A stretch of DNA of 64,000 nt from a virus. The DNA is taken from positions 64,001 through 128,000 of IMG/VR virus record IMGVR_UViG_3300028840_005764; one strand, written 5' to 3'. Both the position numbers and the translations under genes were made by a program. Below the pieces are notes generated by a model. The model was not told where the DNA came from and did no database searches. It was given only the letters and a program-made list of their open reading frames with translations. Of the stretch, positions 1-64,000 are shown one piece after another; the first letter of the stretch is position 1; every line of letters starts with the position of its first letter.

Positions 1-1
1 A

Positions 2-502
<501 letters not shown>

Positions 503-541
503 CTTATTCGCATTTTTTGTCTCTTACTTTGGCGGTAAGCA

Positions 542-979
542 ATGGATGAAACAAATAGAACGAGGCACCGTGCCGTTGACCGTATTGATGGCTGCATAAT
601 ACCTACTGGGTTTGAGTACTTCGTCGAGCTAATGGAGGAAATTAGTGCGGTGAAACACAAGGGTACTGTAAGCGTTTTTTTGGATGAAACTGAGCGCCCT
701 TTTCTATCTATCATGAAACAGGGCAGCAATAATCAGCGCATCACTATCGTGCTCAATAAGAGTAGAGAGTGGGAGCCAACAAGACGTTACAAAAGTATTA
801 CTCTTGAACCATGGCATACAGGAGATATCAGAGTTACGGTGCCTGCGAACGAGAAAGCACTGAAACAGGCATTCAAGCTTGCACGCGAGTGGAAAGAGGC
901 AAAGGATTTCCATAAGCCCACTACCACTGTGCTTGGTACAAAAAAAGGTATACGACGTCGGCCTCGTCCAAAACTGTAG
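542..979 (+). CDS. Hypothetical protein with C-terminal IRRRPRPKL tag
   Basis: 145-aa ORF in operon position between the poly-Asp gene and dnaE. Confidence 0.65.
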   Translation: MDETNRTRHRAVDRIDGCIIPTGFEYFVELMEEISAVKHKGTVSVFLDETERPFLSIMKQGSNNQRITIVLNKSREWEPTRRYKSITLEPWHTGDIRVTVPANEKALKQAFKLAREWKEAKDFHKPTTTVLGTKKGIRRRPRPKL

Positions 980-1015
980 ACCCATCTTCTGTACAATTCT
1001 ATCCTGAGACGAAGC

Positions 1016-4000
1016 ATGAAACACTTCGCACATCTGCACGTCCATTCTGAATATTCAATTCTTAAAGGGATTGGTGAGATCAAGTCCTGGTATGAAGCAG
1101 CTGCAAAGCGTGGGATATCGGCATTAGCTTTTACTGAATATGGGAATATGAATTCTGCTATGGCTTCTTATCTACAGTCATTAGATACGGATGGAGTGAA
1201 GGCAATATTTGGTATGCAAACTCTTGTTGTACAGGATGTGCATGCGACCATGCAAGAGGAACCAATAATATTACTGGCTAAAAATGAGACAGGTTATAAG
1301 AATTTATTGCAACTGAATAATTGGGCGTGGATAAATGGGTTTGATAGTAAACGTCAAACCGCACGCGTTGGCTATGAACAATTATATGATTACAGGAAGG
1401 GTTTATTTGCATTGACAGGCTCGCTTTCTGGGCCTGTGGCAATGGCTTCTGAAGTTGATTTTCATATTGCTGAAAGAGCTATTTATCAATTGAAAGAAAT
1501 ATTTGGTAAGCGCTTATATCTTGAACTTCAATTGAATGATGTACATGAACAAAAAATATATAATAATAAATTGATTAGATTATCACATAATACAAATGTA
1601 GAAATAGTTATTACAAACGATTGTCATTATCCCAATAAAGGAGAACACAAATTAGCTGATGTTGTGGAGAAAATAGATCGAATGAGTATTAAATCCTCTA
1701 AAAGAGGAAGATCATTTGATAGCACACAAAAGTGGTTAAAGAGTTATAAACAATTAAATATTATTAGAAATAAACTTCATGCTTATATTACATTAACAGA
1801 TTTTAATAAATATGTCTCGAATACTAATAAAATAGCGGAACAATGTAATGTTAGTATATCTATTGGTAAACATAGTTTGCCACAATATGATATAAAATCA
1901 CATCCTATGTATGAAGATGATATGAAAGATGATAAAGATTTATTTAATAAAATAGCTAAGACTGGATTTCGTAGTAAAATAATAAAAAGTAAAAAGAGAA
2001 AGAATAATAAAAAGAAATATTTGAAACAGTTTAAATATGAAGTTGATATTATAGGCAAAGCAAATTTCATAAATTATTTTTTAATTGTTGAAGATATTAT
2101 TAGATACGCGAGAGTATCAAATATTGAAGTGGGCGCAGCGCGCGGTTCTGTTGCTGGTTCATTGGTTGCATTCTGTATGGGTATTACTGATGTAGATCCG
2201 TTTGAATTTGATTTGATGTTTGAGCGTTTTTTGAATCCAACACGTATTAGTGGTGAGCGCGCGCAAAGTGCTGACGCGCTGCCTGATATTGACTTGGATT
2301 TTGAGAGGGTAAGGCGCCCTGAAATTAAGAAATATTTAGTTGAAAAGTATGGAGAAGATAGAGTTTGTACAATTGGTTCGTATCAGACTATGAAATTGAA
2401 GAGTTTATTACGTGACTTACATAGAGCATTCGAACATCGTATACCAGATGAGACAGGTTATTATGATTATAGTAATGATGAATTATTTGCTTTAATTAGG
2501 AAATTAGACAAAGACAAAATTGATGACTTAGATAAAGCTTTGAATAAAAGTGAAGCGTTTAAGGAGTTTTATAAAAGATTTCCTTATTTTGTTGACTTTT
2601 ATTTGAAGAAACTTGATGGGCAAATTCGTTCACGCTCTAAACATGCGGCTGGTGTCATTGTGACACCAACATCCATATCAGATTGGATTCCGATTAGGAC
2701 ACAGAAGGTTGAAGATGAAGAGGAACGAGTCGCTGTTTCACAGTGGGAAGATACCTTTTGTGAGCGTCGTGGTTTGCTTAAGTTAGATGTGCTTGGCATC
2801 AAGACCCTCAACGTTTTCAAACGTGCCAGGGAGCTTATCCTCAAGCGACGCGGTAAAAAGATCGATCTATCTAAAGTTAGGTTGGACGACCAGGATGTGT
2901 TTGATGAATTTGATGCTGGTAAAACCGAGGGTGTTTTTCAGTTTAATTCTCATTTACAGAGTCAATATCTGAAGCGTTTAGATGTGACAGAGTTTGAAGA
3001 TCTTATTACTACTAATGCTTTGTTGCGGCCTGGCCCAATGGATGCGAAGGCTCATGAATTATATATTGAATTGAAGTCTGGTGAACGCAAACCAAAATAT
3101 GATCATCCTATGATTGAACCGTATCTGCGTAGGACATATGGACTTTATGTGTATCAGGAAGACGTTATGCGCACTGCGCATGTTCTTGGTAAATTGACTT
3201 TGGCAGAAGCAGATATTATGCGCACTGCTATGAAAAAACACGACAAAGATCAGATGGAGGCTTTTCGTGAGAAATTTGTTAAAGGATGTGTGGAAAATGG
3301 TTTGAAGAAAAAACATGGGAATAAGGTTTGGGATAAATTACTGGCATTTTTTGCTTATGGTTTCAATAGATGTATACACGCCTTTTCAGAAATAACTCTA
3401 TCAAATGGTAAAAAAAGAAGAATATCTAGATTGTATAATGATTATCTAAAAGGGAAGGAAATAGTATTAAAAAGTTATGATATAGAAACTGGAAAAATTG
3501 TTGATAATGTAGTTGAAGAGATTGTATATACTGGTAAAAAGAATTTAGCTAAGTTTTTTCTACAAGATGGTAAGAATATACGGTTGACAAGTAGACACGG
3601 TATTGGCACTGATCGTGGTTTTCGATTGATGAAAGATATTATTAATACCGATCTGATTTGGATATTAAATGGAAGTGAGGCGCAACAAGTTGGCGTTGAT
3701 GCTTATAATACTTTTTATGATGATAGATACAAAGAAGATACATATGATATTGTAATGGTAAATAAACCGCATAATTATTTCGCCAATGACATACTTGTTC
3801 ATAACAGCCACAGCGCAAGCTATGCATTGATTGGATATCTTTGTCAATGGTTGAAAGTATATTATCCGCTTGAATATTGGTCTGCGACATTAGAGTACGC
3901 TGCAGACGACGAAAAGAAGTCTGAAAATATATGGACTTTTCGTAGTACTATTATTAAGTATGGATATCAATTTGAACGCCCACGTGCAAATCGCAGTGAT

Positions 4001-4702
4001 TATCATTTCTCGATATCTAAGCGAGGCAGAATCATATGGCCAATCAGGGCTATCAAAGGCGTGGGTGTTAAAAGTGCGATTGCAATAGCTCAAGCTTGTA
4101 AGGAACATAAGCCAAAGACTCTTGTTGATTTTTATAATGTTGTACCGAAGAGGTCTGCTAATAAAAGAGTATTCAATAAACTTATCACATCTGGCGCATT
4201 CGATAATTTTGGTACACCATATGAGATTGCAAAAGAATATTATGAAGATATTCGCCGCGAGGAAATACCTAAAGAACTTAATGTGCCAAGTAAACGTAAA
4301 GCGTATTGGATGAAAATGCGCGAAAGTGTATTAGGTTATATGGAAAAATCTTTCCAACAACAGTTCTCTCACTGGTTCAGCAAGAGCATCACTCCAGTTT
4401 CTGAATTGGCCAATATACCAAGTGGTAAATATGTTATATCAGGTGGAAAAGTAAAGAGAAGTTTTCCTTATAATGCCAGAACAGGTTGGATGTTTTTTGT
4501 CACAGTATATGATTTGGACGGGGAGTTCTTGTTAATGATTACCCCTGAGTATTATAAGAGACACAAGAAAAAAGTGAAAGAAGGCGACATCATCGAAGTG
4601 CTTGGTAGATGTGGGAGATCAAAGCGAGGAGAAATACAGATTACTCTTGGCAAGGATAAGGCGTCACAGCTAGAAGTATATGACTTGTCTCATGAAATTT
4701 GA
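1016..4702 (+). CDS. dnaE: DNA polymerase III alpha subunit (family C), intein-containing
   Basis: N-terminal PHP motif HLHVHSEYS, RGSVAGSLVAF, FERFLNP, catalytic PDIDLDF, KHAAGV, LLKLDVLG, GVFQF, YQED, GFN|SH. Confidence 0.96.
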   Translation: MKHFAHLHVHSEYSILKGIGEIKSWYEAAAKRGISALAFTEYGNMNSAMASYLQSLDTDGVKAIFGMQTLVVQDVHATMQEEPIILLAKNETGYKNLLQLNNWAWINGFDSKRQTARVGYEQLYDYRKGLFALTGSLSGPVAMASEVDFHIAERAIYQLKEIFGKRLYLELQLNDVHEQKIYNNKLIRLSHNTNVEIVITNDCHYPNKGEHKLADVVEKIDRMSIKSSKRGRSFDSTQKWLKSYKQLNIIRNKLHAYITLTDFNKYVSNTNKIAEQCNVSISIGKHSLPQYDIKSHPMYEDDMKDDKDLFNKIAKTGFRSKIIKSKKRKNNKKKYLKQFKYEVDIIGKANFINYFLIVEDIIRYARVSNIEVGAARGSVAGSLVAFCMGITDVDPFEFDLMFERFLNPTRISGERAQSADALPDIDLDFERVRRPEIKKYLVEKYGEDRVCTIGSYQTMKLKSLLRDLHRAFEHRIPDETGYYDYSNDELFALIRKLDKDKIDDLDKALNKSEAFKEFYKRFPYFVDFYLKKLDGQIRSRSKHAAGVIVTPTSISDWIPIRTQKVEDEEERVAVSQWEDTFCERRGLLKLDVLGIKTLNVFKRARELILKRRGKKIDLSKVRLDDQDVFDEFDAGKTEGVFQFNSHLQSQYLKRLDVTEFEDLITTNALLRPGPMDAKAHELYIELKSGERKPKYDHPMIEPYLRRTYGLYVYQEDVMRTAHVLGKLTLAEADIMRTAMKKHDKDQMEAFREKFVKGCVENGLKKKHGNKVWDKLLAFFAYGFNRCIHAFSEITLSNGKKRRISRLYNDYLKGKEIVLKSYDIETGKIVDNVVEEIVYTGKKNLAKFFLQDGKNIRLTSRHGIGTDRGFRLMKDIINTDLIWILNGSEAQQVGVDAYNTFYDDRYKEDTYDIVMVNKPHNYFANDILVHNSHSASYALIGYLCQWLKVYYPLEYWSATLEYAADDEKKSENIWTFRSTIIKYGYQFERPRANRSDYHFSISKRGRIIWPIRAIKGVGVKSAIAIAQACKEHKPKTLVDFYNVVPKRSANKRVFNKLITSGAFDNFGTPYEIAKEYYEDIRREEIPKELNVPSKRKAYWMKMRESVLGYMEKSFQQQFSHWFSKSITPVSELANIPSGKYVISGGKVKRSFPYNARTGWMFFVTVYDLDGEFLLMITPEYYKRHKKKVKEGDIIEVLGRCGRSKRGEIQITLGKDKASQLEVYDLSHEI
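3371..3805 (+). mobile_element. Mini-intein (145 aa, no homing endonuclease) in DnaE
   Basis: Interrupts AYGFNR|SHSASY. Starts CIHAFSEI, has block B TSRH, ends block F/G TYDI..HNYFANDILVHN followed by Ser+1. Confidence 0.93.
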
Positions 4703-4806
4703 ACTCCAACTTCATTAAAAATTTCTTAATATTTTTCTCTATGGTGGTATATATTATCGTACGCCGTCGGCAAACGGTTTGCCGCACTATAACAAGGAGT
4801 AAAAAG

Positions 4807-5247
4807 ATGGCGAAGGACAAGAAAGAGAAGAAAAGCAAGAAGGAAAAGAAAGAGAAGAAGTCCAACAACAACGAGGCGACTGAAACTCAGGCTGCTGATG
4901 ACGGCGAGGAGAAGAAGGCGAAGAAGTCCAAGAAGGACAAAAAGGACAAGAAATCAAAAAAGAAATCCAAAAGTTCGAATGGCGAACCACAGACATTCAC
5001 GGTTGCGGATCTTGCCGACAAGGCGGATGTGGATATCCGTGATGCGAAATCTCTGTTCAACATTCTTGGCCGTACTCTCGAGAAGATGCCATTGGGTTCG
5101 AAAGTACGACTCAACAACATCTGCAACTTCGTGAAGATCGAGACCAAGCCACGGAAAAGTCGCAATCCACGTACCGGGGAACCAGTGGATGTTCCATCGA
5201 AGAGGAAGGTCAAGGCGAAGATTTCGAACAATCTGAAGAACCTCTGA
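4807..5247 (+). CDS. HU/IHF-family DNA-binding protein with Lys-rich N-terminal extension
   Basis: C-terminal HU arm motif RKSRNPRTGEPVDVPSKRKVK. Start placed at ATG 4807 after AAGGAG. Confidence 0.88.
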   Translation: MAKDKKEKKSKKEKKEKKSNNNEATETQAADDGEEKKAKKSKKDKKDKKSKKKSKSSNGEPQTFTVADLADKADVDIRDAKSLFNILGRTLEKMPLGSKVRLNNICNFVKIETKPRKSRNPRTGEPVDVPSKRKVKAKISNNLKNL

Positions 5248-5263
5248 GCACGTCTGACCTGCA

Positions 5264-5776
5264 GTGGCAAAAAAACGAAATCGGCTGAGGGAGCTTCTTC
5301 TCATCAAGGATCATCTCCTTGGTGAGAAGATTGTTCTCGATGTTTGGGATGATCTCAAGCTGAACGAAGACGAACCTGAAGTAATGATGCAGGATTGTCT
5401 TTTCGGGCACCAGTTGTCTGGGCATCTTGAGGCTGTGGCAGAGGCGCGATATGAACTTGGCAAGGTCGAGTTAGATCACGTCTATGCCGAGATGGACAAT
5501 TTCGCGCGTGAGATGGAGGTCATGGCAAGACCAACAGATGCTAAGGTAAAAGCATGGATTCTACGTGAAGGAAAATATATAACCAAACGCAAAGAATTAA
5601 TTGAATTAAAAATGAAGTATCAATTCTTGAAAGTATTAAGTAAATCATTCGTAATGAAGGCTGATTTCATTCGTACGAAAGTGGCAAGCAGACGCGCTGA
5701 GCTCGCGATGCCAGCGACTTCTGTTGAGACAGTGAAGAGAAAGAAAAAAAAGAAGAAGAAAAAATCGGAGGAATAA
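5264..5776 (+). CDS. UvsY-like recombination mediator (putative) with poly-Lys tail
   Basis: Helical coiled coil with PTDAKVKAWI...Y...K pattern, immediately upstream of the SSB-like and RecA genes. Confidence 0.55.
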   Translation: MAKKRNRLRELLLIKDHLLGEKIVLDVWDDLKLNEDEPEVMMQDCLFGHQLSGHLEAVAEARYELGKVELDHVYAEMDNFAREMEVMARPTDAKVKAWILREGKYITKRKELIELKMKYQFLKVLSKSFVMKADFIRTKVASRRAELAMPATSVETVKRKKKKKKKKSEE

Positions 5777-6769
5777 ATGGCCGTCAAGACTGACCTGGCC
5801 AAGCTAGGTAAACGGGCCGCCGATCATAAAGCTGGTAGGGACAGATATGACGGCCCAGGCAATTTCATAGTTGAAGCAGATTCAAGCAGGTTCATCATTC
5901 TCTGCCCACCGCACGAAAACATGGGTGGTTATCCATTCGTCGAAAACATGTATCATCACCGTGATATACCACGGGATGCTAATGGTAGTTTCAACATCCG
6001 CTGTATGCGGAATAACTACAAAGATGATACTAATAAATGCGCACCTTGTACAAAGATGGTCAAATTCAGAAAGAAGCGCAAGGACAAGGGCGACAAATGG
6101 GATGAGAAAGCGCGCGAACACGCACCAAAGTTGAAGCCAATTGGGCAGGTGATCGACATTACCTGTATCATGCGTGCCAATGGCGAGATTAAGAAAAAAG
6201 TCAAGCCGTGTTTTGGCGCTTATGGCGACGAAGACGGTTGTGACAAGTGCTATATGCGCGACGCGTGTGAGGACCTCCCCAAGAAGTACTATTGCCCAGT
6301 GGGCGTGTGGGAGGAGCTGCTCGACCATTTCGAGGACGAGGGCGACATCACAGACTTGAGTAAGGCTATCCCAATTCGTATTAAGCGTAAGGGTTCTGGT
6401 CGCTACGATACGAAGTACAAGACCAAGGCCTTCCCAAAGTCGGCTATCGAGTTCCCATCCAAAGCCAGGAAGCGTATCGAGAAAGCGCTCTATGATCTAA
6501 GTACTCTGGATCCAAAACCAGAGGGTACGGCGGATGAGATAAAAGAAAAGTACAGAAAGTTCTTCTCACTGGAGGATATAGATACTGACACCAGTGGCGA
6601 TGATGATGACGACGAGCCCAAGCGTCGTCCGCGGTCTGGTGGTAAGAAAAAATCTGCAAAGAAAAATAACAAAAAGAAGTCCAGTGAGAATACGGACAAA
6701 AAGAAACGCGGCGAGAAGCTCAGGAACAAGTTGAAGAAGAAAGCGAAGAAGGGCAAACTCGACCGTTAG
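5777..6769 (+). CDS. gp32-like single-stranded DNA-binding protein (putative)
   Basis: Zn-type H...C...CxxC, GDITDL...IRIKRKGSG..DTKY core, acidic patch; sits next to recA. Confidence 0.65.
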   Translation: MAVKTDLAKLGKRAADHKAGRDRYDGPGNFIVEADSSRFIILCPPHENMGGYPFVENMYHHRDIPRDANGSFNIRCMRNNYKDDTNKCAPCTKMVKFRKKRKDKGDKWDEKAREHAPKLKPIGQVIDITCIMRANGEIKKKVKPCFGAYGDEDGCDKCYMRDACEDLPKKYYCPVGVWEELLDHFEDEGDITDLSKAIPIRIKRKGSGRYDTKYKTKAFPKSAIEFPSKARKRIEKALYDLSTLDPKPEGTADEIKEKYRKFFSLEDIDTDTSGDDDDDEPKRRPRSGGKKKSAKKNNKKKSSENTDKKKRGEKLRNKLKKKAKKGKLDR

Positions 6770-6781
6770 TGGAATCAGTAA

Positions 6782-7867
6782 ATGATTTGTCGAATCCCCC
6801 GTAGGAAGACAGAGCACACACAGAAAAAAAAGGTATCCAGAAATCAGTTGATTCGTTCGCTGAAGAAAATCGGATACAAAGATCTATCGGATCAATCGAG
6901 TTCTCTGCTTGTTCGGCGATGTCTTCCTACGGGGATTCCATGTCTCGACGTGCTCTCAGCCTGTGACGTGGATGGTGTCTACGGCTTACCATTTGGCCGT
7001 CAGATTGAATTCTCCGGGAAAGAAGATTCTGGTAAGACCAGCATCATGCTGGCCATAGCGGCCTCTGCACAGCGCCAGGGGTACATCGTGCTTTGGATAG
7101 AGACAGAGCAGACTTTGTCAAAGGAAAGAGCTCAGGTGCTGGGCGCTGACATCGATTACTTCCTGTTGGATGAGCCTGACTACCTGGAACAGGCCATATC
7201 TCGTGTCAAAAAAGCGGTGGAAAAATTACCACAATATGATGAGAAAGGATATTCGAAGAATAAAGGTCTTGTGATTTTTTGGGACAGCATTGCCGCTACT
7301 CCAACAAAGGCAGAGTATGCGCCCAAGAAAAAGAAAGACGTCGATGAGGAAAAAGACAGTGCGATGGCTGATTTCGCAAGGAAGATGTCTCGCTTTCAAC
7401 GGCAAATGAAGAAGAAGATTGCGAAGCGCAATGTGATGATGATCTACGCTAATCAAATCAAAGAGAAGATTGGTGTTATGTTTGGCTCGAAGACCGCCAC
7501 TTACGGTGGGAAGGCGCTGAAGTATCATTGTACATTGAGATTCGTGATCACATACACGGGAAAAATAAAAGGGAAAAATAACAAACCAGTCGGTATGACT
7601 ATAAAAGTAGATAACATAAAGAATAAATGTCGTATGCCATTCAGAGGTTTTGAGGGCTTGGAATTCACCTTCGGCGGTGGATTCAATTATCCACAAGCTC
7701 TTTTGTATGCTTTGGAAACACTTGGGTATGCAAAGAAAGAAGGACCAAAATATTTTGTGTATCCATTGGGTCAAGAAGCATCTTATAAAAAATCTGAATT
7801 CGAGAAGTTAATAAAAAATAAACCTGTGATAGCAAGAAAACTCATGGAAGTTGTCAATGGTTCCTAA
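6782..7867 (+). CDS. recA: RecA/UvsX recombinase
   Basis: PTGIPCLD, GLPFGRQIEFSGKEDSGKT (Walker A), WDSIAA, NQIKEKIGVMFG, GGKALK, KNK. Confidence 0.93.
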   Translation: MICRIPRRKTEHTQKKKVSRNQLIRSLKKIGYKDLSDQSSSLLVRRCLPTGIPCLDVLSACDVDGVYGLPFGRQIEFSGKEDSGKTSIMLAIAASAQRQGYIVLWIETEQTLSKERAQVLGADIDYFLLDEPDYLEQAISRVKKAVEKLPQYDEKGYSKNKGLVIFWDSIAATPTKAEYAPKKKKDVDEEKDSAMADFARKMSRFQRQMKKKIAKRNVMMIYANQIKEKIGVMFGSKTATYGGKALKYHCTLRFVITYTGKIKGKNNKPVGMTIKVDNIKNKCRMPFRGFEGLEFTFGGGFNYPQALLYALETLGYAKKEGPKYFVYPLGQEASYKKSEFEKLIKNKPVIARKLMEVVNGS

Positions 7868-8171
7868 AGAGCGCATACTTCTCGCCTTGAATGAACATGT
7901 TACTGAAAGGTTGAGAGGGCAGGTGGATCACAATGTCTTACAGATGATTGAAGATTTGGTGAATAAAAGTACTGAAATAGTTTTATATAATATTATTAAA
8001 ACGCACCCAGAGAATGAAATTGATATCGCATTAAGTAGGGTTTCTGGCAATGTGGAGAACTTTATTAGCCTTGTGGTATTGCAATTGATTGATTTTGGTA
8101 GTGGTAGGAACGAGGGCCCATTTATCAATATGTTCGATAGTCTCTTGCAGCAACAATGCGAACTGTCTTGA
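7851..8171 (+). CDS. Hypothetical protein
   Basis: ORF fills the gap between recA and the SbcD-like gene, overlapping the recA stop. Confidence 0.55.
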   Translation: MSMVPKERILLALNEHVTERLRGQVDHNVLQMIEDLVNKSTEIVLYNIIKTHPENEIDIALSRVSGNVENFISLVVLQLIDFGSGRNEGPFINMFDSLLQQQCELS

Positions 8172-8180
8172 AGACCTGCA

Positions 8181-9290
8181 ATGACCCATATTATTACCAG
8201 TGCCGACTGGCATTTACGTAATTCTGATTCCTATGGCGTCTTTGATCACGATGGTGTCAATGACTTTCTGACTTATCGCGTTTCCGCGGCGAGGCAAACA
8301 ATTCAATCAGCGATAGACTGCGGTGGCCATTTGGTCATTGCTGGTGACATGTTAGATGATAAAGTGGTTGATTCTGTAACTATGTATCATGCTTCTGAAC
8401 TTGTGCGTATGATGCAGGGCACCAGGTTGGCTGTGTTGTTGGAGGGCAACCATGGTTATGACAGTAAGAGTAATGCACATTCTTCAATTGCTCATTGGAA
8501 GCATTTGGCTAATAAAAATATAAAGATTATTACATATCCAAAAGTGATACATAAAGATAATATTAGTTATCATTGTATTCCAGCTGTAAATGCTCTTGAA
8601 ATAAATTTTGCTAAGATTGTTGATAGTCTTTGGTGCCATAAGAAAAAAGGCAATGTCAATATACTTGTAATACATGGGCCTGTTATTGGAGCTAGATTTG
8701 ATAGCGGTATTAAATCTAAAACCGGTATCAAAATGAAAGATATCCATAGGGCAAGTAAGAAATATAATTATATTGTATGTGGTGATTTTCATAGATATCA
8801 AATGTTATTTGATAATGTTTGGTATACAGGTTCTTTAATACAAACTTCATTGCGTGATAAAAATCAGGATAAAGGATATCAAATAATAGATTTAGATAAT
8901 GATGAAGTTAAATTTGTGAAATTAAATGGTCCAGAGTTTATTGAATTAGACTGGGAGATTACAAAAAAGATTAGTCCTATTATTAGAAGGCCACATTTAT
9001 ATAAAGGAACATTAAAGAATAGTATTTGTGTCATACGTATATCAGGAACTTCATCAGAATTTAATACTGTATCAAATGAATTAGATTCAGTTAGAGAATC
9101 ACTCATAGAAAATGGATCAATTCGAGTTTTTATAGATAAGCAGACTACGGAATCAAAGAGAAAAAAAGCTACCATTAGTATGAATATGGGATTTCAAGAA
9201 ATGATTGAGTCATATGTGTCTTATAAGAAGCGTTCACTGCCAGCCAAAAAGAAGCAAGTCATAGAAAAAGGTTTGTTTTATATAAGGTGA
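8181..9290 (+). CDS. sbcD: SbcD/Mre11 (gp47-like) metallophosphoesterase nuclease
   Basis: ADWH, AGD, GNH, GDFH and YTGS motifs. Confidence 0.88.
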   Translation: MTHIITSADWHLRNSDSYGVFDHDGVNDFLTYRVSAARQTIQSAIDCGGHLVIAGDMLDDKVVDSVTMYHASELVRMMQGTRLAVLLEGNHGYDSKSNAHSSIAHWKHLANKNIKIITYPKVIHKDNISYHCIPAVNALEINFAKIVDSLWCHKKKGNVNILVIHGPVIGARFDSGIKSKTGIKMKDIHRASKKYNYIVCGDFHRYQMLFDNVWYTGSLIQTSLRDKNQDKGYQIIDLDNDEVKFVKLNGPEFIELDWEITKKISPIIRRPHLYKGTLKNSICVIRISGTSSEFNTVSNELDSVRESLIENGSIRVFIDKQTTESKRKKATISMNMGFQEMIESYVSYKKRSLPAKKKQVIEKGLFYIR

Positions 9291-9294
9291 AAAA

Positions 9295-11925
9295 GTGGAA
9301 AACAAAATCACGCTTAAGTTCGAGCCATATTTCATATCATCCGAAGAAGATCTTGATGAACATCTCAATTGGATACAAAGAGATGCTGTTATAAAAGGTG
9401 CTGATGGCAGTATAATTTTTCAACAAAAAGATGTTGAATTCCCTGATTTCTGGTCCGATACAGCTGTCAATATAGTATCTGATAAGTACTTCAGAGGTAT
9501 TCTCGGTTCTGATGAACGAGAATATAGTTTGAAACAGTTGGTGAACCGTGTTGTCGATACAATTACTCAGTATGGTATTGAGTTAGGATATTTTGATGAT
9601 GAGAACGCTAAAATATTTCAGTGTGATTTGAAGTTTCTTATTTATATGCAATATTACTCTTTCAATTCTCCAGTTTATTTCAATGTTGGTATTGATCCGA
9701 ATCCACAAGTCGCCGCGTGTTTCATACTTGGCGTAGATGACCACATGCCATCCATTATGGAATTGGCACGCACAGAAGCTATGATTTTCAAGGGAGGTTC
9801 AGGCGCCGGTACTAATTTTTCCAAGCTCCGCAGCAAATACGAGCATCTATCAGGAGGAGGTAAAGCTAGTGGGCCTGTGTCTTTCATGCGTGGTTTGGAT
9901 AGCTTCTCTGGCGTGATTAAGAGTGGTGGTAAAACTAGACGTGCTGCGAAGATGGCTATCCTTGACATAGACCATTTAGATATATTGGAATTTGTTGAAT
10001 GCAAGCTGATAGAGGAAGGTAAGGCTTCTGCTCTTATTCAAGCAGGATACAGCCCACATTTCGAAGCAGATAACAATGCGTATTCTTCTGTTGCGTTTCA
10101 AAATGAGAATCACACCATTAGAGTATTTGATAAATTCATGCAAGCTGTAGAACAAGATGATGAATGGGATTTACGTTACGTAACAAATCAACAACGCAAA
10201 TACGTTAAAGCGCGTGAAATATTCATGCGTATCTGTGAATGCGCACACCAATGCGGCGATCCTGGGTTGTTATTTTCTGATACAGCGAATCGATATCATA
10301 CAACTCCAGCTTCTGGTAAAATTGTGGCTACTAATCCTTGTGGCGAATATATTGATATTGATGATTCCGCATGCAATTTAGGTTCATTCAATCTTATGCG
10401 TTTTGTACAACATCACGATAGTCATTTTTCATTTGATGTTGATGCATTTAAGGCGGCCGTTAGGATCGCAACGATAGCGCAGGAAATCATTATTGATAAA
10501 GCTAGTTATCCAACCGATAAGATCAAGCGTAATGCGGTTAATCATAGGCAATTAGGGCTTGGATATTCAAATCTAGGTACGTTGATTATGTATTGTGGTT
10601 ATCCATACGACTCACGCGACGGACGTGCACTGGCTGCTTCTATTTCTGCCTTGTTGACCTCTTCTGTATATAACACTAGTTGTGATGTTGCTCTTGTGAA
10701 GGGTACGTTTAAAGAGTTTGATAAGAATAAGGATAAGATGCAGCAAGTTTTGTGGCGTCATGCTTCTAATGTGAAAGATATTGAGACAGATGTAGATGGT
10801 ATTAAAGAGATCATAGATGCTGTTGAAGATACGTGGCAGTCTGTTACGGAGAAATATCAACATCATGGTATTCGCAATTCAAAAGCTACAGTGATAGCCC
10901 CAACAGGCACTATCGGGTTTATGATGGATTGCGATACGACTGGAGCTGAGCCAGAACTTTTTCTTGTAAAACACAAGACACTGGTAGGTGGTGGTAGTAT
11001 TAAAATCGTTAATAGGTCTATAGGTCATGTGCTGGCTAATTTAGGATATGACCAAAAAACAATATCTAAGATTGCAAATTACATAACTGAGAATGAGACA
11101 TTGGAACGATGTAAGTTAATCAAAAAAGAACATATTCCGATTTTTGATTGTGCTTTTGGCAGTAGTGAGAAAAGTAGAGTCATTGCCCCAGAAGGTCATG
11201 TCAGAATGTTGGCTGCTATTCAACCACATATATCTGGAGGTATTTCAAAGACAGTGAATCTTCCTGAAAAGGCTTCTGTGCAGGATGTATATAATATTTT
11301 TATGTTAGCGCACAAGCTTAAGCTAAAAGCTATTACAATTTATCGTAACAATTCGAAGGGCTCGCAACCGTTAAATGTGAAGAAAAATGATGATGATAAA
11401 AAGCCTAAGCAGGTAAAGAGAAAGATGGCTGCAGAGCGCAAGGCCTTAGCCCATGATTTTAATATTCAAGGCCATAAGATCTATCTTCATTGTGGACTTT
11501 TCCCAGATGGCACATTGGGTGAAATTTTCATTCGTGCGTCTAAAGAAGGTTCCACTATGACGGGGTTATTGGATTCAATTGCCGTTTTAACATCTACCTC
11601 ATTACAATATGGTGTACCTCTCGAGGTGCTTTCAAAGAAGCTGGCATATACTACTTTTGAGCCACAGGGATTTACACCTAAGATGGGTTATGCTCGCAGT
11701 ATAACAGATTATATTTTTCGTTATTTGCTCCAGAAATTCAGCGGTCACGTTTTGGATGGTGACACAGTGATTGAAGATGATGAAGAAGCTCCTGTGCCGC
11801 CACGTGCTTTGCTGGACACCCCTACATACGACGCTCCGCCGTGTCCCAACTGCGGTTCGATCATGGTCAGGAATGGTTCGTGTTTTAAGTGTGAGACATG
11901 TGGAGAGACTAGTGGGTGTTCATGA
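9295..11925 (+). CDS. nrdJ: Class II (adenosylcobalamin-dependent) ribonucleotide reductase
   Basis: FNSPVYFN, AACFI, GGKTRRAAKM, TNPCGE, IAPTGTI, ISKTVN, C-terminal GEIF domain and CPNCG..CETCG zinc ribbon. Confidence 0.93.
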   Translation: MENKITLKFEPYFISSEEDLDEHLNWIQRDAVIKGADGSIIFQQKDVEFPDFWSDTAVNIVSDKYFRGILGSDEREYSLKQLVNRVVDTITQYGIELGYFDDENAKIFQCDLKFLIYMQYYSFNSPVYFNVGIDPNPQVAACFILGVDDHMPSIMELARTEAMIFKGGSGAGTNFSKLRSKYEHLSGGGKASGPVSFMRGLDSFSGVIKSGGKTRRAAKMAILDIDHLDILEFVECKLIEEGKASALIQAGYSPHFEADNNAYSSVAFQNENHTIRVFDKFMQAVEQDDEWDLRYVTNQQRKYVKAREIFMRICECAHQCGDPGLLFSDTANRYHTTPASGKIVATNPCGEYIDIDDSACNLGSFNLMRFVQHHDSHFSFDVDAFKAAVRIATIAQEIIIDKASYPTDKIKRNAVNHRQLGLGYSNLGTLIMYCGYPYDSRDGRALAASISALLTSSVYNTSCDVALVKGTFKEFDKNKDKMQQVLWRHASNVKDIETDVDGIKEIIDAVEDTWQSVTEKYQHHGIRNSKATVIAPTGTIGFMMDCDTTGAEPELFLVKHKTLVGGGSIKIVNRSIGHVLANLGYDQKTISKIANYITENETLERCKLIKKEHIPIFDCAFGSSEKSRVIAPEGHVRMLAAIQPHISGGISKTVNLPEKASVQDVYNIFMLAHKLKLKAITIYRNNSKGSQPLNVKKNDDDKKPKQVKRKMAAERKALAHDFNIQGHKIYLHCGLFPDGTLGEIFIRASKEGSTMTGLLDSIAVLTSTSLQYGVPLEVLSKKLAYTTFEPQGFTPKMGYARSITDYIFRYLLQKFSGHVLDGDTVIEDDEEAPVPPRALLDTPTYDAPPCPNCGSIMVRNGSCFKCETCGETSGCS

Positions 11926-12554
11926 TGTCTATACACACCGATAATCGCGCAGCTATGTTCAAAAGAGATACCAAAACTAAGTGGCAAACGCCACTTTGGT
12001 TTTTTCGTTTCTTTGATAATCAGTATCATTTTGAATGGGATATGGCTGCGTCTAAAAAGAATCGATTATGTAAGAAATACGTCAATCAGAAGATGGACGC
12101 CACGTCGTTTGATTGGCCATCTAACAGCAGTCTTTGGTGTAATCCACCATATGATAGTCGTCGTCTGCATTTGTGGTTTGAACGCGGGTGGGATGCGGCT
12201 AGACATGGTTCTACGGTCGTGTTCCTTGTGCATGCGCGTACAGATACTGTGTGGTATCACGAGTGGGCTATACGTGGTCATGTTGGTTTCGTACGAGGCA
12301 GGATGAAATTTCTGTACAAAGACAGAGAGACAGATGCTGCGCCATTTCCATCTTTAGTGGTGATATATGATCCAAAAGCTGTCGAAAATTATGAGAAGAG
12401 TGGTATAGATCTATTACATCATTTTGATGGCTTCTGTATCGATGGTCGTTTGGGGACAACTTGGAGGAAATTACCACGTTATCCTAGGGCAATTGTTAGA
12501 TACCCAAGAAAAATAATAAGAACACCAAAACCAAAACATTGGAGTGGAAAGTGA
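11916..12554 (+). CDS. Phage N6-adenine DNA methyltransferase (Dam-like)
   Basis: WQTP, DMAAS, WCNPPY, ARTDT.W, GRMKF, APFPS. Carries an extra C-terminal RYPR-repeat tail. Confidence 0.88.
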   Translation: MFMMSIHTDNRAAMFKRDTKTKWQTPLWFFRFFDNQYHFEWDMAASKKNRLCKKYVNQKMDATSFDWPSNSSLWCNPPYDSRRLHLWFERGWDAARHGSTVVFLVHARTDTVWYHEWAIRGHVGFVRGRMKFLYKDRETDAAPFPSLVVIYDPKAVENYEKSGIDLLHHFDGFCIDGRLGTTWRKLPRYPRAIVRYPRKIIRTPKPKHWSGK

Positions 12555-13246
12555 ATGATATATATAAAAAAGATTGGAGAAAACTAAAGATAGCATGCTT
12601 TGACACTGAAACAACCGGTACGAATATCAATGACGATAGAATAACAGAAATGGGTATAATTATATTTAAGAAGGGTGAACCAATAAAAAAATATTGTCGT
12701 TTGATCAATCCTAAGAAAAAAATTCATCCAAAAGCTGCGAAAGTAAGTGGTATCACAGATAGCGATGTGAAGGAGCAGCGTACTTTCAAACAACGTTTCA
12801 AAAAAATATATAAGCTTTTATATGGCGCAGATCTTTGGTGTGCATTCAACGATCAGTTCGATCGCGGTATCATGGCGGCTGAATTCAGACGTTGTGGTGA
12901 AGAATACGAGGATAAACCATGTATTGATCCAAGAATATGGGCAGACCACATGTGGCCAGGTCAGACAAACAATTTGGATTCTGTTTCTGCCAGATTGAGA
13001 GTGAATGTACCAAGAACAGTTACGGATGAATTGAAGATCAATGTTGCTCGCCATAGAGCTGATTACGATTCATTAGTGACAGGATATTGTCTTTTTGCAA
13101 TGATGTCTGCTATGCCAAAAACTTTGAGACAGACGTTGTATGTACAAGATTACATTTATAGGAGATGGTTGACAAACGTATACAATAATAATCCAAGATT
13201 CGCTCGTAGTGTTGAACCAACTATGCCACCGGAACATGTCAGATAG
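12551..13246 (+). CDS. DEDDh 3'-5' exonuclease (DnaQ/epsilon-like)
   Basis: FDTETTG, AFNDQFD, HRADYD. GTG start after GGAG. Confidence 0.88.
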   Translation: MNDIYKKDWRKLKIACFDTETTGTNINDDRITEMGIIIFKKGEPIKKYCRLINPKKKIHPKAAKVSGITDSDVKEQRTFKQRFKKIYKLLYGADLWCAFNDQFDRGIMAAEFRRCGEEYEDKPCIDPRIWADHMWPGQTNNLDSVSARLRVNVPRTVTDELKINVARHRADYDSLVTGYCLFAMMSAMPKTLRQTLYVQDYIYRRWLTNVYNNNPRFARSVEPTMPPEHVR

Positions 13247-13276
13247 AAACCGTGTTGTCTATGAGAAAAAAGAACG

Positions 13277-13669
13277 ATGATTTGCAAAGCAATAAAATAC
13301 CATCCACGTCCTCTCATTCAACGGTTTCCTAGACCGAAGCGTATACCGTATCCAAAAAAACCAATCCACCGAGGCGAATGCCGTGATGGCATACGTCCAT
13401 GTCCTTTTGTTTCATGTAGGTATCATCTTTACGCAGATATAGTATCTGGTGTTTGGAAAGAATATTTTGAGGCTCCATGGCTTATGGAGGAGACGTGTGC
13501 TCTTGATTTGGCTGAAAGAGAACGTGGTATGAATCTTGATGACATTAGTTATTATTTTGATCTAACACGCGAGAGAATAAGGCAAATAATAGATAATTCT
13601 TTAAGAACCATCAGAACAAGAAAATTAGCTAGAGATAGGTCTATTCATGATAAAATTTCTATCGGTTGA
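13277..13669 (+). CDS. Cys-containing sigma-70 region-4-like HTH protein
   Basis: RPCPFVSCRYHL..ETCALD..MNLDDI...LTRERIRQI. Confidence 0.75.
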   Translation: MICKAIKYHPRPLIQRFPRPKRIPYPKKPIHRGECRDGIRPCPFVSCRYHLYADIVSGVWKEYFEAPWLMEETCALDLAERERGMNLDDISYYFDLTRERIRQIIDNSLRTIRTRKLARDRSIHDKISIG

Positions 13670-15518
13670 GCTCTTTAACTTCGTTACACATAAACATACT
13701 TACATAGATATGGAAAGCGGTGGTAGCCTGTATATTTCAGGTTGGAACAAAGATGCTCATGCCATTGGAAGTAATGGCGCTGGTAAATCACTTATCTATG
13801 ATGCTATTTATTGGTGTTTATACGATGTCACTGTACGTGGATTTGGTAAAGATGATGTTATAGGCAAGAATGAAGATTATACTTGGGTACAAACATGTTG
13901 GTTGGATGATGATGGTCGTAGTGTTGTTATTAGAAGATTTCGTAATCACCCAGAATACAAACATGATGTTCAATTGTTAATTGATGGTGAAGATGCAAGT
14001 AAGACTCGTAATATAAGTAAGCACGGTACTAACGCTCATATCGTGCGTATTTTCAAAATGGATAGGGTGGCGTTTCTGTATTCTGTAATTTTCAGTAAAA
14101 GTCGAGGGAGTATCTGTGAAGCCAAGGATGTGAAGAGGCGCGAATTACTATCACACATTATTGGCCTGGATATTACAGATGAAGGTTTGAAAGCGGCGCG
14201 TAAAGATCGCAAGGAACTTGATAAATATTTGAATACATTGAAAATAAAGCTGTCATCAGTTGAAACGGAATCTCATCAATTTGAGAAACGACTTCATGAT
14301 GCGCAGGAACAATTGATTGAGGAGGAGCGTAGGATTGAGGAAAGAAAAGCCAAAATTGCTAGTGAAAATAAAGATATCAAGGAAAAAGAAAAAGAACTAA
14401 AAGAAAAACGTAAGAAAATAAAAGACAAGATTAAGTCCATTGAAGGTAAACTTGTTGAACAGATAAATATTGATAAAGAAATTACATCTATTGAAAATAA
14501 TATTGATATGGTTAATGAAAAAGTATCCAAATATAAAGTTGATTTGGATTATAAAGTTCAAGTTGAAGATAAAGCACAGCGTGCAATGACGGCGTGTAGA
14601 GAGAAGTCAGGTTCTGTCTGCCCGACATGCGAGCAAGTAATACCCGGCAACCATGTACGACGTCAGCTGTTCAATCTCAAAAAACTTAGAGATAAAGCGC
14701 GTGCTGAGAAAAAGTATTGTGCCAAGAAATATCAGAAATGGGAAAAGAGACGCACACAACTTGTCAAGGAAAAAAATGCACTCAAGTTGTCTGTTGATAA
14801 GAAATTGGAACGTCAATATTTCAAACTCGAATCGCAGTTGAAGTATATCAAACGTGATTTGAAACATATTGTATTTGTTGATGAAAATAGTATTGAAGAC
14901 AACAGTGACGCTTTGCGTCAAAAGGTGCGTTCTCTAAACGATGAACATCAGGACTCATTGAATAGGAAAAATCTTTTGGAGTCACAGATCAAAACTGTTG
15001 AACAGAAGCTTGCAATAGCTGAATTTTGGGTTGTAGGTTTTGGGTCAAAAGGTTTAAAAAACTTTGTGATCAACGGTATATTAGGATTACTGGAACAGAG
15101 GACAAACGAGTACCTCAGTGAACTGACTGACGGTTATATGCGTGTGTCTTGGGAGAGTGAAAAACAATCAAAAAAGACAAAGAAATCTATGGATAAACTT
15201 ATGTTAAATGTGAAGACAGGTAATAGAGGATATAGAGAATATCATTGGTGTAGTGAAGGGGAAAGATCCAGAGTTTGGTTGTCAACAGAGTTGGCATTAA
15301 ATGAAATCAAAAGAACAACTGTTGATATAGGTCTGATAGATGAATGTCTTGATGGTTTGGATTCACAAGGCATTGTAAAGGCTGTCGAGTTAATAAGTGG
15401 CGAGAGTACGAAGAGAAAAATGATATGTATTTCACACAGAGAAGGTGTTGAAAAACATTTCAGAAATAAAAAAGTAGTTATCATGCACAAGGGAACGTCA
15501 ACGCTGCGCGCAGCATAG
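13647..15518 (+). CDS. sbcC: SbcC/Rad50 (gp46-like) ATPase
   Basis: GSNGAGKS Walker A, coiled coils with CPTC zinc hook, SEGE signature, IDECLDGLD Walker B, ISH. Confidence 0.9.
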   Translation: MIKFLSVELFNFVTHKHTYIDMESGGSLYISGWNKDAHAIGSNGAGKSLIYDAIYWCLYDVTVRGFGKDDVIGKNEDYTWVQTCWLDDDGRSVVIRRFRNHPEYKHDVQLLIDGEDASKTRNISKHGTNAHIVRIFKMDRVAFLYSVIFSKSRGSICEAKDVKRRELLSHIIGLDITDEGLKAARKDRKELDKYLNTLKIKLSSVETESHQFEKRLHDAQEQLIEEERRIEERKAKIASENKDIKEKEKELKEKRKKIKDKIKSIEGKLVEQINIDKEITSIENNIDMVNEKVSKYKVDLDYKVQVEDKAQRAMTACREKSGSVCPTCEQVIPGNHVRRQLFNLKKLRDKARAEKKYCAKKYQKWEKRRTQLVKEKNALKLSVDKKLERQYFKLESQLKYIKRDLKHIVFVDENSIEDNSDALRQKVRSLNDEHQDSLNRKNLLESQIKTVEQKLAIAEFWVVGFGSKGLKNFVINGILGLLEQRTNEYLSELTDGYMRVSWESEKQSKKTKKSMDKLMLNVKTGNRGYREYHWCSEGERSRVWLSTELALNEIKRTTVDIGLIDECLDGLDSQGIVKAVELISGESTKRKMICISHREGVEKHFRNKKVVIMHKGTSTLRAA

Positions 15519-15527
15519 GGAGTAGAG

Positions 15528-16094
15528 ATGAAAGACCCAGCAGAATTGATGAAGTTGGTGAATTTCCAGAACATGAAGATCCGCGAGCTCGGCCTCAAGA
15601 TCAACGAACTTGAGGGACAGGCGATTCACTTGTACCAGAACTTCGATGCTTTGGCCCAGTTCTTGATCTACATGATTCAAAAGTTCGGAGAAGATCAAAG
15701 CGGTACTTGTTCGGTTGGCATTCCACTGGAAAGCCTGCGCTCGGTACCACCTGGAAGTTGGGTTAAGACAGAGAACATCGAGGACATGAAGATCTTGACC
15801 GTGATGGAACATGATACGATGGAGGAGATTATGGGTCAGGGCGGCGGTGGTCCAGTGCCATTGGCCGGTGCCACACCACCGGGACGGACAACACCTCCAG
15901 GACGTCCACAGCCTATGGCTGCCCCACCACCGCCGCCCCGCCCACCACGTCATTGCGCGCCACCACCGCCTTCAGCGAAGATGGATATGGATGACGCCCC
16001 CACGTCAAAGCCATCAGTGCATGAGGTGACTTTGTCATCCCAGTCCGTGGTTCCGCAGGATAGCAACCCGGCGCCCAGCACTGATGGTGAATGA
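15528..16094 (+). CDS. Hypothetical protein with Pro-rich C-terminus
   Basis: RBS GGAG, 188-aa ORF, poly-Pro segment. Confidence 0.6.
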   Translation: MKDPAELMKLVNFQNMKIRELGLKINELEGQAIHLYQNFDALAQFLIYMIQKFGEDQSGTCSVGIPLESLRSVPPGSWVKTENIEDMKILTVMEHDTMEEIMGQGGGGPVPLAGATPPGRTTPPGRPQPMAAPPPPPRPPRHCAPPPPSAKMDMDDAPTSKPSVHEVTLSSQSVVPQDSNPAPSTDGE

Positions 16095-16095
16095 C

Positions 16096-16323
16096 ATGCC
16101 GATCTACGACTATTATTGTGAGAAATGCCATCAGAGGTTCGAGGACTGGCATACACGGATGGATGACGATCCGGAGCCATGCCCAACGTGCGGAGCTCTC
16201 TCGCCGCGTGTGAGGCATACAAGCCAGAATCTGAAGAAGGTTGAATACGTACCTCCTCCGCGTGCGAAACGCAGATTTGGTGAACATCGGGCCTGGCACC
16301 ATAAGCGTCCTAGGTGGGTCTGA
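16096..16323 (+). CDS. FmdB-family zinc ribbon protein
   Basis: MPIYDYYCEKC..F......PCPTCG signature. Confidence 0.8.
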   Translation: MPIYDYYCEKCHQRFEDWHTRMDDDPEPCPTCGALSPRVRHTSQNLKKVEYVPPPRAKRRFGEHRAWHHKRPRWV

Positions 16324-17084
16324 TGGCGAAGAAACCGATTCCAGTCCAAGAACAGCGTCGTTTATTGGTCGAGAACATGAGATATTTACATCATGTTTTC
16401 ACCAGTTACGATAAACAATGGGTGATGGGAATCGATCCATCGTTGAATCATACAGCTGTAGCAGTGCAAAAAATACGGAAAAAGCGTGTCAAAGTATCCA
16501 GTTCACCAGCTACAATACGAGATTCAAAGCAGAAAAAAACCGCTACACATCGAATCGCGCTTACCCGTCATTTCCTGATAAACCAGGTTCAAAAATACCC
16601 ACCATTATTGATTGCGGTTGAAGGCTATGCCTACGGCCGCGCCATGAATCGTGAGCTGCTTGGAGAAGTCGGAGGTATGATTCGTCTGAATGTGTTTTGG
16701 GATCATCCAGATGAAGTTGGGCCGGTATTGATTGTTGGTGCCACGCAATTGAAAAAATTCATTTTGGGTTCAGGAACAGTAGGAGGTGGTAAAAAGACAA
16801 AACAATTAATAATTATGAATGTGTTTAAGAAATGGGGTATTGAAGTAGCTGATGATAATGAAGCTGATGCTATAGTGTTGGTTAGGATGGCAAAAGAATT
16901 CGTGAAATTTGTTTTAAAATTACATGATAAAATTCCGTCTGATGAAAAAGGATTACGTAATTTTGTAAATAATGGATGGGAAGAATATGGATATAAAAAA
17001 TATATATGGGAAATATTTTGTTCGTTTGTGATCAATAAAGGTAATAACCAGCTCTTTGATTTTTGTAGTGAAGGCAAACTATGA
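16323..17084 (+). CDS. RuvC-like Holliday junction resolvase
   Basis: MGIDPSL, IAVEGY, QLKKF..G.G...K, DDNEADA. Confidence 0.85.
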   Translation: MAKKPIPVQEQRRLLVENMRYLHHVFTSYDKQWVMGIDPSLNHTAVAVQKIRKKRVKVSSSPATIRDSKQKKTATHRIALTRHFLINQVQKYPPLLIAVEGYAYGRAMNRELLGEVGGMIRLNVFWDHPDEVGPVLIVGATQLKKFILGSGTVGGGKKTKQLIIMNVFKKWGIEVADDNEADAIVLVRMAKEFVKFVLKLHDKIPSDEKGLRNFVNNGWEEYGYKKYIWEIFCSFVINKGNNQLFDFCSEGKL

Positions 17085-17635
17085 AAATTAAGAGAAGGCC
17101 TAGAAAAATTTATAGAATTCCAAAAGAATCTTTGAAAAAAGGATGTGTTCTTGAGAGTAAATACTTTCCATATAAGTTGTTAATGTATATTATCAAATGG
17201 GGTATACCATATAATTTATATTCCAATAACAAAATGTATTATTTGAATATATTGGGTAAGGCGAAATACAAAAGAGAGAAACATTTTAATAGAAAGCCAA
17301 GAAGTTATTCTTCATGCGAGCCAATTTATAATAACGGCGTTAAACCTAAAGACAAAGACCCAGTTTTATATAAACAATATAAACAATTGAGAGAATGTTT
17401 TATTAATAAGGGTAGGCCATTACATGTTTACTGTGAATATGACATGCATCAGGTATCTTTGGAAACTTGTTTTTGCAGGTGTGATAAAGAATGTTCTTCG
17501 CTGCGGCCTCGCTGGTTGGTTGGGGAAGATGATGGTTTGTACAGTTATATGAATGATTTTATGAAATTGCAGAGGTTGGTCAATTTGTTGTACGGCACCG
17601 TTAGAAAACGTGACATAGAACCAACCAATCAATGA
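17081..17635 (+). CDS. Hypothetical protein with N-terminal IKRRPRK tag
   Basis: ATGA coupling to neighbouring genes. Confidence 0.6.
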   Translation: MKIKRRPRKIYRIPKESLKKGCVLESKYFPYKLLMYIIKWGIPYNLYSNNKMYYLNILGKAKYKREKHFNRKPRSYSSCEPIYNNGVKPKDKDPVLYKQYKQLRECFINKGRPLHVYCEYDMHQVSLETCFCRCDKECSSLRPRWLVGEDDGLYSYMNDFMKLQRLVNLLYGTVRKRDIEPTNQ

Positions 17636-17934
17636 AGAGTGAGCGTGAAAATTTTACCGAAGGTGAAAGGGATATGTGTCGTTATTTATTGGCGGTTGCA
17701 ATCAAAGATGCTGTCACCAATAGTAACAAACAATATGATATGAAGTGTAAACGTGATGCAGTAAGATGGTTAAAATCTGATAATGAAATGGGGTTCTCAT
17801 TTATAAATGTTGTGTCTTTCTTATTTGGGGATCAATTAGATTATTCTTGTTTGAGGAAAAGGATATTAGAACTAATTGAAGAAAAATCAGTCACAGCAGA
17901 TGACGCCAACATTGAAAGATTAATAGATGCATGA
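17632..17934 (+). CDS. Hypothetical phage protein
   Basis: ATGA-coupled ORF with AIKDA..DA.RW...FSF pattern. Confidence 0.6.
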   Translation: MKSERENFTEGERDMCRYLLAVAIKDAVTNSNKQYDMKCKRDAVRWLKSDNEMGFSFINVVSFLFGDQLDYSCLRKRILELIEEKSVTADDANIERLIDA

Positions 17935-18490
17935 AATACCAAGACAATCCATTTGTAACATGTGCCGCCTGTGGAAAACCAGGAGGCAAGTGGTCGTGTC
18001 TGACGGCGGGATCCGTGAATGCCGAGTGGTGGTTGTTGGTGAGGCACCTGGTGCTGAAGAAGACAAGAAAGGCAAACCTTTCGTCGGTAAGAGCGGTAGC
18101 TTACTTCGAAGTGCTATTCAGGAATCTGTCGGGATCGTATTAGGTACAGATGCGGTCGTTCTCAATACTGTCAGCTGTAGACCACCCAATAATAGAGACC
18201 CCAAGGATGATGAGAAAGACGCATGTTTGAATTGGTTGCGTCTCAATATACGCAGGATCAAACCGAGGATAGTATTATCTGTTGGCAAACATGCGGCGGC
18301 TGTATTCACCCCTGAGAGAGATAGAGGTTTATTTTTCAGTAAGCGATACTTATATGAGATGTGGCGCGAATATGGATTCATTATGATGCATGTGTGGCAC
18401 CCTGGTTATGTTCTAAGAAATCGAACAAGTATGAATGAATGGTGTAGGCATTTGAAACTTTTCGGCGAAAGATTGTTGGAGTTGTCATGA
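17927..18490 (+). CDS. Uracil-DNA glycosylase family 4
   Basis: CxxC, VGEAPG.EED..G.PFVG.SG, CRPPNNRDP, HP motif. Confidence 0.92.
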   Translation: MHEIPRQSICNMCRLWKTRRQVVVSDGGIRECRVVVVGEAPGAEEDKKGKPFVGKSGSLLRSAIQESVGIVLGTDAVVLNTVSCRPPNNRDPKDDEKDACLNWLRLNIRRIKPRIVLSVGKHAAAVFTPERDRGLFFSKRYLYEMWREYGFIMMHVWHPGYVLRNRTSMNEWCRHLKLFGERLLELS

Positions 18491-19220
18491 TAATAAAATA
18501 TGAATCTATATCTTGCCCAAAGTGTGGTTCTTATATATGTCAAAGTGTTGTAGTTAATACATTGTTTTATGACTCAGGACCGGAATGTGTTCATGTTGGT
18601 TATTGTATATTTTGCAGACATTATTATGAAATAGATCCTATTGGCGAACGTCTAGTTGATATGGGTTCAGTCAGTATAGCAAGGTGAACTAATGCCAAAG
18701 ACAAATATGAAACGTATGCGGCGTCGTATTAAACGCCATCGTAAAGAAAAAGAAGAATATGGAGGTCCTTTGATCGTTGTTGATGACGGCAATGATGTGA
18801 GATTCAATATTGGCAGTGGCAGGCTTGCTCCATGGAAAGGAGCATTGACTTCTGAGATGGCAACAGATCATGATGGTCGTGGTATTTTGAGGTGGATTAT
18901 TGAAAAGAGTGATTTTGATGAGACTGCTAAAGAGATAATTACAGAGCAATTGGATTCGGTTTGGTTCTAATATGAACAACGCAACCAGATATATATTAAG
19001 TTGTATTTTGCCAAGAACCCCTTCTTACATAGGTGGTAACTTTGCTATGACTACAAATGGTGCGTCAGAACCAGGGCCAATGGTTCGTTGCATAGATTGC
19101 GTTGAACGTAAGAAATGTAAACGTATATCTAGAAATGTTAATAAATATAAGAAAAGAGAATGTAGATATTTTGTAATAGATTTAGTGAAACAATCTAATT
19201 ATTATGCAAATAAAAAATGA
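18487..19220 (+). CDS. Three small hypothetical ORFs (18487-18687 Cys-rich; 18692-18970; 18972-19220)
   Basis: Tightly packed same-strand ORFs with CxxC motifs in the first and last. Confidence 0.5.
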
Positions 19221-19238
19221 TATACGATACACAATTAC

Positions 19239-19266
19239 TTGAATATACAATTTATTCACATATAAT
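19239..19266 (+). promoter_or_regulatory. sigma70-like promoter
   Basis: TTGAAT-N16-TATAAT upstream of a strong RBS (AGAGGAGG). Confidence 0.55.
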
Positions 19267-19293
19267 AATCTTTATTAGTAAGAGGAGGTTGCT

Positions 19294-19464
19294 ATGACCA
19301 GAATTCTTGGTTTGTTGTTGGTTTTTGTCGGTCTTTTGTTAGGTTGTCCGAAGAAAAGTGCCGTGAAACCGGCGGATGAAGAGCCGCAGCTCAAGGTGGA
19401 TGGCGGGAAAGTTGAATCTCCACAGAAAGCGGAGATCGCGAAGGAAGATGCGGGGAAGAAATAG
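19294..19464 (+). CDS. Small lipoprotein (56 aa, absent from ORF track)
   Basis: MTRILGLLLVFVGLLLG|CPKK lipobox, strong RBS, TAG at 19462. Confidence 0.7.
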   Translation: MTRILGLLLVFVGLLLGCPKKSAVKPADEEPQLKVDGGKVESPQKAEIAKEDAGKK

Positions 19465-19537
19465 CAGGGGTGGGAGGGTTCGAACCCCCGGCCCCCAGGA
19501 CCAAAACCTGGTGTTCTACCAACTGAACTACACCCCT
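19465..19537 (-). tRNA. tRNA-Gln(TTG)
   Basis: Cloverleaf; anticodon arm CCAGG-TTTTGGT-CCTGG. Confidence 0.85.
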
Positions 19538-19868
19538 ATCTGTTATCACCACTTCCATTTAGTGCATCTCGTTGTTTTCTAGATGCTAATTTTTGTAGAT
19601 TTTCAAATGCAACTCCTTCCATGTCTAAACCGAGCTCAGTACACATAGCAGCTATGTACCAAAGAACGTCACCAAGTTCTTTGCTTATTTCTCTTATTTT
19701 ATCAGGAGTCATTATTCCATTGTTGTCACGTAATACTTTCTTTACTTTCTCGGCTACTTCTCCGGCTTCTCCCGTAAGACCAAGAACAGGATAAATATAG
19801 TTATTATAACGATTTGGATATTTGGCTGTTTCGAATGCACCTTCTTGATAATCGCGAAAACTTAGCAT
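19536..19868 (-). CDS. MazG-like nucleotide pyrophosphohydrolase
   Basis: LGLTGEAGEVAEKVKK, ELGDVLWY, SGDNR end. Confidence 0.92.
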   Translation of the reverse strand: MLSFRDYQEGAFETAKYPNRYNNYIYPVLGLTGEAGEVAEKVKKVLRDNNGIMTPDKIREISKELGDVLWYIAAMCTELGLDMEGVAFENLQKLASRKQRDALNGSGDNR

Positions 19869-19888
19869 GTTTTATCTCCTTATGTGAA

Positions 19889-19976
19889 TGGCGGAAGGGG
19901 AGGGATTCGAACCCCCGGAGCTTTTACACCCTCTTGTTTTCAAGACAAGTACCATAAGCCGCTCGGTCACCCTTCC
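19889..19976 (-). tRNA. tRNA-Ser(TGA)
   Basis: Loop CTTGAAA, long variable arm, GCCA end. Confidence 0.92.
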
Positions 19977-19988
19977 ACAAGAACAAGA

Positions 19989-20073
19989 CGGAAGGTAGAG
20001 GATTCGAACCTCTGGAGCTGTTACACCCTCACGCTCTCCAAGCGCGCGCCTTAAACCGCTCGGCCAACCTTCC
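19989..20073 (-). tRNA. tRNA-Ser(GGA)
   Basis: Loop TTGGAGA, long variable arm. Confidence 0.9.
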
Positions 20074-20081
20074 AAGATGAT

Positions 20082-20166
20082 CGGAAGAGAGAGGATTCGA
20101 ACCTCTGAGGCTGTTACACCCACTTGTTTTCGAGACAAGCGCCTTCAACCACTCGGCCACTCTTCC
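20082..20166 (-). tRNA. tRNA-Ser(CGA)
   Basis: Loop CTCGAAA, long variable arm. Confidence 0.9.
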
Positions 20167-20167
20167 A

Positions 20168-20255
20168 TGGCGGAAGGTAGAGGATTCGAACCTCTGGAGC
20201 TGTTACACCCGCTGGTTTAGCAAACCAGTGCCTTCAACCTCTCGGCCAACCTTCC
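20168..20255 (-). tRNA. tRNA-Ser(GCT)
   Basis: Loop TTGCTAA, long variable arm, GCCA end. Confidence 0.92.
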
Positions 20256-20395
20256 CTTGTATTATATTTGTGAGATTTTCTAATTCTTTGATTGTGAAAT
20301 CAATTATATCTACCATTTCTTGTTGTGTTTTGCCAAGGCACAGCTGCCTAGTGAAACATTCGATCATAATTTTTGCTTGTTTGGTCCCCATAGTT

Positions 20396-20470
20396 TGCCC
20401 CTGGAAGGATTCGAACCTTCACTGCGCGGTGCTTGAAACCGCTGTCTCTACCAAGTTGGACTACAGGGGC
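20396..20470 (-). tRNA. tRNA-Leu(CAA), short variable loop
   Basis: GCGGT-TTCAAGC-ACCGC, A73. Confidence 0.85.
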
Positions 20471-20487
20471 ATGATAACAAAAACAGC

Positions 20488-20584
20488 TTGACAATATCAG
20501 TGACTCAGTTATTATGGCGGCTTCGAAACACCGTAACCATCTTCTGCAGGCGCCCTGGAGAAACGTGGTTACGGTGTTTTGCTT
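20488..20584 (+). ncRNA. sigma70-like promoter followed by a long hairpin (candidate small RNA or terminator), antisense to the tRNA array
   Basis: TTGACA-N16-TATTAT at 20488-20515, then a 14-bp perfect stem AAACACCGTAACCA/TGGTTACGGTGTTT and a T-rich tail. Confidence 0.45.
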
Positions 20585-20659
20585 TGCCCACCCTGAGATT
20601 CGAACTCAGACTTTCACGGACCTGAACCGTGTCCCTCTACCAAGTTGGGGTAGGTGGGC
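20585..20659 (-). tRNA. tRNA-Leu(CAG), short variable loop
   Basis: CACGG-TTCAGGT-CCGTG. Confidence 0.85.
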
Positions 20660-20785
20660 TGGGGAAGGTACTGGTCGGATTCTCACCGGCGGTCCACCGA
20701 TAGGGCCATGGTGGTCACTCACCCAGTGCGTTACCGGGAGTTGCTTATTCTGGCCCATAGCGCGACCCGTCGCGCACGCAGTACC
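20660..20785 (-). ncRNA. Atypical tRNA-like RNA with 6-bp D stem and expanded anticodon arm
   Basis: GGTACTG/CAGTACC acceptor, GCGCGA-CGGG-TCGCGC D arm, GGGCCA/TGGCCC stem enclosing about 42 nt with an internal hairpin, T loop TGAGAAT, ends ...CCA. Confidence 0.5.
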
Positions 20786-20794
20786 ACAGGAAAT

Positions 20795-20894
20795 GCAGCA
20801 GCGGGACACCCCGGCGTCAGGATCTTGAGGCATCGGAACCGGGTCTAACATCCTCAAGTCTGTGTCCAGGCCACCTCGACCTCTCGACTGCTGC
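20795..20894 (-). ncRNA. Unassigned multi-stem structured RNA (about 100 nt)
   Basis: Nested stems GCAGCAG/CTGCTGC, GGACAC/GTGTCC and CTTGAGG/CCTCAAG between tRNA genes. Confidence 0.45.
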
Positions 20895-20896
20895 GA

Positions 20897-20981
20897 TGTG
20901 CGGGGGAGGATTCGAACCTCCATGTTTAGCCTGAGGCGGCAGGTTTACAGCCTGCTGGTTTCACCGTTCACCCACCCGCAC
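20897..20981 (-). tRNA. tRNA-Tyr(GTA)
   Basis: GCAGG-CTGTAAA-CCTGC, long variable arm. Confidence 0.85.
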
Positions 20982-20990
20982 ATAAATCAA

Positions 20991-21063
20991 TACTCGTGCA
21001 GGGATTCGAACCCCGAACATCCTGGTCCTAAGCCAGGCGCCTCTGCCGTTGGGCTACACGAGC
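20991..21063 (-). tRNA. tRNA-Leu(TAG), short variable loop
   Basis: CCTGG-CTTAGGA-CCAGG. Confidence 0.85.
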
Positions 21064-21190
21064 AAATGAGGTAATGAAATGTCGAAAGGAGGTAAAAAAT
21101 CAGGTACTGGCAGGATTTTGGCTACCTGCGGTATGGTCTCTTGACCCTGCTTTGTGGCAGTCGACACCCGTGCCGATCCGCAGTACCTTT

Positions 21191-21702
21191 CTAGAACTTC
21201 TTCCCTCTACGCGCTTGGTGCTTTTGCCAACGTTTCCTCTGGCGCTCGAGGAAATCGTTTTTCAATGGCGCGAGCTCCTCCAGCACGATGTGGGAAGAGG
21301 TTTGGCTATCTTCAGAAAAAACCAACACCGTATCTTGATTTATATACGTTGTTGATTCTTTACACCACATACATTCTTGTACCCTTATTCTCTGGTATTC
21401 GTCAATATAAACATTAAGCTGTGCGCCACAAACATTGCAATAATATTGTTTTGGTTCAATAGCTATCATTTCTTTTTCTCAATCTTTTTCATGACTTTCG
21501 CCATTCTTTTCTCTTGACCGTGAAAACATTTCATGATCTTTTTTAGTGCCTTTTTTGGGTTGTGGTGCATTATCTTACAATGTGTGCTTTGTTCTTCAGC
21601 TACCCATTTTTGATCTTTTTCGTGCCAGAAGACAGAGAATTGGTAGTTTTTTAAGAGAGGATATTTCACTACACAGGCTCCACATCCCAAGCGACCATAC
21701 AA
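21191..21702 (-). CDS. Two small hypothetical ORFs (21191-21469 CxxC; 21466-21702)
   Basis: ATGA-coupled ORFs. Confidence 0.45.
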
Positions 21703-22472
21703 GAGCCAGTGAGAGGAATCGAACCCCCAACATCTTCATTACAAGTGAAGCGCTCTACCGATTGAGCTACACTGGCATACTCAAAATCACCACGTTCGAT
21801 CGCCTCGAGATGTTTGATTGAAGGACGGCATTGGTTCAATGATTTGTTGTTGTTCAATACACTCGTTGCAATCTTCGAGATAATATCCGGATCCGTCCAA
21901 TATGACTGGCCTTTTTTCAATCTCAATTTCCGCACATGGTAACGGACAGCAGATTCTGACAGCTCTGTGACTCTGCAGATTTCTTTGACGGTAATTGTAC
22001 CTGATTTCCAGATTATACCCATTGCTCTGCATTTTATTTCGATTGCTTTTCTGCTTCTTCCAAGGCGTTTGGATGCATATTTCAATGGCATTCTTCCGGC
22101 GAGAAAAAGTAGTAAATCTTCTTCTTTTTTTGTCCATGGTTTTACCTTAATGCCATGTCTTGATGGCATTATTTGTGCTTTCAAACCAAGTTTTTGAAGT
22201 TTGGTCCCAACAGCATTAATAGATCTATTCAGTTTTTCTGATATTTGTTTTTTTGTATGTGTTGGTAGAAGTTTTTTTAGTTGTTGAATTTCTTCATCAG
22301 ACCACGGTGGATTATGTTTTAATTTTGCTATACCAAGTTGATTGACTTTGTTTTGTATTACTTTATGGCTTCTATCTAAAGCTTCTGCAATTTCTTTTAT
22401 TGATCTACGACCATGCCAATATCGTATGTAGTCGTATTCTTCTTCAGTGAATCTTCTTGAATTATCACCCAT
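21669..22472 (-). CDS. Tandem Myb/SANT-like HTH repeat DNA-binding protein
   Basis: Three repeats of [FW][TS]xEE..L.....I...L.RS..A[VI]. C-terminus reads through tRNA-Thr. Confidence 0.7.
   Translation of the reverse strand: MGDNSRRFTEEEYDYIRYWHGRRSIKEIAEALDRSHKVIQNKVNQLGIAKLKHNPPWSDEEIQQLKKLLPTHTKKQISEKLNRSINAVGTKLQKLGLKAQIMPSRHGIKVKPWTKKEEDLLLFLAGRMPLKYASKRLGRSRKAIEIKCRAMGIIWKSGTITVKEICRVTELSESAVRYHVRKLRLKKGQSYWTDPDIISKIATSVLNNNKSLNQCRPSIKHLEAIERGDFEYASVAQSVERFTCNEDVGGSIPLTGSCMVAWDVEPV
21704..21776 (-). tRNA. tRNA-Thr(TGT)
   Basis: CTTCA-CTTGTAA-TGAAG. Confidence 0.9.
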
Positions 22473-22619
22473 GATTATTCTTCACATTCATCGCAGATTT
22501 TTATATCTTTTTTAGCTTCTTTTTTTGTTAATTTATCACCGCAATATAAACAACATTTTGGATGTGGTCTATTGTAATCTTTTTTCTTTGTTTTCTTTTC
22601 CATTATTTTACTCGCAGTC

Positions 22620-22657
22620 CCAACCCGCCCCCTACTACAACTTCAGGGGCGGGTTGG
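22620..22657. terminator. GC-rich hairpin (terminator or processing stem)
   Basis: CCAACCCGCCCC...GGGGCGGGTTGG inverted repeat. Confidence 0.45.
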
Positions 22658-22720
22658 AATGTGCCCACGGAGGGGAAGGCACACATGCAGTATAACCGAG
22701 TCTCGTCTCATACAAAATGA

Positions 22721-22794
22721 TCCGGGTAGAAGGACTCGAACCTCCGACTTCCTGGTCCCAGGCCAGGAGCGCTACCAATCTGCGCCATACCCGG
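22721..22794 (-). tRNA. tRNA-Pro(TGG)
   Basis: CCTGG-CCTGGGA-CCAGG, C1-G72, A73. Confidence 0.85.
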
Positions 22795-22798
22795 TCGA

Positions 22799-22873
22799 TG
22801 TCCGTCCTGGGATTCGAACCCAGACTGGCAGCGCCCTCAACGCTGTTCCTCTACCTTGTTGGGATAGACGGAC
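22799..22873 (-). tRNA. tRNA-Leu(GAG), short variable loop
   Basis: CAGCG-TTGAGGG-CGCTG. Confidence 0.85.
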
Positions 22874-23126
22874 TAGAATGCCAGAGTTGGTGGTGTTCCA
22901 TTGGTGAAGTACTCATACCATTCTTCTAACCAATCTCTTCTCACATCATCTGGCTCAATTAATCTCCATGGTTTATTGCCTGTTTCTGGTTCTGGTGGCA
23001 TTAACTTACAACAGAACACAGGGCAATATCTGCATATTGCTGATTGTCCATATTCATTAATCTCATGTATATATAAACAATCTTCCGGACAATTATCAGG
23101 AAATTCTAATCCTTGAATATGCATTG

Positions 23127-23648
23127 TTATTCCTTTGGTCTTGGATATCTTTGTATTGATACACTTGCTTTTCTTCTTGTCTCATGTTCATAACATTTGA
23201 TGCAGATGCTGTGAGGCCAGTCGCCAACTCGTCTGAGTAGTGATACGAGACATGCGATTTCGGCTTTGGCGTTGTACGGTAGTAATATGTTTGGAGGCTT
23301 CTTGATGGTTATGGCTTTGCCAGTACTGCCGATGATTAGCAGCCCCCAGTTATCTGGGACTTCATGTTTTTCAATGATCCCCGCTGGTGCACAGTAGTAG
23401 CGGATTCTACCCATCCCCATCTCAGTCTTCTTCCTAAAGCTCTTTTTTTTGTCCTTTAGGAAATCAGATCTTGAGATCTTGCATTCAATAACTACGCTCA
23501 CATTGCTACCAAATGCAAGTACGTCTGGTGACTCACGTGTCGTGCTAACAATTTCTGTTATCACAACTGGATATTTTTTCTTGGCCCAGCGTGCAGCTTT
23601 TGCGATGACTTGTTCATGTGTGTAAGTGTACATGTATGTATATACCAC
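23127..23648 (-). CDS. PD-(D/E)xK nuclease-fold protein (MmcB-like)
   Basis: E.PDV...IECKISRSDF..D.KK, RYY..P, WGLL; C-terminal IQRYPRPKE. Confidence 0.7.
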   Translation of the reverse strand: MVYTYMYTYTHEQVIAKAARWAKKKYPVVITEIVSTTRESPDVLAFGSNVSVVIECKISRSDFLKDKKKSFRKKTEMGMGRIRYYCAPAGIIEKHEVPDNWGLLIIGSTGKAITIKKPPNILLPYNAKAEIACLVSLLRRVGDWPHSICIKCYEHETRRKASVSIQRYPRPKE

Positions 23649-23661
23649 AACGCTGAATTTT

Positions 23662-24225
23662 TTATTGAGTTTTTGGTCTTGGATATCTTTTTATTGGCCT
23701 GGGGTATCTTTTTATTTTTGCATTAAGTTCTTTTTTCTTACCGCCATTCCATAATTTGTTTTGACAAATATATCCTATAGTAGACAAATGCACTCCATAT
23801 ATTGATGCAATGTATTTTAATGTATTACCATGTGTACGTAGTGTCTTAATCTCTTCAACGTCTTGTTCAGATAATTTAGCACTTGGATTTTTAGAACCCA
23901 CTAATGAACGTTGATCAAGTATCATGTCATTCATATTATCTTGATGTGTGCCGATGATTAAATGTTTTGGGTTACAGCACAATGTATTATTGCATGTGTG
24001 TCGCACACACATACCACTTGGGATTGGTCCATTGACATCTTCATACACAAGTCTGTGGGCCCTATACCATTTGCGATGTTTTTTTGAATAGTATACTTTG
24101 AACTCACCATAGTAGTTGTTAGTGCGACCCGATCTGGACTTCGCACCAGTCCATAACCAACATTCGTTAGGACCGCGCTGTTCTATCTTCTCCCATATGC
24201 GTTTGTGTATCTCTTTGTCGATCAT
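23662..24225 (-). CDS. HNH homing endonuclease with C-terminal HTH
   Basis: CWLWTG, AHRLVY, VRHTCNN..CCNP.HL..GT..DN, AKL....V.EI. Confidence 0.9.
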   Translation of the reverse strand: MIDKEIHKRIWEKIEQRGPNECWLWTGAKSRSGRTNNYYGEFKVYYSKKHRKWYRAHRLVYEDVNGPIPSGMCVRHTCNNTLCCNPKHLIIGTHQDNMNDMILDQRSLVGSKNPSAKLSEQDVEEIKTLRTHGNTLKYIASIYGVHLSTIGYICQNKLWNGGKKKELNAKIKRYPRPIKRYPRPKTQ

Positions 24226-24322
24226 TGTTGACTCTTTCTACTTGTTGGTATCAATCTAATATACCACTAAAGTAAAAAGAATTCTTATACTTATGGGAGT
24301 TGAACTTCCGAGTCGAACCCGT

Positions 24323-24396
24323 TGCCACGGGAGGGATTCGAACCCTCACTTATGCGATTTTAAGTCGCATGCCTCTACCAGTTGGGCTACTGTGGC
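24323..24396 (-). tRNA. tRNA-Leu(TAA), short variable loop
   Basis: TGCGA-CTTAAAA-TCGCA. Confidence 0.87.
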
Positions 24397-24401
24397 GTGA
24401 A

Positions 24402-24534
24402 TCGGGAGAGGTGGAATCGAACCACCGACCTGGGAGCTCCATATGCTGAAGTGGCGTCTTAGTTCCATGTGTGAGGCACGAGCGTTAGTTTAGACGTCAC
24501 TTACATCCCCGCTCTACCACTGAGCTATCTCCCG
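24402..24534 (-). ncRNA. tRNA-Pro-like RNA with about 61-nt structured insertion in the anticodon loop
   Basis: Intact acceptor CGGGAGA/TCTCCCG-A, D and T arms; 68-nt anticodon loop containing GAACT-N10-TTCAGCATA. Confidence 0.75.
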
Positions 24535-24537
24535 AAA

Positions 24538-24680
24538 GGTGGACGGGCTAGGATTCGAACCTAGAAAAACTATGCTGAAACAACTTCTGAGTTCTCAATC
24601 GTATTGAGTGATGAAAGAAATTGTTGTTGCTTGCGTTGCTAGCTCTATAGGCTAGTGCCTTACCATTTGGCTACCCGTCC
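24538..24680 (-). ncRNA. tRNA-Tyr-like RNA (anticodon ATA) with about 60-nt structured insertion in the variable arm
   Basis: GGACGGG/CCCGTCC-A, CTAGC-CTATAGA-GCTAG; insert contains GAACT-N10-TTCAGCATA. Confidence 0.75.
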
Positions 24681-24681
24681 A

Positions 24682-24758
24682 TGGTGGGGGCAATAGGACT
24701 CGAACCTATAGCCATCTGCTTGTAAGGCAGACACTCTGCGCAATTGAGTTATGCCCCC
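24682..24758 (-). tRNA. tRNA-Val(TAC)
   Basis: TCTGC-CTTACAA-GCAGA, ACCA end. Confidence 0.9.
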
Positions 24759-24766
24759 ATGGGTTG

Positions 24767-24839
24767 TGGACCAGGGCGGAATTGAACCGCCGACTCGAGG
24801 CTCTTCAGGCCCCAGCTCTACCTACTGAGCTACCGGTCC
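24767..24839 (-). tRNA. tRNA-Phe(GAA)
   Basis: Loop CTGAAGA. Confidence 0.88.
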
Positions 24840-24896
24840 ACAAGATTCGTATTCAGTTTTCAAAGACTAAACATCAACGGATTGCCGAAGATGTTT

Positions 24897-24973
24897 TGGC
24901 GGGCCCAACGGGATTCGAACCCGTGTTACCGGCGTGACAGGCCAGCGTGCTAACCTGGCTACACTATGAGCCC
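24897..24973 (-). tRNA. tRNA-Asp(GTC)
   Basis: Loop CTGTCAC, GCCA end. Confidence 0.92.
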
Positions 24974-25422
24974 ATACCTACAGAATTCTGAGTTCCTTCC
25001 TACGAACCCATTGTTCTGTTCCATCCTTCCATCGAACCTTTACTGACTGCATCTTAGTAGTGCCTTTTCCATCTAGTACTCGACCGGTCTTACCGTTCTT
25101 ACGGTGCTCTACAATAGTCGAGCCGTGAGTCAGCCAGTGATATCTTCTTTTCCCATCACTCATGGCGTATGTCTTCTGACATCTTCTCTTCGTCTTTTTT
25201 TCTCTTCGCTCGTACCATGTGTTCGGGGATCGCTATCATCGACACACTGATCTGTGGCCCTTTCTCTCCGAACTTCCAAATCTCGTTCTGGATGATGGTA
25301 TGTAGCCGTCCGATCTCTTTCGGCGTAAACCATTCACAGTCCTGAGTTTCGGCACAGAAATGCACACGATGGTATAACGGCTCGTCTCTTTTTATGTTTT
25401 TCCCAATACCCACCACATCTCC

Positions 25423-25452
25423 TTTCAGAAGTACGGCGGGGTACTTCTGAAA
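25423..25452. terminator. Hairpin downstream of ORF 25456-26322
   Basis: TTTCAGAAGTAC-GGCGGG-GTACTTCTGAAA perfect 12-bp inverted repeat. Confidence 0.55.
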
Positions 25453-25455
25453 TTT

Positions 25456-26322
25456 TCAATCCACCCAGGCCACACCTTCCATGCGGCCCTCGTTGGACTC
25501 GGTATTGCGAATCACCTTGCGCCAGCTCTTGAACGACACCGTCTTGTGCTCCGGGTGCCGCACCTTCCCGCGCACGAAGATCTCCCGCCCCCTGATCGAG
25601 TAGCCATGCTCGAGGCGCACTCCATCAGCGACGATCAGCTCTTCTGCCACGTGCTGGTTCCCACCACCTCCACGTCTTCCTCGCCTGGCTGCGGCGATGT
25701 CGACTTTCCTTTGCACCAGGCCTTTGCCTACCGCTTCGTCGATATTGGCCTGCTCGTTGGCGTCCACGTTGAGGAAGAACCATTCTCCCTGGCGGATGGT
25801 ACGCCCCATCTGCTTGCCTTCGTACAGCCACACGGTCGGAGCCTTGAGTCTGTCGTGGGCCCGCTGGACCGTTGGTGCCGCTTCTGGCAGCTGGGCGATG
25901 AACAATTGTCTTTCGTCCACACCCAACAGAAAGTGGCGTTTGTTGCTCGATGTGCGCCGACGGACAACCACACGCCCCTTCTTCAGACGGCGCACGATGT
26001 CTCGCTGTGGCACTTCACGCGCGACGTACTGGCCCACCTCCTCGGTGAATTCCCGGGCCTTTTCGTGGACCATCAACACCAGTTGACTGAGTTTTTTGTC
26101 GGTGTTGATCACCTGGATGTTCACCTCTTCGCCAGGCCAGATCCTGAAGTATTCGCTGCGCCAGTTGCCCTTGATCTTGCGCTGGATGTCCATGCCGAAC
26201 ACAGCGCGGTTGACACCTCGGCCACCGACAGGATTGTCTGTGATTTCCAACTTGAGACCGGCCTTCGCGAATTGCGAGACCAGCGACTCGCACATGATTC
26301 TGAACTGACCCTTCATCAACAT
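25456..26322 (-). CDS. Hypothetical protein with RQGEWFF / H...HPEH motifs
   Basis: GC-rich 288-aa ORF with His-containing motifs suggesting metal binding. Confidence 0.7.
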   Translation of the reverse strand: MLMKGQFRIMCESLVSQFAKAGLKLEITDNPVGGRGVNRAVFGMDIQRKIKGNWRSEYFRIWPGEEVNIQVINTDKKLSQLVLMVHEKAREFTEEVGQYVAREVPQRDIVRRLKKGRVVVRRRTSSNKRHFLLGVDERQLFIAQLPEAAPTVQRAHDRLKAPTVWLYEGKQMGRTIRQGEWFFLNVDANEQANIDEAVGKGLVQRKVDIAAARRGRRGGGGNQHVAEELIVADGVRLEHGYSIRGREIFVRGKVRHPEHKTVSFKSWRKVIRNTESNEGRMEGVAWVD

Positions 26323-26337
26323 CTTGTGTCCTTTTGA

Positions 26338-26409
26338 CGAGCGGCTAAGGAATCGAACCCTACAGACGGTCGGGTTTGGAGCCCAACCCGCTTACCCAGA
26401 GCGCCGCCC
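26338..26409 (-). tRNA. tRNA-Trp(CCA)
   Basis: Loop CTCCAAA, T arm GGTTCGATTCC; D arm atypical. Confidence 0.75.
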
Positions 26410-26411
26410 AA

Positions 26412-26487
26412 TGGCTCCAGGGGTGGGGCTCGAACCCACGGCCAGCGACTTAACAGGCCGCCGCTCTACCAGCTGAGCTACCCTGGA
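26412..26487 (-). tRNA. tRNA-Asn(GTT)
   Basis: Loop CTGTTAA, GCCA end. Confidence 0.92.
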
Positions 26488-26850
26488 ACAGGCGCAGCTC
26501 TTACCAATTGAACGGGCTACTAAGTCGATCTGACCCGGACAATAAGTCCGAATATGGCAGAGAAAAGGAGGTTGTGGTTTGGACCATGAACGTGACGCTG
26601 GTTGTAGTTTTCATGGCATCCTCCTGTGGGATCATTCGATCCTATCACCCACCATCGGCAAAGCACAACTCAAAATATAATTATTTTCTAATTATTTTTG
26701 GCGATGGGGTTGGGGATAATGATTGTTGATTGGACTCTTCTTCAAGTTCTTGAGTACATTGCTCACAAACAACTATATGCATACCATCATAAGGCATGAA
26801 TTTATATGGAGGATTTCCGCATAATTCGCACGGCACTGCGCATTCAACAT

Positions 26851-27357
26851 TTATTTTGTCTGTTGCCATGGTTTCCCCTCATCAAGAACATGTTGTTGTA
26901 TTTCCTTGAACGTGACTTGTGGTTTTTCACCGGATTTAAACATAGTAGATGTCGGAGTTGGTTTTGTTATAGTAACTAGTTTTTTATCATGTGATGATTC
27001 TTCAGCTACGCATTGGCTATCCTGGCATTCGTGCATTACGGGACAGTCGCTATCCGATTGACATTCTCCCATGAATGCTCTGATTGCATCAGGTTCATCA
27101 GCTGCTGACACCGGCATCATAGGTGCCGCTGTATTCATTTGAAGTTTTATTTCATACATTAGATCTTTTAGTTCATCATGTTTTTCATTTAGTTTAGATA
27201 TTTCTTGTGTTGAATAATTAAATAAACTATGAAGCATTAATTCATTTTTACTGTCACTTTTGATTGCAGCTATTAATGCAGCTATTGCTGTAATCAATGC
27301 TGGTATAGATACTAGAATATTTTTTGAGCCGCTGACTTTTTTCTCCTTATCAGACAT
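26851..27357 (-). CDS. Membrane-anchored protein with Cys-rich CxSDxDC...C....C motif
   Basis: N-terminal hydrophobic helix, coiled coil, CQSDSDCPVMHECQDSQCV; RBS AAGGAGG. Confidence 0.65.
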   Translation of the reverse strand: MSDKEKKVSGSKNILVSIPALITAIAALIAAIKSDSKNELMLHSLFNYSTQEISKLNEKHDELKDLMYEIKLQMNTAAPMMPVSAADEPDAIRAFMGECQSDSDCPVMHECQDSQCVAEESSHDKKLVTITKPTPTSTMFKSGEKPQVTFKEIQQHVLDEGKPWQQTK

Positions 27358-27422
27358 ATCATCCCTCCTTGTGCTGATTTAATCGTTATAGTATCACAAT
27401 AAGTAATCAGTACCAGGAGTAA

Positions 27423-27495
27423 CGCGTCCGGCAGGATTCGAACCCGCGTAGTTCTGATTAGAAGTCAGATGCCTGATCCCCTAGGCTACGGACGC
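27423..27495 (-). tRNA. tRNA-Arg(TCT)
   Basis: TCTGA-CTTCTAA-TCAGA. Confidence 0.88.
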
Positions 27496-27575
27496 GAAAG
27501 AAGTGGTGATAGCCGCCCACATCACTATCACCCGCACAAGCCCCAACCGAACCAAATGCTTGCACATCCCTGTAA

Positions 27576-27649
27576 CACGCCCGGCAGGATTCGAACCTGC
27601 GACCTCCTGGCCCGCAACCAGGCACGCTATCCAACTGCGCTACGAGCGC
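27576..27649 (-). tRNA. tRNA-Arg(GCG)
   Basis: CCTGG-TTGCGGG-CCAGG. Confidence 0.85.
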
Positions 27650-27841
27650 TCGTCTTCGTCGATGAAGACTGTATTTTTTGGAAGTTTTTTTAGACTGAAT
27701 GGTAACTCTTGATGATAATCCTCTGGTGGGAAAATACCCACAGGTATAAGAGTTTGTGTTGTAGCTGTCATCACTTCGTGGTCACCATACCCATCTTCGA
27801 TGAGTTCAGTGATTCTTTGGTGTAGTTCCGATAGTGTCATT

Positions 27842-28825
27842 TTACGCACCTGCTGAGCACAGAGACACATAAGGGTAGCCTTGCCGTTCCTTATACAGAA
27901 TTTGCCCAGCCAGTTGTTGGTTGGCTACAGTCGCCACACTCATCTTGGGCAGTCTGCTGTCGGCTGCACCTTCTGACAGCAGCGGCTGTTGTGTCACGTG
28001 TTCGATCGTTTTTTCGCTCAGCAGTTTGACCTGCGCATTGGCGTTTTTCAGTGCGCGGTGAATACCAGCCAGCGATTTGACCTCCACGCTCATGGGCACA
28101 AAGAATTTTGACGCTTGCCTGTGCCGCTTTTGATACTGAATTGCGAGTGAGCCGTAGCAGACTCTTATCAGTGGTTCCCACACACGTTCCCAGAACGCCA
28201 TGTTTGGAGCGCGTTCGACACCAACCACGTTTTCTCCCAGCAAGATGATGGCACCAATTTGTTTTGGCACCAACTCAAACTCAGCTACGAACTCATCCAG
28301 CTGCTTTTCAAAGTGCTTCAAGAAGTAAGTGAGGTGGCCACCAGTATGTGGCACTCCACTTTCTTTGTTCAGACTTCTGATGTGCGGCCAGATCTTGTCA
28401 TAACCTTGTCTGTGTCTCATACTGAGAGCATGAGATCGTATTGATGCTGGCAATACCAACATGGTGATCGCTTTCTGGTCTCTGATGTAACCACCTTGGC
28501 TGTCCTCGATGCACATGGCTGTCTCGATGGACTTGCGGCCGTTTGCTTTGACCAAAAACGCGCTTGGCACAGCGTGGTCTTGTGCACGTTCTCTTGTCAC
28601 CCAACCAGCACCTGTCGGTACGATGCTTGGTCGTGTGCTGTCTGTATTGCGCACTTGAACCGTACCATAGTTCGATGTTTCCACATGGAAGTCTGGTGGT
28701 GCGAAGTCGTCATCTTGCGCGTCGCCCTCGTCGATGAGCGGGATGACAGACATGTGGCCCACGGTTTGGGTTCTGCCACGTCCCATTCCTCTGAGGATTT
28801 CTTCGACTGTGAGGTTGCGTGTCAT
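27842..28825 (-). CDS. ARPP-1/DUF6569-like protein (putative)
   Basis: Q....M.VIPL, V.V.N....P, G.....QD.A, CIE..Q, Q..IW, F.....QIGA pattern recalled for this family; ATGA-coupled to the vWA gene. Confidence 0.55.
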   Translation of the reverse strand: MTRNLTVEEILRGMGRGRTQTVGHMSVIPLIDEGDAQDDDFAPPDFHVETSNYGTVQVRNTDSTRPSIVPTGAGWVTRERAQDHAVPSAFLVKANGRKSIETAMCIEDSQGGYIRDQKAITMLVLPASIRSHALSMRHRQGYDKIWPHIRSLNKESGVPHTGGHLTYFLKHFEKQLDEFVAEFELVPKQIGAIILLGENVVGVERAPNMAFWERVWEPLIRVCYGSLAIQYQKRHRQASKFFVPMSVEVKSLAGIHRALKNANAQVKLLSEKTIEHVTQQPLLSEGAADSRLPKMSVATVANQQLAGQILYKERQGYPYVSLCSAGA

Positions 28826-30435
28826 GACAGTGCCTTTCTCGTCTCAACTGACCCCAGGGCCAGACGTAGTAGGGCGTTGATTCCATTCACTGGCTCTGCC
28901 TCGATCATCCCTCGGATGAAGGTGGCTGTGAGCTGCCCAGGTTGCTGCACTGGCATTGTTGGTACACCGTCGTTGGGCGCCAGCTCACGTGCACCTTTCG
29001 ACTCGGCAGCGAACACCGGGTTTAAATGATACACAGGCGTATCAATACCGATCTCCCGCACGTGGTGCATGACCTCAGCGAAGCGCCCGGCTGGTGCATT
29101 CTCGTATCCGTCGCTGATCACGAACACAGCCTCGGGTTCGTCGTTCAGCGCCTCCACCAAGCTGTCAGCAATGGCTGTGTCACCCATCGGACGGACGAGA
29201 CCATCGCCAGCTTCGATGTCTGTACCACTGACATGGTACTCCTGACTCTCATCACCGGTGTGCAACAGGGTGTCGCGCATGGCCAAGGCCACCGCCAGGG
29301 GTCGCAGTGGTTGGCTGCGGTGACCAGCCATCGATTGTGACGCGTCCACGATGACGGCCACCGATTTGTAGCGCGTTGGGAACATCGCTGCGGTCTCCTT
29401 CGCCTTCTCGTCCAAGGCGTTCGCAATCTCTTGCGTCAGCCCACACTCGAACGCGTAGAGGTATAGGCGCACAGCGTCGTACTTCGTCGGGTCCATGTCG
29501 ACTTCGACGTTTGCGCGCTTTGCTCTTTTCTGTACTGCCATCTTCTGGTGGCCGGTGAGCTTGCCGCCCTTGGCCACAAGTTTCAGCACATCCTCCTTCT
29601 TCGTGTCGGGGTGGTATGTGCTTCTCAGGCCCTCCAGGACCTCCAGAGGAAGTTTAGAGCCAGCCTTGATATCTTCCTTCGCTTTTTCAAACGAAACGAA
29701 GAGAGGCAGGCTCAGGCGTTCACGCACGTCCAGGATGAAGCCCACGCACTCGAGCACTTCCTTGTATCTGTTCAGCTGGCAGTGCTTCCGGATGTTCTGC
29801 TCGAGAATCGTTAGCTCCTTCTTCTTTCGGTAACGCCCACCCTTCTTCAGGATCGATCCGATGATTGATGTTAGCCGTAGGCCCCAGGCGTGGGTCAGTG
29901 CCGCCCGCATTTTTGTCCTGTACTTCACCGACCAGAGTTGCAGTCTCGGGCTCGAGAGCAGCGTGCGCAGGATCAGTTTTCTTGTCCTGGCGTTGTTCGC
30001 CTTCTTCAGACCCAGGGATGCATCACCCACCCGCAGTCCATCGATCAGCTTCAACATGCGCTGTGGTGGCAGAGCTTGGAACAGGTGGTACAGCACCATG
30101 CGTTCTTGTCCCGGCTCGAGGAACGCTTGTTCCACGCCGTTCCGGGGGAATGACAGCAGCTTCTTCATACCGATCTGCACGCTGCGGTCGGTCAACCCTG
30201 GCAGCGTCAACAGCACGGCGTATACGTCCCTCTCCAGGCCAAAGAGTTCGTCGTGCACACGCAGTTCGGCAGCCTGTTGTTCGGCGCGCGTGTTGTAGTG
30301 CGTCGCGCGCCCCATGGAGCTGACAGCTGTGTCCAGGAATGAGCAGACGGATTTGCTCATCTTCTTCACAGCAGTCTTGTTCCGTGGCATCCACAGCAGC
30401 TGTTCATTCGAGTGCGTTTGCACCAACGTATTCAT
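28822..30435 (-). CDS. Helical domain + vWA (MIDAS) protein, Ro60/TROVE-like architecture
   Basis: C-terminal vWA: VIVDASQSM (DxSxS), GDT, VISDGYEN. About 350-aa basic helical N-terminus, 537 aa total; structured RNAs lie upstream. Confidence 0.65.
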   Translation of the reverse strand: MNTLVQTHSNEQLLWMPRNKTAVKKMSKSVCSFLDTAVSSMGRATHYNTRAEQQAAELRVHDELFGLERDVYAVLLTLPGLTDRSVQIGMKKLLSFPRNGVEQAFLEPGQERMVLYHLFQALPPQRMLKLIDGLRVGDASLGLKKANNARTRKLILRTLLSSPRLQLWSVKYRTKMRAALTHAWGLRLTSIIGSILKKGGRYRKKKELTILEQNIRKHCQLNRYKEVLECVGFILDVRERLSLPLFVSFEKAKEDIKAGSKLPLEVLEGLRSTYHPDTKKEDVLKLVAKGGKLTGHQKMAVQKRAKRANVEVDMDPTKYDAVRLYLYAFECGLTQEIANALDEKAKETAAMFPTRYKSVAVIVDASQSMAGHRSQPLRPLAVALAMRDTLLHTGDESQEYHVSGTDIEAGDGLVRPMGDTAIADSLVEALNDEPEAVFVISDGYENAPAGRFAEVMHHVREIGIDTPVYHLNPVFAAESKGARELAPNDGVPTMPVQQPGQLTATFIRGMIEAEPVNGINALLRLALGSVETRKALS

Positions 30436-30493
30436 AGCATCACCTCTCCCGTGGAGTTCTCCATCAAATTGTTTGTGGAGGAAAGGAAAGATC

Positions 30494-30563
30494 TAGCGGT
30501 AATTACGGAAGCTGGGTCTTTGACATAAACTATTTGTCTGAACCAGCATCACAGTTCCCGCTA
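30494..30563 (-). ncRNA. Y-RNA-like element A (module only, no tRNA domain)
   Basis: TAGCGG/CCGCTA outer stem, GAACT-GTGATGCTGG-TTCAG, GCTGG/CCAGC stem. Confidence 0.6.
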
Positions 30564-30570
30564 AAAGAAA

Positions 30571-30694
30571 TGGTTGAGTCAATTAGAGCATCACGTTTTC
30601 TAAGTGACTGGACTTGAACCAGCTACCTACGGTTTTCAGGACCGTTGCTCTTTCCAACTGAGCTACACTAAAGTGACCCTCAAGTTCTCAACCA
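30571..30694 (-). ncRNA. Y-RNA-like element B: tRNA D/anticodon/T arms capped by the extended module stem
   Basis: TGGTTGAG/CTCAACCA outer stem, GAACT-TGAGGGTCAC-TTTAG, D arm GCTC..GAGC, ACGGT/ACCGT, GCTGG-TTCAAGT-CCAGT. Confidence 0.75.
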
Positions 30695-30709
30695 AAACAA
30701 GGCGTTTAA

Positions 30710-30833
30710 AGCGAGGGAAGTAGGACATCACGATTGAGTGAAAGAGAAGGATTTGAACCTTCAACCTTCGGCTCTGCATGCCGATGCTCGACCACTCGAG
30801 CTGTCTTCCTAAAGTGACCTCCAAGTTCTCGCT
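30710..30833 (-). ncRNA. Y-RNA-like element C: tRNA D/anticodon/T arms capped by the extended module stem
   Basis: AGCGAG/CTCGCT outer stem, GAACT-TGGAGGTCAC-TTTAG, GCTCG/CGAGC, TCGGC/GCCGA, GAAGG-TTCAAAT-CCTTC. Confidence 0.75.
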
Positions 30834-30839
30834 AAAAAA

Positions 30840-30870
30840 TATATACCACAGGTGCTCGAACTTTTCGCAA
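30840..30870 (-). promoter_or_regulatory. Promoter for the ncRNA-vWA-ARPP operon
   Basis: TTGCGA-N17-GGTATAT (TGTGGTATAT extended -10) just upstream of element C. Confidence 0.5.
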
Positions 30871-30919
30871 GTTTTTTTCTTATTTTTTCACTTTTTCTTC
30901 CATAATATATTGGGTGGAA

Positions 30920-30993
30920 TGCCCCCGGTGGGATTTGAACCCAACGTTGCCGGATTGAAAGCCCGGTGTCCTACCCGTTTGAACGACGGGGGC
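30920..30993 (-). tRNA. tRNA-Glu(TTC)
   Basis: CCGGG-CTTTCAA-TCCGG. Confidence 0.87.
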
Positions 30994-30999
30994 GAAGGA

Positions 31000-31722
31000 T
31001 TATTCTGCAATTGCGTCGTTGATCGCTGCATATATTTCATCTTTTGCTCTTGCTATTTTATAGTATGGAACATGGAAAAATTCAGCTAGATGATTATTAC
31101 GTATCACAAATTCAAATGGCAAATTGGATATGAGGCCTACGTGGCGTTCACGCATTTTTTGAATACGATCGTTTTTAATTTTATTCACCAGCTCTTCTGG
31201 TGGTGTGAGTAGTGAATGTAGGACACGCCGTGCAAAAGGTTTTAATCTTTTTTCTGTGTGTTCTAATATTTCTTTGTATCTATAATCCCATTTTGCTTGG
31301 CATGAATATGGATATGATTTGATTTTATCGACTGAGATATCTTGGTTTTTCATTACCTCAATTTTTACATGTTGTTTTGGATCTTTAGGTGTGTATTTAG
31401 AATCTTTTCTAAATGCTGTCACAGCAGTATTTAAGAAGTTTTTGCGTGCTATATACATACACCAAGTTTTGATTGATGCGCGTGTCTCATCATATTTGTC
31501 TAGATTCTTAAACATTTTTAAATATGCTTCTTGAACAAGATCTTCTTTATCTATAAATGACGGTATAGATACTTTCCCAGCTTCACGCATAAGGAATGGC
31601 CGCAACTCTTGAATAGTTTTGAGGAATAGCTGTTTTCTTTCGTCAGTGACTGTGAATTTTTTCTGGCGTGGATAGAGTTTCGGGCGTGGGCGGAGCTTCG
31701 GGCGTGGTTTTCTGACAATCAC
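31000..31722 (-). CDS. Phage sigma-70-family factor
   Basis: Region-2 motif DKEDLVQEAYL....LDKYD..RASIKTW...IA; N-terminal PRPK repeats. Confidence 0.75.
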   Translation of the reverse strand: MIVRKPRPKLRPRPKLYPRQKKFTVTDERKQLFLKTIQELRPFLMREAGKVSIPSFIDKEDLVQEAYLKMFKNLDKYDETRASIKTWCMYIARKNFLNTAVTAFRKDSKYTPKDPKQHVKIEVMKNQDISVDKIKSYPYSCQAKWDYRYKEILEHTEKRLKPFARRVLHSLLTPPEELVNKIKNDRIQKMRERHVGLISNLPFEFVIRNNHLAEFFHVPYYKIARAKDEIYAAINDAIAE

Positions 31723-31856
31723 TGTACCCTCCGATTTTTTATCAGCGTATAGGACTATCGGTGGTGTGACTGATACGCAATAGAAAAATACAGATGATTG
31801 TCTTGAAACGTTAGGAATTACTTTAAGATTGGAACGTACTATTGGAGAACTTTTGT

Positions 31857-32468
31857 TTAAATTATCAAGTCAATAAGGTTATCAATATCATGACATTCTG
31901 GTTGGCTTTGGACTGCCTGTTGAGCTTTTTTGGTGGCTGCTTTCTTACCCATTCCACTTTCGCACAGGACCTCAACGATCTGCTCGACACGATAGTCCTC
32001 GAACTCATTGTTTTCATTGGCTTCATTGGTTTGTTCGAGAGACTGAGCCATGAGATCTCTCATCAGCATACGCTTGCGCCCGGTTGGTGGTGGTGCGTTG
32101 TTTGATTCGTCTTCTGTGGCTTCTTCGACGCATTGAGCCAAGTTGTAGAACCCACGGTCTGCTGTCCACTTGATCTTCTGAACCACACCCACAGCATTGC
32201 TGTTGATGGTGATGCGCGCATTGACCTCGGCATACACCATCTCCTCTTCCTCCTCGACTTGGTACCAGCCGTTGTGTGCGTACAGGATTGGGACTACGGT
32301 GCGCACCTTCCACAATGTTGGGTCCATCTCGATGCTGTAGACGTGGGTGTCGGTGTCGTGTGCTGCTAGTGCCACGCCCAGTGCTTGGGTCAACCATTGG
32401 GGCAACCAGATCTCTTTGAGATATGCACGCTTTTGTTTTCTGTTGGCGTCATGTCCTTGGACTAGCAT
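31857..32468 (-). CDS. Hypothetical protein, C-terminus resembles a RuvA-C/UBA-like helical bundle
   Basis: RBS AGGAGG; IVEVL...G.....A....Q.A......DIDNLI. Confidence 0.55.
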   Translation of the reverse strand: MLVQGHDANRKQKRAYLKEIWLPQWLTQALGVALAAHDTDTHVYSIEMDPTLWKVRTVVPILYAHNGWYQVEEEEEMVYAEVNARITINSNAVGVVQKIKWTADRGFYNLAQCVEEATEDESNNAPPPTGRKRMLMRDLMAQSLEQTNEANENNEFEDYRVEQIVEVLCESGMGKKAATKKAQQAVQSQPECHDIDNLIDLII

Positions 32469-32525
32469 GATATCCTCCTGTGAATACCTTTATTCTACAG
32501 CAAAAGTTTTGCTATTTTTCTATAA

Positions 32526-33488
32526 TCAGGCAGCTTTGAGGAGGGTGTCGATCCGGTTCATGGCCTCGGTCTTCATCTGCGCGGCGCCGCCCCACCACAC
32601 GCTATTCAGGCGCGCTTCGTCACCACGGGACTGGCGGTGGTGGTCCGTGTACTCGGCCACGGCGTTGATCGCTGCCCACGCAGTACCGCGGAAGTCGGCG
32701 AGGCCGATGCCCTGGTCAAAGAGACGCACGACCTTGTTCCTGTTGTTCTGTGTGCGCGTCGGCACCTCGTTCTCGTCCTTTGCCGGGAACAAGCCCTGCG
32801 CCAGCATCTGCATCTGGATGTCGGTGAACTTCTGCCGCGCCATCCAGTCCGCGCGCTCCTGGAACCTGTTGAAGTACAGGTGTGCGAGCCCCAGCGCTTC
32901 TCTCGCCTGCTCCATCTTGTCCTTGTACTTGGTTGTGTGGCGGATCCTGAAGGTGTTGGTGGCACGGCCCATGGCGATGTTCAGCGTGTTTTGGCAGACC
33001 ACTCTTTCCGGTGTGAACATGCCGCTGCAAGCGCCGCTACCGTCGTGCGACGTGCTCAGTAGCAGGTACTGCTCGAGGATGTCGTTTCCGGCCACACGCA
33101 TGACCTCGGGCAGCTTCGCCTGCATCCACACCTTGCGACCGTTCCACAGGCTGCCAGCCGTGTGGTACATGGCGAGCTTCTCGCCCACGATCCCGTCCAG
33201 GAGCTCGAAGGCATCTCGATTCTGGATGCAGTGGTAGCGGCTGCCGCACACGCCCAGCGCCTCTTCCGTGTCCTTGCGCACGATGGCGTAGTTGCCCACC
33301 ATCACGTTCATGCGCTCCTCACCGTAGTGCTCGGTGAACAGCTCGCGGGTCTCAACTTCCCAGTCCAAGCCCGCGGCCACGAGAGCCTCGTCACTGGTCG
33401 CGGCGTCTGGGACCTCCACACCCATACCGTGCCACGGGCGCTGTCCGTAGTAGAACATGTTGTCGTGTTCCTGGATACCTGCGGTCAT
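32526..33488 (-). CDS. DUF932-family phage/plasmid protein
   Basis: PWHGMG, AGLDWEV, Y..IQN.DAF, TAGSL..GRKVW, YLLLSTSHDGS, TP.RVVCQNTL, IRHT, GTAW...NAV.EY.DH. Confidence 0.9.
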   Translation of the reverse strand: MTAGIQEHDNMFYYGQRPWHGMGVEVPDAATSDEALVAAGLDWEVETRELFTEHYGEERMNVMVGNYAIVRKDTEEALGVCGSRYHCIQNRDAFELLDGIVGEKLAMYHTAGSLWNGRKVWMQAKLPEVMRVAGNDILEQYLLLSTSHDGSGACSGMFTPERVVCQNTLNIAMGRATNTFRIRHTTKYKDKMEQAREALGLAHLYFNRFQERADWMARQKFTDIQMQMLAQGLFPAKDENEVPTRTQNNRNKVVRLFDQGIGLADFRGTAWAAINAVAEYTDHHRQSRGDEARLNSVWWGGAAQMKTEAMNRIDTLLKAA

Positions 33489-33566
33489 AGTGAGATCCTT
33501 TCTGTTTGCTGTATCGATGATTCAATACTAGCATACAGTTTTTTCTATTTTTCTATAAAGGAAAGT

Positions 33567-34049
33567 TTAGGAAGCGACAGGTGAGATTTCGATCTTGACC
33601 ACTTCTTTGTCTTCGCCGATGGTCGTGTGCTCTTCCAACCCCTTGTTGTAGCTCGACTGCATCTTGCGCGCGAAGTCCATGATCGGGCGTGGCTGGTCCG
33701 GATACTTTGCCAGCAGCTTCTCTTTGGCCAGCATCACGTCGTTGACCATCTTGTCCACGATCAGCTTGTACTTTGGTGTACGTGCGCCTTTGCGTGGTGT
33801 GATGGTGATGGCGCAAGCCCACTTGCCCAGGACGTGGAGTCCAGCACCGAGCAGGCCAAGCACCTTCTCTTCCTGCTTGACGATCTTTTCGTCCACAGAC
33901 TTCAACCGTTCTTTGAGCTCATCTCGCTCTTCTCTCAGTTTGCGCAGCTTTGTGGTGGCTTTCTTCTCCTTGTCACTGTACTTCGCCATGTCTCCCTCAG
34001 AGGCAGCGCTTCTCGCCGCAGTCTTGGTCCGCACACACCAGCCAGTCAC
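33567..34049 (-). CDS. Hypothetical coiled-coil protein
   Basis: GC-rich ORF; likely start MAKYSD after GAGGGAG. Confidence 0.6.
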   Translation of the reverse strand: MTGWCVRTKTAARSAASEGDMAKYSDKEKKATTKLRKLREERDELKERLKSVDEKIVKQEEKVLGLLGAGLHVLGKWACAITITPRKGARTPKYKLIVDKMVNDVMLAKEKLLAKYPDQPRPIMDFARKMQSSYNKGLEEHTTIGEDKEVVKIEISPVAS

Positions 34050-34298
34050 TCAACGGATATGTTGAGTCGCTGACCCTCATAGTGAATTCGGAACGGTGAA
34101 AAAATACCAACATATATGTACCGCATTTGTTGCATTTTTTTGGGAAAAAGTATTCGTACCGCAACAGACGTAGAATGTACCTCCACGCATCCCATGCCAT
34201 ACAGCAGACAGATTTTAAATGACCCTGTTTCAGGTGAATCCATCCAGCTATTGTGAAGTTCTTGATGTGTATTAACGTATTATTCTTCATGATCGTAT

Positions 34299-34532
34299 TC
34301 ACCGTTGGCAGCTTTTGATGCAACGGTTCTTTTCATTGACGCACGCCTTCTTCGTGTTGATGTGGCTTCGCGACAGACATGTCTCGTACTGTGCATCGCA
34401 CTCGGCGATGCACTGGTACACGTTGCTTGTATCTGTGGTGGTCGTGCTTGCGTATGGTGAGGTATATCCACCAGGTGGCACAGATATACATCCTATACAA
34501 AAAAACATTGTCACGATGATGATTTTCAACAT
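34299..34532 (-). CDS. Small Cys-rich lipoprotein
   Basis: Lipobox-like CIGC, C-x3-C-x6-C-x11-C-x6-C-x3-C, RBS GGAGG. Confidence 0.6.
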   Translation of the reverse strand: MLKIIIVTMFFCIGCISVPPGGYTSPYASTTTTDTSNVYQCIAECDAQYETCLSRSHINTKKACVNEKNRCIKSCQR

Positions 34533-35288
34533 ATTGCCTCCTATAGTTCTACATATGGCAGCCATTCTGCCGGGACAGAAAAGTCTGTGGCTATGCCCAT
34601 TACACCAACAGAGAAGTGGTGGTCCATGTCGCTGTCTGCCAACAGCATCCAGAAACCTTGTTCGTTTTGGACTTCGACACGATCACCAAACAGGCGCCAG
34701 GCATGAGCTCGCATACCTTTGTTACCGTTGGTACCGAACACACCAATGGTTGCGCCCTTGCTGATAGCGGTTCGGATTGTGTCGTATTGTTTTTCTTCTT
34801 TGACGCTGAATAGCATTTATTCCTCCACCATCTATAATTACACGATAGCAAAAGATTCGTAGAATTTTTCTATGAATGTGATGTAGAAAATTGGAGGCAG
34901 GATATCTGAGCGCTCATTCTCTCTCGTCGTACTCTTCTTTTGGATAGTCGCGCTCTCTCTTCTCATCAATGATGAGAGTGAGCCCACCATCCCTACGACG
35001 TGATGGAAACACAAGGCATTTCATCTCTGATAGATCAATTTCACATCGTGGTGCGCCCCATTCACCAATGTAGAACGGAGGCTTCTCGGGATCGTTTTTA
35101 TCGATTTTCTTCAATGGGATTTCAATACGTCCAGACATTGTGTTTCCTTTTCTCCTTTGACGTTGACATATAATATATCTGCTGAACCCTATAAAGGCGC
35201 ACCTCTATATACCATAATTGGTGAAAGTTTTTGTGAATTTTTCAGGGTTGCCTAAAAGGCTAGGAATGGCGATACTTTGACGGATTTT

Positions 35289-36617
35289 TTAGGCGCTTAA
35301 GGCACAAATGATCTTTGCGAACAGCTCGTCGCATGCATCTCGGTGCTCCACGCTGCCGTCCTCGAGACCACCGTCATGTGCCAGCTCATGCACGAGGGTG
35401 GAGATTAGCTGTTTGCGGTCTGTCAGCGTGCGTCTGGCGAGCTCAATGCGTCCATCACCCTGCCAGCGGCCGAGGATGGCGTCTGAGTAGAAGTCCACGA
35501 TGTTGATCTCGTGGCCAGGGCAGTGCTCTTTCACCAGGTTCACAGCCCATTCGAAGCGCACCTGCTCCTCGGCCTCCAGCTCCATCAGGCTGTAGATGTG
35601 CTTGGCCTGTGTCTCCAGCTGCTGCTGCTTGCTCTCGTATGACCCCGTCTCCTTTTCTATGACAGCTTTCAGCGTGCGGCCCACAGCCACACCCTTGATA
35701 CCATAGTGCTTGGCGTCCATGGTCTCGACACTGCTCGACACAGGAACGGCCTCGTCGCCGTGCTTCTCGGTGAAGATCTTGGCCATGGCCGTGGAGATGG
35801 TGCTGTTCGTGTACAGGTTATCGCGAACTGCACGCCCCTCTTCCCATTCATCATTCTGAAGCAGCTGCCAGATGTCTTCGGTCTTCACCATCTTGCGGGA
35901 CAGAGCCTTGTTCAGCACTTTGGTGATCGCGTACTTCAAGGACCAGGGATCGGCCAGTCGACGGTCACGATCCAAGTCCACATCGTCCAGGTCGTAGCCG
36001 TAGAAGTAGCGACCAGGCAACCGACCAACGTACACACCCTTGACGTACAGCACGCCAACCTTGTCCTCTGCCGTCAGGATCCTGTCATAGTCCAGGTCGA
36101 TCATGTCGGCCTTCTTGATCTTCGACAGGAAGAGACAACGTTCCTTGATCTCGTCCCAGTCCTCTTTGCCCAGCCCAATGACATCGACCTGGATCGCATT
36201 GCGGTATTTGACGGGTGAGCACTCCACCTTCAGGACCTCAGCCCCGAACTGGTCGCTGTGCTCGATGTGCGGGATCCACTGCTCGGCCCCAGACCGGCAA
36301 CGCACGGTGAAACCCATGCGGCTGAGAACCAACCACGCCAGCTTGAAGCCCTCACCGAACTTGCCACGCTGCCGGTTGTCTTCGGCCTTGGACGTGGTGC
36401 CCATGAGCAGAGTCTCGCGGTCGATGACCACACCTTGGTTCACGATGCGCAGCATCGGCTCCTTGGTGTTGGTAATGTAGTTGACCTCCATGTCCCGGCC
36501 GATGTCGTGAGCGTCCTGGGCGTTCTGCAGGAGCTCCCTGATGGCCTCCCACGCGCCCCAGTTGCGCACGTAGCCAGGGTTCAAGGTGAGCTCGAGAGTG
36601 GTTCTGGTGGCGCGCAT
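35289..36617 (-). CDS. GHKL-type ATPase fused to a zincin (HExxH) domain
   Basis: AIRELLQNAQDA, G.T.K.....RGKFGEGFK, C-terminal LVHELAH. Confidence 0.82.
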   Translation of the reverse strand: MRATRTTLELTLNPGYVRNWGAWEAIRELLQNAQDAHDIGRDMEVNYITNTKEPMLRIVNQGVVIDRETLLMGTTSKAEDNRQRGKFGEGFKLAWLVLSRMGFTVRCRSGAEQWIPHIEHSDQFGAEVLKVECSPVKYRNAIQVDVIGLGKEDWDEIKERCLFLSKIKKADMIDLDYDRILTAEDKVGVLYVKGVYVGRLPGRYFYGYDLDDVDLDRDRRLADPWSLKYAITKVLNKALSRKMVKTEDIWQLLQNDEWEEGRAVRDNLYTNSTISTAMAKIFTEKHGDEAVPVSSSVETMDAKHYGIKGVAVGRTLKAVIEKETGSYESKQQQLETQAKHIYSLMELEAEEQVRFEWAVNLVKEHCPGHEINIVDFYSDAILGRWQGDGRIELARRTLTDRKQLISTLVHELAHDGGLEDGSVEHRDACDELFAKIICALSA

Positions 36618-36671
36618 ATCGTCTCCTATTGAGTCACACGTGGTTTGTATTCACACATTGTTGTTGTGGTT

Positions 36672-37187
36672 CTATTTGTCCTTGGGTCCGGTGATGAAGT
36701 ACTTCATCGTTCTCTTCTCGCCCTTGCTCTGGACCTGCCCGGCCTTCTTCAACGCGGCAATGGCGATGCTGATGTACTTGCTGGCCTCCCCCAAATGTTC
36801 GCCGATCTCGCTCACGCTCATCTCAGCACCGCTTTCACGCAGCACCTTGAGGATGTTGCGCTTGAGGACCTTGGGTTCACTGTGACGCTGCTCGCCGTTG
36901 ACGCCGAACAGTTCCTTGAGTGTCATCTCCTGGACGTACTCCGTCACGCCTTTGTCGTCGAGCATGCCCAGGAAGTCGCTGAATGCCATGTCCGGTGTCA
37001 TGTCGCTGATCTGCTCCTTGATCACGGGCCCGACGCCGTACAGCTCAATGAACTTCTTCAGCATCCCCTCGTTGGTCAATTGCCCCGTGGCCTTCTCGTT
37101 CTTGCTCTTGTTACTGATCTTTTTGCTCATCTTTTTCTCCTCTTTTATCAGAGCGTTGTTTGTAATCAGTATATCATCGAACATCAA
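36672..37187 (-). CDS. Winged-helix DNA-binding protein
   Basis: ILKVL....EMSVSEI...L......I..L...GQV..KGEKRTMKYF; likely start MSKK after AGGAG. Confidence 0.7.
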   Translation of the reverse strand: MMFDDILITNNALIKEEKKMSKKISNKSKNEKATGQLTNEGMLKKFIELYGVGPVIKEQISDMTPDMAFSDFLGMLDDKGVTEYVQEMTLKELFGVNGEQRHSEPKVLKRNILKVLRESGAEMSVSEIGEHLGEASKYISIAIAALKKAGQVQSKGEKRTMKYFITGPKDK

Positions 37188-37854
37188 AGCATTTTGCTAT
37201 TTTCATTTTATTCAATCGCTATGTCAATTAAAAACAGCATAACTTTGACAGAATTCTATGACCTTTTATCTTTATATTATTACGTACGATATATGCGAAT
37301 TGTAGCCAATGTCTTGCGGTCCAAATTCCTTCGCGGTTGTCAGTGTTGAATTGAACAGGTCGTTGGTGGCCATTTTTTTTCGGAGCTGTTTTTCAACACC
37401 GCTCCACCACCTACCACCCTGGGCTCCTGTGGCTATCAACGCCTGGCACAGGGCGATCGACTGGCGGTAGGCCGTGGTGAGGTCAGGACATTCTGTGCCT
37501 GGTGTCGTGACGCAGGCAATGCCCTTTTGTCCGGGCCTGGAGAACACACGCACGCCGTCGACTACCAGGTCTACCTGTTTGGAGTACGGGGTTCTGAGGC
37601 AAACCACAGCGCCGTGATGCGAGCCCTCGTGGTGCTTGGTGATCTGAATTGCGCCATGGCAGCGCTCCCAGCTCGGCACGAGGTTGGCGTTGTGCTTCAT
37701 GCCCACTACCCGGCATCCGTCCAGCTCGGCAAAGGCCTGGACCAGCGGCAGCACGCCCAGAGGGTACTCAGCACCTGTGTCACGGTCGCCAAACGTGGCC
37801 TCGATTTTGGTGCCCTGCTTGGTTTGTAGCTGGTACCGGTACATGACATCCTCC

Positions 37855-38214
37855 CTAGAACAGGTCGTAGAGCAGGCCGTGGACGTAACCGTAGGGCTCG
37901 CAGTTGTAGCGCTCTGCGATGTACCGCCAGATGATGTCCTGCGACACGCCACGCGGCTCGGTGTCGCCAGCCCCAAGGTCGCTGTTGCCCGGCTTGCGGC
38001 GGGCGGTCTGGATGACGTAGAACGCGGCCTCCACGGCCGTGGTCAGCTCGTTGCCCGCCGCGAACTCCTCGTCCAGCAGACGCAGCGCCTTGCACGCGGC
38101 CTTGCTCAGCCGGTGTGCTGCGAGGCCAGCACCCTTCATGTGGGTGTAGAGCTGCCAGTCATCGGCCTTCATCTTCATGATCTTCTCTTCGTGCTGCTGT
38201 CGGATCTTGTTCAT
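37855..38214 (-). CDS. Hypothetical protein
   Basis: RBS AGGAG, GC-rich codon usage. Confidence 0.6.
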   Translation of the reverse strand: MNKIRQQHEEKIMKMKADDWQLYTHMKGAGLAAHRLSKAACKALRLLDEEFAAGNELTTAVEAAFYVIQTARRKPGNSDLGAGDTEPRGVSQDIIWRYIAERYNCEPYGYVHGLLYDLF

Positions 38215-38288
38215 GGTGTTTCTCCTAAAACTTTGGTGGTTTTTTCGTGCCCTTTAAGGGGGCGGCGGTTGTCCACCGCCCCCAGGTT

Positions 38289-40718
38289 TTACTTCAACAT
38301 CTCTCGGATGATGCCCAGCGCCACGTCCGTCTCGTTGACCACGGACACACCGTCCACGACCTCACCGAACACCGCGCGCTTGGCCTCGATCATGCTGGCC
38401 AGGTACGTGTCGATCGAACCCATCATGTCCAGGTACTCGACGAACACCGGCGCGGTCTGGCCGATCCTGTGCAGCCTGTCCTCGGCCTGCGCCAGGTCAG
38501 CGGGGCGCCAGGTGCGCTCGACGAACAGCGCGTTCTGGCAGCGGTCCTGGAGGCCGTCAGTGCCGGTGCCAGCGGCCATGATGCTGAGCACTGCCACTCG
38601 AGCCTGGCCAGTCCTGAAGGTGTCCACGGCAGCCTGGCGCTGGTCGCTGGTGTCGCCACCGAGGATGCTCACGACCTCGTGCCCGGCCTCGCGCAGTCCC
38701 TTGGCCATGGCGGTCAGCACGCTGCGATGGTGGGCGAAGATCACAAGCTGCTCGTCCTCGCGGCTGGCCAAGAAGTCAGCGGCGTGGGCCACAGCCTGCT
38801 CGGTCTTGGCCTCAGCAGCCAGGCGTCGCAGTGTGGTCAGGCGGGCGATGGCCTCGGCACGCTGGGCTTTGGCCAGCTTGTCACCACCTTGTGCAGCGGC
38901 CCAGGACAGGAAGTCGCTGGCAGCCTGGCTGTACTCACGGCGGTCAGCGGCCTTGACCTCGATGTTGGTGCAGGTCACGGTCTTGGCCGGCAGGTCCTCG
39001 AGCACCTCGGACTTGCGCCTGCGGACCATGTAGTGACCGATCAGCTGGTCGTGGAGGCGATCGGCATTGCTCACGCCCGTGAAGTCCCAGCCCCAGCGCC
39101 CACGGTGCCCGGCGCAGAACTCGATCCCGAAGTTGAAGAAGGACTTCCACACCACGGGGTCGCAGATGTTCAGCTGGTGCCAGAGCTCTTTCGGGCGGTT
39201 CAACATGGGAGTGCCGGTGAGCAGCATGCGCTTGGTGACGGTCTTGGCGATGGCGTTGCACGCCTTGCTCCGTGCGCTCTTGCTGTTCATGACATAGTGG
39301 CTCTCGTCGAGCACGAGGGTGGAGAAGCCCGCGGCGCACAACACGTCTTGGTGGCGGCGCAGCAGGTCGTAGTTGATGACCACGACGTCGGCAGCCTTGC
39401 AATTTTCGGTAGTCATACTGTCGCTTTTGTTGGTTTTGCGGCCCTCGACCACCTCGAAGATCTTGTTGCCGTCGACAACGGCGATCTTGTGGGTGACGCC
39501 GTTGTTGAGCCAGGTGTTGACCTGGCGCGCCCAGTTGAGTTTGACGTTGGCCGGGACCACGATGAGCGCCGGGAGGCGGCTTGCGTCGCGGCTGAGGTAC
39601 GCCAGGGCCTGCACGGTCTTGCCAAGGCCCATGTCGTCGGCCACGATGGCCCCGAACTTCTCGCCCTGCCGCTCCAGGAACCGGACGCCGGCACTCTGGA
39701 AGGGGTAGAGCCGGCCACCGGGCAGCTCGATGGCCTCGTCAGCCTCGACGTTGGTGGCCCGTGCCAGGCGCTTGGCGTCGGCCTCGCGCTCCTCGCGCCC
39801 TTCGAGCTCAGGGGCCCACCGCACGTCCTCGCCGTACATGTCCTTGATGATGGCCACGGCCTCGTCCCAGCTCGGGCGAGTGACCCACCACGCCTTGGTC
39901 TGGGGGTCGAAGCGGCGATGGCCGCGGGGCAGGGCCTTGATGCGGGCCACCAGCGTGGGGTTGTACGGCGCCTTGATGCCCAGCTCGCTGCCGCGCACCT
40001 TGGTCAGACAGGTGGGCTCGTTGTTCTCGGGCTTGGCCTTGGGCGTGGCCTCGGTGGTCGCAGGCGCCTGCTCGGTCTGCTCGACCAGCTCACGGGCCTC
40101 GCGGCTGAAGGTGGCCTTGGGGAAGTTCTCAGCGATCATGGCGAAGACCTGCTTGGCGATGGCTGGCTTGGTCGCGAACTCGTTGCGCTTCTCGGCCCGG
40201 TTGAAGAACCGGGTGGGGATCGCCCGGAACTTGTCGAGCAGCTCGGGGCAGTAGCTGGTCTTGACGGCGAGGCGCTTGCCGTACTTGCCTGCGTCCACGA
40301 CGCTGACGGCGGCCTTGCGCGCGCCCTGGTCATGACCCTTGATGCGAAGGTTGGCACCGGCGATGGCCGCGCTGTTCCGGAGGCCGAGGGCCACAAGGGC
40401 GTCGCAAGCGGCTGTGGCCTGCTCAGGGGCGAGACCCTGGCACAGGGCCTGGAGGATGGCGTTGCCCGCCTTGTTCAGGCCGGCGTCGAGGGAGATGGTG
40501 AGACCGGCTCGGGCACAGGCCTCGTCAAAGGCCACGGGGTCAGCCGCGCCGTTGACCTGGTCGAGGACGTAGCGGTAGGTCTGGGCGCACCACGGCCCCA
40601 TCCCGCGCTCGGCGCTCTCGGGCACGAAGAGCGGCTCACCACACACGACGCAGTTGCCCAGCTGGCGGCGCTCCAGCTCCACGTTCACGCTGTTGTTGTC
40701 CTTGGTGGTCTTACACAT
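38289..40718 (-). CDS. SNF2-family (SMARCAL1/HARP-like) helicase with N-terminal DUF6011-like zinc ribbon
   Basis: CVVCG.PL..PES..RGMGPWC; LYPFQ, ADDMGLGKTVQ, DESH, LTGTPMLNRP.EL, QAEDRLHRIGQ. Confidence 0.92.
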   Translation of the reverse strand: MCKTTKDNNSVNVELERRQLGNCVVCGEPLFVPESAERGMGPWCAQTYRYVLDQVNGAADPVAFDEACARAGLTISLDAGLNKAGNAILQALCQGLAPEQATAACDALVALGLRNSAAIAGANLRIKGHDQGARKAAVSVVDAGKYGKRLAVKTSYCPELLDKFRAIPTRFFNRAEKRNEFATKPAIAKQVFAMIAENFPKATFSREARELVEQTEQAPATTEATPKAKPENNEPTCLTKVRGSELGIKAPYNPTLVARIKALPRGHRRFDPQTKAWWVTRPSWDEAVAIIKDMYGEDVRWAPELEGREEREADAKRLARATNVEADEAIELPGGRLYPFQSAGVRFLERQGEKFGAIVADDMGLGKTVQALAYLSRDASRLPALIVVPANVKLNWARQVNTWLNNGVTHKIAVVDGNKIFEVVEGRKTNKSDSMTTENCKAADVVVINYDLLRRHQDVLCAAGFSTLVLDESHYVMNSKSARSKACNAIAKTVTKRMLLTGTPMLNRPKELWHQLNICDPVVWKSFFNFGIEFCAGHRGRWGWDFTGVSNADRLHDQLIGHYMVRRRKSEVLEDLPAKTVTCTNIEVKAADRREYSQAASDFLSWAAAQGGDKLAKAQRAEAIARLTTLRRLAAEAKTEQAVAHAADFLASREDEQLVIFAHHRSVLTAMAKGLREAGHEVVSILGGDTSDQRQAAVDTFRTGQARVAVLSIMAAGTGTDGLQDRCQNALFVERTWRPADLAQAEDRLHRIGQTAPVFVEYLDMMGSIDTYLASMIEAKRAVFGEVVDGVSVVNETDVALGIIREMLK

Positions 40719-40976
40719 GATGTTGCCCTCGTTGGTTTGAGTTCTCGACGTGATGTCATCGTCTCAAAAAATGCTGATTTAATCAAACTTTATTTTCTTT
40801 ATTTTACAACAACAAGTTTTTATTGAATTTATTGGAAATCAAGATGAGTACTGCATTGAGACGATCTTCATTGGCAGCCACATCTCGAGCTATGCCAGCC
40901 ATACAGTAGGCTATATTAGCCACGAACCAGGGCTTTGAAATTATTAGTGTTTTTAGCTTTATGCTAGGCTAGGAGA

Positions 40977-43900
40977 TCAGGCAGGAACGTGGACCCAGAT
41001 GAAGCCGTGGCAGTGGCGGCAGCCGTACACGTACATGTCGCCGTCCAGGGCCAGGACCTCGACACCGGTGCTCTCTGCGTGGCAGCGGGCGCAGCTCACG
41101 TCGCACACGAAGCGGTGCAGCACGCGCACTTTCTCATCGGTGTCCGGGCGCCGCACCCAGTCCGGGCGCTGCTGGGGGTTGACGAGCAGCACGCCCCGGC
41201 CCTCGGGCAGGTCCTCGAGCACCTCGCAGAACGAACCCAGTGCGTCTCCAGGCATCTTGCTTTTCCAATAGGTATCCATCGTTCTGACCTCCGTTTGCCC
41301 AGCACAGGGCAGCCTGCTAAGCCTCAGCTACAGTCTGGGCACAAGTGCCGTTTGACTTCTCGCACTGCGCCGTCTTGTTGTTGCATCATCAATACTGGTA
41401 TGCAGTCTGTTCTCCATTTCCCGCAGTTCCAGCAGCACTTGAGCCCGTGGTATCGGATGATCGACAGATAAAGAATGCCCGCAGCTCGCCACGGGTCATT
41501 GCCCAGCGGGTGTTGTTGTAGATCGGGGTCTGCTGCTTCGATCTCCACTTGCTCTTGAGCCACTACCCATCCAGCGCCAAGTGCCACGGGCAGCCCTTTG
41601 TAGTCGCCGGCCACCTGCTTGCACACTTCCCAGCACCTGTTGAGTGTGGGCAGCCGCTCGTACCACACCGGGTGCTTGTCTTCGAGCTCTTGAGCGGTGA
41701 GGAGGGCACACTCGGCACAGCACGCACGCGCACTTGTCAGCCCGTCATAGTCGTGTTGCTCTATTTCGTTGCCACAGATTGGACAGCGCTTCATGGTTGA
41801 TCCTCCTCGGTCAGGGGTGGGTGCAGGTGACAGTCCTCACCATGCACCGGGCACGTGGTGTGGAACCTGGCCTGCTCGGCGCCGCACACCTGGCACACCC
41901 AGCGCCCCACGTCATCGAGGCGCATCCCGCGCAGGCCTCGGGGATCGTCGCACGTGCAGTTCCAGCAGTAGCCATTGGCAGTCATCGGTTCTGCCCCCAG
42001 ACCTCGGGCAGGAACCCGCCCTTGCACAGCCAGCCGTGCAGCGCGTCGAGGTGGTTGACCAGTTCGATCACCTCGTAGTCGTAGCACCCGCCCTTCGAGT
42101 CGCAGCCGTCACGCTCGGCGATGTCCACACAGATCTGCAGGATCTCTTTGAGACAGGCGTTGGGGTCCATCACTTGTCCTTTCTTGTTGTCATGACGCCA
42201 CCACTCTTTGCACCGACCGGACACCAGCGTAGAAAAACGTGGTGCCGCTTGGTCTGCGCACGTGGACCTTCACAGTGTTCTCACCGTAGTCCTCGACGCG
42301 CAGCACATAGTCGATGTTCTCAGGCTTGCTGCCATCGCCCCACACCACACGGTCACCGGGCACGAGGTCAACGGTCTTTTTCTCGATGGTCTCCATGTTC
42401 TCTCCCTAGCCCAGCGATGGGCTAGTACAGTATCACTCCCATGCTCAGCTCTTCGCAGTGCCGGGGCGCGTCCTCCAGCTCCAGGCCCAGGCGACCAGCG
42501 GCCCAGCCCACCTCGACCATGACATCCTCGCCGCAGGCCAATGCCGGGCAGGGCTCAGCCATCCCCCGTCTGCTGTACTCTGGCAGGACCTCCACCTTGA
42601 TGTTGAGCTTGTGGAGCTCGGTGGCGATCTTCATTGCCTGGTACAGGGTCATGCTGAGTCTCCCTCGTTGTAGCCCATCACTGGGCTAGTAGTAGTCGTC
42701 GGGATCGGGCGCCTGGTCCCAGGCGCACTCCATCAGCTCATCCAGCTCCACGGCACAGACCTCGCCGTCGGCCCACTTCACCACCACGATGTCGACGTGC
42801 AGCGCGCGGTACTCGCCGGGCTTGCCGTAGACGGACGAGAGCTTGATCATGGTGTCCTGGTCCATGTCCAGGATCTCGTGGGTTTCGCACTCGACGTCGT
42901 ACACCTCGAAGTCTCCACCCTCTTCGGGGTGGCAGTCCTCGGGTGGCCCCCAGATCTTGGCGGGGATCACGGGTGTGGCGTAGGCCTCGAAGCGCAGGGT
43001 GCGCTCACCATGCCGGGGGCCAGTGACGATCTCGTGGTGGTACTCGAAAAAGATGGTGCTCATGTCAGCTCTCCTCTCGCTGGATCCCGGTCAGGTTGCG
43101 CAGACGACGGACCTGTGCGACAGACACCAGGCCCAGCTGCTCGGCGACCTCTACCTCGCTCAGACTACAGTCGGACAGCAGCGCGTTGCGCAGGCGCTGG
43201 CGCTCGCGCTCCGCCAGGTACTGATCGGCGGCGCTGATCGCCTCGCGTGCTTTCTGCTGCCATCTTTCGTAGTCTGTCATTGATCGTCCTCCAGCTTTCC
43301 ATTATGCACGAAACGCTTATTTCATCAACATTTCTTTTCTTTATTTCATAACGTGTTGATATCTAGCCTATTCCTCGGCTAATGCGTACAGTGCCCAACT
43401 GCCCCCGGGCGCCGTTACCAGACCGGTGCCAGCGCATCGATCACAGCCTGGACACGGATCGTCGCTCACGTCGCCAAACTCCCAGCGCACCACTCGTTTG
43501 CCGCGCACGATCTCGGCCACCTCGCGCCCATGGCAGTTGCACTCGCGCTGGGACTCCGGGAGCACAGCACAGCTCGCCACGAGTCGGTACCGATACTCGC
43601 CCTCGCGGTACGCTGCTGGCCATTCGCAGCTGTAGTTGCCGTGTGCATACACCGTGCACGACAGGCCCCAGTAGTCGTTGCCAGTGAAATAGTCCAACAC
43701 CCACGGCACGTAGTCCGGATCCACGTTGTCCCACACGCCCCAGGCGCAGGCCTCGAGGGCCTTGGGCGGGGCCTCGAATTCATAGCCCCCGGTGTCGATG
43801 CCGTAGCCTATCGTGAGGCTAAGCCGCTGTTCCTCGGTCATTGTCGCATCTCCTTTCGCACGGGCAGGCTGAGTAGTTCCACCACCGTCAGGGCCACGGA

Positions 43901-45618
43901 GTGCTCGAGTTCTGCCCACGGCAAGCCCTCTGACACGTTGTCTGGCCACATGGCAGCGATCATGGGCTCGCCCGTTTGATAATCGGTGTAGTATTGGAAC
44001 GGTATGAGCTCACCATTCATGGTGGCCATGCCAATGATCATCAGCTGTGGTTCGTCGCCCGGCTCAGGCCGGGAGCAGTGCCAGTGCACGATGACGCCTC
44101 GCACTTCACCCTTGTGCTGCCCGCGCTTCACGGTGTGGAAATACAGGTCAATGGCGTCTGAGCTCAGCATGGCTTCTCCCTTGGCTGTTGGTGAGAAGAC
44201 GCGGGGCCCTGGTACTTTCTGACAGCAAACATCAAAAAAAATCAGCCTTTCTTTCTACCTCAGACCGTAAGTGGTCATTGTCGTAAAAGCGCTCAGAAGT
44301 TCTTCAAGCGTGCACGTGGTTCTGTCGGGTGGCCGCAGTGCTGAAAAGATCGTGTACCAGTCACGCCACCACCACGTGATGTCACGATAGCGCAGAGCCA
44401 GGTAGCAGCCGTTGGGCTCAGGGCGCAGAGCACGGCACACCAGCGGCCTGCGCCTCCACGACAGCACGCAGCCCCGGGCGCCGAGCATGCTGCATTGCCC
44501 CAGGATATGGCCTGTGCACGGCCCGTGGTACGGTAGGTCCTCGAACAACTCGTCGGTGGTTCGTGGTCGGACAAAGTACCGGCGGCGCGATCCTTCGGTC
44601 GGACCTCGCACCCAGTCCAGGGCCCAGCGGCCAGAGGCCAGGGCCTGCATCACGAGCTCAACACTGTGATCGAAGTCCGCGGGGTGCGCTGCACCGGGCT
44701 CGGTATGGCAACAGCGCCCGCGGCACACTTGGCACAGGACCGTTGGCCTGTACACGGCTATGTCAGCCCCGGCCACGGCTAATGCCCACAACACGGGTAG
44801 TCGATGCACCCGCAGCTGCAACCGATCCGCGACCCGTCCTGGAGGTAGACCCCGTAGCGATCGAAGTGTGAGGCCACGGCGCCGGGCGAACGATCGCCAC
44901 GCTCGTACGCCGTGCGGCCGTCATATCGTCCGTGGTTCACCTCGTGATCCGACTTCTCGCAGTCGACGCACGCAACGCGCCCCCCGCCGTACCACTTGGC
45001 GCGCGTCCCCCGCCGCAGACGCCAGCCACAGTGCACGCAGGTCCCCGCGTACTTCAACGTGATGACTCGTGCCATGTCCAGACCCAACCCTTCTAGCCCC
45101 TCACGGGGCTGCTGTAGCCCTTGTCAGGGCTAGTAGAGGACGACGCCCGTGCCCAGTGCATCGCTCCTCGACGGTACCTCGCGCAGCGTCATTCCCAGCA
45201 CGCCACACGCCCAGCCCACCTCAGTCCAGCAGTCGACGTCGCAGTACAGGGCGACACACGTCTTGCCGTACATGCACCGCCCACTGTACTCTTCCCTGAC
45301 CTCGACGCCATCAACCCCAGCGTCCTCGAGCAGTCTCACGATTTTGTGTGCCTGGTCCAGTGTCATGTCGCGTTCCTTTCTCTGGTTTGAGGTGTTCGGG
45401 GCTCAGGCGTCCCACGTCTTGACGCAGGTGCCGTCGATGTACGCCGTGATGTGCAGCACACCGTCGAGGTCCACGCCCATTGCGTCCCGGAGCTCGGCGT
45501 GCAGCGCCATCTCCGTACCGGCCTCTGCCAGCAGCCGGCCGTCTGACCACGCGAGGTGCTGGCCCCTGCCCTTGTACGTGGAGTGCGTTGTGTAGATGCC
45601 AGTTGTGCCTGTTGCCAT
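40977..45618 (-). CDS. Cluster of small GC-rich hypothetical genes (e.g. 40977-41279, 41324-41794, 41982-42224, 42190-42396, 42422-42652, 42686-43063, 43065-43280, 43368-43949, 43838-44170, 44779-45087, 45130-45366, 45403-45618)
   Basis: Contiguous minus-strand ORFs with GGAG-type RBSs, many Cys-rich. Confidence 0.55.
43301..43361 (-). promoter_or_regulatory. sigma70-like promoter with A-rich UP tract and IHF consensus site
   Basis: TTGATG-N16-CATAAT; upstream TATCAACACGTTA (43349-43361) fits WATCAANNNNTTR. Confidence 0.55.
44255..44821 (-). CDS. YkgJ/CxxCxxCC-family Fe-S/Zn-binding protein
   Basis: CQVCRGRCC ... CSML...GC.L....RP.VCR. Confidence 0.7.
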   Translation of the reverse strand: MQLRVHRLPVLWALAVAGADIAVYRPTVLCQVCRGRCCHTEPGAAHPADFDHSVELVMQALASGRWALDWVRGPTEGSRRRYFVRPRTTDELFEDLPYHGPCTGHILGQCSMLGARGCVLSWRRRPLVCRALRPEPNGCYLALRYRDITWWWRDWYTIFSALRPPDRTTCTLEELLSAFTTMTTYGLR

Positions 45619-45669
45619 GGTCGATCTCCTTTAGCCCTCAACGAGGCTGGTTTAGCTTACCAAACAGCT

Positions 45670-45697
45670 ATTCTAAAGCCTTATTCAACAATGTCAA
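45670..45697 (-). promoter_or_regulatory. Strong sigma70-like promoter
   Basis: TTGACA-N16-TAGAAT with upstream T tract, then RBS AAGGAG. Confidence 0.65.
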
Positions 45698-46608
45698 CAA
45701 AAAAAGTGTAAATAAAACCACAACAAGTTCCTATCACCGTTTATCCCGTAGTATACAAAGTATACTACATCGGATATCTCACCTCTAATCTAGCCCACCG
45801 CACGGCTAAAAACGCGCCCGCCCGCAGCCAGCCACCAGCCCCGCGCTGTTCCCCCACCAAATAGTTCCAACTACCACGACTATCACTGCTGTACTCCCCA
45901 CTACCCACTACCGTAGTACAGTACCCTGTACTGATATGTACTCGTTTTGAGGGTTTCGTTGTTTCCCTTTATATATTCTTTGTGCATTATGCGGTGTGCG
46001 GCTTTTCACGTGTGTTGTGTTGTGTGTCGGTCGTGTGGGTGTACGTCAGTGGCCACAGGCTCACAGTTTACAAGTTTACACAGTGGTTGTGGGGTGGGTG
46101 TGGGACGTGGTTAAACACCCCAAAACACCTGCCGCCACACCTCATCGAGGCCGTCAACCCCCAATTTTGACGTTTTTTCTGTCGCCGTTGAACCTCCTGT
46201 GTCGAGAGACACCACCCCGTTTCTATAGTACGTAGTACTACGGGAAAACTTTGGTGACTTTCACAGCCCCGCATAGGGCTGTAGCACCTGCACCTCAGGC
46301 TAAAAGTGTTTTAGCCGCAGCTAAGGCTAACTCAGCCTTGCACAGGTTTAGCCACACGTTATGCTAGTGTCTCGTTTTGACGCTTTCACACCTCCGGCTT
46401 AGGCACCAGCCCATCACTAGGCTAACGCCGAGTTAGTGTATCACTTTGGTACAGGGTTGATCCCGGGCTCAGCCCCGATAAAGCCCTACGTCATCAGCCA
46501 CACCTTAGGCTAAAAGCTCCTTGACTTTGACGGTTTTGTACCTTGCCTTTAGAGACACCTCCAAATATTTCGACCTCGGTTTTCAGCCTCGCTCTTGCAC
46601 CTGGCCCC

Positions 46609-47106
46609 CTACGGCATGCACACCCAGACCGGGGTGCTGCTGGTGCCCGCCACCCGCGTGACCGACGAGAACACCTCGCACAGCTCAGCCTCGATCTCTG
46701 ACGGTCTCAGGTCCGCCTTTCGAGGGCTCTGTGGGTAGTTGCACACCACGGATCCGTCCCACGTGCAGGCGTCGAACAGCTCACGGATCGTGATGCGCAG
46801 CATGGTGCGCGAGCTCAGTACGTTGAGCACGTTGCTGGCATACACCAGGGTGTATGTGCGGCTGAGCGCTCGGGTGTCGTGCACGCCTGGCCTGACGTTC
46901 TCCCCGAAGTCGTAGGCTGTGACGTCCAGGCCCCTGGCCCTTAGCATCTGCGCGTGTTGCGCCGTGGTCCCGGATCCGAAGTCTAGGATTGTGTCCTCGG
47001 GCCTGGCGATCTCCAGCACCATGCGTGGGACGATGGCCTTGGCACCCACGGCACCTGCGCCCCGGCTTGTGGCGTTAGCCACCTTGACATCAGCGGTCGA
47101 ATACAT
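46609..47106 (-). CDS. Small class I SAM-dependent methyltransferase
   Basis: ILDFGSG (motif I), YD, YTLVYASNVLNV. Confidence 0.8.
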   Translation of the reverse strand: MYSTADVKVANATSRGAGAVGAKAIVPRMVLEIARPEDTILDFGSGTTAQHAQMLRARGLDVTAYDFGENVRPGVHDTRALSRTYTLVYASNVLNVLSSRTMLRITIRELFDACTWDGSVVCNYPQSPRKADLRPSEIEAELCEVFSSVTRVAGTSSTPVWVCMP

Positions 47107-47471
47107 GGAAACACCTCCACATCTTTTGACGGTTTTTGACCGGCCTTAGCGCACCACGCCACAGGCGCACCCCGTGCACCCACACAGGGCGCGCCGCACA
47201 CGGCGCACACGGCGGCGCATGGCCCCGTCCCCGTTGTCTGCCAGGTGGCAAACGTAGGTCCACACGTCACACCCCAACGCCTGTGCGTGTGAGGCCACGG
47301 TCTGTGGCACGCGCACCCGGGTCTCGGTGCCGTGGAATGAATTCGACAGGGTCACGGTGGTGGTCTTGCTCATGTTCGCGCTCCTCTTTTTGACGGTCCC
47401 CAGCCCGCCGTTAGGGGTGGAGCCGGGCTGTTCTGTGGCACAACCCGGTGGAAGCCTAGGGGCAGGCTAAT

Positions 47472-48071
47472 CTAGCCTACGGCCTTGGTCAGCACCTCGG
47501 CACCCGCCCGCACCACGAGGTCCTCCACGCGCTCGACCTCCGCACTTTTGACGGATATGGACCCGCGCTTGTGCTGCGGCGGGAGCTTTGACGTCACCTC
47601 GCGATCGAAGCGCTCCATGGCATCGGTCACGCCCTCCTGCTCCAGGACAGCGTTGCGCGCCTTGGTCCCCTGCTTGCCGATTTTGATGGCCTCAGGGATC
47701 GCCTCTGCGAGGTAGCGCAGGGCGTCGTCACGCGTGATCCCCATGCGACGGATGAGGAGCGCACACACGATCGTGAAGGGGATCGACGTGGTGGGCTTGG
47801 CGTCGGGCACATCACGGCCCTTGGCGAACTCCCCGCACACGTGCACGTGAAAGTCAAAGGAGTGCGCGCCCGTTTCGAGGGCATCGCGTGCGCCGTTTAC
47901 CGTGTCTTTGCTCCCCCCATCTGTGAGGATCTTCGCCAGGGCGACGATCTGAGTGGAGGTGAGGTCCGCGATCTTGGTGGTGTTCTTGGCCATGGTACGC
48001 GCTCCCGTTTTGATGGGTGCCCATCTCCCCGTTAGGGCATGGTGAGGGGTTGTTCTTGGGCACAACCCCAC
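47472..48071 (-). CDS. Hypothetical protein
   Basis: Likely start MAKNTT after GGGAG. Confidence 0.6.
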   Translation of the reverse strand: MGLCPRTTPHHALTGRWAPIKTGARTMAKNTTKIADLTSTQIVALAKILTDGGSKDTVNGARDALETGAHSFDFHVHVCGEFAKGRDVPDAKPTTSIPFTIVCALLIRRMGITRDDALRYLAEAIPEAIKIGKQGTKARNAVLEQEGVTDAMERFDREVTSKLPPQHKRGSISVKSAEVERVEDLVVRAGAEVLTKAVG

Positions 48072-48084
48072 AAAGCCCGGGACT

Positions 48085-48891
48085 CTACTCGCTCGCGCTC
48101 AGCGCGGCGCTCAGCTTCGCCTTGCGTGCACCATGCGCAGGGAAGCCCACGATCCCCTTGCGCTGGCGTTGACAGAGCTTGCACGTGGCACACGTGATAT
48201 CATCGCGCACCGCAGCAGGACACACGCCCACGGTGCGGCCCGCAGGGGTTTTGACGGGTTTGTCGGTGCCCATAGGGAGCACGCAGACCACGGGCGCGAT
48301 CTCAAGTTCGGCCAGTGCGTCCACTTCTGCCAGGTTATCCGCGCTCAGGTTTACCGTGAATCCGCTTTCATTCATTGCCTGGATCACGGCCCTATTGTGC
48401 GCCGCATTTTCCTTGCCCGTTTCTCCCAATACGTCGTGATGCGTATACGTGAACCCCCCGCGGTTTGCGCCCACGGAATTTGCCTGGCACAACATGGCAG
48501 CAGACTCTGCGCAGATGCGATCGGGGTTGTCTTGCTCGGGGCGCAGATCTCCTAGTTCATTGTGTCGCCAGATCGTGACGCTATCCGGATCCATCTCTGC
48601 CACGGATTGGCAGAAATTTGACCAATTTGAGACGCTGTTATAGGCGCTGGCGTCGACGCGGTCCCAATGAAATCTACAGTTTCCCCCCTCCCCGTAACAA
48701 CCCCCCGATCCACGGAGCGGGCAGACGATCGGGCAAGTGGAACGGCTCGAACGGCTCACCGGGATCTCACCGGTTTTGATATTCTTTGAGACGTGGGTTA
48801 GTTGGTGCGTTGTCGGGCTCGCATTGCGTTTGGCGACGGTGAGAAGTGCGAGGAAAAGAGCGGCGATCGTGTTCTTGATCTCTGTCATCAT
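48085..48891 (-). CDS. Cys-rich phage protein, Gp88-like/radical-SAM-like (putative Fe-S)
   Basis: N.KTG.I, TCP..CP......CY, RHN..GD, FTYTH, VNLSA, CPA...TC..C.LC, GFPAHG. Confidence 0.65.
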   Translation of the reverse strand: MMTEIKNTIAALFLALLTVAKRNASPTTHQLTHVSKNIKTGEIPVSRSSRSTCPIVCPLRGSGGCYGEGGNCRFHWDRVDASAYNSVSNWSNFCQSVAEMDPDSVTIWRHNELGDLRPEQDNPDRICAESAAMLCQANSVGANRGGFTYTHHDVLGETGKENAAHNRAVIQAMNESGFTVNLSADNLAEVDALAELEIAPVVCVLPMGTDKPVKTPAGRTVGVCPAAVRDDITCATCKLCQRQRKGIVGFPAHGARKAKLSAALSASE

Positions 48892-48957
48892 GGCTTGATC
48901 CCTTCTGACGTCTTATGAAAACTTGGTGTGTTTTCTGCGCCCGTTTGCGTGTCTTGT

Positions 48958-49871
48958 TTAGAACGTTCCCCGGTAGTTTCCAGCGCCATCCCAGAACAAG
49001 CGCGATCCGTCGGGCGCGATCGTTCCCTCGTCGTCAAAGTGCCAACCGTCGACGCTGGCGATCGTTGCGGCAAGCTTGCCGATCGCGTTTTCTGTTTCGG
49101 TGTAGTGACATTGCGCGTAGTAGAGACGATCGCCCATGGTTTCGCACGTGCTGTCATCATATGGCACGTGGATCGGTGCGTGCGCCGCTTTCTCGTCGAG
49201 ACGATCTGCCATTGTCCCGAAGATCGGCGCGATCGTCGCGTTGTCTTGCGTCGCCAGCGCTTCCTGAATTTGGCCACTATGATCGCGCCGATCGGCGCGA
49301 TCCTTGCGCTGGCGCGCTTCTGATTTGTACCATCGATCGTCTTTGTTGAGCTTGCGCGCGTGCTTCGGAGTGCGATCGATCGCGTTCGGCGCCACGGACT
49401 CGAACAACTTGCGATCGCGCTTTGCTGCGTTGCGTGTTGCTGTTCTGCGCGTTGCGCGCTTGCGGTTCTTTGGTGCGCTTGTGGCCAGTGTTGCGAGTGT
49501 TGCGAGTGTTGCGAGCATCGTGTTTCCCTCGTGTTTCGTGGTTTCTCGTTTCAATCCAAGATCGGGCAATGGCAAATTGCGGTTCTGTCTTCGCGCTTTG
49601 CGGGTGCGCTGTTGAGTTCAACAAAGAGGCTTGCGTGATAGGCCTCAAGTTCGGTTTTGATGCGCTCGCACCTTGCCACGGCGATCGGGTAGAGACGATC
49701 GCAAGCTGCGAGCGTGCGCGCTTGGCACGCTTCGGGTGCCCAGTATGCATGCCAAGCGGCGATCGTTTCGGGTGCTACTTGTACTGTGTGCGCAAGTGGC
49801 AAGCGCTTGTGATTGGCGATCATGCTGGCGACGGCAAGAGCGGCGGAGATACAAAGCAAGATCGTGATCAT
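48958..49871 (-). CDS. Two hypothetical genes (48958-49575, 49551-49871) in a GATC-dense segment
   Basis: GAGGG RBSs upstream of both likely starts. Confidence 0.5.
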
Positions 49872-50618
49872 GTGGTTTCCCTCGTGTTGATATCTCTTTA
49901 TATCACGCTTTAGAGCGTGATTAGATATTTTTTTAATAACGTATTGATATCATTGAAATCTTAGCTCTTGTCTAGGCTAGTATTTCGTGTTGTGTGTGCA
50001 TATGTCACATTAGCCTACATGCAAGCTAAGTTATTGAATTCATTGACTAAGCAATGTGATCTCATTACCCTATAACTTCACATAAAAGACCTATAACTAT
50101 CGGCACAACTTATTGTTATTATTATACAATCTCGACCATAGGCAAAAAAACGGTTTTCGATTGTGTTTTTCCAATGTCCTACATGTAGGACAAGGTATAC
50201 AAATGGGGGTGGATGTAGTATGGCGGGCGCGCCCCTACTACCTTGTCCTACATCTAGTTTGTGGTGCTCGTTTCACTTGTTTTGGTATAATACTTGCTAG
50301 AAAAGTGAGACAATACCTACATTTGTTTACACACATAATTATATATAACTTATGCATAATTTATATATCATTGTACCTATGGCACCATATATATATGTCG
50401 TGCTGAGAGCTCCTAGGATGCTCTCTAACGAACGAAAAAATCGGAGATATCAGCCTATGGATAGGCTTGCGATCGTCCAATACAGAGGAAATGTGATCTA
50501 AATCACATTTTAAAATATATCTTATCACTGCCTCAAAACGAGACGATCACTAGTGTGTCAAATTGCGACAGTGCATAGCTTATCGCTAGGCTACCCAAGC
50601 CGAGACCTAGGCTAGTCT

Positions 50619-50635
50619 AGCAAGTATCGTGCCAA
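50619..50635 (-). promoter_or_regulatory. sigma54 (-24/-12) consensus site
   Basis: TTGGCACGATACTTGCT = TGGCAC-N5-TTGC. Confidence 0.6.
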
Positions 50636-50971
50636 GCAGTGATATTGAGATAACAACTTACACATGAATACATATCAATACATTTACATACATAAGAGCA
50701 TATCTTCACACATATGGTTACAATTGAACACAAAAGAGCATAATTGCATACAAAAGCATACTTATACGCATAACTACGCATATAAAACTACAATTACATA
50801 CAATCTCTTACTTGTATCTACAATTGAACACAAAAACGCATAAATACATACAAAAGAACACATTGCAGCATATGAACACACAATCGCGCACACACGCGCA
50901 CTTGTGGCGCATCTAACCTACACGTAGGCTAAAGTAGGATAACGCAAGGCTAAATAGCTTATCACTAGGCT

Positions 50972-50987
50972 AGCAATAATCGTGCCA
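50972..50987 (-). promoter_or_regulatory. sigma54 (-24/-12) consensus site
   Basis: TGGCACGATTATTGCT. Confidence 0.6.
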
Positions 50988-51055
50988 TCATCTTAGCTTG
51001 GCGCGTGGCTAATTTTCACCGTATCTTATCATAGAAAACTGGCCAGATGTTATGT

Positions 51056-51071
51056 TGGCACGATTCTCGCA
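51056..51071 (+). promoter_or_regulatory. sigma54-like site (one mismatch)
   Basis: TGGCACGATTCTCGCA. Confidence 0.45.
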
Positions 51072-51142
51072 ATGTTAGGTGCCGGAATATTTTGGGGTCA
51101 TATTTTTGATGCCCTAGCCCACCCCCCGGCTACCACAGCCTA

Positions 51143-51256
51143 CCGGTGAGCTAATCATAGACATCAGTGAGCTAATACAGTATTGAGAGCTAATCATAGA
51201 CACCGGTGAGCTAATACCGTCATGAGTGAGCTAATTACAGACACCGGTGAGCTAAT
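51143..51256 (+). repeat. Six iteron-like GAGCTAAT direct repeats
   Basis: Copies at 51148, 51169, 51187, 51208, 51228 and 51249 (spacings 21, 18, 21, 20, 21). Confidence 0.85.
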
Positions 51257-52202
51257 CCCAATCCCCTATGACCCACCAATCCCACGGCATCCACCATAGT
51301 CACAGACCCCCCGGGCCCCACCACCAATTGCCAGCCCACACAGAACTCAACAGAACTAGTATCACGTCTGTAGAAAAAAATATTAGAGTTGGCGGGCCGC
51401 GTCCAGTCCCGTCTATCAACGTACATCCGCCACCCGGCCCCCGTCACAGGGGCTGTGGGACTGGGCGCCCGGCGCTTACCACGCCACGCCACTCACGTTC
51501 AACAACCTGTTCTGGGAACGTTAACTAAGAAAGTAGGTCACTGCGTCCAAGGACCTCAACGTCGTACACCAATTGATAAATGAATTCTCTATTTCTGGTA
51601 CAGAACTGACTCCCAGCCAACATGCCCATAGACTTGATGAATGCGTTATACGTTTCTACCTCGGCAACAGCGTATAGATGTAGACGATTTGTTTCTACGC
51701 CCCACACACATTTATACAGTTCTTTGACCACGTCCCCAACCATTCTCATGGCTTGGTACACGGCGTCTACATCACCCAGTTCCAGGGCCTCAAGTATTGT
51801 AAATACAGTAATTGTTTCTAATCCTTTTTCTGCGAAGAAATGGCGTACTAGCCACACAGGCCATTCCCTACACGGAGTGGCGTCCTTCATTATGTCATCT
51901 ATACTCCAGTGCCTAATCCTTTTGGTTTTCATCTTTGGCACCTGACTTTTTATAATGGTTTTTTATCTAGCCAGAGAACGTAGAGCTGCAGCCCTCACAC
52001 ACGTCGATGAACAACGTTGTGGACAACGGTGGATCACTGTACAGCAGATCGTCGTCAATCAGCGGGGAGCCGGGTGCCTGGCCCAAGAACGAGTCCTCGC
52101 CCCACACGTCCTCACTCAGCTCACTACAGCCGTTGTGCGTCTCAAGCGTGAACATCAACCAATGCCTCCCACCACACACAGGACACGGTCTAAGACTTCT
52201 CA

Positions 52203-52751
52203 TCACAGACTCCTATCACCATTCAGGGTTACGAGTGCGGACACCATGATTTTTGACATTCGTTGCCAGAGTCCTTCACACAGTCCCGGGCGGTAGACAG
52301 CCGCCGTGAAGTCCGTGTGCTCCTTGCAGTACATCTTTAGCCGTGAGTCTTGGTACTTGACGCAGGTCTCGAGGTTCGCGAGTCTGTCCCCGGCCTTCGT
52401 GATGAGAGCGGCTATGTGCACTGGGTTCCTGGCGTCACACGCAGCCAGCCGCTTACGGCTCTGGGCCTTACGCGCTCTGCGATTCGGTCCCGGTCTATCT
52501 GATACCAGGTCCACGGCGTGAGCGATTTGCCAGTCGAAGTTCTGCGCCACGTCGTCAAGCGTGGCACTCGTGTCCTCAACTATATCGTGGAGATAGCCGA
52601 CAACCGAGATCATGGAGCCGTAGTGCTGGAGATGGCGCACAACGTGATCCAGGTGCTCGACGTACGGCCGGTGGTCGTACAGCTGTGTACCATGTGCGTG
52701 GTACGCCAGGCCCCGGGCCCTTGCCACATCCACCCAGTCATAAGTTTTCAT
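52203..52751 (-). CDS. HD-domain small alarmone hydrolase-like (Mesh1/SpoT-HD) protein
   Basis: AH..Q.Y...PY..H...V, LHDIVEDT, K..DRLANL. Confidence 0.82.
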   Translation of the reverse strand: MKTYDWVDVARARGLAYHAHGTQLYDHRPYVEHLDHVVRHLQHYGSMISVVGYLHDIVEDTSATLDDVAQNFDWQIAHAVDLVSDRPGPNRRARKAQSRKRLAACDARNPVHIAALITKAGDRLANLETCVKYQDSRLKMYCKEHTDFTAAVYRPGLCEGLWQRMSKIMVSALVTLNGDRSL

Positions 52752-53647
52752 GGTTATTCTCGTATGATGAGTTTTGAATCCGGTAGAGGAAACACTTCCG
52801 TATCCCTCTCAAGTATTTGTACATTTCCGCTTTCGACGAAACAAACGGCGAGAGATAGTTTCTTTTTTAGCCATTTATCTGTATCAAATACAGTTGTTGT
52901 TAAACCTTTTGTTCCAGGTTTACAATGATCTACACCAATTTCTTTTGGATTTATTAAAATTGCCGGCATTCTGCTGTCACCAACGTAAAAAACTTCTCCA
53001 TATTCCATACTAAATAATTTTTTCTCTTTGTTTTTTGTTTTTTTTATAGTGATTTTCATCTTATTACTCCGTTGTGTCGTACTCTTTGTACCTCTGTCTT
53101 TCGGCTTTGTTTCTATATCTTTTCCACCAGCGTCTTGCCCGAGCCACATGCGTCGAATTACAGCCCTTCTCAGGGCAAGGGTTCTCCCATCTCGGACCGT
53201 TATCATGGTATCTCTCTGTACCCCGGCGATGATTGGGGCCCTTGCTCATTGTGCCTGCTCGTAGCTGATCATTCTAGAACCTCGTGCAGCCACGCCAGCG
53301 TGTTACACAATTTGCACGGCTTGTTGGAATAGAAGTTATTGTCCCAGTCCCATACTCCGGAGACAGAATGCGCGTGCCCAGGGGCATTCTTGATGTTTGG
53401 CCTTGGTGGCCCCACCCACACCAGTGCCTCGGGCGTTCTCTTGGGACCGTGCTGGTTGCAGTACCAAGCGTCGAGAAACTCCAACACAGCCCCGCGCAGC
53501 CGTCCGTTCTCGTCGCGGAGTCTTTCGACCTCATACTCGAGACAGTCGACGCAAACGTCTCGGTCGGCCTCACATGTGCAAGCTGCTCCACCCATCACAC
53601 TCCTCCTCGCCGCGTAGGGCGTCCTACAAACACGCTCATTCACCTAT

Positions 53648-53869
53648 TTACTGCACCTGCTCGTCACACGCCGTGAGGCAATCACTGAGCTTGAACTCAC
53701 AGCTGTTCCAGTAGTAGACGCTATTGGCATCGCGGCACGCGTCACGCTCCTCCACGCACTTTTTCTCGCACAGTTCTGTTGGCGTCATTGGCATGGGTTC
53801 GGGTACCGTGGCACACGACACAGGTAGAATTAGCGACAGTAGAGCAAGTTGGCGGCAGTGGTTATTCAT
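53648..53869 (-). CDS. Small Cys-rich lipoprotein
   Basis: Hydrophobic signal plus VSC, C-x3-C-x6-C-x11-C-x6-C-x3-C. Confidence 0.6.
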   Translation of the reverse strand: MNNHCRQLALLSLILPVSCATVPEPMPMTPTELCEKKCVEERDACRDANSVYYWNSCEFKLSDCLTACDEQVQ

Positions 53870-56286
53870 CGTCTTGCTGAATTTCTATAATACAACCTCC
53901 TTCATACGAATATGGTAGATGGACTTCCTCGCCAGGAGCCACCGGAATTTGTGGGGATGCGTCTTCAGCCTGTACGAAGACCGGGTGCTCAGACTCGTTT
54001 CTCAGTTTGCGGCCGTTGTTCAGCAAGCGAAATCGATCGAAGTGCATTGGCATTTTGTCTCCTACGTCAGTTCCCAATAGAAGTTCATGGCCGTGAGGCC
54101 TGGTCTTTCTCCGTTCTTTGATGATGTACTGTGTATCACTTGTTCCCAACCAGCTTCCACATATTTTTCGGCTACACGCTGTCTGACGTCATTTGAGTAT
54201 TCGCCGCTTACGATAACTGTCATTGGATTTCGTATGGCTTGGTTATTTCTCTTTGCACATTGAACTAATTCTTTTATTTTTTCTTCAATCTCATTTATTA
54301 GTTTATCTACCATCGCGTATCTAGCTATTCCCCTAACTTCATCTGGGGTCGTGAGTTTGCGTTGGTTACTACGCTCTTTGATCCATTGCATCATTTTTGT
54401 GACTTCCAACATCATTTCTCGTTCTGATCTGCTCATTTTATTACCTTTGTTCGTCAGGGTTACAATCAAATCTTTCGCACAGTTTTCTGGCGTTCATCTC
54501 ACCTAGGCCAGTGCATTTCTGTATCAGCCAGTAGAGAGGAGCTGGCGACATGAACCGCACAGTACGTACAAGACCTTCAAGTATTTCTTCATCAGAAGGT
54601 TTTGTTTTAAAACGACGTACATGTTCAACGACGACGTCTCTGTTTCTTTGATAACGATTCATAATGCTATTCCTCTGGGAAATGACCATATGCCATCAGG
54701 CACAACAAATCATTTCTAAGTTTTTCCGTCAGTTCGTTTTCCGGATGCTTGTTGATCCACAGGAGCTTAGCCACATTGTATGCAGCGGCGACTGGATCTT
54801 TCAATGAATACATTACTTGTTTTCTTGTATATCCAAGTTGTTCATACAACTGGAACAACATTTCAATTCTATTCATCAATATGCCTCATTATTCTTTGGA
54901 CGATGTTATTTCTGTACAGATAATCAGGGACTGAATTTGTTAATTCTGATCTGTATTCTTCACACAATGTTTTAAGTTTTTTGTATTTTTTTATTACCAA
55001 AAATAATTCAGATATTTCATTTGGACTGAGTCTGACACCCTTCCCAACTTTTCTATTCTTGTGCATTCTTTCGAGCACAGGGCTCATATATGGCTTCTTT
55101 AGATTTACATACTCTTCTTGCAGGTATTTGACTTCTGCCTCGGCATTCGCGCATCGTACAGCCAATTCCTTGCACAAGGCATGGGCTCTTTCCAGGTCTT
55201 CTTGTTCCCTGGTCTTAGTGTGTTTGATTTTTTGTTGTTTTGCCCAGAGTTCCGACTGAGTATCAGGATCTATTGGAGACATTTATTTATCCTCTTCCGC
55301 GTTTTTTATCACTGAAAGGACATTCAATTGAGTTTTTTTCAATAAATCTTCAATAATTTTCAATTGATTTCTAAGTATTTCTTGATCTTTTTCTAGATTT
55401 TTTATCCTATTTTGTAATGCATTTATGATTTTTTCATCATTTTCCATTTGTTTTAACCAGATTTTCATAGAATTTGTGAGTATTTTCCTCTATTTCTTTT
55501 TGTTTTTCTTTAGGATATTCCCATAGATGACCGAATCTTTTATCTTCATTGCACTTAGCACATCTCCAGTATGGTGCCTCGTTATACAACTTCATCAGGA
55601 TACTGCAGTTCAAACAGACAGGAGGCCCCAGTCCCATTACTTTTCCTTTCACTATACACCGATTGCACTGGTTATTTTTCTATGTTCTTTGAACGCCGCA
55701 TCATATGGCTCGCGTTTTTCTTTCCATAGCTTTACGTCTTCTGCCGTAATTTTCTTGTCACCAGTCAAGTCTTTGAACCAAGACCATGTTTTTTCGTCAT
55801 ATGGATCAATAAATTTTTCTGCCATAGCTATATAATATCCGTCTTTAACCAATCCCATAATGCAAGCATTGGTTATTTCGTATTCAAAAGCTGTTTTGTT
55901 CATAAGCACATAATCATCTTCGTTCCAAAACTCTTGGTCGCATGCGATTTCGATTTTCTTTGCAGAATGCGCGAGTCCGTTGAATGTACCTGACCGTAAA
56001 TTAGATTTCAATTTTCTATTACGTAGTGTACATGTGATTTTCTTTATATGTTTTCGTAGAGAATTTGTATTGAATGGATGAGGCCCCATATCAGAAAGAT
56101 ATAGTGATAGTATTCTTTGTATTTGAGTTTGTGATATTTTCAATCCTTTATCAACAGTAAAGGACATTCCTTCCACTGTGAAATCAACTAATATTTTTCT
56201 AGTGATTAATGTTATTGTTAATATCATTACTGGTATCAATAAAATTGAAAATACAAAAACAATGATAACTGCAACTGAAGCGGCGT

Positions 56287-56610
56287 TCATGTCAATAACC
56301 ACCTGTTGACGTTTTTGCCAGTTCTTGTGCAGAGTATTTTACCATCTTGTTTCACTAGTTCCATACGCTCAAGTTCGCGCAGTTTTCTATGAACGTCACT
56401 GTGCTTTGGCGATACGTTACTCATCCAGATATTGATCTCGAATGCCGTCATTCCATTAGGATAAATATTCTTATGTTTGTACATGGCCGAGTACACCTCG
56501 ACCTGGCGTTCGGTAAGCTTGCCAGATGCTATCAGCTTGTTGTACGCCTCCTGCTGGCGTCTGCGTGCTTCGAGCACGTCACTGGTTGGTTCTAGTGTCA
56601 TGGCCTCCAT
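56287..56610 (-). CDS. Winged-helix DNA-binding protein
   Basis: LTERQ.EVY, GMTAFEI, VHRKLRELERMELV, C..TG. Confidence 0.65.
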   Translation of the reverse strand: MEAMTLEPTSDVLEARRRQQEAYNKLIASGKLTERQVEVYSAMYKHKNIYPNGMTAFEINIWMSNVSPKHSDVHRKLRELERMELVKQDGKILCTRTGKNVNRWLLT

Positions 56611-59116
56611 CGGCTACTCCTTCGGGCAGCAGCGATACTCTGTGCCGCCATAATGGTTCCTGACATGACGCTCACAGTTCAAGCATACTTCGTTTGTGGG
56701 ATCATCTCCACGCTCAAAGCGATGTGATTGTAGAGTCAGCATATTTGAACGAGCGTCTTGTTCCAGGATTTTCATGGCGTAGGAATTTGCTTGTTGTAGA
56801 TCACTTAGCAATATTTTTGTAGTGCTATGTAATTTGCCAAAACTCGTATGGACTTCAATATATGTAACAATTTCTTCCGGCATAATAATCACCATTAACT
56901 ACTGGCTTTGATGAATTTCTTCAGCAGCAGACGTAGTTTCTTTGCGTCTTCAACCGTCAGCATGCACGGTACATAACCGTAGTCAATGCGTTGGGTACGT
57001 GAAAAAAGTATGGCTCGTTTCTTTTGTTTTGTGCAATGGCATAGATACAGAGTGCCTGTCTCTGTTTCTACTGCGCCATATGTTTTTTGACTCATATTTT
57101 ACTCTTTGGGCTATCAGATACTATAATCTCTTTGGTGTCGCCACATTTTCGGCAGTAAAGCATAGAGTATGTTATTGTGTGGTCATAGGCAGGGGTACCT
57201 AATCCAGTTGTTTGCCCATTCATTTTATAATAATTAGCTCTGACGATGTGGTATTCATGGCCTGTTTCTCTGCAACTTGCTGCTGTGTGTCCCATTAGTA
57301 TTGTTCCTCCATATGATGTGTTATTCCAATACTATATGCGCTTTTAGCGGTATTACTATTCTTTCATTTGGTTCAAATTCTATCTGACCATCGTTTAAGC
57401 GAACTACTTGTGTCTTATCGCGACTGGCTGCTGCTTGTTTTTTGTTTGTTGGCTTTGATGATATTTTCATGAATACATATAAATAATTATCGTCTTCATC
57501 TGGCTCTTCAGCTTCATAGTCCTCTAATTCATTTGGATATGTAAAAACTTCTCCATGTTTTATTCGTTCTAAAGTGGCTGCTGGTTGCGTTACTCTTCTA
57601 TCTTTCACCTGCATCTTTTTCTCCTCTTATAACAAATTCGTTTCTTATTGTATCAGTATTATTCATTTTTTGTGTTGCTAACAAACAATAATAATGTGCT
57701 CCTATTGTGACACGTCGCCCTTTATGACCACCAGACTTGTAAGCAGGTCGCACCATGAGCTCACAATCTGTTTGATCTTCGCCACAAATAAAACATGTCA
57801 ATGATGGATCGCCATCTTCATATATTTTCAATACTAGAGAATTTGTTAACTCTTGTTTGGATCCTGACATCCTGCTTCCTTCAACATTCGCAGTATTTCA
57901 GGTGGGTCGCCCCAAGCTGGATCTAGATTATTTACTTTCAATATCGCCACCAATAATGACTTTGCCGGTAGATTTAAGCCCATTTAAAACTGTATCTAAA
58001 TCCTTACCCTTGAATCGATGACGATGTTGATGTTCTGGCGCGTCGTCTTTGCCTAAAGCACGCAACGCTCGTAATACAATCCAATTCTTGGAAACTTCTT
58101 GAGTATCTACTTTTTGCCAAATTTCTTCTAGGGCTTTTTTCATTCTGTCGTTTTTATCAAGCAAATCTCCATAATTTCTCCATGCATCACGTTCGTTGGC
58201 GGCGTGTTCAAAAGCTTCAAGTGCCTTGATCATCAGCTGAGCCAGAATGAAATCTGGAGTATCAGATACATTTTCGAGCGTGTATGTGTTGATCAATTTT
58301 TCCAGATCTTTTCTGAATCCTTGGTTGCTCATGATCCACCTCAATACAGGACAGCCTCTACACCACCAACGATGAAACGTTTATTTTGTCCGAAAACTGT
58401 TTGGTCTAGCATACACACATTGATATTTTGTGGTGTAATACCATATTTCTTTTCAAACTCATTAATAACATCTTGAATTACTCTAGATAGATCATGTTCT
58501 AGTTCTGCTTTGGCTTCTTTCAGCTGATTGATATGAACTGACAGATCCATTGTTAGCTCCTATATCTATATTGGTGTTCTTACGGTTGCGCTCTTGAACG
58601 GCCAACCAATACATACATTGACCATTACTTTTCTACCATTTAGGTTTGTTGCTTTTACTTTATATAATGCAGCATCATTTTTGTTACATCCTCTGAATCC
58701 GACGAGAAATATTGATTTATCAAGTATTTCAATATCTGTGAATCCTAGTATTTCCACAGCTTTTATAGCTTGGTCTTTTGTTGTACATGCGCCTCTAGCT
58801 AATGAAAATGATATTATTAATATAAGTGTTATGTAGAATATTGTTGTCGTTATAGATTGTTTTTTACGCATCAAATTTCCCGTTTATTATTGAATCTAAT
58901 ATTTTACACGCAAGGTGATCGGCATCAGTGAGTGTTATATCTCCAGGGCCATATCTCCATATCATATCGTTTATTCCACGTTTTAATTCTGATACGTTGT
59001 CTGGTTCTAATTCTTTTGGTGTTGGTTCTGCTGATGTGGTTGGAGGAAATCCAAATCGTCTACGTTCTGATTTAGAAAGCGCACCGGCAGGGCCGCCTTT
59101 TGGTGAATCGTCCATA

Positions 59117-59542
59117 TCAACCGCCTCCTGTTTCAGCCAAAATCTTCTTGTAATAACTCACTAGCTCGTCGATATTTTCTTTGTTTTTGATGAGGCTCAT
59201 GGCTTTCAGCGCACGTCTTTGTTCTTTGGCGTCAAGCCATTGATTATCTTTGTACTCTTTTTTCAAATCTTTCTTTTGTTCTCGGTACACATCAATCTCA
59301 GCGTCGATAGCGTTGATCGAGCGGATGAAGTCCGCGATGAGCTGTTCTTTGCTTCTGGATGTGTCTTCTGGCTCGGCTTCCGCCTCTTGTTGCAGCTTGG
59401 CGGCTATGGCCTTGCGCAGTGCTTTCTTCTTGGTGGTATCATCGTACGGCACGTCATAGACTCGTGCCATTTTTTTAAGTTGTTTTTTTGAAAGTTCTTC
59501 AAGATTCTTTGGTATTTGATTCGTCATCATCAACCTCTTCAC
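59117..59542 (-). CDS. GapR/DsbA-like dsDNA-binding protein with N-terminal HeH/Rho-N-like motif
   Basis: LSKKQLKKMA..Y.V.....KK.L ; FI..I..I.AEI....EQ.KDL.KE.K....D.K..R..LK. Confidence 0.55.
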   Translation of the reverse strand: MKRLMMTNQIPKNLEELSKKQLKKMARVYDVPYDDTTKKKALRKAIAAKLQQEAEAEPEDTSRSKEQLIADFIRSINAIDAEIDVYREQKKDLKKEYKDNQWLDAKEQRRALKAMSLIKNKENIDELVSYYKKILAETGGG

Positions 59543-61581
59543 TCAAAATGAGTCTCAGCTTTGGTTGTTTGCCAGCCGGCGGAATTGGAGTGTCATGTGG
59601 TGATTCGTTTTCATAGTGTAGAAAAACTTTCAACCACTTCTTCTTGAATTCTTTCCAATTTATGACCATTGTATTTCTTCTCTTTTATGACAATAATGTT
59701 CTATGATTTGTTCTTTTGTAAATTGGCTTTCATGGGGACCGGCCCGGTTGTTGGATATGATCTCATCAGCAGTATCTCCATACATACTGCTGCTTCCGTT
59801 TTTTTCTACACGCGCAAGACGTTGTTCAAGTTCTGTAAGACCTCGTTTGCCATATTCTTCTTTATAGTATTCCTTGAATTCTTCTAACGACAAACCAAAA
59901 GTCGCTGGTGCGTCTACAACAGTAGACCACTCCATGTACCAGTCGTGTTCTCCGTCATTCAGCTTGATTATGAATCTGGGCATTCTTCTACCTCTGCCGC
60001 GTCTAACCACGCGGCATACGTGTGTTCAAATGTACCGTGATCATCGGGATGTAATTCTATTATCATACCACTTTTGAGTATTACTTTAACTATTGTGCCA
60101 CTACTCCATGAATCTGTTTTACTCATGTAATCGATATTATTGAATGGTATGATTGTTCCAAATTTTGATTGGAAAAAATTGCTAGGCATCATCCCCCTCC
60201 CTTATCCAAAATTCGCACAGTTTGGAGAAGTGTTTGGTACTCAGGTATATTGGAAGATCTTTCACTGGTTTTTTATGATGTGCAAGATACGGGATGATAT
60301 CCCAATCCTCTCCAGCCTCGAATCTTGAAGCTGCTGCACAAAGGATTTTTTGAGCTTTTTCTGGTTCGTTGAAAAATCTCAGTATGTTGTCTAGATTTTT
60401 CCATTCTTCTGCTATTGGCCAATCGACAACTTTGTCTTCTTTGCACCTGTCTCTTGCCGCGTTTTGAGACACTAGCGCATAGAAAATTCGTGTTCGTAGA
60501 TTACAGTGGCCTATGGTCGGGGTCTTTGGCTTCTCTAATCCATATGCTTTGCCGAGCGCCCACGCGTAGTTCGGGCAAATATTGACAAATGCCAGTGCAT
60601 GGTGAAGATATGCTTCTCTGATTTCATCTTCTTCCAACTCCCCATATTTTGATTTCATTCCTTCTGAGCGCCACATTTGTCTGATCACGGCCAGAGCTGC
60701 ATTGTCATTCATATCAGTCCCTCTTGTAGGTTTTCTCAATATAGTCTTTGGCTTCTTTTAATGTCTGGAAGTTGTGTGTAGATACAGGCCCAAATGCACC
60801 GAAAATATCTTTGCCATAATCTAATACATAACCGTAGTTATATTTGTCGTCTTGAAAGAAATGTCGGAAGTTGCCGCGAGGAGAACGCCATATTGGTTTC
60901 GATCTTTTTCTCATGGAAATTTTCTCCTACCGGCGTCATCTTTGCCATATTTATCAAGGCAATAATCACACTCCTTATTACCACGAAATCCTTCTTCATC
61001 TAGAACTTGTTTTTCTAGTTCACAAAACCACCAACGAAGATTTTGTCGTGGTTCGTTGCTAAAACCATGCTCTACAGCAGACAAATTACTAGATGCAAAT
61101 TTGCCGTATCTCATAAACTCAAGTGCTCGCATGACGCCGAATGCCTCACAGTACCATGGGCAATTGCAGGATAAAGAGACTCTGTCTGTGTCTTCACCGT
61201 GATTTCTGAGAGCGTCCCTGGACGCGTGTAGCAGTGCTTTGATAGTGCTTTCTGTTTCTTTGATTATGACATCTGTCAATTTTTTTAGTCTGACTGTTGA
61301 CGTCAAGCCTTCGCGAAAGTATTTTGGTTTGTTGTTATTTGGTAATGAGCTCATTTATTACCTCTCGATCGTATCGCCAGCTGGAATAACTTCTACTTCT
61401 ATATATGGAAAATGTTTTTTTACATACGCCACACCACATCTATATGCAACATCAAACGATAATGTAAGTGGTTCTATACTGACGTGCGCCGGGAATGGAG
61501 AAGGAAAATTAGTTTTTAAAAAGACTTTGTCAGTTGCGTGTGCCAGTATAACTGTGGCTTTAACAAATCGTAGACCGTACA

Positions 61582-61956
61582 TTATATTATTCCTATATAT
61601 TTAAGTAAAGCCATGGCGATTAGAACAAATAATGATAATACACCAATTACAATACATATTAGAACGAATGCGACTATGATTTCTATTATTGTAAAACCTT
61701 TATTTAGATTTGATTTATTTCTTTTTATTAATTTCATTATCTCGTCTATCTTTACTTCTACAGCTCCAGCGGCTATTGCTTTTTCTTGAAGCTGTTCATC
61801 AAGCTCATAGCAAGGATGTAATTTTGTATTTAAGAATTTCGAACGATCCAATCCAAGTTTTTCTTCAGCAAACTTATGAAGGAATTTGACATCACCATCA
61901 GATATTAGTTTTTGATTATGTATCATCATCTTTTTTGGGCGCGGATATAGCGGCAT
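61582..61956 (-). CDS. DUF4031-like protein with C-terminal prepilin-type GFTxIE segment
   Basis: LISD....LH.FA..LGL.R..F...HP.Y.L.....KAI.AGA ; KGFTIIEIIV followed by a hydrophobic helix. Confidence 0.6.
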   Translation of the reverse strand: MPLYPRPKKMMIHNQKLISDGDVKFLHKFAEEKLGLDRSKFLNTKLHPCYELDEQLQEKAIAAGAVEVKIDEIMKLIKRNKSNLNKGFTIIEIIVAFVLICIVIGVLSLFVLIAMALLKYIGII

Positions 61957-62341
61957 CTTTTCCTCTGTTCTTTTTGAAGCAATTGCGTATTACTTGCATC
62001 TTCCAATATGTGTCAATCAGAATGCAAAGTTGACGTACAGATACATCTATTGTAGCTGTGTCGCCGTTCATGGTGCGCATGCCATAATCGGCTTCAGAAA
62101 GTAATCTCGTTATTTCTTTGTCATTGAGAGTGCTGTAATCTTGATCTCTAGCACATGTGATGAGATTGACTAATTTCTTTTGATCGTTGTCTGATAGAAG
62201 CGGTGTTTCTATCTCTTTCAAATCTCCAGTTGAAATGTAGAACGTATGTGTTTTCGCACGTGGATATTTTTGTTTTTCCGCGTGTTTTTTTATTTTGTAC
62301 GGCATGGCGATAACCTCCGACGGTTATATACCACAATGCCT

Positions 62342-63379
62342 TTATTTTTTTACTGACAAAATGGCATCACGAATAGCGATTGCGAGATTGTAGGCGAGGG
62401 GTGGGGCCACTGAGTTTCCAATCTGCCCAAGAACAGAATAGATCGGGCCACTGAAAACGTAGTCCTTTGGGAATCCCTGGATGATTTTGATGTCCTCGAG
62501 CGACAGCCTGTAGCACCCGTGGTTCTTTCCTTGTACAGCCTTGTCCAGAGCATCCAAACGCGTCTTCTGGATGCCGTGTGCCCAAATCTGGAGCTTCTCC
62601 CACACGCCTTTGGCGTAGGCTGAGTTCATGATGGAGGTTGTTGGATTCTTCTTCTTGAGGCCAGAAGTCAATGTTGGTGCCAATGTGTCGAATCCGATGG
62701 CTGGCAATCCGAGAGCTTCGCGCACGCCCATCTCGAAGCTGTGTGTGGGTAACGGTATGTGGAAATTCTTCATAAATTTCTTATTTCTGAACCCAATGAA
62801 AAACACGCGTTGTCGATTCTGTGGGCATCCGAAATCGTTGGCGTGCAACAAGCATTTGATAGTAGTGTACTTTTCATCTCTTGCCGGGATGAATATCTGC
62901 TCGCGCACGTACTCGTAGAAGCGATCGGAGAGAATGTTGGGGACATTTTCAATCAAGAAGATTTTCGGTCGTAGTGTTTTGACGATCTGCATGAACGCAG
63001 GGATCATGTCGCGTTCATCATCACCCCCCTTCAGCTTCCCATTTTTCGAGAACGGTTGGCACGGAGGGCCGCCAATGATGACATCTGGTTTGTCATATTT
63101 TCTGAAATCTGTTTCCGTCACATCGCCATGAACCTTGATTTTTTGATGGTTTAGGCGAAGTGTGTTGGCTGATTTGTCGTGGGTCTCATTGAAGCAGAGG
63201 ATGTCGAAGCCCGCGCGAATGAACCCTAGATCCAGTCCGCCACATCCGCTGAATAACGATATGGTTTTGATGCCGTTTTTTTTCAATTGTTGAATGAAAT
63301 CACCAGGTTCAATTTTCGGTGTAGGAACCTTATAATTTTGTTTCATTTTCTTCGTTTTTGGTCTAGGTTTTAGTTGCAT
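62342..63379 (-). CDS. C5-cytosine DNA methyltransferase
   Basis: SLFSGCGGLDLG, GGPPCQPFS, ENV, Q.R.R.F, QIGNSV.P. Confidence 0.95.
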   Translation of the reverse strand: MQLKPRPKTKKMKQNYKVPTPKIEPGDFIQQLKKNGIKTISLFSGCGGLDLGFIRAGFDILCFNETHDKSANTLRLNHQKIKVHGDVTETDFRKYDKPDVIIGGPPCQPFSKNGKLKGGDDERDMIPAFMQIVKTLRPKIFLIENVPNILSDRFYEYVREQIFIPARDEKYTTIKCLLHANDFGCPQNRQRVFFIGFRNKKFMKNFHIPLPTHSFEMGVREALGLPAIGFDTLAPTLTSGLKKKNPTTSIMNSAYAKGVWEKLQIWAHGIQKTRLDALDKAVQGKNHGCYRLSLEDIKIIQGFPKDYVFSGPIYSVLGQIGNSVAPPLAYNLAIAIRDAILSVKK

Positions 63380-63446
63380 TTGTCACTTCCTCCTTGACTA
63401 TTAGCAGTATAGTCGGCTAAATTAGCCTAGTCAATGTTAAAAATTC

Positions 63447-63477
63447 TTGACAAATGTTTCCTAGGTGATGGTATATA
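63447..63477 (+). promoter_or_regulatory. Promoter of the divergent plus-strand unit
   Basis: TTGACA-N17-GGTATAT, then RBS GAGG. Confidence 0.55.
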
Positions 63478-63496
63478 GAAAAAATTGAGGTAAAAC

Positions 63497-63910
63497 ATGT
63501 CAGAGATCTGCACCTACGTTGAGTTCTACTTTTCCGGTATGCTCTTTCCTGAAGTATCACGTCAGGAGATGGATTCTGATGACTACCGTGAAGTGCGGCA
63601 AGACATGCCAGGAAGGTCATATGCCTTTGCATTCAACAGAATTGAAACGATCACCGTTGAATTCTCAAATGGAGTCAGACGAAAAATTACGCAAAGTCTT
63701 GGAAGAAGTCCTATTTATTATCCGGATGGAAAGGTTTTTAGCATTGCAGAGATTAAAGAACAAAAACCTGATTCGGTGTTGTATAGAAATATGTGTGTGA
63801 ATGATTGGGATGCAGTCGTTTGCACAAAGCAAGGTAATTACCAGCATTTAGAAGAAGGTGATGTAGTTTTTGGTGAGAATTATAGCTTCACGTATAAGAG
63901 ACGAAAATGA
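63497..63910 (+). CDS. Hypothetical phage protein
   Basis: RBS GAGG, 137-aa ORF. Confidence 0.6.
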   Translation: MSEICTYVEFYFSGMLFPEVSRQEMDSDDYREVRQDMPGRSYAFAFNRIETITVEFSNGVRRKITQSLGRSPIYYPDGKVFSIAEIKEQKPDSVLYRNMCVNDWDAVVCTKQGNYQHLEEGDVVFGENYSFTYKRRK

Positions 63911-64000
63911 GTTGGAAGAGCGGTACTGAATTATATGAAGCAATAATGGACGCTTTGCGTAAAACAGGATTGTCTCACGAGGCGTTTGCTGATGCTGGTT

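Follow-up and report, generated by a model that had tools for sequence, protein, structure and literature searches.

A short arginine-proline tag at the ends of unrelated, mostly DNA-acting proteins in a clade of large uncultured phages

Results

An arginine-proline peptide at the termini of phage proteins

The DNA stretch analysed here (64,000 nt, referred to as the window) is part of the complete 142,861 bp (~143 kb) genome of an uncultured bacteriophage. A peptide of eight residues with the consensus [IVL]-x-R-[YFHI]-P-[RK]-P-[KIV] recurs in its proteins, in many of them in tandem. In the aligned units of this phage and its relatives, the copy number varied from 1 to 5 with a period of about 7 residues. 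The following tags were found in the window (gene coordinates in parentheses):

950..973, plus strand: C-terminal tag, one unit, conserved 145-aa protein (542-979); matrix match and ortholog comparison
6785..6808, plus strand: N-terminal tag, RecA/UvsX-like recombinase (6782-7867); Pfam RecA, PHROG UvsX-like
12471..12536, plus strand: three tandem C-terminal units, Dam-family N6-adenine methylase (11916-12554); matrix scores 13.0-18.6
13292..13357, plus strand: two to three tandem N-terminal units, small sigma-70 region-4-like protein (13277-13669); domain and matrix matches
17087..17125, plus strand: one to two N-terminal units, 184-aa protein without assigned function (17081-17635); matrix match
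23133..23156, minus strand: C-terminal tag, PD-(D/E)XK/Hjc-like nuclease (23127-23633); matrix score 22.7
23671..23715, minus strand: two tandem C-terminal units, homing-type endonuclease with HNH and HTH domains (23662-24225); matrix scores 25.3 and 24.5
31660..31719, minus strand: three tandem N-terminal units, sigma factor (31000-31722); Pfam Sigma70_r2 from residue 37
61933..61956, minus strand: N-terminal tag, DUF4031 protein with a C-terminal hydrophobic segment (61582-61956); domain and matrix matches
62252..62275, minus strand: weak tag-like stretch near the N-terminus, 129-aa protein without assigned function (61916-62305); loose pattern only
63356..63379, minus strand: N-terminal tag, C5 cytosine DNA methylase (62342-63379); contains P-R-P-K, below the matrix threshold

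An earlier note on this DNA had listed eleven tag sites, and all 11 were present at the respective genes. The copies of the 61916-62305 protein and of the C5 methylase did not reach the matrix threshold and are weaker than the others. The author of the note had seen no tag in the GC-rich genes at 32.5-50 kb, and no in-frame copies were present there.

The position matrix was trained exclusively on instances from related phages (38 in number). It gave 18 matches in 10 proteins of this genome, compared to 1.3 ± 1.1 (maximum 6) for shuffled proteins. Seventeen of these matches were located no more than 30 residues from an end, and the remaining one at residue 39 in the N-terminus of the large terminase, which is predicted to be disordered. 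For pattern enrichment we used 199 crude gene calls from the whole genome and derived the expectation from within-protein shuffles. P-R-P-K was observed 8 times (0.29 expected), always 30 residues or fewer from a terminus. A looser pattern was observed 18 times and was always terminal, with an expectation of 3.0, of which 1.1 were terminal. Terminal enrichment as proposed earlier was thus seen with both patterns. Judged from the sequences, the shared terminal tag is real and under selection.

At the two core positions, Arg was used far more often than Lys (42 to 5 and 50 to 13) in genes that are AT-rich and in proteins that use poly-Lys elsewhere. An aliphatic residue at -4 and an aromatic residue at -1 were kept across lineages and client proteins. 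The residue preceding Pro was Tyr, Phe, His, or Ile in 39 of 63 aligned units and Thr in only 3, and therefore the tag does not fit the SPKK motif (Ser/Thr-Pro-(Lys/Arg)-(Lys/Arg)). Gly was absent from the common residues at all eight listed positions. Seven tag segments of 24-61 residues matched no Pfam family at E ≤ 10, including the AT-hook (PF02178; Arg-Gly-Arg-Pro core), and a comparison with PDB chains also gave no match.

Tagged proteins and their orthologues

The tags lie outside the Pfam and PHROG domain matches, with the exception of the DUF4031 protein, in which the Pfam match starts at residue 5. The Pfam Dam match stops before the tag at residue 153 of 212, PHROG 631 covers residues 3-117 of the 168 residues of the PD-(D/E)XK nuclease (which also has a weak Pfam Hjc match), and HNH_3 and HTH_38 finish by residue 152 of 187 in the HNH endonuclease. 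The DNA_methylase match of the C5 methylase starts at residue 37. The ATG of this gene is preceded by an AAGGAGG site, and the GTG start of the sigma factor gene by a GGAGG site. A GAGG site is present upstream of the start of the DUF4031 gene; since this start overlaps the preceding gene by 41 nt, the DUF4031 copy of the tag is probably rather than certainly genuine.

In four related uncultured phage lineages, orthologues were tagged at the same ends. G001, a more distant complete relative, has the tag on only about four proteins, among these the terminase and Dam. The 542-979 gene lies immediately upstream of the PolIII alpha gene and is a real gene: its L001 orthologue (57% identity) has the same terminal motif, and the orthologue in L004 and G001 is without it. 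The RecA copy is marginal in this phage (matrix score 12.1), yet strongly conserved among orthologues. The N-terminus M-[IL]-[IV]-R-[IVF]-P-[RK] was retained in most of 13 orthologues with 43%-53% identity, while the following ~15 residues were variable. Dam orthologues are also tagged in L001, L072, and L073. The region-4-like protein has 2-3 units at the same end in L001, L072, L073, and L075 and only a short basic stretch in G001. The 17081-17635 protein, for which the Atlas search returned no fold, has three units in L001 and L075, and its G001 orthologue (117 aa) lacks the entire N-terminal extension. The G001 orthologue of the sigma factor 31000-31722 is untagged. The tag tail was absent from all 20 HNH homologues found and also from the G001 homologue, all of which stop right behind the HTH. 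The alignments to homologues that the earlier note had called for, with G001 orthologues and 20 HNH homologues lacking the tag, bear out its view that the tag is an addition specific to certain lineages, made to unrelated proteins that for the most part act on DNA, a mobile HNH endonuclease among them.

All tagged proteins with a recognizable function work on DNA or, together with RNA polymerase, on promoter DNA: RecA/UvsX, Dam, the C5 methylase, the PD-(D/E)XK nuclease, the HNH endonuclease, two sigma-type proteins, and the large terminase. Two additional DNA methylases are tagged in L072. The matrix scan revealed no tag on structural, lysis, or nucleotide-metabolism proteins, and in a relative it was missing from 22 small early proteins, dCTP deaminase, and MazG. 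PolIII alpha, DnaB, primase, Mre11, Rad50, RuvC, UDG, FEN, and the SNF2 helicase are DNA enzymes without the tag.

Conservation of the peptide and exchange with poly-Lys

The copies in the window leave none of the six Arg codons and none of the four Pro codons unused. The same codon was found at only 30% of matched Pro/Arg positions, and mean nucleotide identity between units was 0.49. Every synonymous Arg and Pro codon being in use, the peptide and not the DNA is what is conserved, which answers a doubt raised in the earlier note. The tag lies outside folds, is kept in orthologues while the flanks vary, and is gained and lost by lineage, as is typical of short linear motifs. Domain limits, codons, orthologues, and a structure model of the terminase together support a short linear motif that is selected at the peptide level and located in disordered termini.

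The large terminase (L005:10080-12065) is encoded outside the window. In its structure model the tagged N-terminus is predicted to be disordered (pLDDT 34-49, compared to 80-94 for the fold). Every homologue with at least 45% identity has 1-5 copies of the tag in an N-terminal extension, where homologues with 36%-46% identity have a Lys tract (25%-39% Lys). From this distribution, the large terminase is the oldest and most widespread carrier. A similar exchange was seen for the 170-aa protein 5264-5776, which has a C-terminal Lys run at the place of the tag in L001, L010, L072, and L073. RecA of poorly tagged relatives has Lys-rich N- or C-tails and no tag.

Acidic proteins of the replication module

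Two proteins encoded in the window are candidate acidic partners of the tags:

1..502, plus strand: 3' part of the gene for a 276-aa poly-Asp protein (genome 63672-64502); sequence composition, conserved slot
5777..6769, plus strand: gp32-like single-stranded-DNA-binding protein (SSB), untagged; Atlas feature score 0.92, TM 0.68 to the gp32 family

The 276-aa protein contains 152 Asp, 120 of them in one run, and has Lys-rich ends. A strongly acidic protein is encoded at the same slot in L001, L004, L010, L073, and L074. The Asp run comprises 120-135 residues in this phage and L001, and an acidic protein is conserved in the replication module clade-wide. This poly-Asp protein is a candidate for a polyanionic partner, and the gp32-like SSB, in which an Asp-rich tract is followed by a Lys-rich tail, is a second one.

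Discussion

Linear motifs that join many enzymes to one partner, such as the PIP box, clamp motifs, and SSB tails, organize DNA metabolism in cells. In phages, only small sets of proteins with a shared motif are known to us, e.g., the clamp-binding tails of T4. The clade of large uncultured phages described here marks about a dozen unrelated DNA enzymes, including a newly arrived homing endonuclease, with one peptide. In all likelihood the tag links these proteins either to DNA or to a partner that is acidic.

Possible tethering to DNA

The tag could well be a portable, disordered, polyanion-binding arm that tethers enzymes to the phage DNA in the manner of AT-hooks, SPKK motifs, or molecular sleds, a reading that we adopt tentatively. 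Units of ~7-8 residues (aliphatic, any, Arg, aromatic/aliphatic, Pro, Arg, Pro, Lys/aliphatic) at a free protein end would contact DNA through two proline-framed arginines, in the narrow minor groove or at the backbone, and tandem copies would add avidity. Arg is the favoured residue in narrow minor grooves. A tagged enzyme would be held on the phage DNA, probably sliding along it, and recombinase, methylases, nucleases, sigma factors, and terminase would thereby be locally enriched on the substrate they share.

The data lean to a polyanion (DNA) tether because tag and poly-Lys tails interchange at the ends of orthologues. Since G001 with its few tags still marks terminase and Dam, whatever reads the tag must be common to all lineages, which is true of DNA. 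We infer that the ligand is DNA rather than a DNA-mimicking acidic protein. The preference for Arg despite AT-rich genes and poly-Lys elsewhere, the variable copy number with a period as in AT-hooks and SPKK repeats, the DNA-acting clients, and the disorder predicted for the terminase N-terminus also speak for a tether. On the other side, electrostatic binding to DNA does not need an aliphatic residue at -4 and an aromatic one at -1, which resemble contacts to a protein pocket, and plain poly-Lys tails in the same proteomes leave it unexplained why a stereotyped motif is retained. Many DNA enzymes are untagged, the DUF4031 client has no known link to DNA, and the lack of a Pfam match extends to the AT_hook family.

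Like the tag, AT-hooks (HMGA type) and SPKK/SPRK motifs are short, basic, and proline-framed, have an Arg core, occur singly to in tandem, and are appended beyond the folds of unrelated DNA-binding proteins. The phage tag differs by lacking the Gly-Arg-Pro core and Ser/Thr ahead of Pro and by its conserved aliphatic and aromatic positions; its binding to DNA is putative. Phage tags are also nearly all at extreme ends, the exception being a copy in G001 Dam that is followed by a zinc ribbon. The adenovirus pVIc 'molecular sled' is a very short basic peptide that on its own binds to DNA, slides on it, and takes the enzyme joined to it to its targets (PMC4740752, PMC4797294). It is likewise a virus-encoded means of speeding reactions on the viral genome; however, it has a KRRR-type core, is cleaved from a precursor and then bound to a protease, and belongs to a eukaryotic virus, whereas the phage tag is fused to many proteins. 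As a DNA tether, the tag would be a natural 'sled' that evolution has fused to enzymes, and a simple and transferable means of making them more active on DNA.

Possible docking on a hub

The main alternative, possible but somewhat unlikely, is a docking motif for one dedicated receptor or hub, which would serve as an address label to a replication or packaging factory. The hub might be the poly-Asp protein, which with its Lys-rich ends probably binds DNA, the gp32-like SSB through its Asp tract, or a host protein (beta clamp, SSB, DnaK, or RNA polymerase). The fixed aliphatic and aromatic positions and the strict Pro-Arg-Pro core across clients and lineages argue for a hub. So does the position of the tags at extreme protein ends, as in clients of the beta clamp and PCNA. 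Clamp-client peptides (PIP box, beta-clamp motif, tails of T4 gp43, gp55, and gp33) are also terminal motifs on many unrelated DNA enzymes. T4 gp55 and gp33 attach to the gp45 clamp by terminal tails, and in our phage, too, both halves of a split sigma function are tagged, as a region-2 protein and a separate region-4-like protein. However, clamp-client peptides are based on Gln and hydrophobic residues and are usually single, whereas the tag is Arg/Pro-based and resembles no known clamp-, SSB-, or PCNA-binding motif. Sliding clamp families (DnaN, gp45, PCNA; PF00712, PF02768, PF02916, PF00705) gave no match in the complete genome, while control genomes were matched. The tag therefore does not qualify as a client motif of a phage-encoded clamp; the host clamp is still a possible partner. 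It is unusual for a pocket-docking motif to form tandem arrays (up to 5-7 copies) and to be replaced by poly-Lys in orthologues, and the syntenic replication module has no gene confined to the richly tagged lineages.

The conservation of a strongly acidic protein throughout the clade also argues for a hub, and the binding of basic motifs by acidic tracts has precedents. Multivalent Arg-rich linear motifs on many proteins bind to the acidic tracts of nucleophosmin (PMC4786410). The T4 gp32 protein has a basic N-terminal LAST motif and a near-identical internal motif that binds DNA; the terminal one is proposed to bind to a region of the adjacent gp32 molecule that is acidic and mimics DNA (PMC12424627). 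Both systems invite comparison with a phage that encodes a poly-Asp protein and a gp32-like SSB. They differ in that nucleophosmin belongs to a eukaryotic nucleolar system and gp32 is a single-protein case, and the interaction in the phage is putative. It is rather doubtful, if conceivable, that the tag is an address label read by a receptor, for example a phage nucleoid or condensate built by the DNA-bound poly-Asp protein. Such a label would mean that a single linear signal directs the clade's recombinase, methylases, nucleases, sigma factors, and terminase to a factory for replication and packaging that has no membrane. No sorting signal for a phage replication compartment would have been defined by sequence before. 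If a protein reads the tag, the hub would be a new one, and the tag could be put to use as a sorting signal.

Less likely readings: turnover, capsid loading, nuclear import, and DNA-level origin

We consider it improbable that the tag sets protein lifetime or folding, as a degron for a host AAA+ protease or as a DnaK site. The extreme N- or C-terminal placement is typical of degrons; the tag is, however, common to early, middle, and late (terminase) proteins, and tandem multiplication and exchange with poly-Lys are at odds with a degron. Proline-rich antimicrobial peptides (oncocin, Bac7, pyrrhocoricin) bind DnaK and the ribosome through cores that resemble the Tyr-Pro-Arg-Pro of the tag, and they share with it repeated Pro-Arg-Pro and an aromatic residue before Pro. 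This likeness is compositional only. These peptides are secreted by animals and target DnaK and the exit tunnel of the ribosome, and the tag lacks the central Leu that occupies the DnaK pocket.

Slightly more improbable still is capsid loading, one of the suggestions of the earlier note. As a capsid- or procapsid-loading peptide, the tag would bring enzymes into the head, from which they would be injected along with the DNA. Short terminal tags on unrelated cargo are the hallmark of such loading (T4 capsid-targeting sequence, P1 Dar proteins, encapsulin cargo peptides), injected methylases, sigma factors, and recombinase would be useful in early infection, and a tag-like stretch at the portal N-terminus is conserved in G001. 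However, the T4 and encapsulin sequences are unrelated to the tag, and in the phage it is cytoplasmic DNA enzymes and the terminase that are tagged. The large terminase, the oldest and most widespread carrier, acts outside the head and is no capsid cargo, which makes capsid loading unlikely. Moreover, the tag is on none of the structural-module proteins, it occurs at either protein end with variable unit number, and a protease-site context is absent.

Entry to a chimallin-type phage nucleus, another suggestion of that note, found no support. In the complete genome the phiKZ gp54 query gave nothing for chimallin at E ≤ 1 in a single-sequence search of limited reach, the tubulin family including PhuZ had no match, and the encoded sigma factors work with bacterial RNA polymerase.

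Very improbable, and largely refuted by the codon use and the low nucleotide identity of the units, is a DNA-level by-product of junction cassettes or of the next gene's ribosome-binding sites that has no peptide function; it would leave the N-terminal copies and the retention of the peptide in 50% identical orthologues unexplained. What such a by-product might look like is seen in L072, where three adjacent methylase genes share ~40 nt of near-identical 3' DNA (38 of 44 nt for one pair) that also resembles the Dam end of L001, and where the final unit overlaps an AGGAGG-type site and an ATGA start-stop overlap with the next gene.

Enrichment, Position and Composition of the Tag

The peptide tag ([IVL]-x-R-[YFHI]-P-[RK]-P-[KIV], often tandem) had been described in the earlier note at the ends of unrelated proteins, and comparison with shuffled sequences showed it to be both enriched and terminal. 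The 199 gene calls of the whole genome came from our own longest-ORF heuristic, which is unreliable in GC-rich parts (the RecA of the distant relative G001 was missed, for example). Among these calls P-R-P-K was seen 8 times versus 0.29 expected from within-protein shuffles, in all 8 cases at most 30 residues from a protein end. A looser five-residue pattern was seen 18 times, always terminally, versus 3.0 expected (1.1 terminal). To avoid circularity, a position matrix was trained on 38 instances from related phages only and then run on this proteome. It found 18 matches in 10 proteins versus 1.3 ± 1.1 in shuffles (maximum 6), and 17 of the 18 were at most 30 residues from an end. The remaining copy, at residue 39 of the large terminase, sits in a segment that AlphaFold2 predicted to be disordered (pLDDT 34–49 versus 80–94 in the fold).

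Among the tagged genes in the window
542-979, 145-aa protein
11916-12554, Dam
13277-13669, sigma region-4-like protein
17081-17635, 17081 protein
23662-24225, HNH endonuclease with helix-turn-helix
31000-31722, sigma factor
61582-61956, DUF4031 protein
62342-63379, C5 methylase

The eleven copies listed originally are real overall; those of 61916-62305 and the C5 methylase are weaker and fell below the matrix threshold. ORF 542-979 is a real conserved gene. The tags lie outside the domain matches of Pfam and PHROG; the one exception is the DUF4031 protein, whose match already begins at residue 5.

For the motif composition 63 units from 35 tagged termini at 10 loci were aligned, with the first Pro as anchor. 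Each tagged terminus has between one and five units, repeated about every seven residues. Tags at the N-terminus usually start at or beside the initiator Met, and those at the C-terminus end at most a few residues ahead of the stop.

Composition of the motif in 63 aligned units
Position -4: Ile/Val/Leu 37/63
Position -3: variable, often Lys
Position -2: Arg 42, Leu 9, Lys 5
Position -1: Tyr/Phe/His 32, Ile/Val/Leu 12
Position 0: Pro (anchor)
Position +1: Arg 50, Lys 13
Position +2: Pro 32
Position +3: Lys 20, Ile/Val 19

Searches with the tag itself returned little. Among 1.8 billion representatives phmmer matched a 33-residue tag segment to one protein, probably the orthologue, and no chain matched the tag segments among PDB sequences. 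Pfam assigned no family to these segments even at E ≤ 10. Two tandem units, written as a degenerate DNA pattern, matched IMG/VR 7 times, in no case convincingly as a terminal tag: five matches were in frames open for at most 51 residues, and two lay within longer open frames on GC-rich contigs. Nothing relevant was found by a full-text literature search with the motif strings, and an Atlas search with the 17081 protein gave no fold. We place the tag among shared linear motifs or basic DNA arms.

Distribution of the Tag in Related Phages

The source record is a complete virus genome of 142,861 bp with direct terminal repeats, of which the window comprises bases 64,001-128,000; GC content in the window ranges from 36% to 65% (2-kb bins). 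Megablast searches with 20-kb pieces found no GenBank phage similar in DNA sequence, and in the protein search the large terminase had no cultured match above 32% identity, the value of the best one. Single-protein IMG/VR scans with RecA and the sigma factor as queries gave no match. RecA homologues with 43–53% identity defined a clade of uncultured phages whose replication modules are strictly syntenic; most of these relatives were read as 10-kb flanks.

The N-terminal tag of RecA is kept in most of the clade, and the next ~15 residues are variable. The 145-aa protein, Dam, the sigma region-4-like protein and the 17081 protein have orthologues tagged at the same end in the related contigs L001 (149 kb), L072, L073 and L075. 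In L072 two extra DNA methylases are inserted after Dam, and each ends with the same two-unit tag. The more distant G001, a complete genome (147,747 bp, 56.5% GC), showed no enrichment (P-R-P-K 0, looser pattern 4 versus 2.0 expected). There the tag is absent from the orthologues of the sigma factor, the sigma region-4-like protein, the HNH endonuclease, the 17081 protein and the 145-aa protein; units remain in the terminase, in Dam, where a zinc ribbon follows, and in one or two other proteins. The relative L074 (37% GC) was almost tagless in an 18-kb fragment and L075 (44% GC) was richly tagged. The tag is thus not simply a trait of AT-rich genomes, and a link to low GC was rejected.

That the tag is a lineage-specific addition, as had been proposed, was substantiated for the HNH endonuclease. 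All 20 database homologues stop directly after the helix-turn-helix. The 25-residue tail, present in none of them, was therefore added in this phage.

L001 (NCBI GCA_054386235.1, contig JBQSHK010000012.1) is filed in NCBI under a bin labelled Candidatus Thorarchaeota. PolIII alpha of bacterial type, together with DnaB and a sigma-70 region-4 gene, suggests that it is a mis-binned bacteriophage contig.

The gene for the large terminase (L005:10080-12065 of the same genome; Terminase_6N/6C) is not part of the window; the protein has an N-terminal extension of ~60 residues. All homologues with at least 45% identity (P0059-P0077) have 1–5 tag units in this extension, directly preceding a conserved Pro-Pro-x-Tyr-Arg-Ile-Ile-Val-Lys-Lys box, and in one of them five Pro-Arg/Lys-Pro cores were counted. 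Most homologues with 36–46% identity (P0078-P0089, P0096) have a Lys-rich tract (21–39% Lys) without Pro-Arg-Pro, and P0099-P0102 from the same identity range have an Ile-Lys-Arg-Tyr-Pro variant in place of the Lys tract. Homologues of 487–489 residues lack the extension. The terminase is the oldest tag carrier. The 170-aa protein (5264-5776) has a Lys run at its end here and in L017 and a tag in four relatives, and in poorly tagged lineages RecA has Lys-rich tails. Tag and plain basic tail are thus exchanged for each other in the terminase, and likewise in the 170-aa protein and RecA.

The N-terminus of the Mu-type portal protein (L005:12069-13730, plus strand; G001:98794-100440) has a tag-like Val-(Arg/His)-Arg-Ile-Pro-Met-Pro-(Lys/Arg) that is conserved between the two genomes.

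A Possible DNA Tether and Its Rivals

Every tagged protein whose function is known acts on DNA itself or, together with RNA polymerase, on promoter DNA. The matrix scan of the proteome found no tag on structural, lysis or nucleotide-metabolism proteins, and none of 22 small early proteins of a relative was tagged. This client list, together with the exchange for poly-Lys, the variable number of tandem copies and the preference for Arg over Lys at both core positions, points to a polyanion-binding arm. Arg is favoured in narrow minor grooves. Our tentative preference is for a DNA tether or sled at the protein terminus: the arm would bind polyanion and thereby tether its client to DNA. As a DNA arm it is comparable to AT-hooks and SPKK repeats, and to the adenovirus pVIc sled (PMC4740752, PMC4797294). 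Membership in the AT-hook family was rejected, since the tag lacks the Gly-Arg-Pro core that defines AT-hooks and gave no profile match at E ≤ 10. Electrostatics alone do not explain the conserved aliphatic and aromatic positions.

The main rival, which we regard as possible but rather unlikely, is docking on a dedicated hub. It would account for the stereotyped hydrophobic positions and for the location of the tags at extreme protein ends, as with clamp clients. T4 gp55 and gp33 bind the gp45 clamp, and tagging of both a sigma region-2 and a region-4-like protein recalls this pair. A poly-Asp gene lies directly upstream of the tagged 145-aa gene, and all relatives examined there have acidic counterparts in this slot; binding of Arg-rich motifs by the acidic tracts of nucleophosmin is a precedent (PMC4786410). 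However, no DnaN, gp45 or PCNA clamp was detectable in the complete genome, the syntenic module contains no gene confined to richly tagged lineages, and tandem arrays and replacement by poly-Lys are unusual for pocket-docking motifs.

The poly-Asp protein (1-502, plus strand; start 328 nt upstream of the window, genome 63672-64502) has 276 aa with 152 Asp, the longest run being 120, in mixed GAC/GAT codons. A Lys/Ala-rich, histone-H1-like N-terminus is followed by a Cys-containing middle and a Lys-rich end. The L001 counterpart has 281 aa with a run of 135 Asp, and G001 has a 369-aa protein with 42% Asp+Glu in this slot. Possible roles for the protein are those of DNA mimic, hub or chaperone of basic tails.

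The gp32-like SSB (5777-6769, plus strand) has conserved Cys residues and an Asp-rich tract followed by a Lys-rich tail, and its Lys-Gly-Lys-Leu-Asp-Arg end is conserved. A profile of its alignment matched nothing among PDB sequences. In L011 its tail runs on into an Asp run ending in Ile-Pro-Tyr, which resembles the bacterial SSB tip. A second precedent for hub docking comes from T4 gp32: for its basic N-terminal motif the proposed partner is the acidic, DNA-mimicking region of a neighbouring gp32 (PMC12424627).

A degron or chaperone handle is improbable. Capsid loading, put forward in the earlier note, is also improbable given that the terminase is the ancestral carrier, and import into a phage nucleus was not supported, as neither chimallin nor tubulin was matched in the complete genome. 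Conservation of the DNA instead of the peptide was refuted for the window: all six Arg and all four Pro codons are used, matched conserved Arg/Pro positions share the codon in only 30% of cases, and units have a mean nucleotide identity of 0.49 to each other.

DNA-level conservation holds only at gene junctions of L072 and L001. The final C-terminal unit there overlaps with both the ribosome-binding site and the ATGA start of the gene that follows. Neighbouring methylase genes share about 40 nt of nearly identical sequence, so tags can also move within a junction cassette. The three tandem methylase genes at L072:11574-14292 (Dam, an unnamed one and N6_N4_Mtase), whose last ~40 nt are nearly identical, look like they end in such a cassette for gene insertion.

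Other Features of the Genome

Replication/recombination module, left arm of the window
PolIII alpha, HU-like, gp32-like SSB, RecA/UvsX, Mre11, ribonucleotide reductase, Dam
Further members: RNase T-type exonuclease, sigma region-4-like, Rad50, RuvC-like resolvase, UDG

A GC-rich island (32500-50000; 56–65% GC versus about 40% in other genes of the phage) looks like a recent acquisition. Its genes, encoding DUF932, a SNF2-family helicase (38289-40718, minus strand), a methyltransferase and DUF7227, are all untagged.

A small Zn-ribbon protein (16084-16323, plus strand; Zn_ribbon_8 in relatives) has a basic C-terminal end, His/Arg-Lys-Arg-x-Arg-Trp, which is kept in all relatives and is a second terminal motif, distinct from the tag.

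The crude gene call on the minus strand at L005:9100-10080 (genome ~137100-138080) is likely an error. An HTH-type small terminase and a small protein whose C-terminus is conserved are encoded on the plus strand, and G001 also has both upstream of its terminase. A gene for a pyruvoyl-dependent arginine decarboxylase (L005:6804-7364, minus strand; genome 134804-135364) adjoins those for a 5'-3' exonuclease and the amidase endolysin, and may have a role in polyamine supply or DNA modification.

What the first reader, a model, noticed from the sequence alone, without database searches (positions are those of the whole stretch)
24402..24680. The same 60-nt RNA module is inserted into a tRNA anticodon loop and a tRNA variable arm, 6 kb from the vWA operon
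Seen: two adjacent tRNA bodies each carry an insert of about 60 nt ending in TTCAGCATA. Each insert contains GAACT-N10-TTCAG (plus-strand 24446-24465 and 24575-24594), with exactly the spacing found at 30538, 30668 and 30809. The N10 differs in every copy but pairs with a compensating strand (AAGTGACGTCT/AGACGCCACTT; AACAATTTCT/AGAAGTTGTT). The outer stem of elements A-C is here closed as a hairpin, i.e. a circular permutation. Removing the first insert leaves loop GT-TGG-AG, a Pro anticodon matching its C1-G72/A73 acceptor. Removing the second restores a Tyr-type AAC-GCAA-GTT variable arm, with the unusual anticodon ATA. Normal Pro(TGG) and Tyr(GTA) genes exist elsewhere in the array. Inference: this is a portable protein-binding handle grafted onto tRNAs at three positions (acceptor, anticodon, variable arm), or a new tiny intron-like element processed by the vWA/ARPP proteins.
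Basis: partly seen in the sequence, partly recalled or inferred. Interest (0 to 1): 0.9.

Follow-up and report, generated by a model that had tools for sequence, protein, structure and literature searches.

The report
Ro60-type RNA handle grafted onto tRNAs
Two neighbouring phage tRNA genes each carry a ~60-nt hairpin that is a closed, circularly permuted copy of the RNA "handle" on the Y-RNA-like genes beside the phage's Ro60-like protein, so they are most likely tRNA-shaped partners of that protein, not tRNAs with introns.

Summary
On the minus strand, 24680..24540 (141 nt) and 24534..24402 (133 nt) are complete tRNA scaffolds (Rfam tRNA 55 and 49 bits). One has a ~60-nt insert in the variable arm, the other in the anticodon loop. 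Both inserts carry GAACU-N10-UUCAG. This motif occurs 5 times in the 142.9-kb phage genome (0.54 expected), only here and on three RNAs upstream of the 537-aa gene.

That gene encodes a divergent Ro60: TROVE-like ring plus vWA with an intact MIDAS motif (VIA Z 13-17 to Ro60 structures over ~400 residues). The motif belongs to a covarying handle: outer stem, AACUNN/7-nt internal loop, 8-10-bp stem, UUCAG. A covariance model of the handle hit 45 times in about 1 Mb of phage and bacterial loci, 44 times within ~600 nt upstream of a Ro60-like gene.

In relatives the handle carries a tRNA-like body at the acceptor, a permuted YrlA-type body, or a plain hairpin. Only this phage closes it as a hairpin inside full tRNAs.

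Splicing is unsupported: no intron family matches, no phage RNA ligase was found, and excision would leave a poor Pro anticodon arm.

Best reading: unspliced Y-RNA-like tRNA chimeras bound by the Ro60-like protein. This is a new variant of a known kind. Nothing was shown experimentally.

The parts
24540..24680 (-). E1: full tRNA scaffold (type-II-like, G1-C72, A73, anticodon loop CUAUAGA) with the handle in the variable arm
   Evidence: Rfam tRNA 55.2 bits, full model. Cloverleaf plus closed handle gives -42.0 kcal/mol against an MFE of -42.7; z = -4.8 against shuffles.
24571..24625 (-). E1 closed handle: 10-bp stem AACAAUUUCU/AGAAGUUGUU, 7-nt strand UUCAUCA, capping hairpin CUCAAU-ACG-AUUGAG, AACUC, tail UCAGCAUA
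   Evidence: Model R2 scores it at 68.2 bits.
24402..24534 (-). E2: full tRNA scaffold (C1-G72, A73, Pro-like acceptor) with the handle in the anticodon loop between U33 and UGG
   Evidence: Rfam tRNA 49.1 bits with a 70-nt local insert. The cloverleaf fold is 15 kcal/mol above the MFE.
24442..24502 (-). E2 closed handle: stem AAGUGACGUCU/AGACGCCACUU (one A-C mismatch), weak capping hairpin, GGAACUA, tail (U)UCAGCAUA
   Evidence: Model R2 scores it at 76.3 bits.
30710..30833 (-). Open handle C carrying a tRNA-like body ('Cys GCA') attached through its acceptor stem
30572..30693 (-). Open handle B carrying a tRNA-like body ('Ser UGA') attached through its acceptor stem
30495..30562 (-). Open handle A with a plain hairpin as cargo
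   Evidence: Member of alignment A4. Model R1 scores it at 56.7 bits.
28822..30435 (-). 537-aa divergent Ro60-like protein (TROVE-like helical ring plus vWA with MIDAS D364-x-S366-x-S368)
   Evidence: AF2 model pLDDT 83. Foldseek top 10 matches are all Ro60/TROVE entries. VIA Z 17.2, 15.7 and 13.0 over ~400 residues. MIDAS residues are invariant in 33 homologues.
27842..28825 (-). ARPP-1 domain protein, overlapping the Ro60-like ORF by 4 nt
   Evidence: Pfam PF20208, E 6.6e-27. The same gene pair is seen in the phage and metagenome loci whose genes were listed and in 5 of 5 bacterial genomes.

Best explanation
E1 and E2 are stable, unspliced chimeric ncRNAs: complete tRNA scaffolds that carry the recognition handle of the phage's Ro60-like protein. 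The handle is closed by a hairpin. In E1 it projects from the variable arm; in E2 it replaces the tip of the anticodon arm. The proposed sequence of events is inferred, not shown. The two RNAs would be transcribed with the surrounding tRNA cluster. Host RNase P and 3'-end/CCA enzymes would cut them out, because the acceptor stems are canonical. The Ro60-like ring would then bind the conserved GRGAACU/internal-loop/UUCAG handle, as canonical Ro60 binds the conserved stem of Y RNAs. The tRNA body would act as the effector module, as proposed for the tRNA-like domain of YrlA. It would tether the Ro60-like/ARPP-1 particle to a tRNA-binding partner, or present it as a tRNA mimic. What is shown: the handle is the same element as on the operon-proximal RNAs, it is under structural selection, and it is tied to Ro60-like genes. 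What is inferred: binding, processing and the role of the tRNA body.
For: The motif is restricted to 5 sites, all in tRNA or tRNA-like contexts. The open handle has a covarying structure: 91% of cells paired, 11 of 15 pairs with double changes, 0/500 shuffles as high, slid controls at 36-50%. E1 and E2 keep the same geometry (10-bp stem, 5-nt AACUN strand opposite about 7 nt, capped outer stem, UUCAG) and differ by 4 compensatory pairs. Model R1 hits 23 times in 563 kb of phage loci and 22 times in 449 kb of bacterial loci. All 45 hits are on the gene strand, and 44 lie within ~600 nt upstream of a Ro60-like gene. The protein has the Ro60 fold over its full length. In relatives the handle carries normal-order tRNA-like bodies, permuted YrlA-type bodies (Rfam YrlA 29 bits on L011; Minicystis rosea) or hairpins, so its cargo and topology are interchangeable. 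The tail UUCAGCA(U) is shared by E1, E2 and the YrlA-type RNAs of L008, L010 and L011. The tRNA-like bodies next to Ro60-like genes carry unconserved anticodons, several with A34. This fits E1's AUA. M. smegmatis YrlA is cut by RNase P and receives CCA (PMC4201824), so a Y RNA with an open tRNA acceptor end has a precedent.
Against: No homologue of the closed, tRNA-embedded form was found in 22 related phage records, 42 bacterial loci, IMG/VR or metagenome pattern scans. Its conservation therefore cannot be tested. E2 looks less well formed: an A-C mismatch in the stem, a weak cap, U31-C39 unpaired, and a cloverleaf fold 15 kcal/mol above an alternative in which the insert pairs with the D arm. 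The canonical Ro60 site GNCGAAN0-1G is absent.
Confidence: 0.55

Rival explanations
1. The inserts are small introns, or excisable handles. An unknown nuclease and ligase, possibly the Ro60-like/ARPP pair or host RtcB, would remove them to yield tRNA-Pro(UGG) and a shorter-armed tRNA(AUA).
For: Removing 24502..24442 leaves a 7-nt loop GU-UGG-AG on a scaffold with the Pro-type C1-G72/A73 acceptor. The phage's own tRNA-Pro also has C1-G72/A73. Insert-bearing tRNAs recur in the arrays beside Ro60-like genes of Minicystis and Haliangium.
Against: No group I or other intron or ribozyme family matches at E<=10. The junction is at 33/34, not the canonical 37/38. The excised product would have G32, A37 (the phage's own tRNA-Pro has G at that position), G38 and a U31-C39 mismatch. 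E1's anticodon loop is intact, so splicing would serve no purpose there. No RtcB, RNA_ligase or CCA-enzyme Pfam match in the phage. The Haliangium module sits beside a complete Asn anticodon arm, which suggests a permanent appendage.
Confidence: 0.1
2. They are decaying pseudo-tRNAs, made by recombination between a Y-like RNA gene and tRNA genes, with no present function.
For: No homologues were found elsewhere. E2 has a stem mismatch, a weak cap and an unfavourable cloverleaf energy. The scaffolds are not close copies of any phage tRNA.
Against: The two handles have diverged at 4 stem positions by compensatory double changes while keeping GAACU and UCAGCAUA exactly. All four tRNA stems of E1 and the acceptor, D and T stems of E2 are intact. 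E1 folds far better than shuffles, z = -4.8.
Confidence: 0.12
3. The handle is real, but another factor reads it: ARPP-1, a host protein or an RNase. Alternatively it is a processing or stability signal rather than a Ro60-like binding site.
For: Binding is only inferred from co-location. ARPP-1 is as tightly linked to the handle RNAs as the Ro60-like gene is. The canonical Ro60 motif is absent.
Against: Every characterised Ro60 orthologue binds ncRNAs encoded beside it through a conserved stem near a 5'-strand motif (PMC4201824, PMC12135203). Handle position and strand relative to the Ro60-like gene are invariant.
Confidence: 0.15
4. The pair should be read as one YrlA-type permuted unit: the E1 T arm, an acceptor hairpin and the E2 D arm, closed by pairing of the E1 3' stem strand with the E2 5' stem strand.
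For: Rfam YrlA gives a 20.6-bit partial match across the junction. The two strands can form 9 of 10 pairs, counting 3 G-U. Tandem permuted units exist in L040.
Against: The cross duplex is only -2.5 kcal/mol, against -8.4 and -10.8 for the within-gene stems. The acceptor hairpin would have 4 bp, against 7/7 in the tRNA reading. Tandem tRNAs are a known false positive of the YrlA model (PMC4201824); the ordinary Met-Lys tRNA pair of this phage scores 31 bits.
Confidence: 0.04

Closest known systems
YrlA-class bacterial and phage Y RNAs bound by Ro60/Rsr (Chen et al. 2014, PMC4201824; Rfam RF02553)
   Same: An ncRNA encoded on the same strand near a Ro60-type gene. It is built from a protein-binding stem module plus a tRNA-like module with genuine T and D arms. 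In E2, as in YrlA, the protein-binding module sits where the anticodon stem would continue.
   Different: E1 and E2 keep the normal tRNA order with an open 7-bp acceptor stem, and the handle is closed by a loop; YrlA is the reverse. E1 carries the handle on the variable arm. The conserved motif is GRGAACU...UUCAG, not GNCGAAN0-1G. The Rfam YrlA score is far below the gathering score. The protein is too divergent to match Pfam TROVE.
[quoted passage not shown]
   Same: Gives a Y RNA with a free, CCA-ended tRNA acceptor stem and a Ro60 module at the anticodon side. This is the same overall shape as E2.
   Different: That RNA is two base-paired pieces made by cleavage of a permuted precursor. E2 is one continuous strand encoded in tRNA order.
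Thermus phage phiLo Ro60 with Yrl1/Yrl2 (PMC12135203; PDB 9KOP, 9L5Y)
   Same: A phage-encoded Ro60 with its own Y-like RNAs just upstream. It is the best structural match to the 537-aa model (Z 17.2).
   Different: The phiLo RNAs use the CGAA motif and are plain stem-bulge-stem RNAs. No tRNA chimeras, no ARPP-1 partner and no tRNA-array context are described.
tRNA introns (bacterial group I in anticodon loops; archaeal/eukaryal bulge-helix-bulge introns)
   Same: An insert interrupts the anticodon loop of E2.
   Different: The insert is 61 nt with no group I core. It lies at 33/34, not 37/38. No ribozyme or intron family matches. The same element occurs in a variable arm and on non-tRNA hairpins, which introns do not do.

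Membership tests
YrlA / bacterial Y RNA | Encoded near a Ro60 orthologue on the same strand (published criterion: within 4 kb) | tested here: inconclusive
   Same strand. E1 starts 4.14 kb from the 3' end of the Ro60-like ORF and 3.2 kb from the end of the operon. This is borderline by the published cut-off.
YrlA / bacterial Y RNA | GNCGAAN0-1G motif near the 5' end | tested here: not met
   No CGAA in either handle. The conserved motif is GRGAACU.
YrlA / bacterial Y RNA | tRNA-like domain with T and D arms | tested here: met
   Rfam tRNA 55.2 and 49.1 bits over the full model.
YrlA / bacterial Y RNA | Permuted order: T arm, acceptor-like hairpin, D arm, with RNA ends in the Ro60 stem | tested here: not met
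   Normal tRNA order with an open acceptor. The alternative permuted reading is energetically poor.
YrlA / bacterial Y RNA | Rfam RF02553 score at or above gathering (69 bits) | tested here: not met
   20.6 bits, and only across the E1/E2 junction.
YrlA / bacterial Y RNA | Physically bound by Ro60 | not testable with these tools
   Needs RIP or EMSA.
Handle RNA family of the divergent Ro60-like clade (models R1, R2, defined here) | Outer stem, AACUNN opposite about 7 nt, covarying 8-10-bp stem, UUCAG | tested here: met
   All elements are present in E1 and E2 in circularly permuted order. The consensus comes from A4. R1 cannot score a permuted copy.
Handle RNA family of the divergent Ro60-like clade (models R1, R2, defined here) | Located within ~600 nt upstream of the Ro60-like gene | tested here: not met
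   E1 and E2 lie about 3-4 kb downstream of the operon, inside the tRNA array.
Ro60 / TROVE protein (for the 537-aa ORF) | Helical-repeat ring followed by a vWA domain with MIDAS | tested here: met
   Foldseek E 5e-6, top 10 matches all Ro60/TROVE entries. VIA Z 17.2 (9kop), 15.7 (1yvp) and 13.0 (2nvo), ~400 residues aligned. D364/S366/S368 invariant.
Ro60 / TROVE protein (for the 537-aa ORF) | Pfam TROVE or PDB sequence-level match | tested here: not met
   Pfam gives only a weak VWA_CoxE match, E 0.018. No Ro60 chain is found by phmmer or by the family profile.
tRNA intron (group I or other known ribozyme) | Match to an intron or ribozyme covariance model | tested here: not met
   cmscan of 24380-24700 at E<=10 lists only tRNA, a YrlA fragment and noise.
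tRNA intron (protein-spliced type) | Insert at 37/38, and a normal anticodon arm after excision | tested here: not met
   Only a 33/34 junction yields U33 plus a Pro anticodon. The product would have G32, A37, G38 and U31-C39 (compare the phage tRNA-Pro).
tRNA intron (protein-spliced type) | Bulge-helix-bulge motif at the junctions | not tested
   Inspected by eye only; none was obvious.
Decoding elongator tRNA | 7-nt anticodon loop with U33 and purine 37 | tested here: inconclusive
   E1 meets it (CUAUAGA), but with an A34 anticodon AUA. E2 does not, because the handle interrupts the loop.

The most novel reading that the evidence does not exclude
The handle is a portable tag that lets a Ro60-like/ARPP-1 particle capture genuine, chargeable tRNAs. 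E1, with acceptor and anticodon ends free and the handle projecting from the hinge, would still be aminoacylated. It would carry the particle to EF-Tu or the ribosome, or E2 would be matured by the particle. This would be a new RNP-guided tRNA-handling pathway, linked to the large tRNA arrays in which this operon sits in phages, Myxococcota and Planctomycetota.
Probability: 0.12. Interest if true: 0.9.

Novelty: new variant of a known kind. Interest (0 to 1): 0.64.

Why it matters
What the tRNA-like domain of bacterial Y RNAs does is an open question. Here the mimic is a complete tRNA scaffold, and the Ro60-type handle is clearly separable. It is found at the acceptor, anticodon and variable positions, and on plain hairpins, within one 142.9-kb genome. 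That gives a natural set of constructs for asking what the handle binds and what the tRNA part recruits. It also defines a divergent Ro60 clade, invisible to Pfam TROVE, with its own RNA motif and an obligatory ARPP-1 partner. This system is repeatedly embedded in large tRNA arrays of phages and bacteria, including the cultured Minicystis rosea. That points to a role in tRNA surveillance or in phage-host conflict over tRNAs.

Tried and rejected
2. Close relatives of the chimeras. The phage collection holds only ordinary tRNA matches.
3. The pattern GAACT-N11-TCAGCA-N3-30-GGTTCGAWTCC found only YrlA-type RNAs in IMG/VR (3 hits). In metagenomes it found 12 hits, which also included coding-sequence chance matches and a tandem permuted array, L040.
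None of the 47 that passed my stem or T-loop filter lay in a tRNA; they look like coding sequence. The scan was not exhaustive.
5. Closed-handle model R2 found only its own two training copies in the phage itself. It found nothing in 22 related phage records and nothing credible in 48 further loci. A two-sequence model and a prefilter limit its sensitivity.
6. The Rfam tRNA search of 5 complete related phages showed no hit longer than 92 nt among the top 150. The same route found only one of the two chimeras in the phage itself.
7. The independent assembly L054 is identical, so it gives no variation to analyse.
8. The E1 and E2 scaffolds are not near-copies of the phage tRNA-Pro or tRNA-Tyr, nor of the Y-like bodies.
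9. The cross-paired YrlA-type reading was rejected on energy.
10. The promoter/terminator scan was uninformative.
11. Rfam and ARAGORN did not recover it.
12. Sequence-level searches of the 537-aa protein against PDB, Pfam and PHROGs gave nothing. Only the fold comparison identified it.

Full report
THE SOURCE. The window is bases 64001-128000 of a complete 142,861-bp IMG/VR phage record with terminal repeats. GC content is 45%. A tRNA array runs on the minus strand from about 19.4 to 31 kb.

THE OBSERVATION. ARAGORN skips 24402-24680. The Rfam tRNA model matches two full-length tRNAs there, each with one large local insert: 24680..24540 (141 nt, 55.2 bits) and 24534..24402 (133 nt, 49.1 bits). 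I call them E1 and E2.

Both have 7/7 acceptor stems, canonical D and T arms, and A73. They sit in a packed cluster Asp-Phe-Val-E1-E2-Leu with spacers of 1-5 nt.

In E2 about 61 nt interrupt the anticodon loop between U33 and UGG. In E1 the anticodon arm is intact (loop CUAUAGA) and about 60-70 nt fill the variable region.

Both inserts contain GAACU-N10-UUCAG and end in UUCAGCAUA. GAACT-N10-TT[CT]AG occurs exactly five times in the whole genome, all on the minus strand: these two sites, plus 30557, 30687 and 30828. Shuffles predict 0.54. The longer GAACT-N11-TCAGCATA is unique to the two inserts.

In each insert the N10 pairs with an upstream strand to form a 10-bp stem. Between E1 and E2 four pairs differ on both sides. 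Pairing is 95.8%, against 33-46% when the partner strand is slid. An independent assembly is identical over 21.6 kb.

- Two of the three operon-proximal copies read UUUAG, and their N10 are nearly the same.
- The E2 cap hairpin is weak.
- The E2 stem has an A-C mismatch.
- The distance to the operon is 3-4 kb, not 6 kb.

THE PROTEIN. The 537-aa ORF (30435..28822) has no Pfam, PHROG or PDB sequence match beyond a weak VWA_CoxE signal. It has more than 480 homologues. Their alignment shows an invariant MIDAS motif, D364-x-S366-x-S368.

An AlphaFold model (pLDDT 83) matches Ro60 structures over its full length:
- Foldseek's top ten matches are all Ro60/TROVE entries, best E 4.9e-6.
- VIA-align gives Z 17.2 to Thermus phage phiLo Ro60, 15.7 to Xenopus Ro60 and 13.0 to Deinococcus Rsr. 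About 400 residues align, spanning 28-533.

It is therefore a divergent Ro60: a TROVE-like ring plus vWA.

The next gene, overlapping by 4 nt, is an ARPP-1 domain protein. This is an uncharacterised predicted enzyme family (PMC9503650). The pair is conserved in the phage and metagenome loci whose genes were listed and in 5 of 5 bacterial genomes checked.

THE HANDLE. Three RNAs lie upstream of the Ro60-like gene. Each has the layout: outer stem, GAGAACU, a strand of a middle stem, UU(C/U)AG, a cargo domain, the partner strand, about 7 nt, and the outer-stem partner. Two cargos are tRNA-like bodies joined through the acceptor stem (ARAGORN calls them 'Ser UGA' and 'Cys GCA'). The third is a hairpin.

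Relatives show the same arrangement. RNAalifold was run on ten hairpin-type copies from six phage contigs, one metagenome contig and this window. It gives a 7-bp outer stem, a 6-nt AACUNN strand opposite 7 nt, and an 8-bp middle stem. Eleven of 15 pairs carry compensatory changes. Pair counting gives 91% paired, a covariation score of 0.69 against 0.25 in shuffles (0/500 as high), and 36-50% paired when slid.

A covariance model of this alignment (R1) hit 23 times in 563 kb of phage loci and 22 times in 449 kb of bacterial loci. Every hit was on the gene strand. All but one lay within about 600 nt upstream of a Ro60-like gene. The handle is therefore a structured RNA element specifically coupled to this protein family. 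This is the relation that Y RNAs have to Ro60 (PMC4201824, PMC12135203).

TOPOLOGY. The cargo on the handle is interchangeable:
- Normal-order tRNA-like bodies are seen in this window and in L004-L006, L008-L011 and L027.
- Permuted YrlA-type bodies (T arm, acceptor hairpin, D arm) are seen in L007 and L031, in Minicystis rosea, and in L008/L010/L011/L037/L043. In these last five the unit lies between a promoter-like site and a U-run, just upstream of a tmRNA gene. Rfam YrlA scores 29 bits on L011.
- Plain hairpins also occur.

In E1 and E2 the same elements appear in circularly permuted order: stem strand, about 7 nt, capped outer stem, AACUN, stem strand, UUCAG. The RNA ends lie on the tRNA acceptor instead of the outer stem. 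The tail UUCAGCA(U) is shared with the YrlA-type RNAs of L008/L010/L011.

INTRON OR APPENDAGE. Several points argue against splicing:
- No intron or ribozyme family matches at E<=10.
- Only a 33/34 junction gives a 7-nt loop with U33 and UGG. The product would carry G32, A37, G38 and a U31-C39 mismatch. The phage's own tRNA-Pro has G at the position after its anticodon. From general knowledge, bacterial tRNA-Pro needs G37 for m1G.
- E1 needs no splicing.
- The phage lacks RtcB, RNA_ligase and CCA-enzyme Pfam matches.
- The same element sits on non-tRNA hairpins.
- The tRNA-like bodies beside Ro60-like genes carry unconserved anticodons: UGA, GCA, UAC, CAU, ACA, UUA, ACG. The A34 anticodons among them fit E1's AUA as a non-decoding relic.

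The precedent is M. smegmatis YrlA, which RNase P cleaves and the CCA enzyme extends in vivo (PMC4201824). That produces a Y RNA with an open tRNA acceptor end. E2 encodes this shape directly.

WEAK POINTS. I found no second example of a closed handle inside a tRNA.

E2 is less convincing than E1. Its cloverleaf plus handle folds at -27.8 kcal/mol. An alternative in which insert segments pair with the D arm reaches -42.6. E1 is near its MFE, with z = -4.8.

A reading of E1/E2 as one permuted unit is disfavoured. The cross duplex is -2.5 kcal/mol against -8.4 and -10.8 for the within-gene stems. Tandem tRNAs are known false positives of the YrlA model (PMC4201824).

Binding, transcription and processing are all inferred.

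WIDER CONTEXT. The Ro60-like/ARPP-1 pair with its handle RNAs occurs in Myxococcota, Planctomycetota, Actinomycetota and others. It often lies inside large tRNA arrays, for example 48 tRNA genes in 13.5 kb of Minicystis rosea.

That array also holds two adjacent tRNAs with about 50-nt inserts (L175 2780-2901 and 2909-3032). The inserts share a module with the same architecture as the E1/E2 handle: a 9-bp stem, 7-8 nt, a capped hairpin, 5 nt, and a conserved tail. The signature is different, and there are only two copies in 16 Mb. A third copy in a Haliangium MAG lies next to an intact Asn anticodon arm. Whether these are a sister handle is open, but they show that structured appendages on tRNAs recur beside this operon.

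VERDICT. The handle interpretation is supported in silico, and the intron interpretation is not. The system is a divergent member of the Ro60/Y-RNA world, and the tRNA-embedded closed handle is a new variant of it. I put 0.55 on the full mechanistic statement and about 0.85 on the narrower claim that the inserts are the same element as the operon-proximal handles.

Noticed in passing
L175 2780-2901 and 2909-3032 (Minicystis rosea CP016211.1); L204 2072-2196 (Haliangium MAG): Adjacent tRNAs in the array beside the Ro60-like gene carry a different ~50-nt module: 9-bp stem, 7-8 nt, GCCC..GGGC hairpin, 5 nt, tail UUAUCG. There are only 2 copies in the 16-Mb genome. In Haliangium the module sits between the D arm and an intact Asn(GUU) anticodon arm. 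The architecture matches E1/E2 but the signature differs.
   Followed up: partly
L175, L176, L180, L182, L184, L191, L197 (bacterial loci); window 19.4-31 kb: The Ro60-like/ARPP-1 operon is repeatedly embedded in large tRNA gene arrays (13-48 tRNA genes within about 9-13.5 kb) in Myxococcota and Planctomycetota, as in this phage.
   Followed up: partly
L011 6189-6340, L010 ~6310-6470, L008 ~3560-3830, L037, L043: A YrlA-type permuted tRNA-like RNA carries the same handle, bounded by a promoter-like site and a U-run. It lies immediately upstream of the phage tmRNA gene, several kb from the Ro60-like gene.
   Followed up: partly
L040 (metagenome contig Ga0180432_10262371): A tandem array of permuted tRNA-like units is interleaved with handle halves. 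Consecutive stem strands can pair either across a unit or locally.
   Followed up: no
L008 5339-5484, 5522-5637, 7304-7422; L010 3953-4159; L018 13148-13247; L024 8725-8870: My split-tRNA scan flags further tRNA-like genes of 100-207 nt with large internal inserts in phages that encode the Ro60-like protein. None shows the GAACU/UUCAG signature. One (L008 7304) has a T-arm-like hairpin inside the insert.
   Followed up: no
window 24402-24534 (-): The E2 insert segments CGCUC and GCCACU are complementary to its own D arm (GAGCG, AGUGGU). This gives an alternative fold 15 kcal/mol more stable than the cloverleaf. It could be chance or a conformational switch.
   Followed up: partly
L004 12725-12888; L008 619-693; L011 4137-4212: ARAGORN calls tRNAs with 4-nt anticodons (GGGA twice, CCUA, UUCA) in related huge phages.
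   Followed up: no
window 23662-24225 (-): An HNH homing-endonuclease-like gene (HNH_3, E 1.1e-14) lies directly downstream of the Leu(UAA) tRNA that follows E2.
   Followed up: no
Rfam (E<=0.1) and ARAGORN find only three ordinary tRNAs, plus a YrlA false positive across the Met-Lys tRNA pair.
   Followed up: partly
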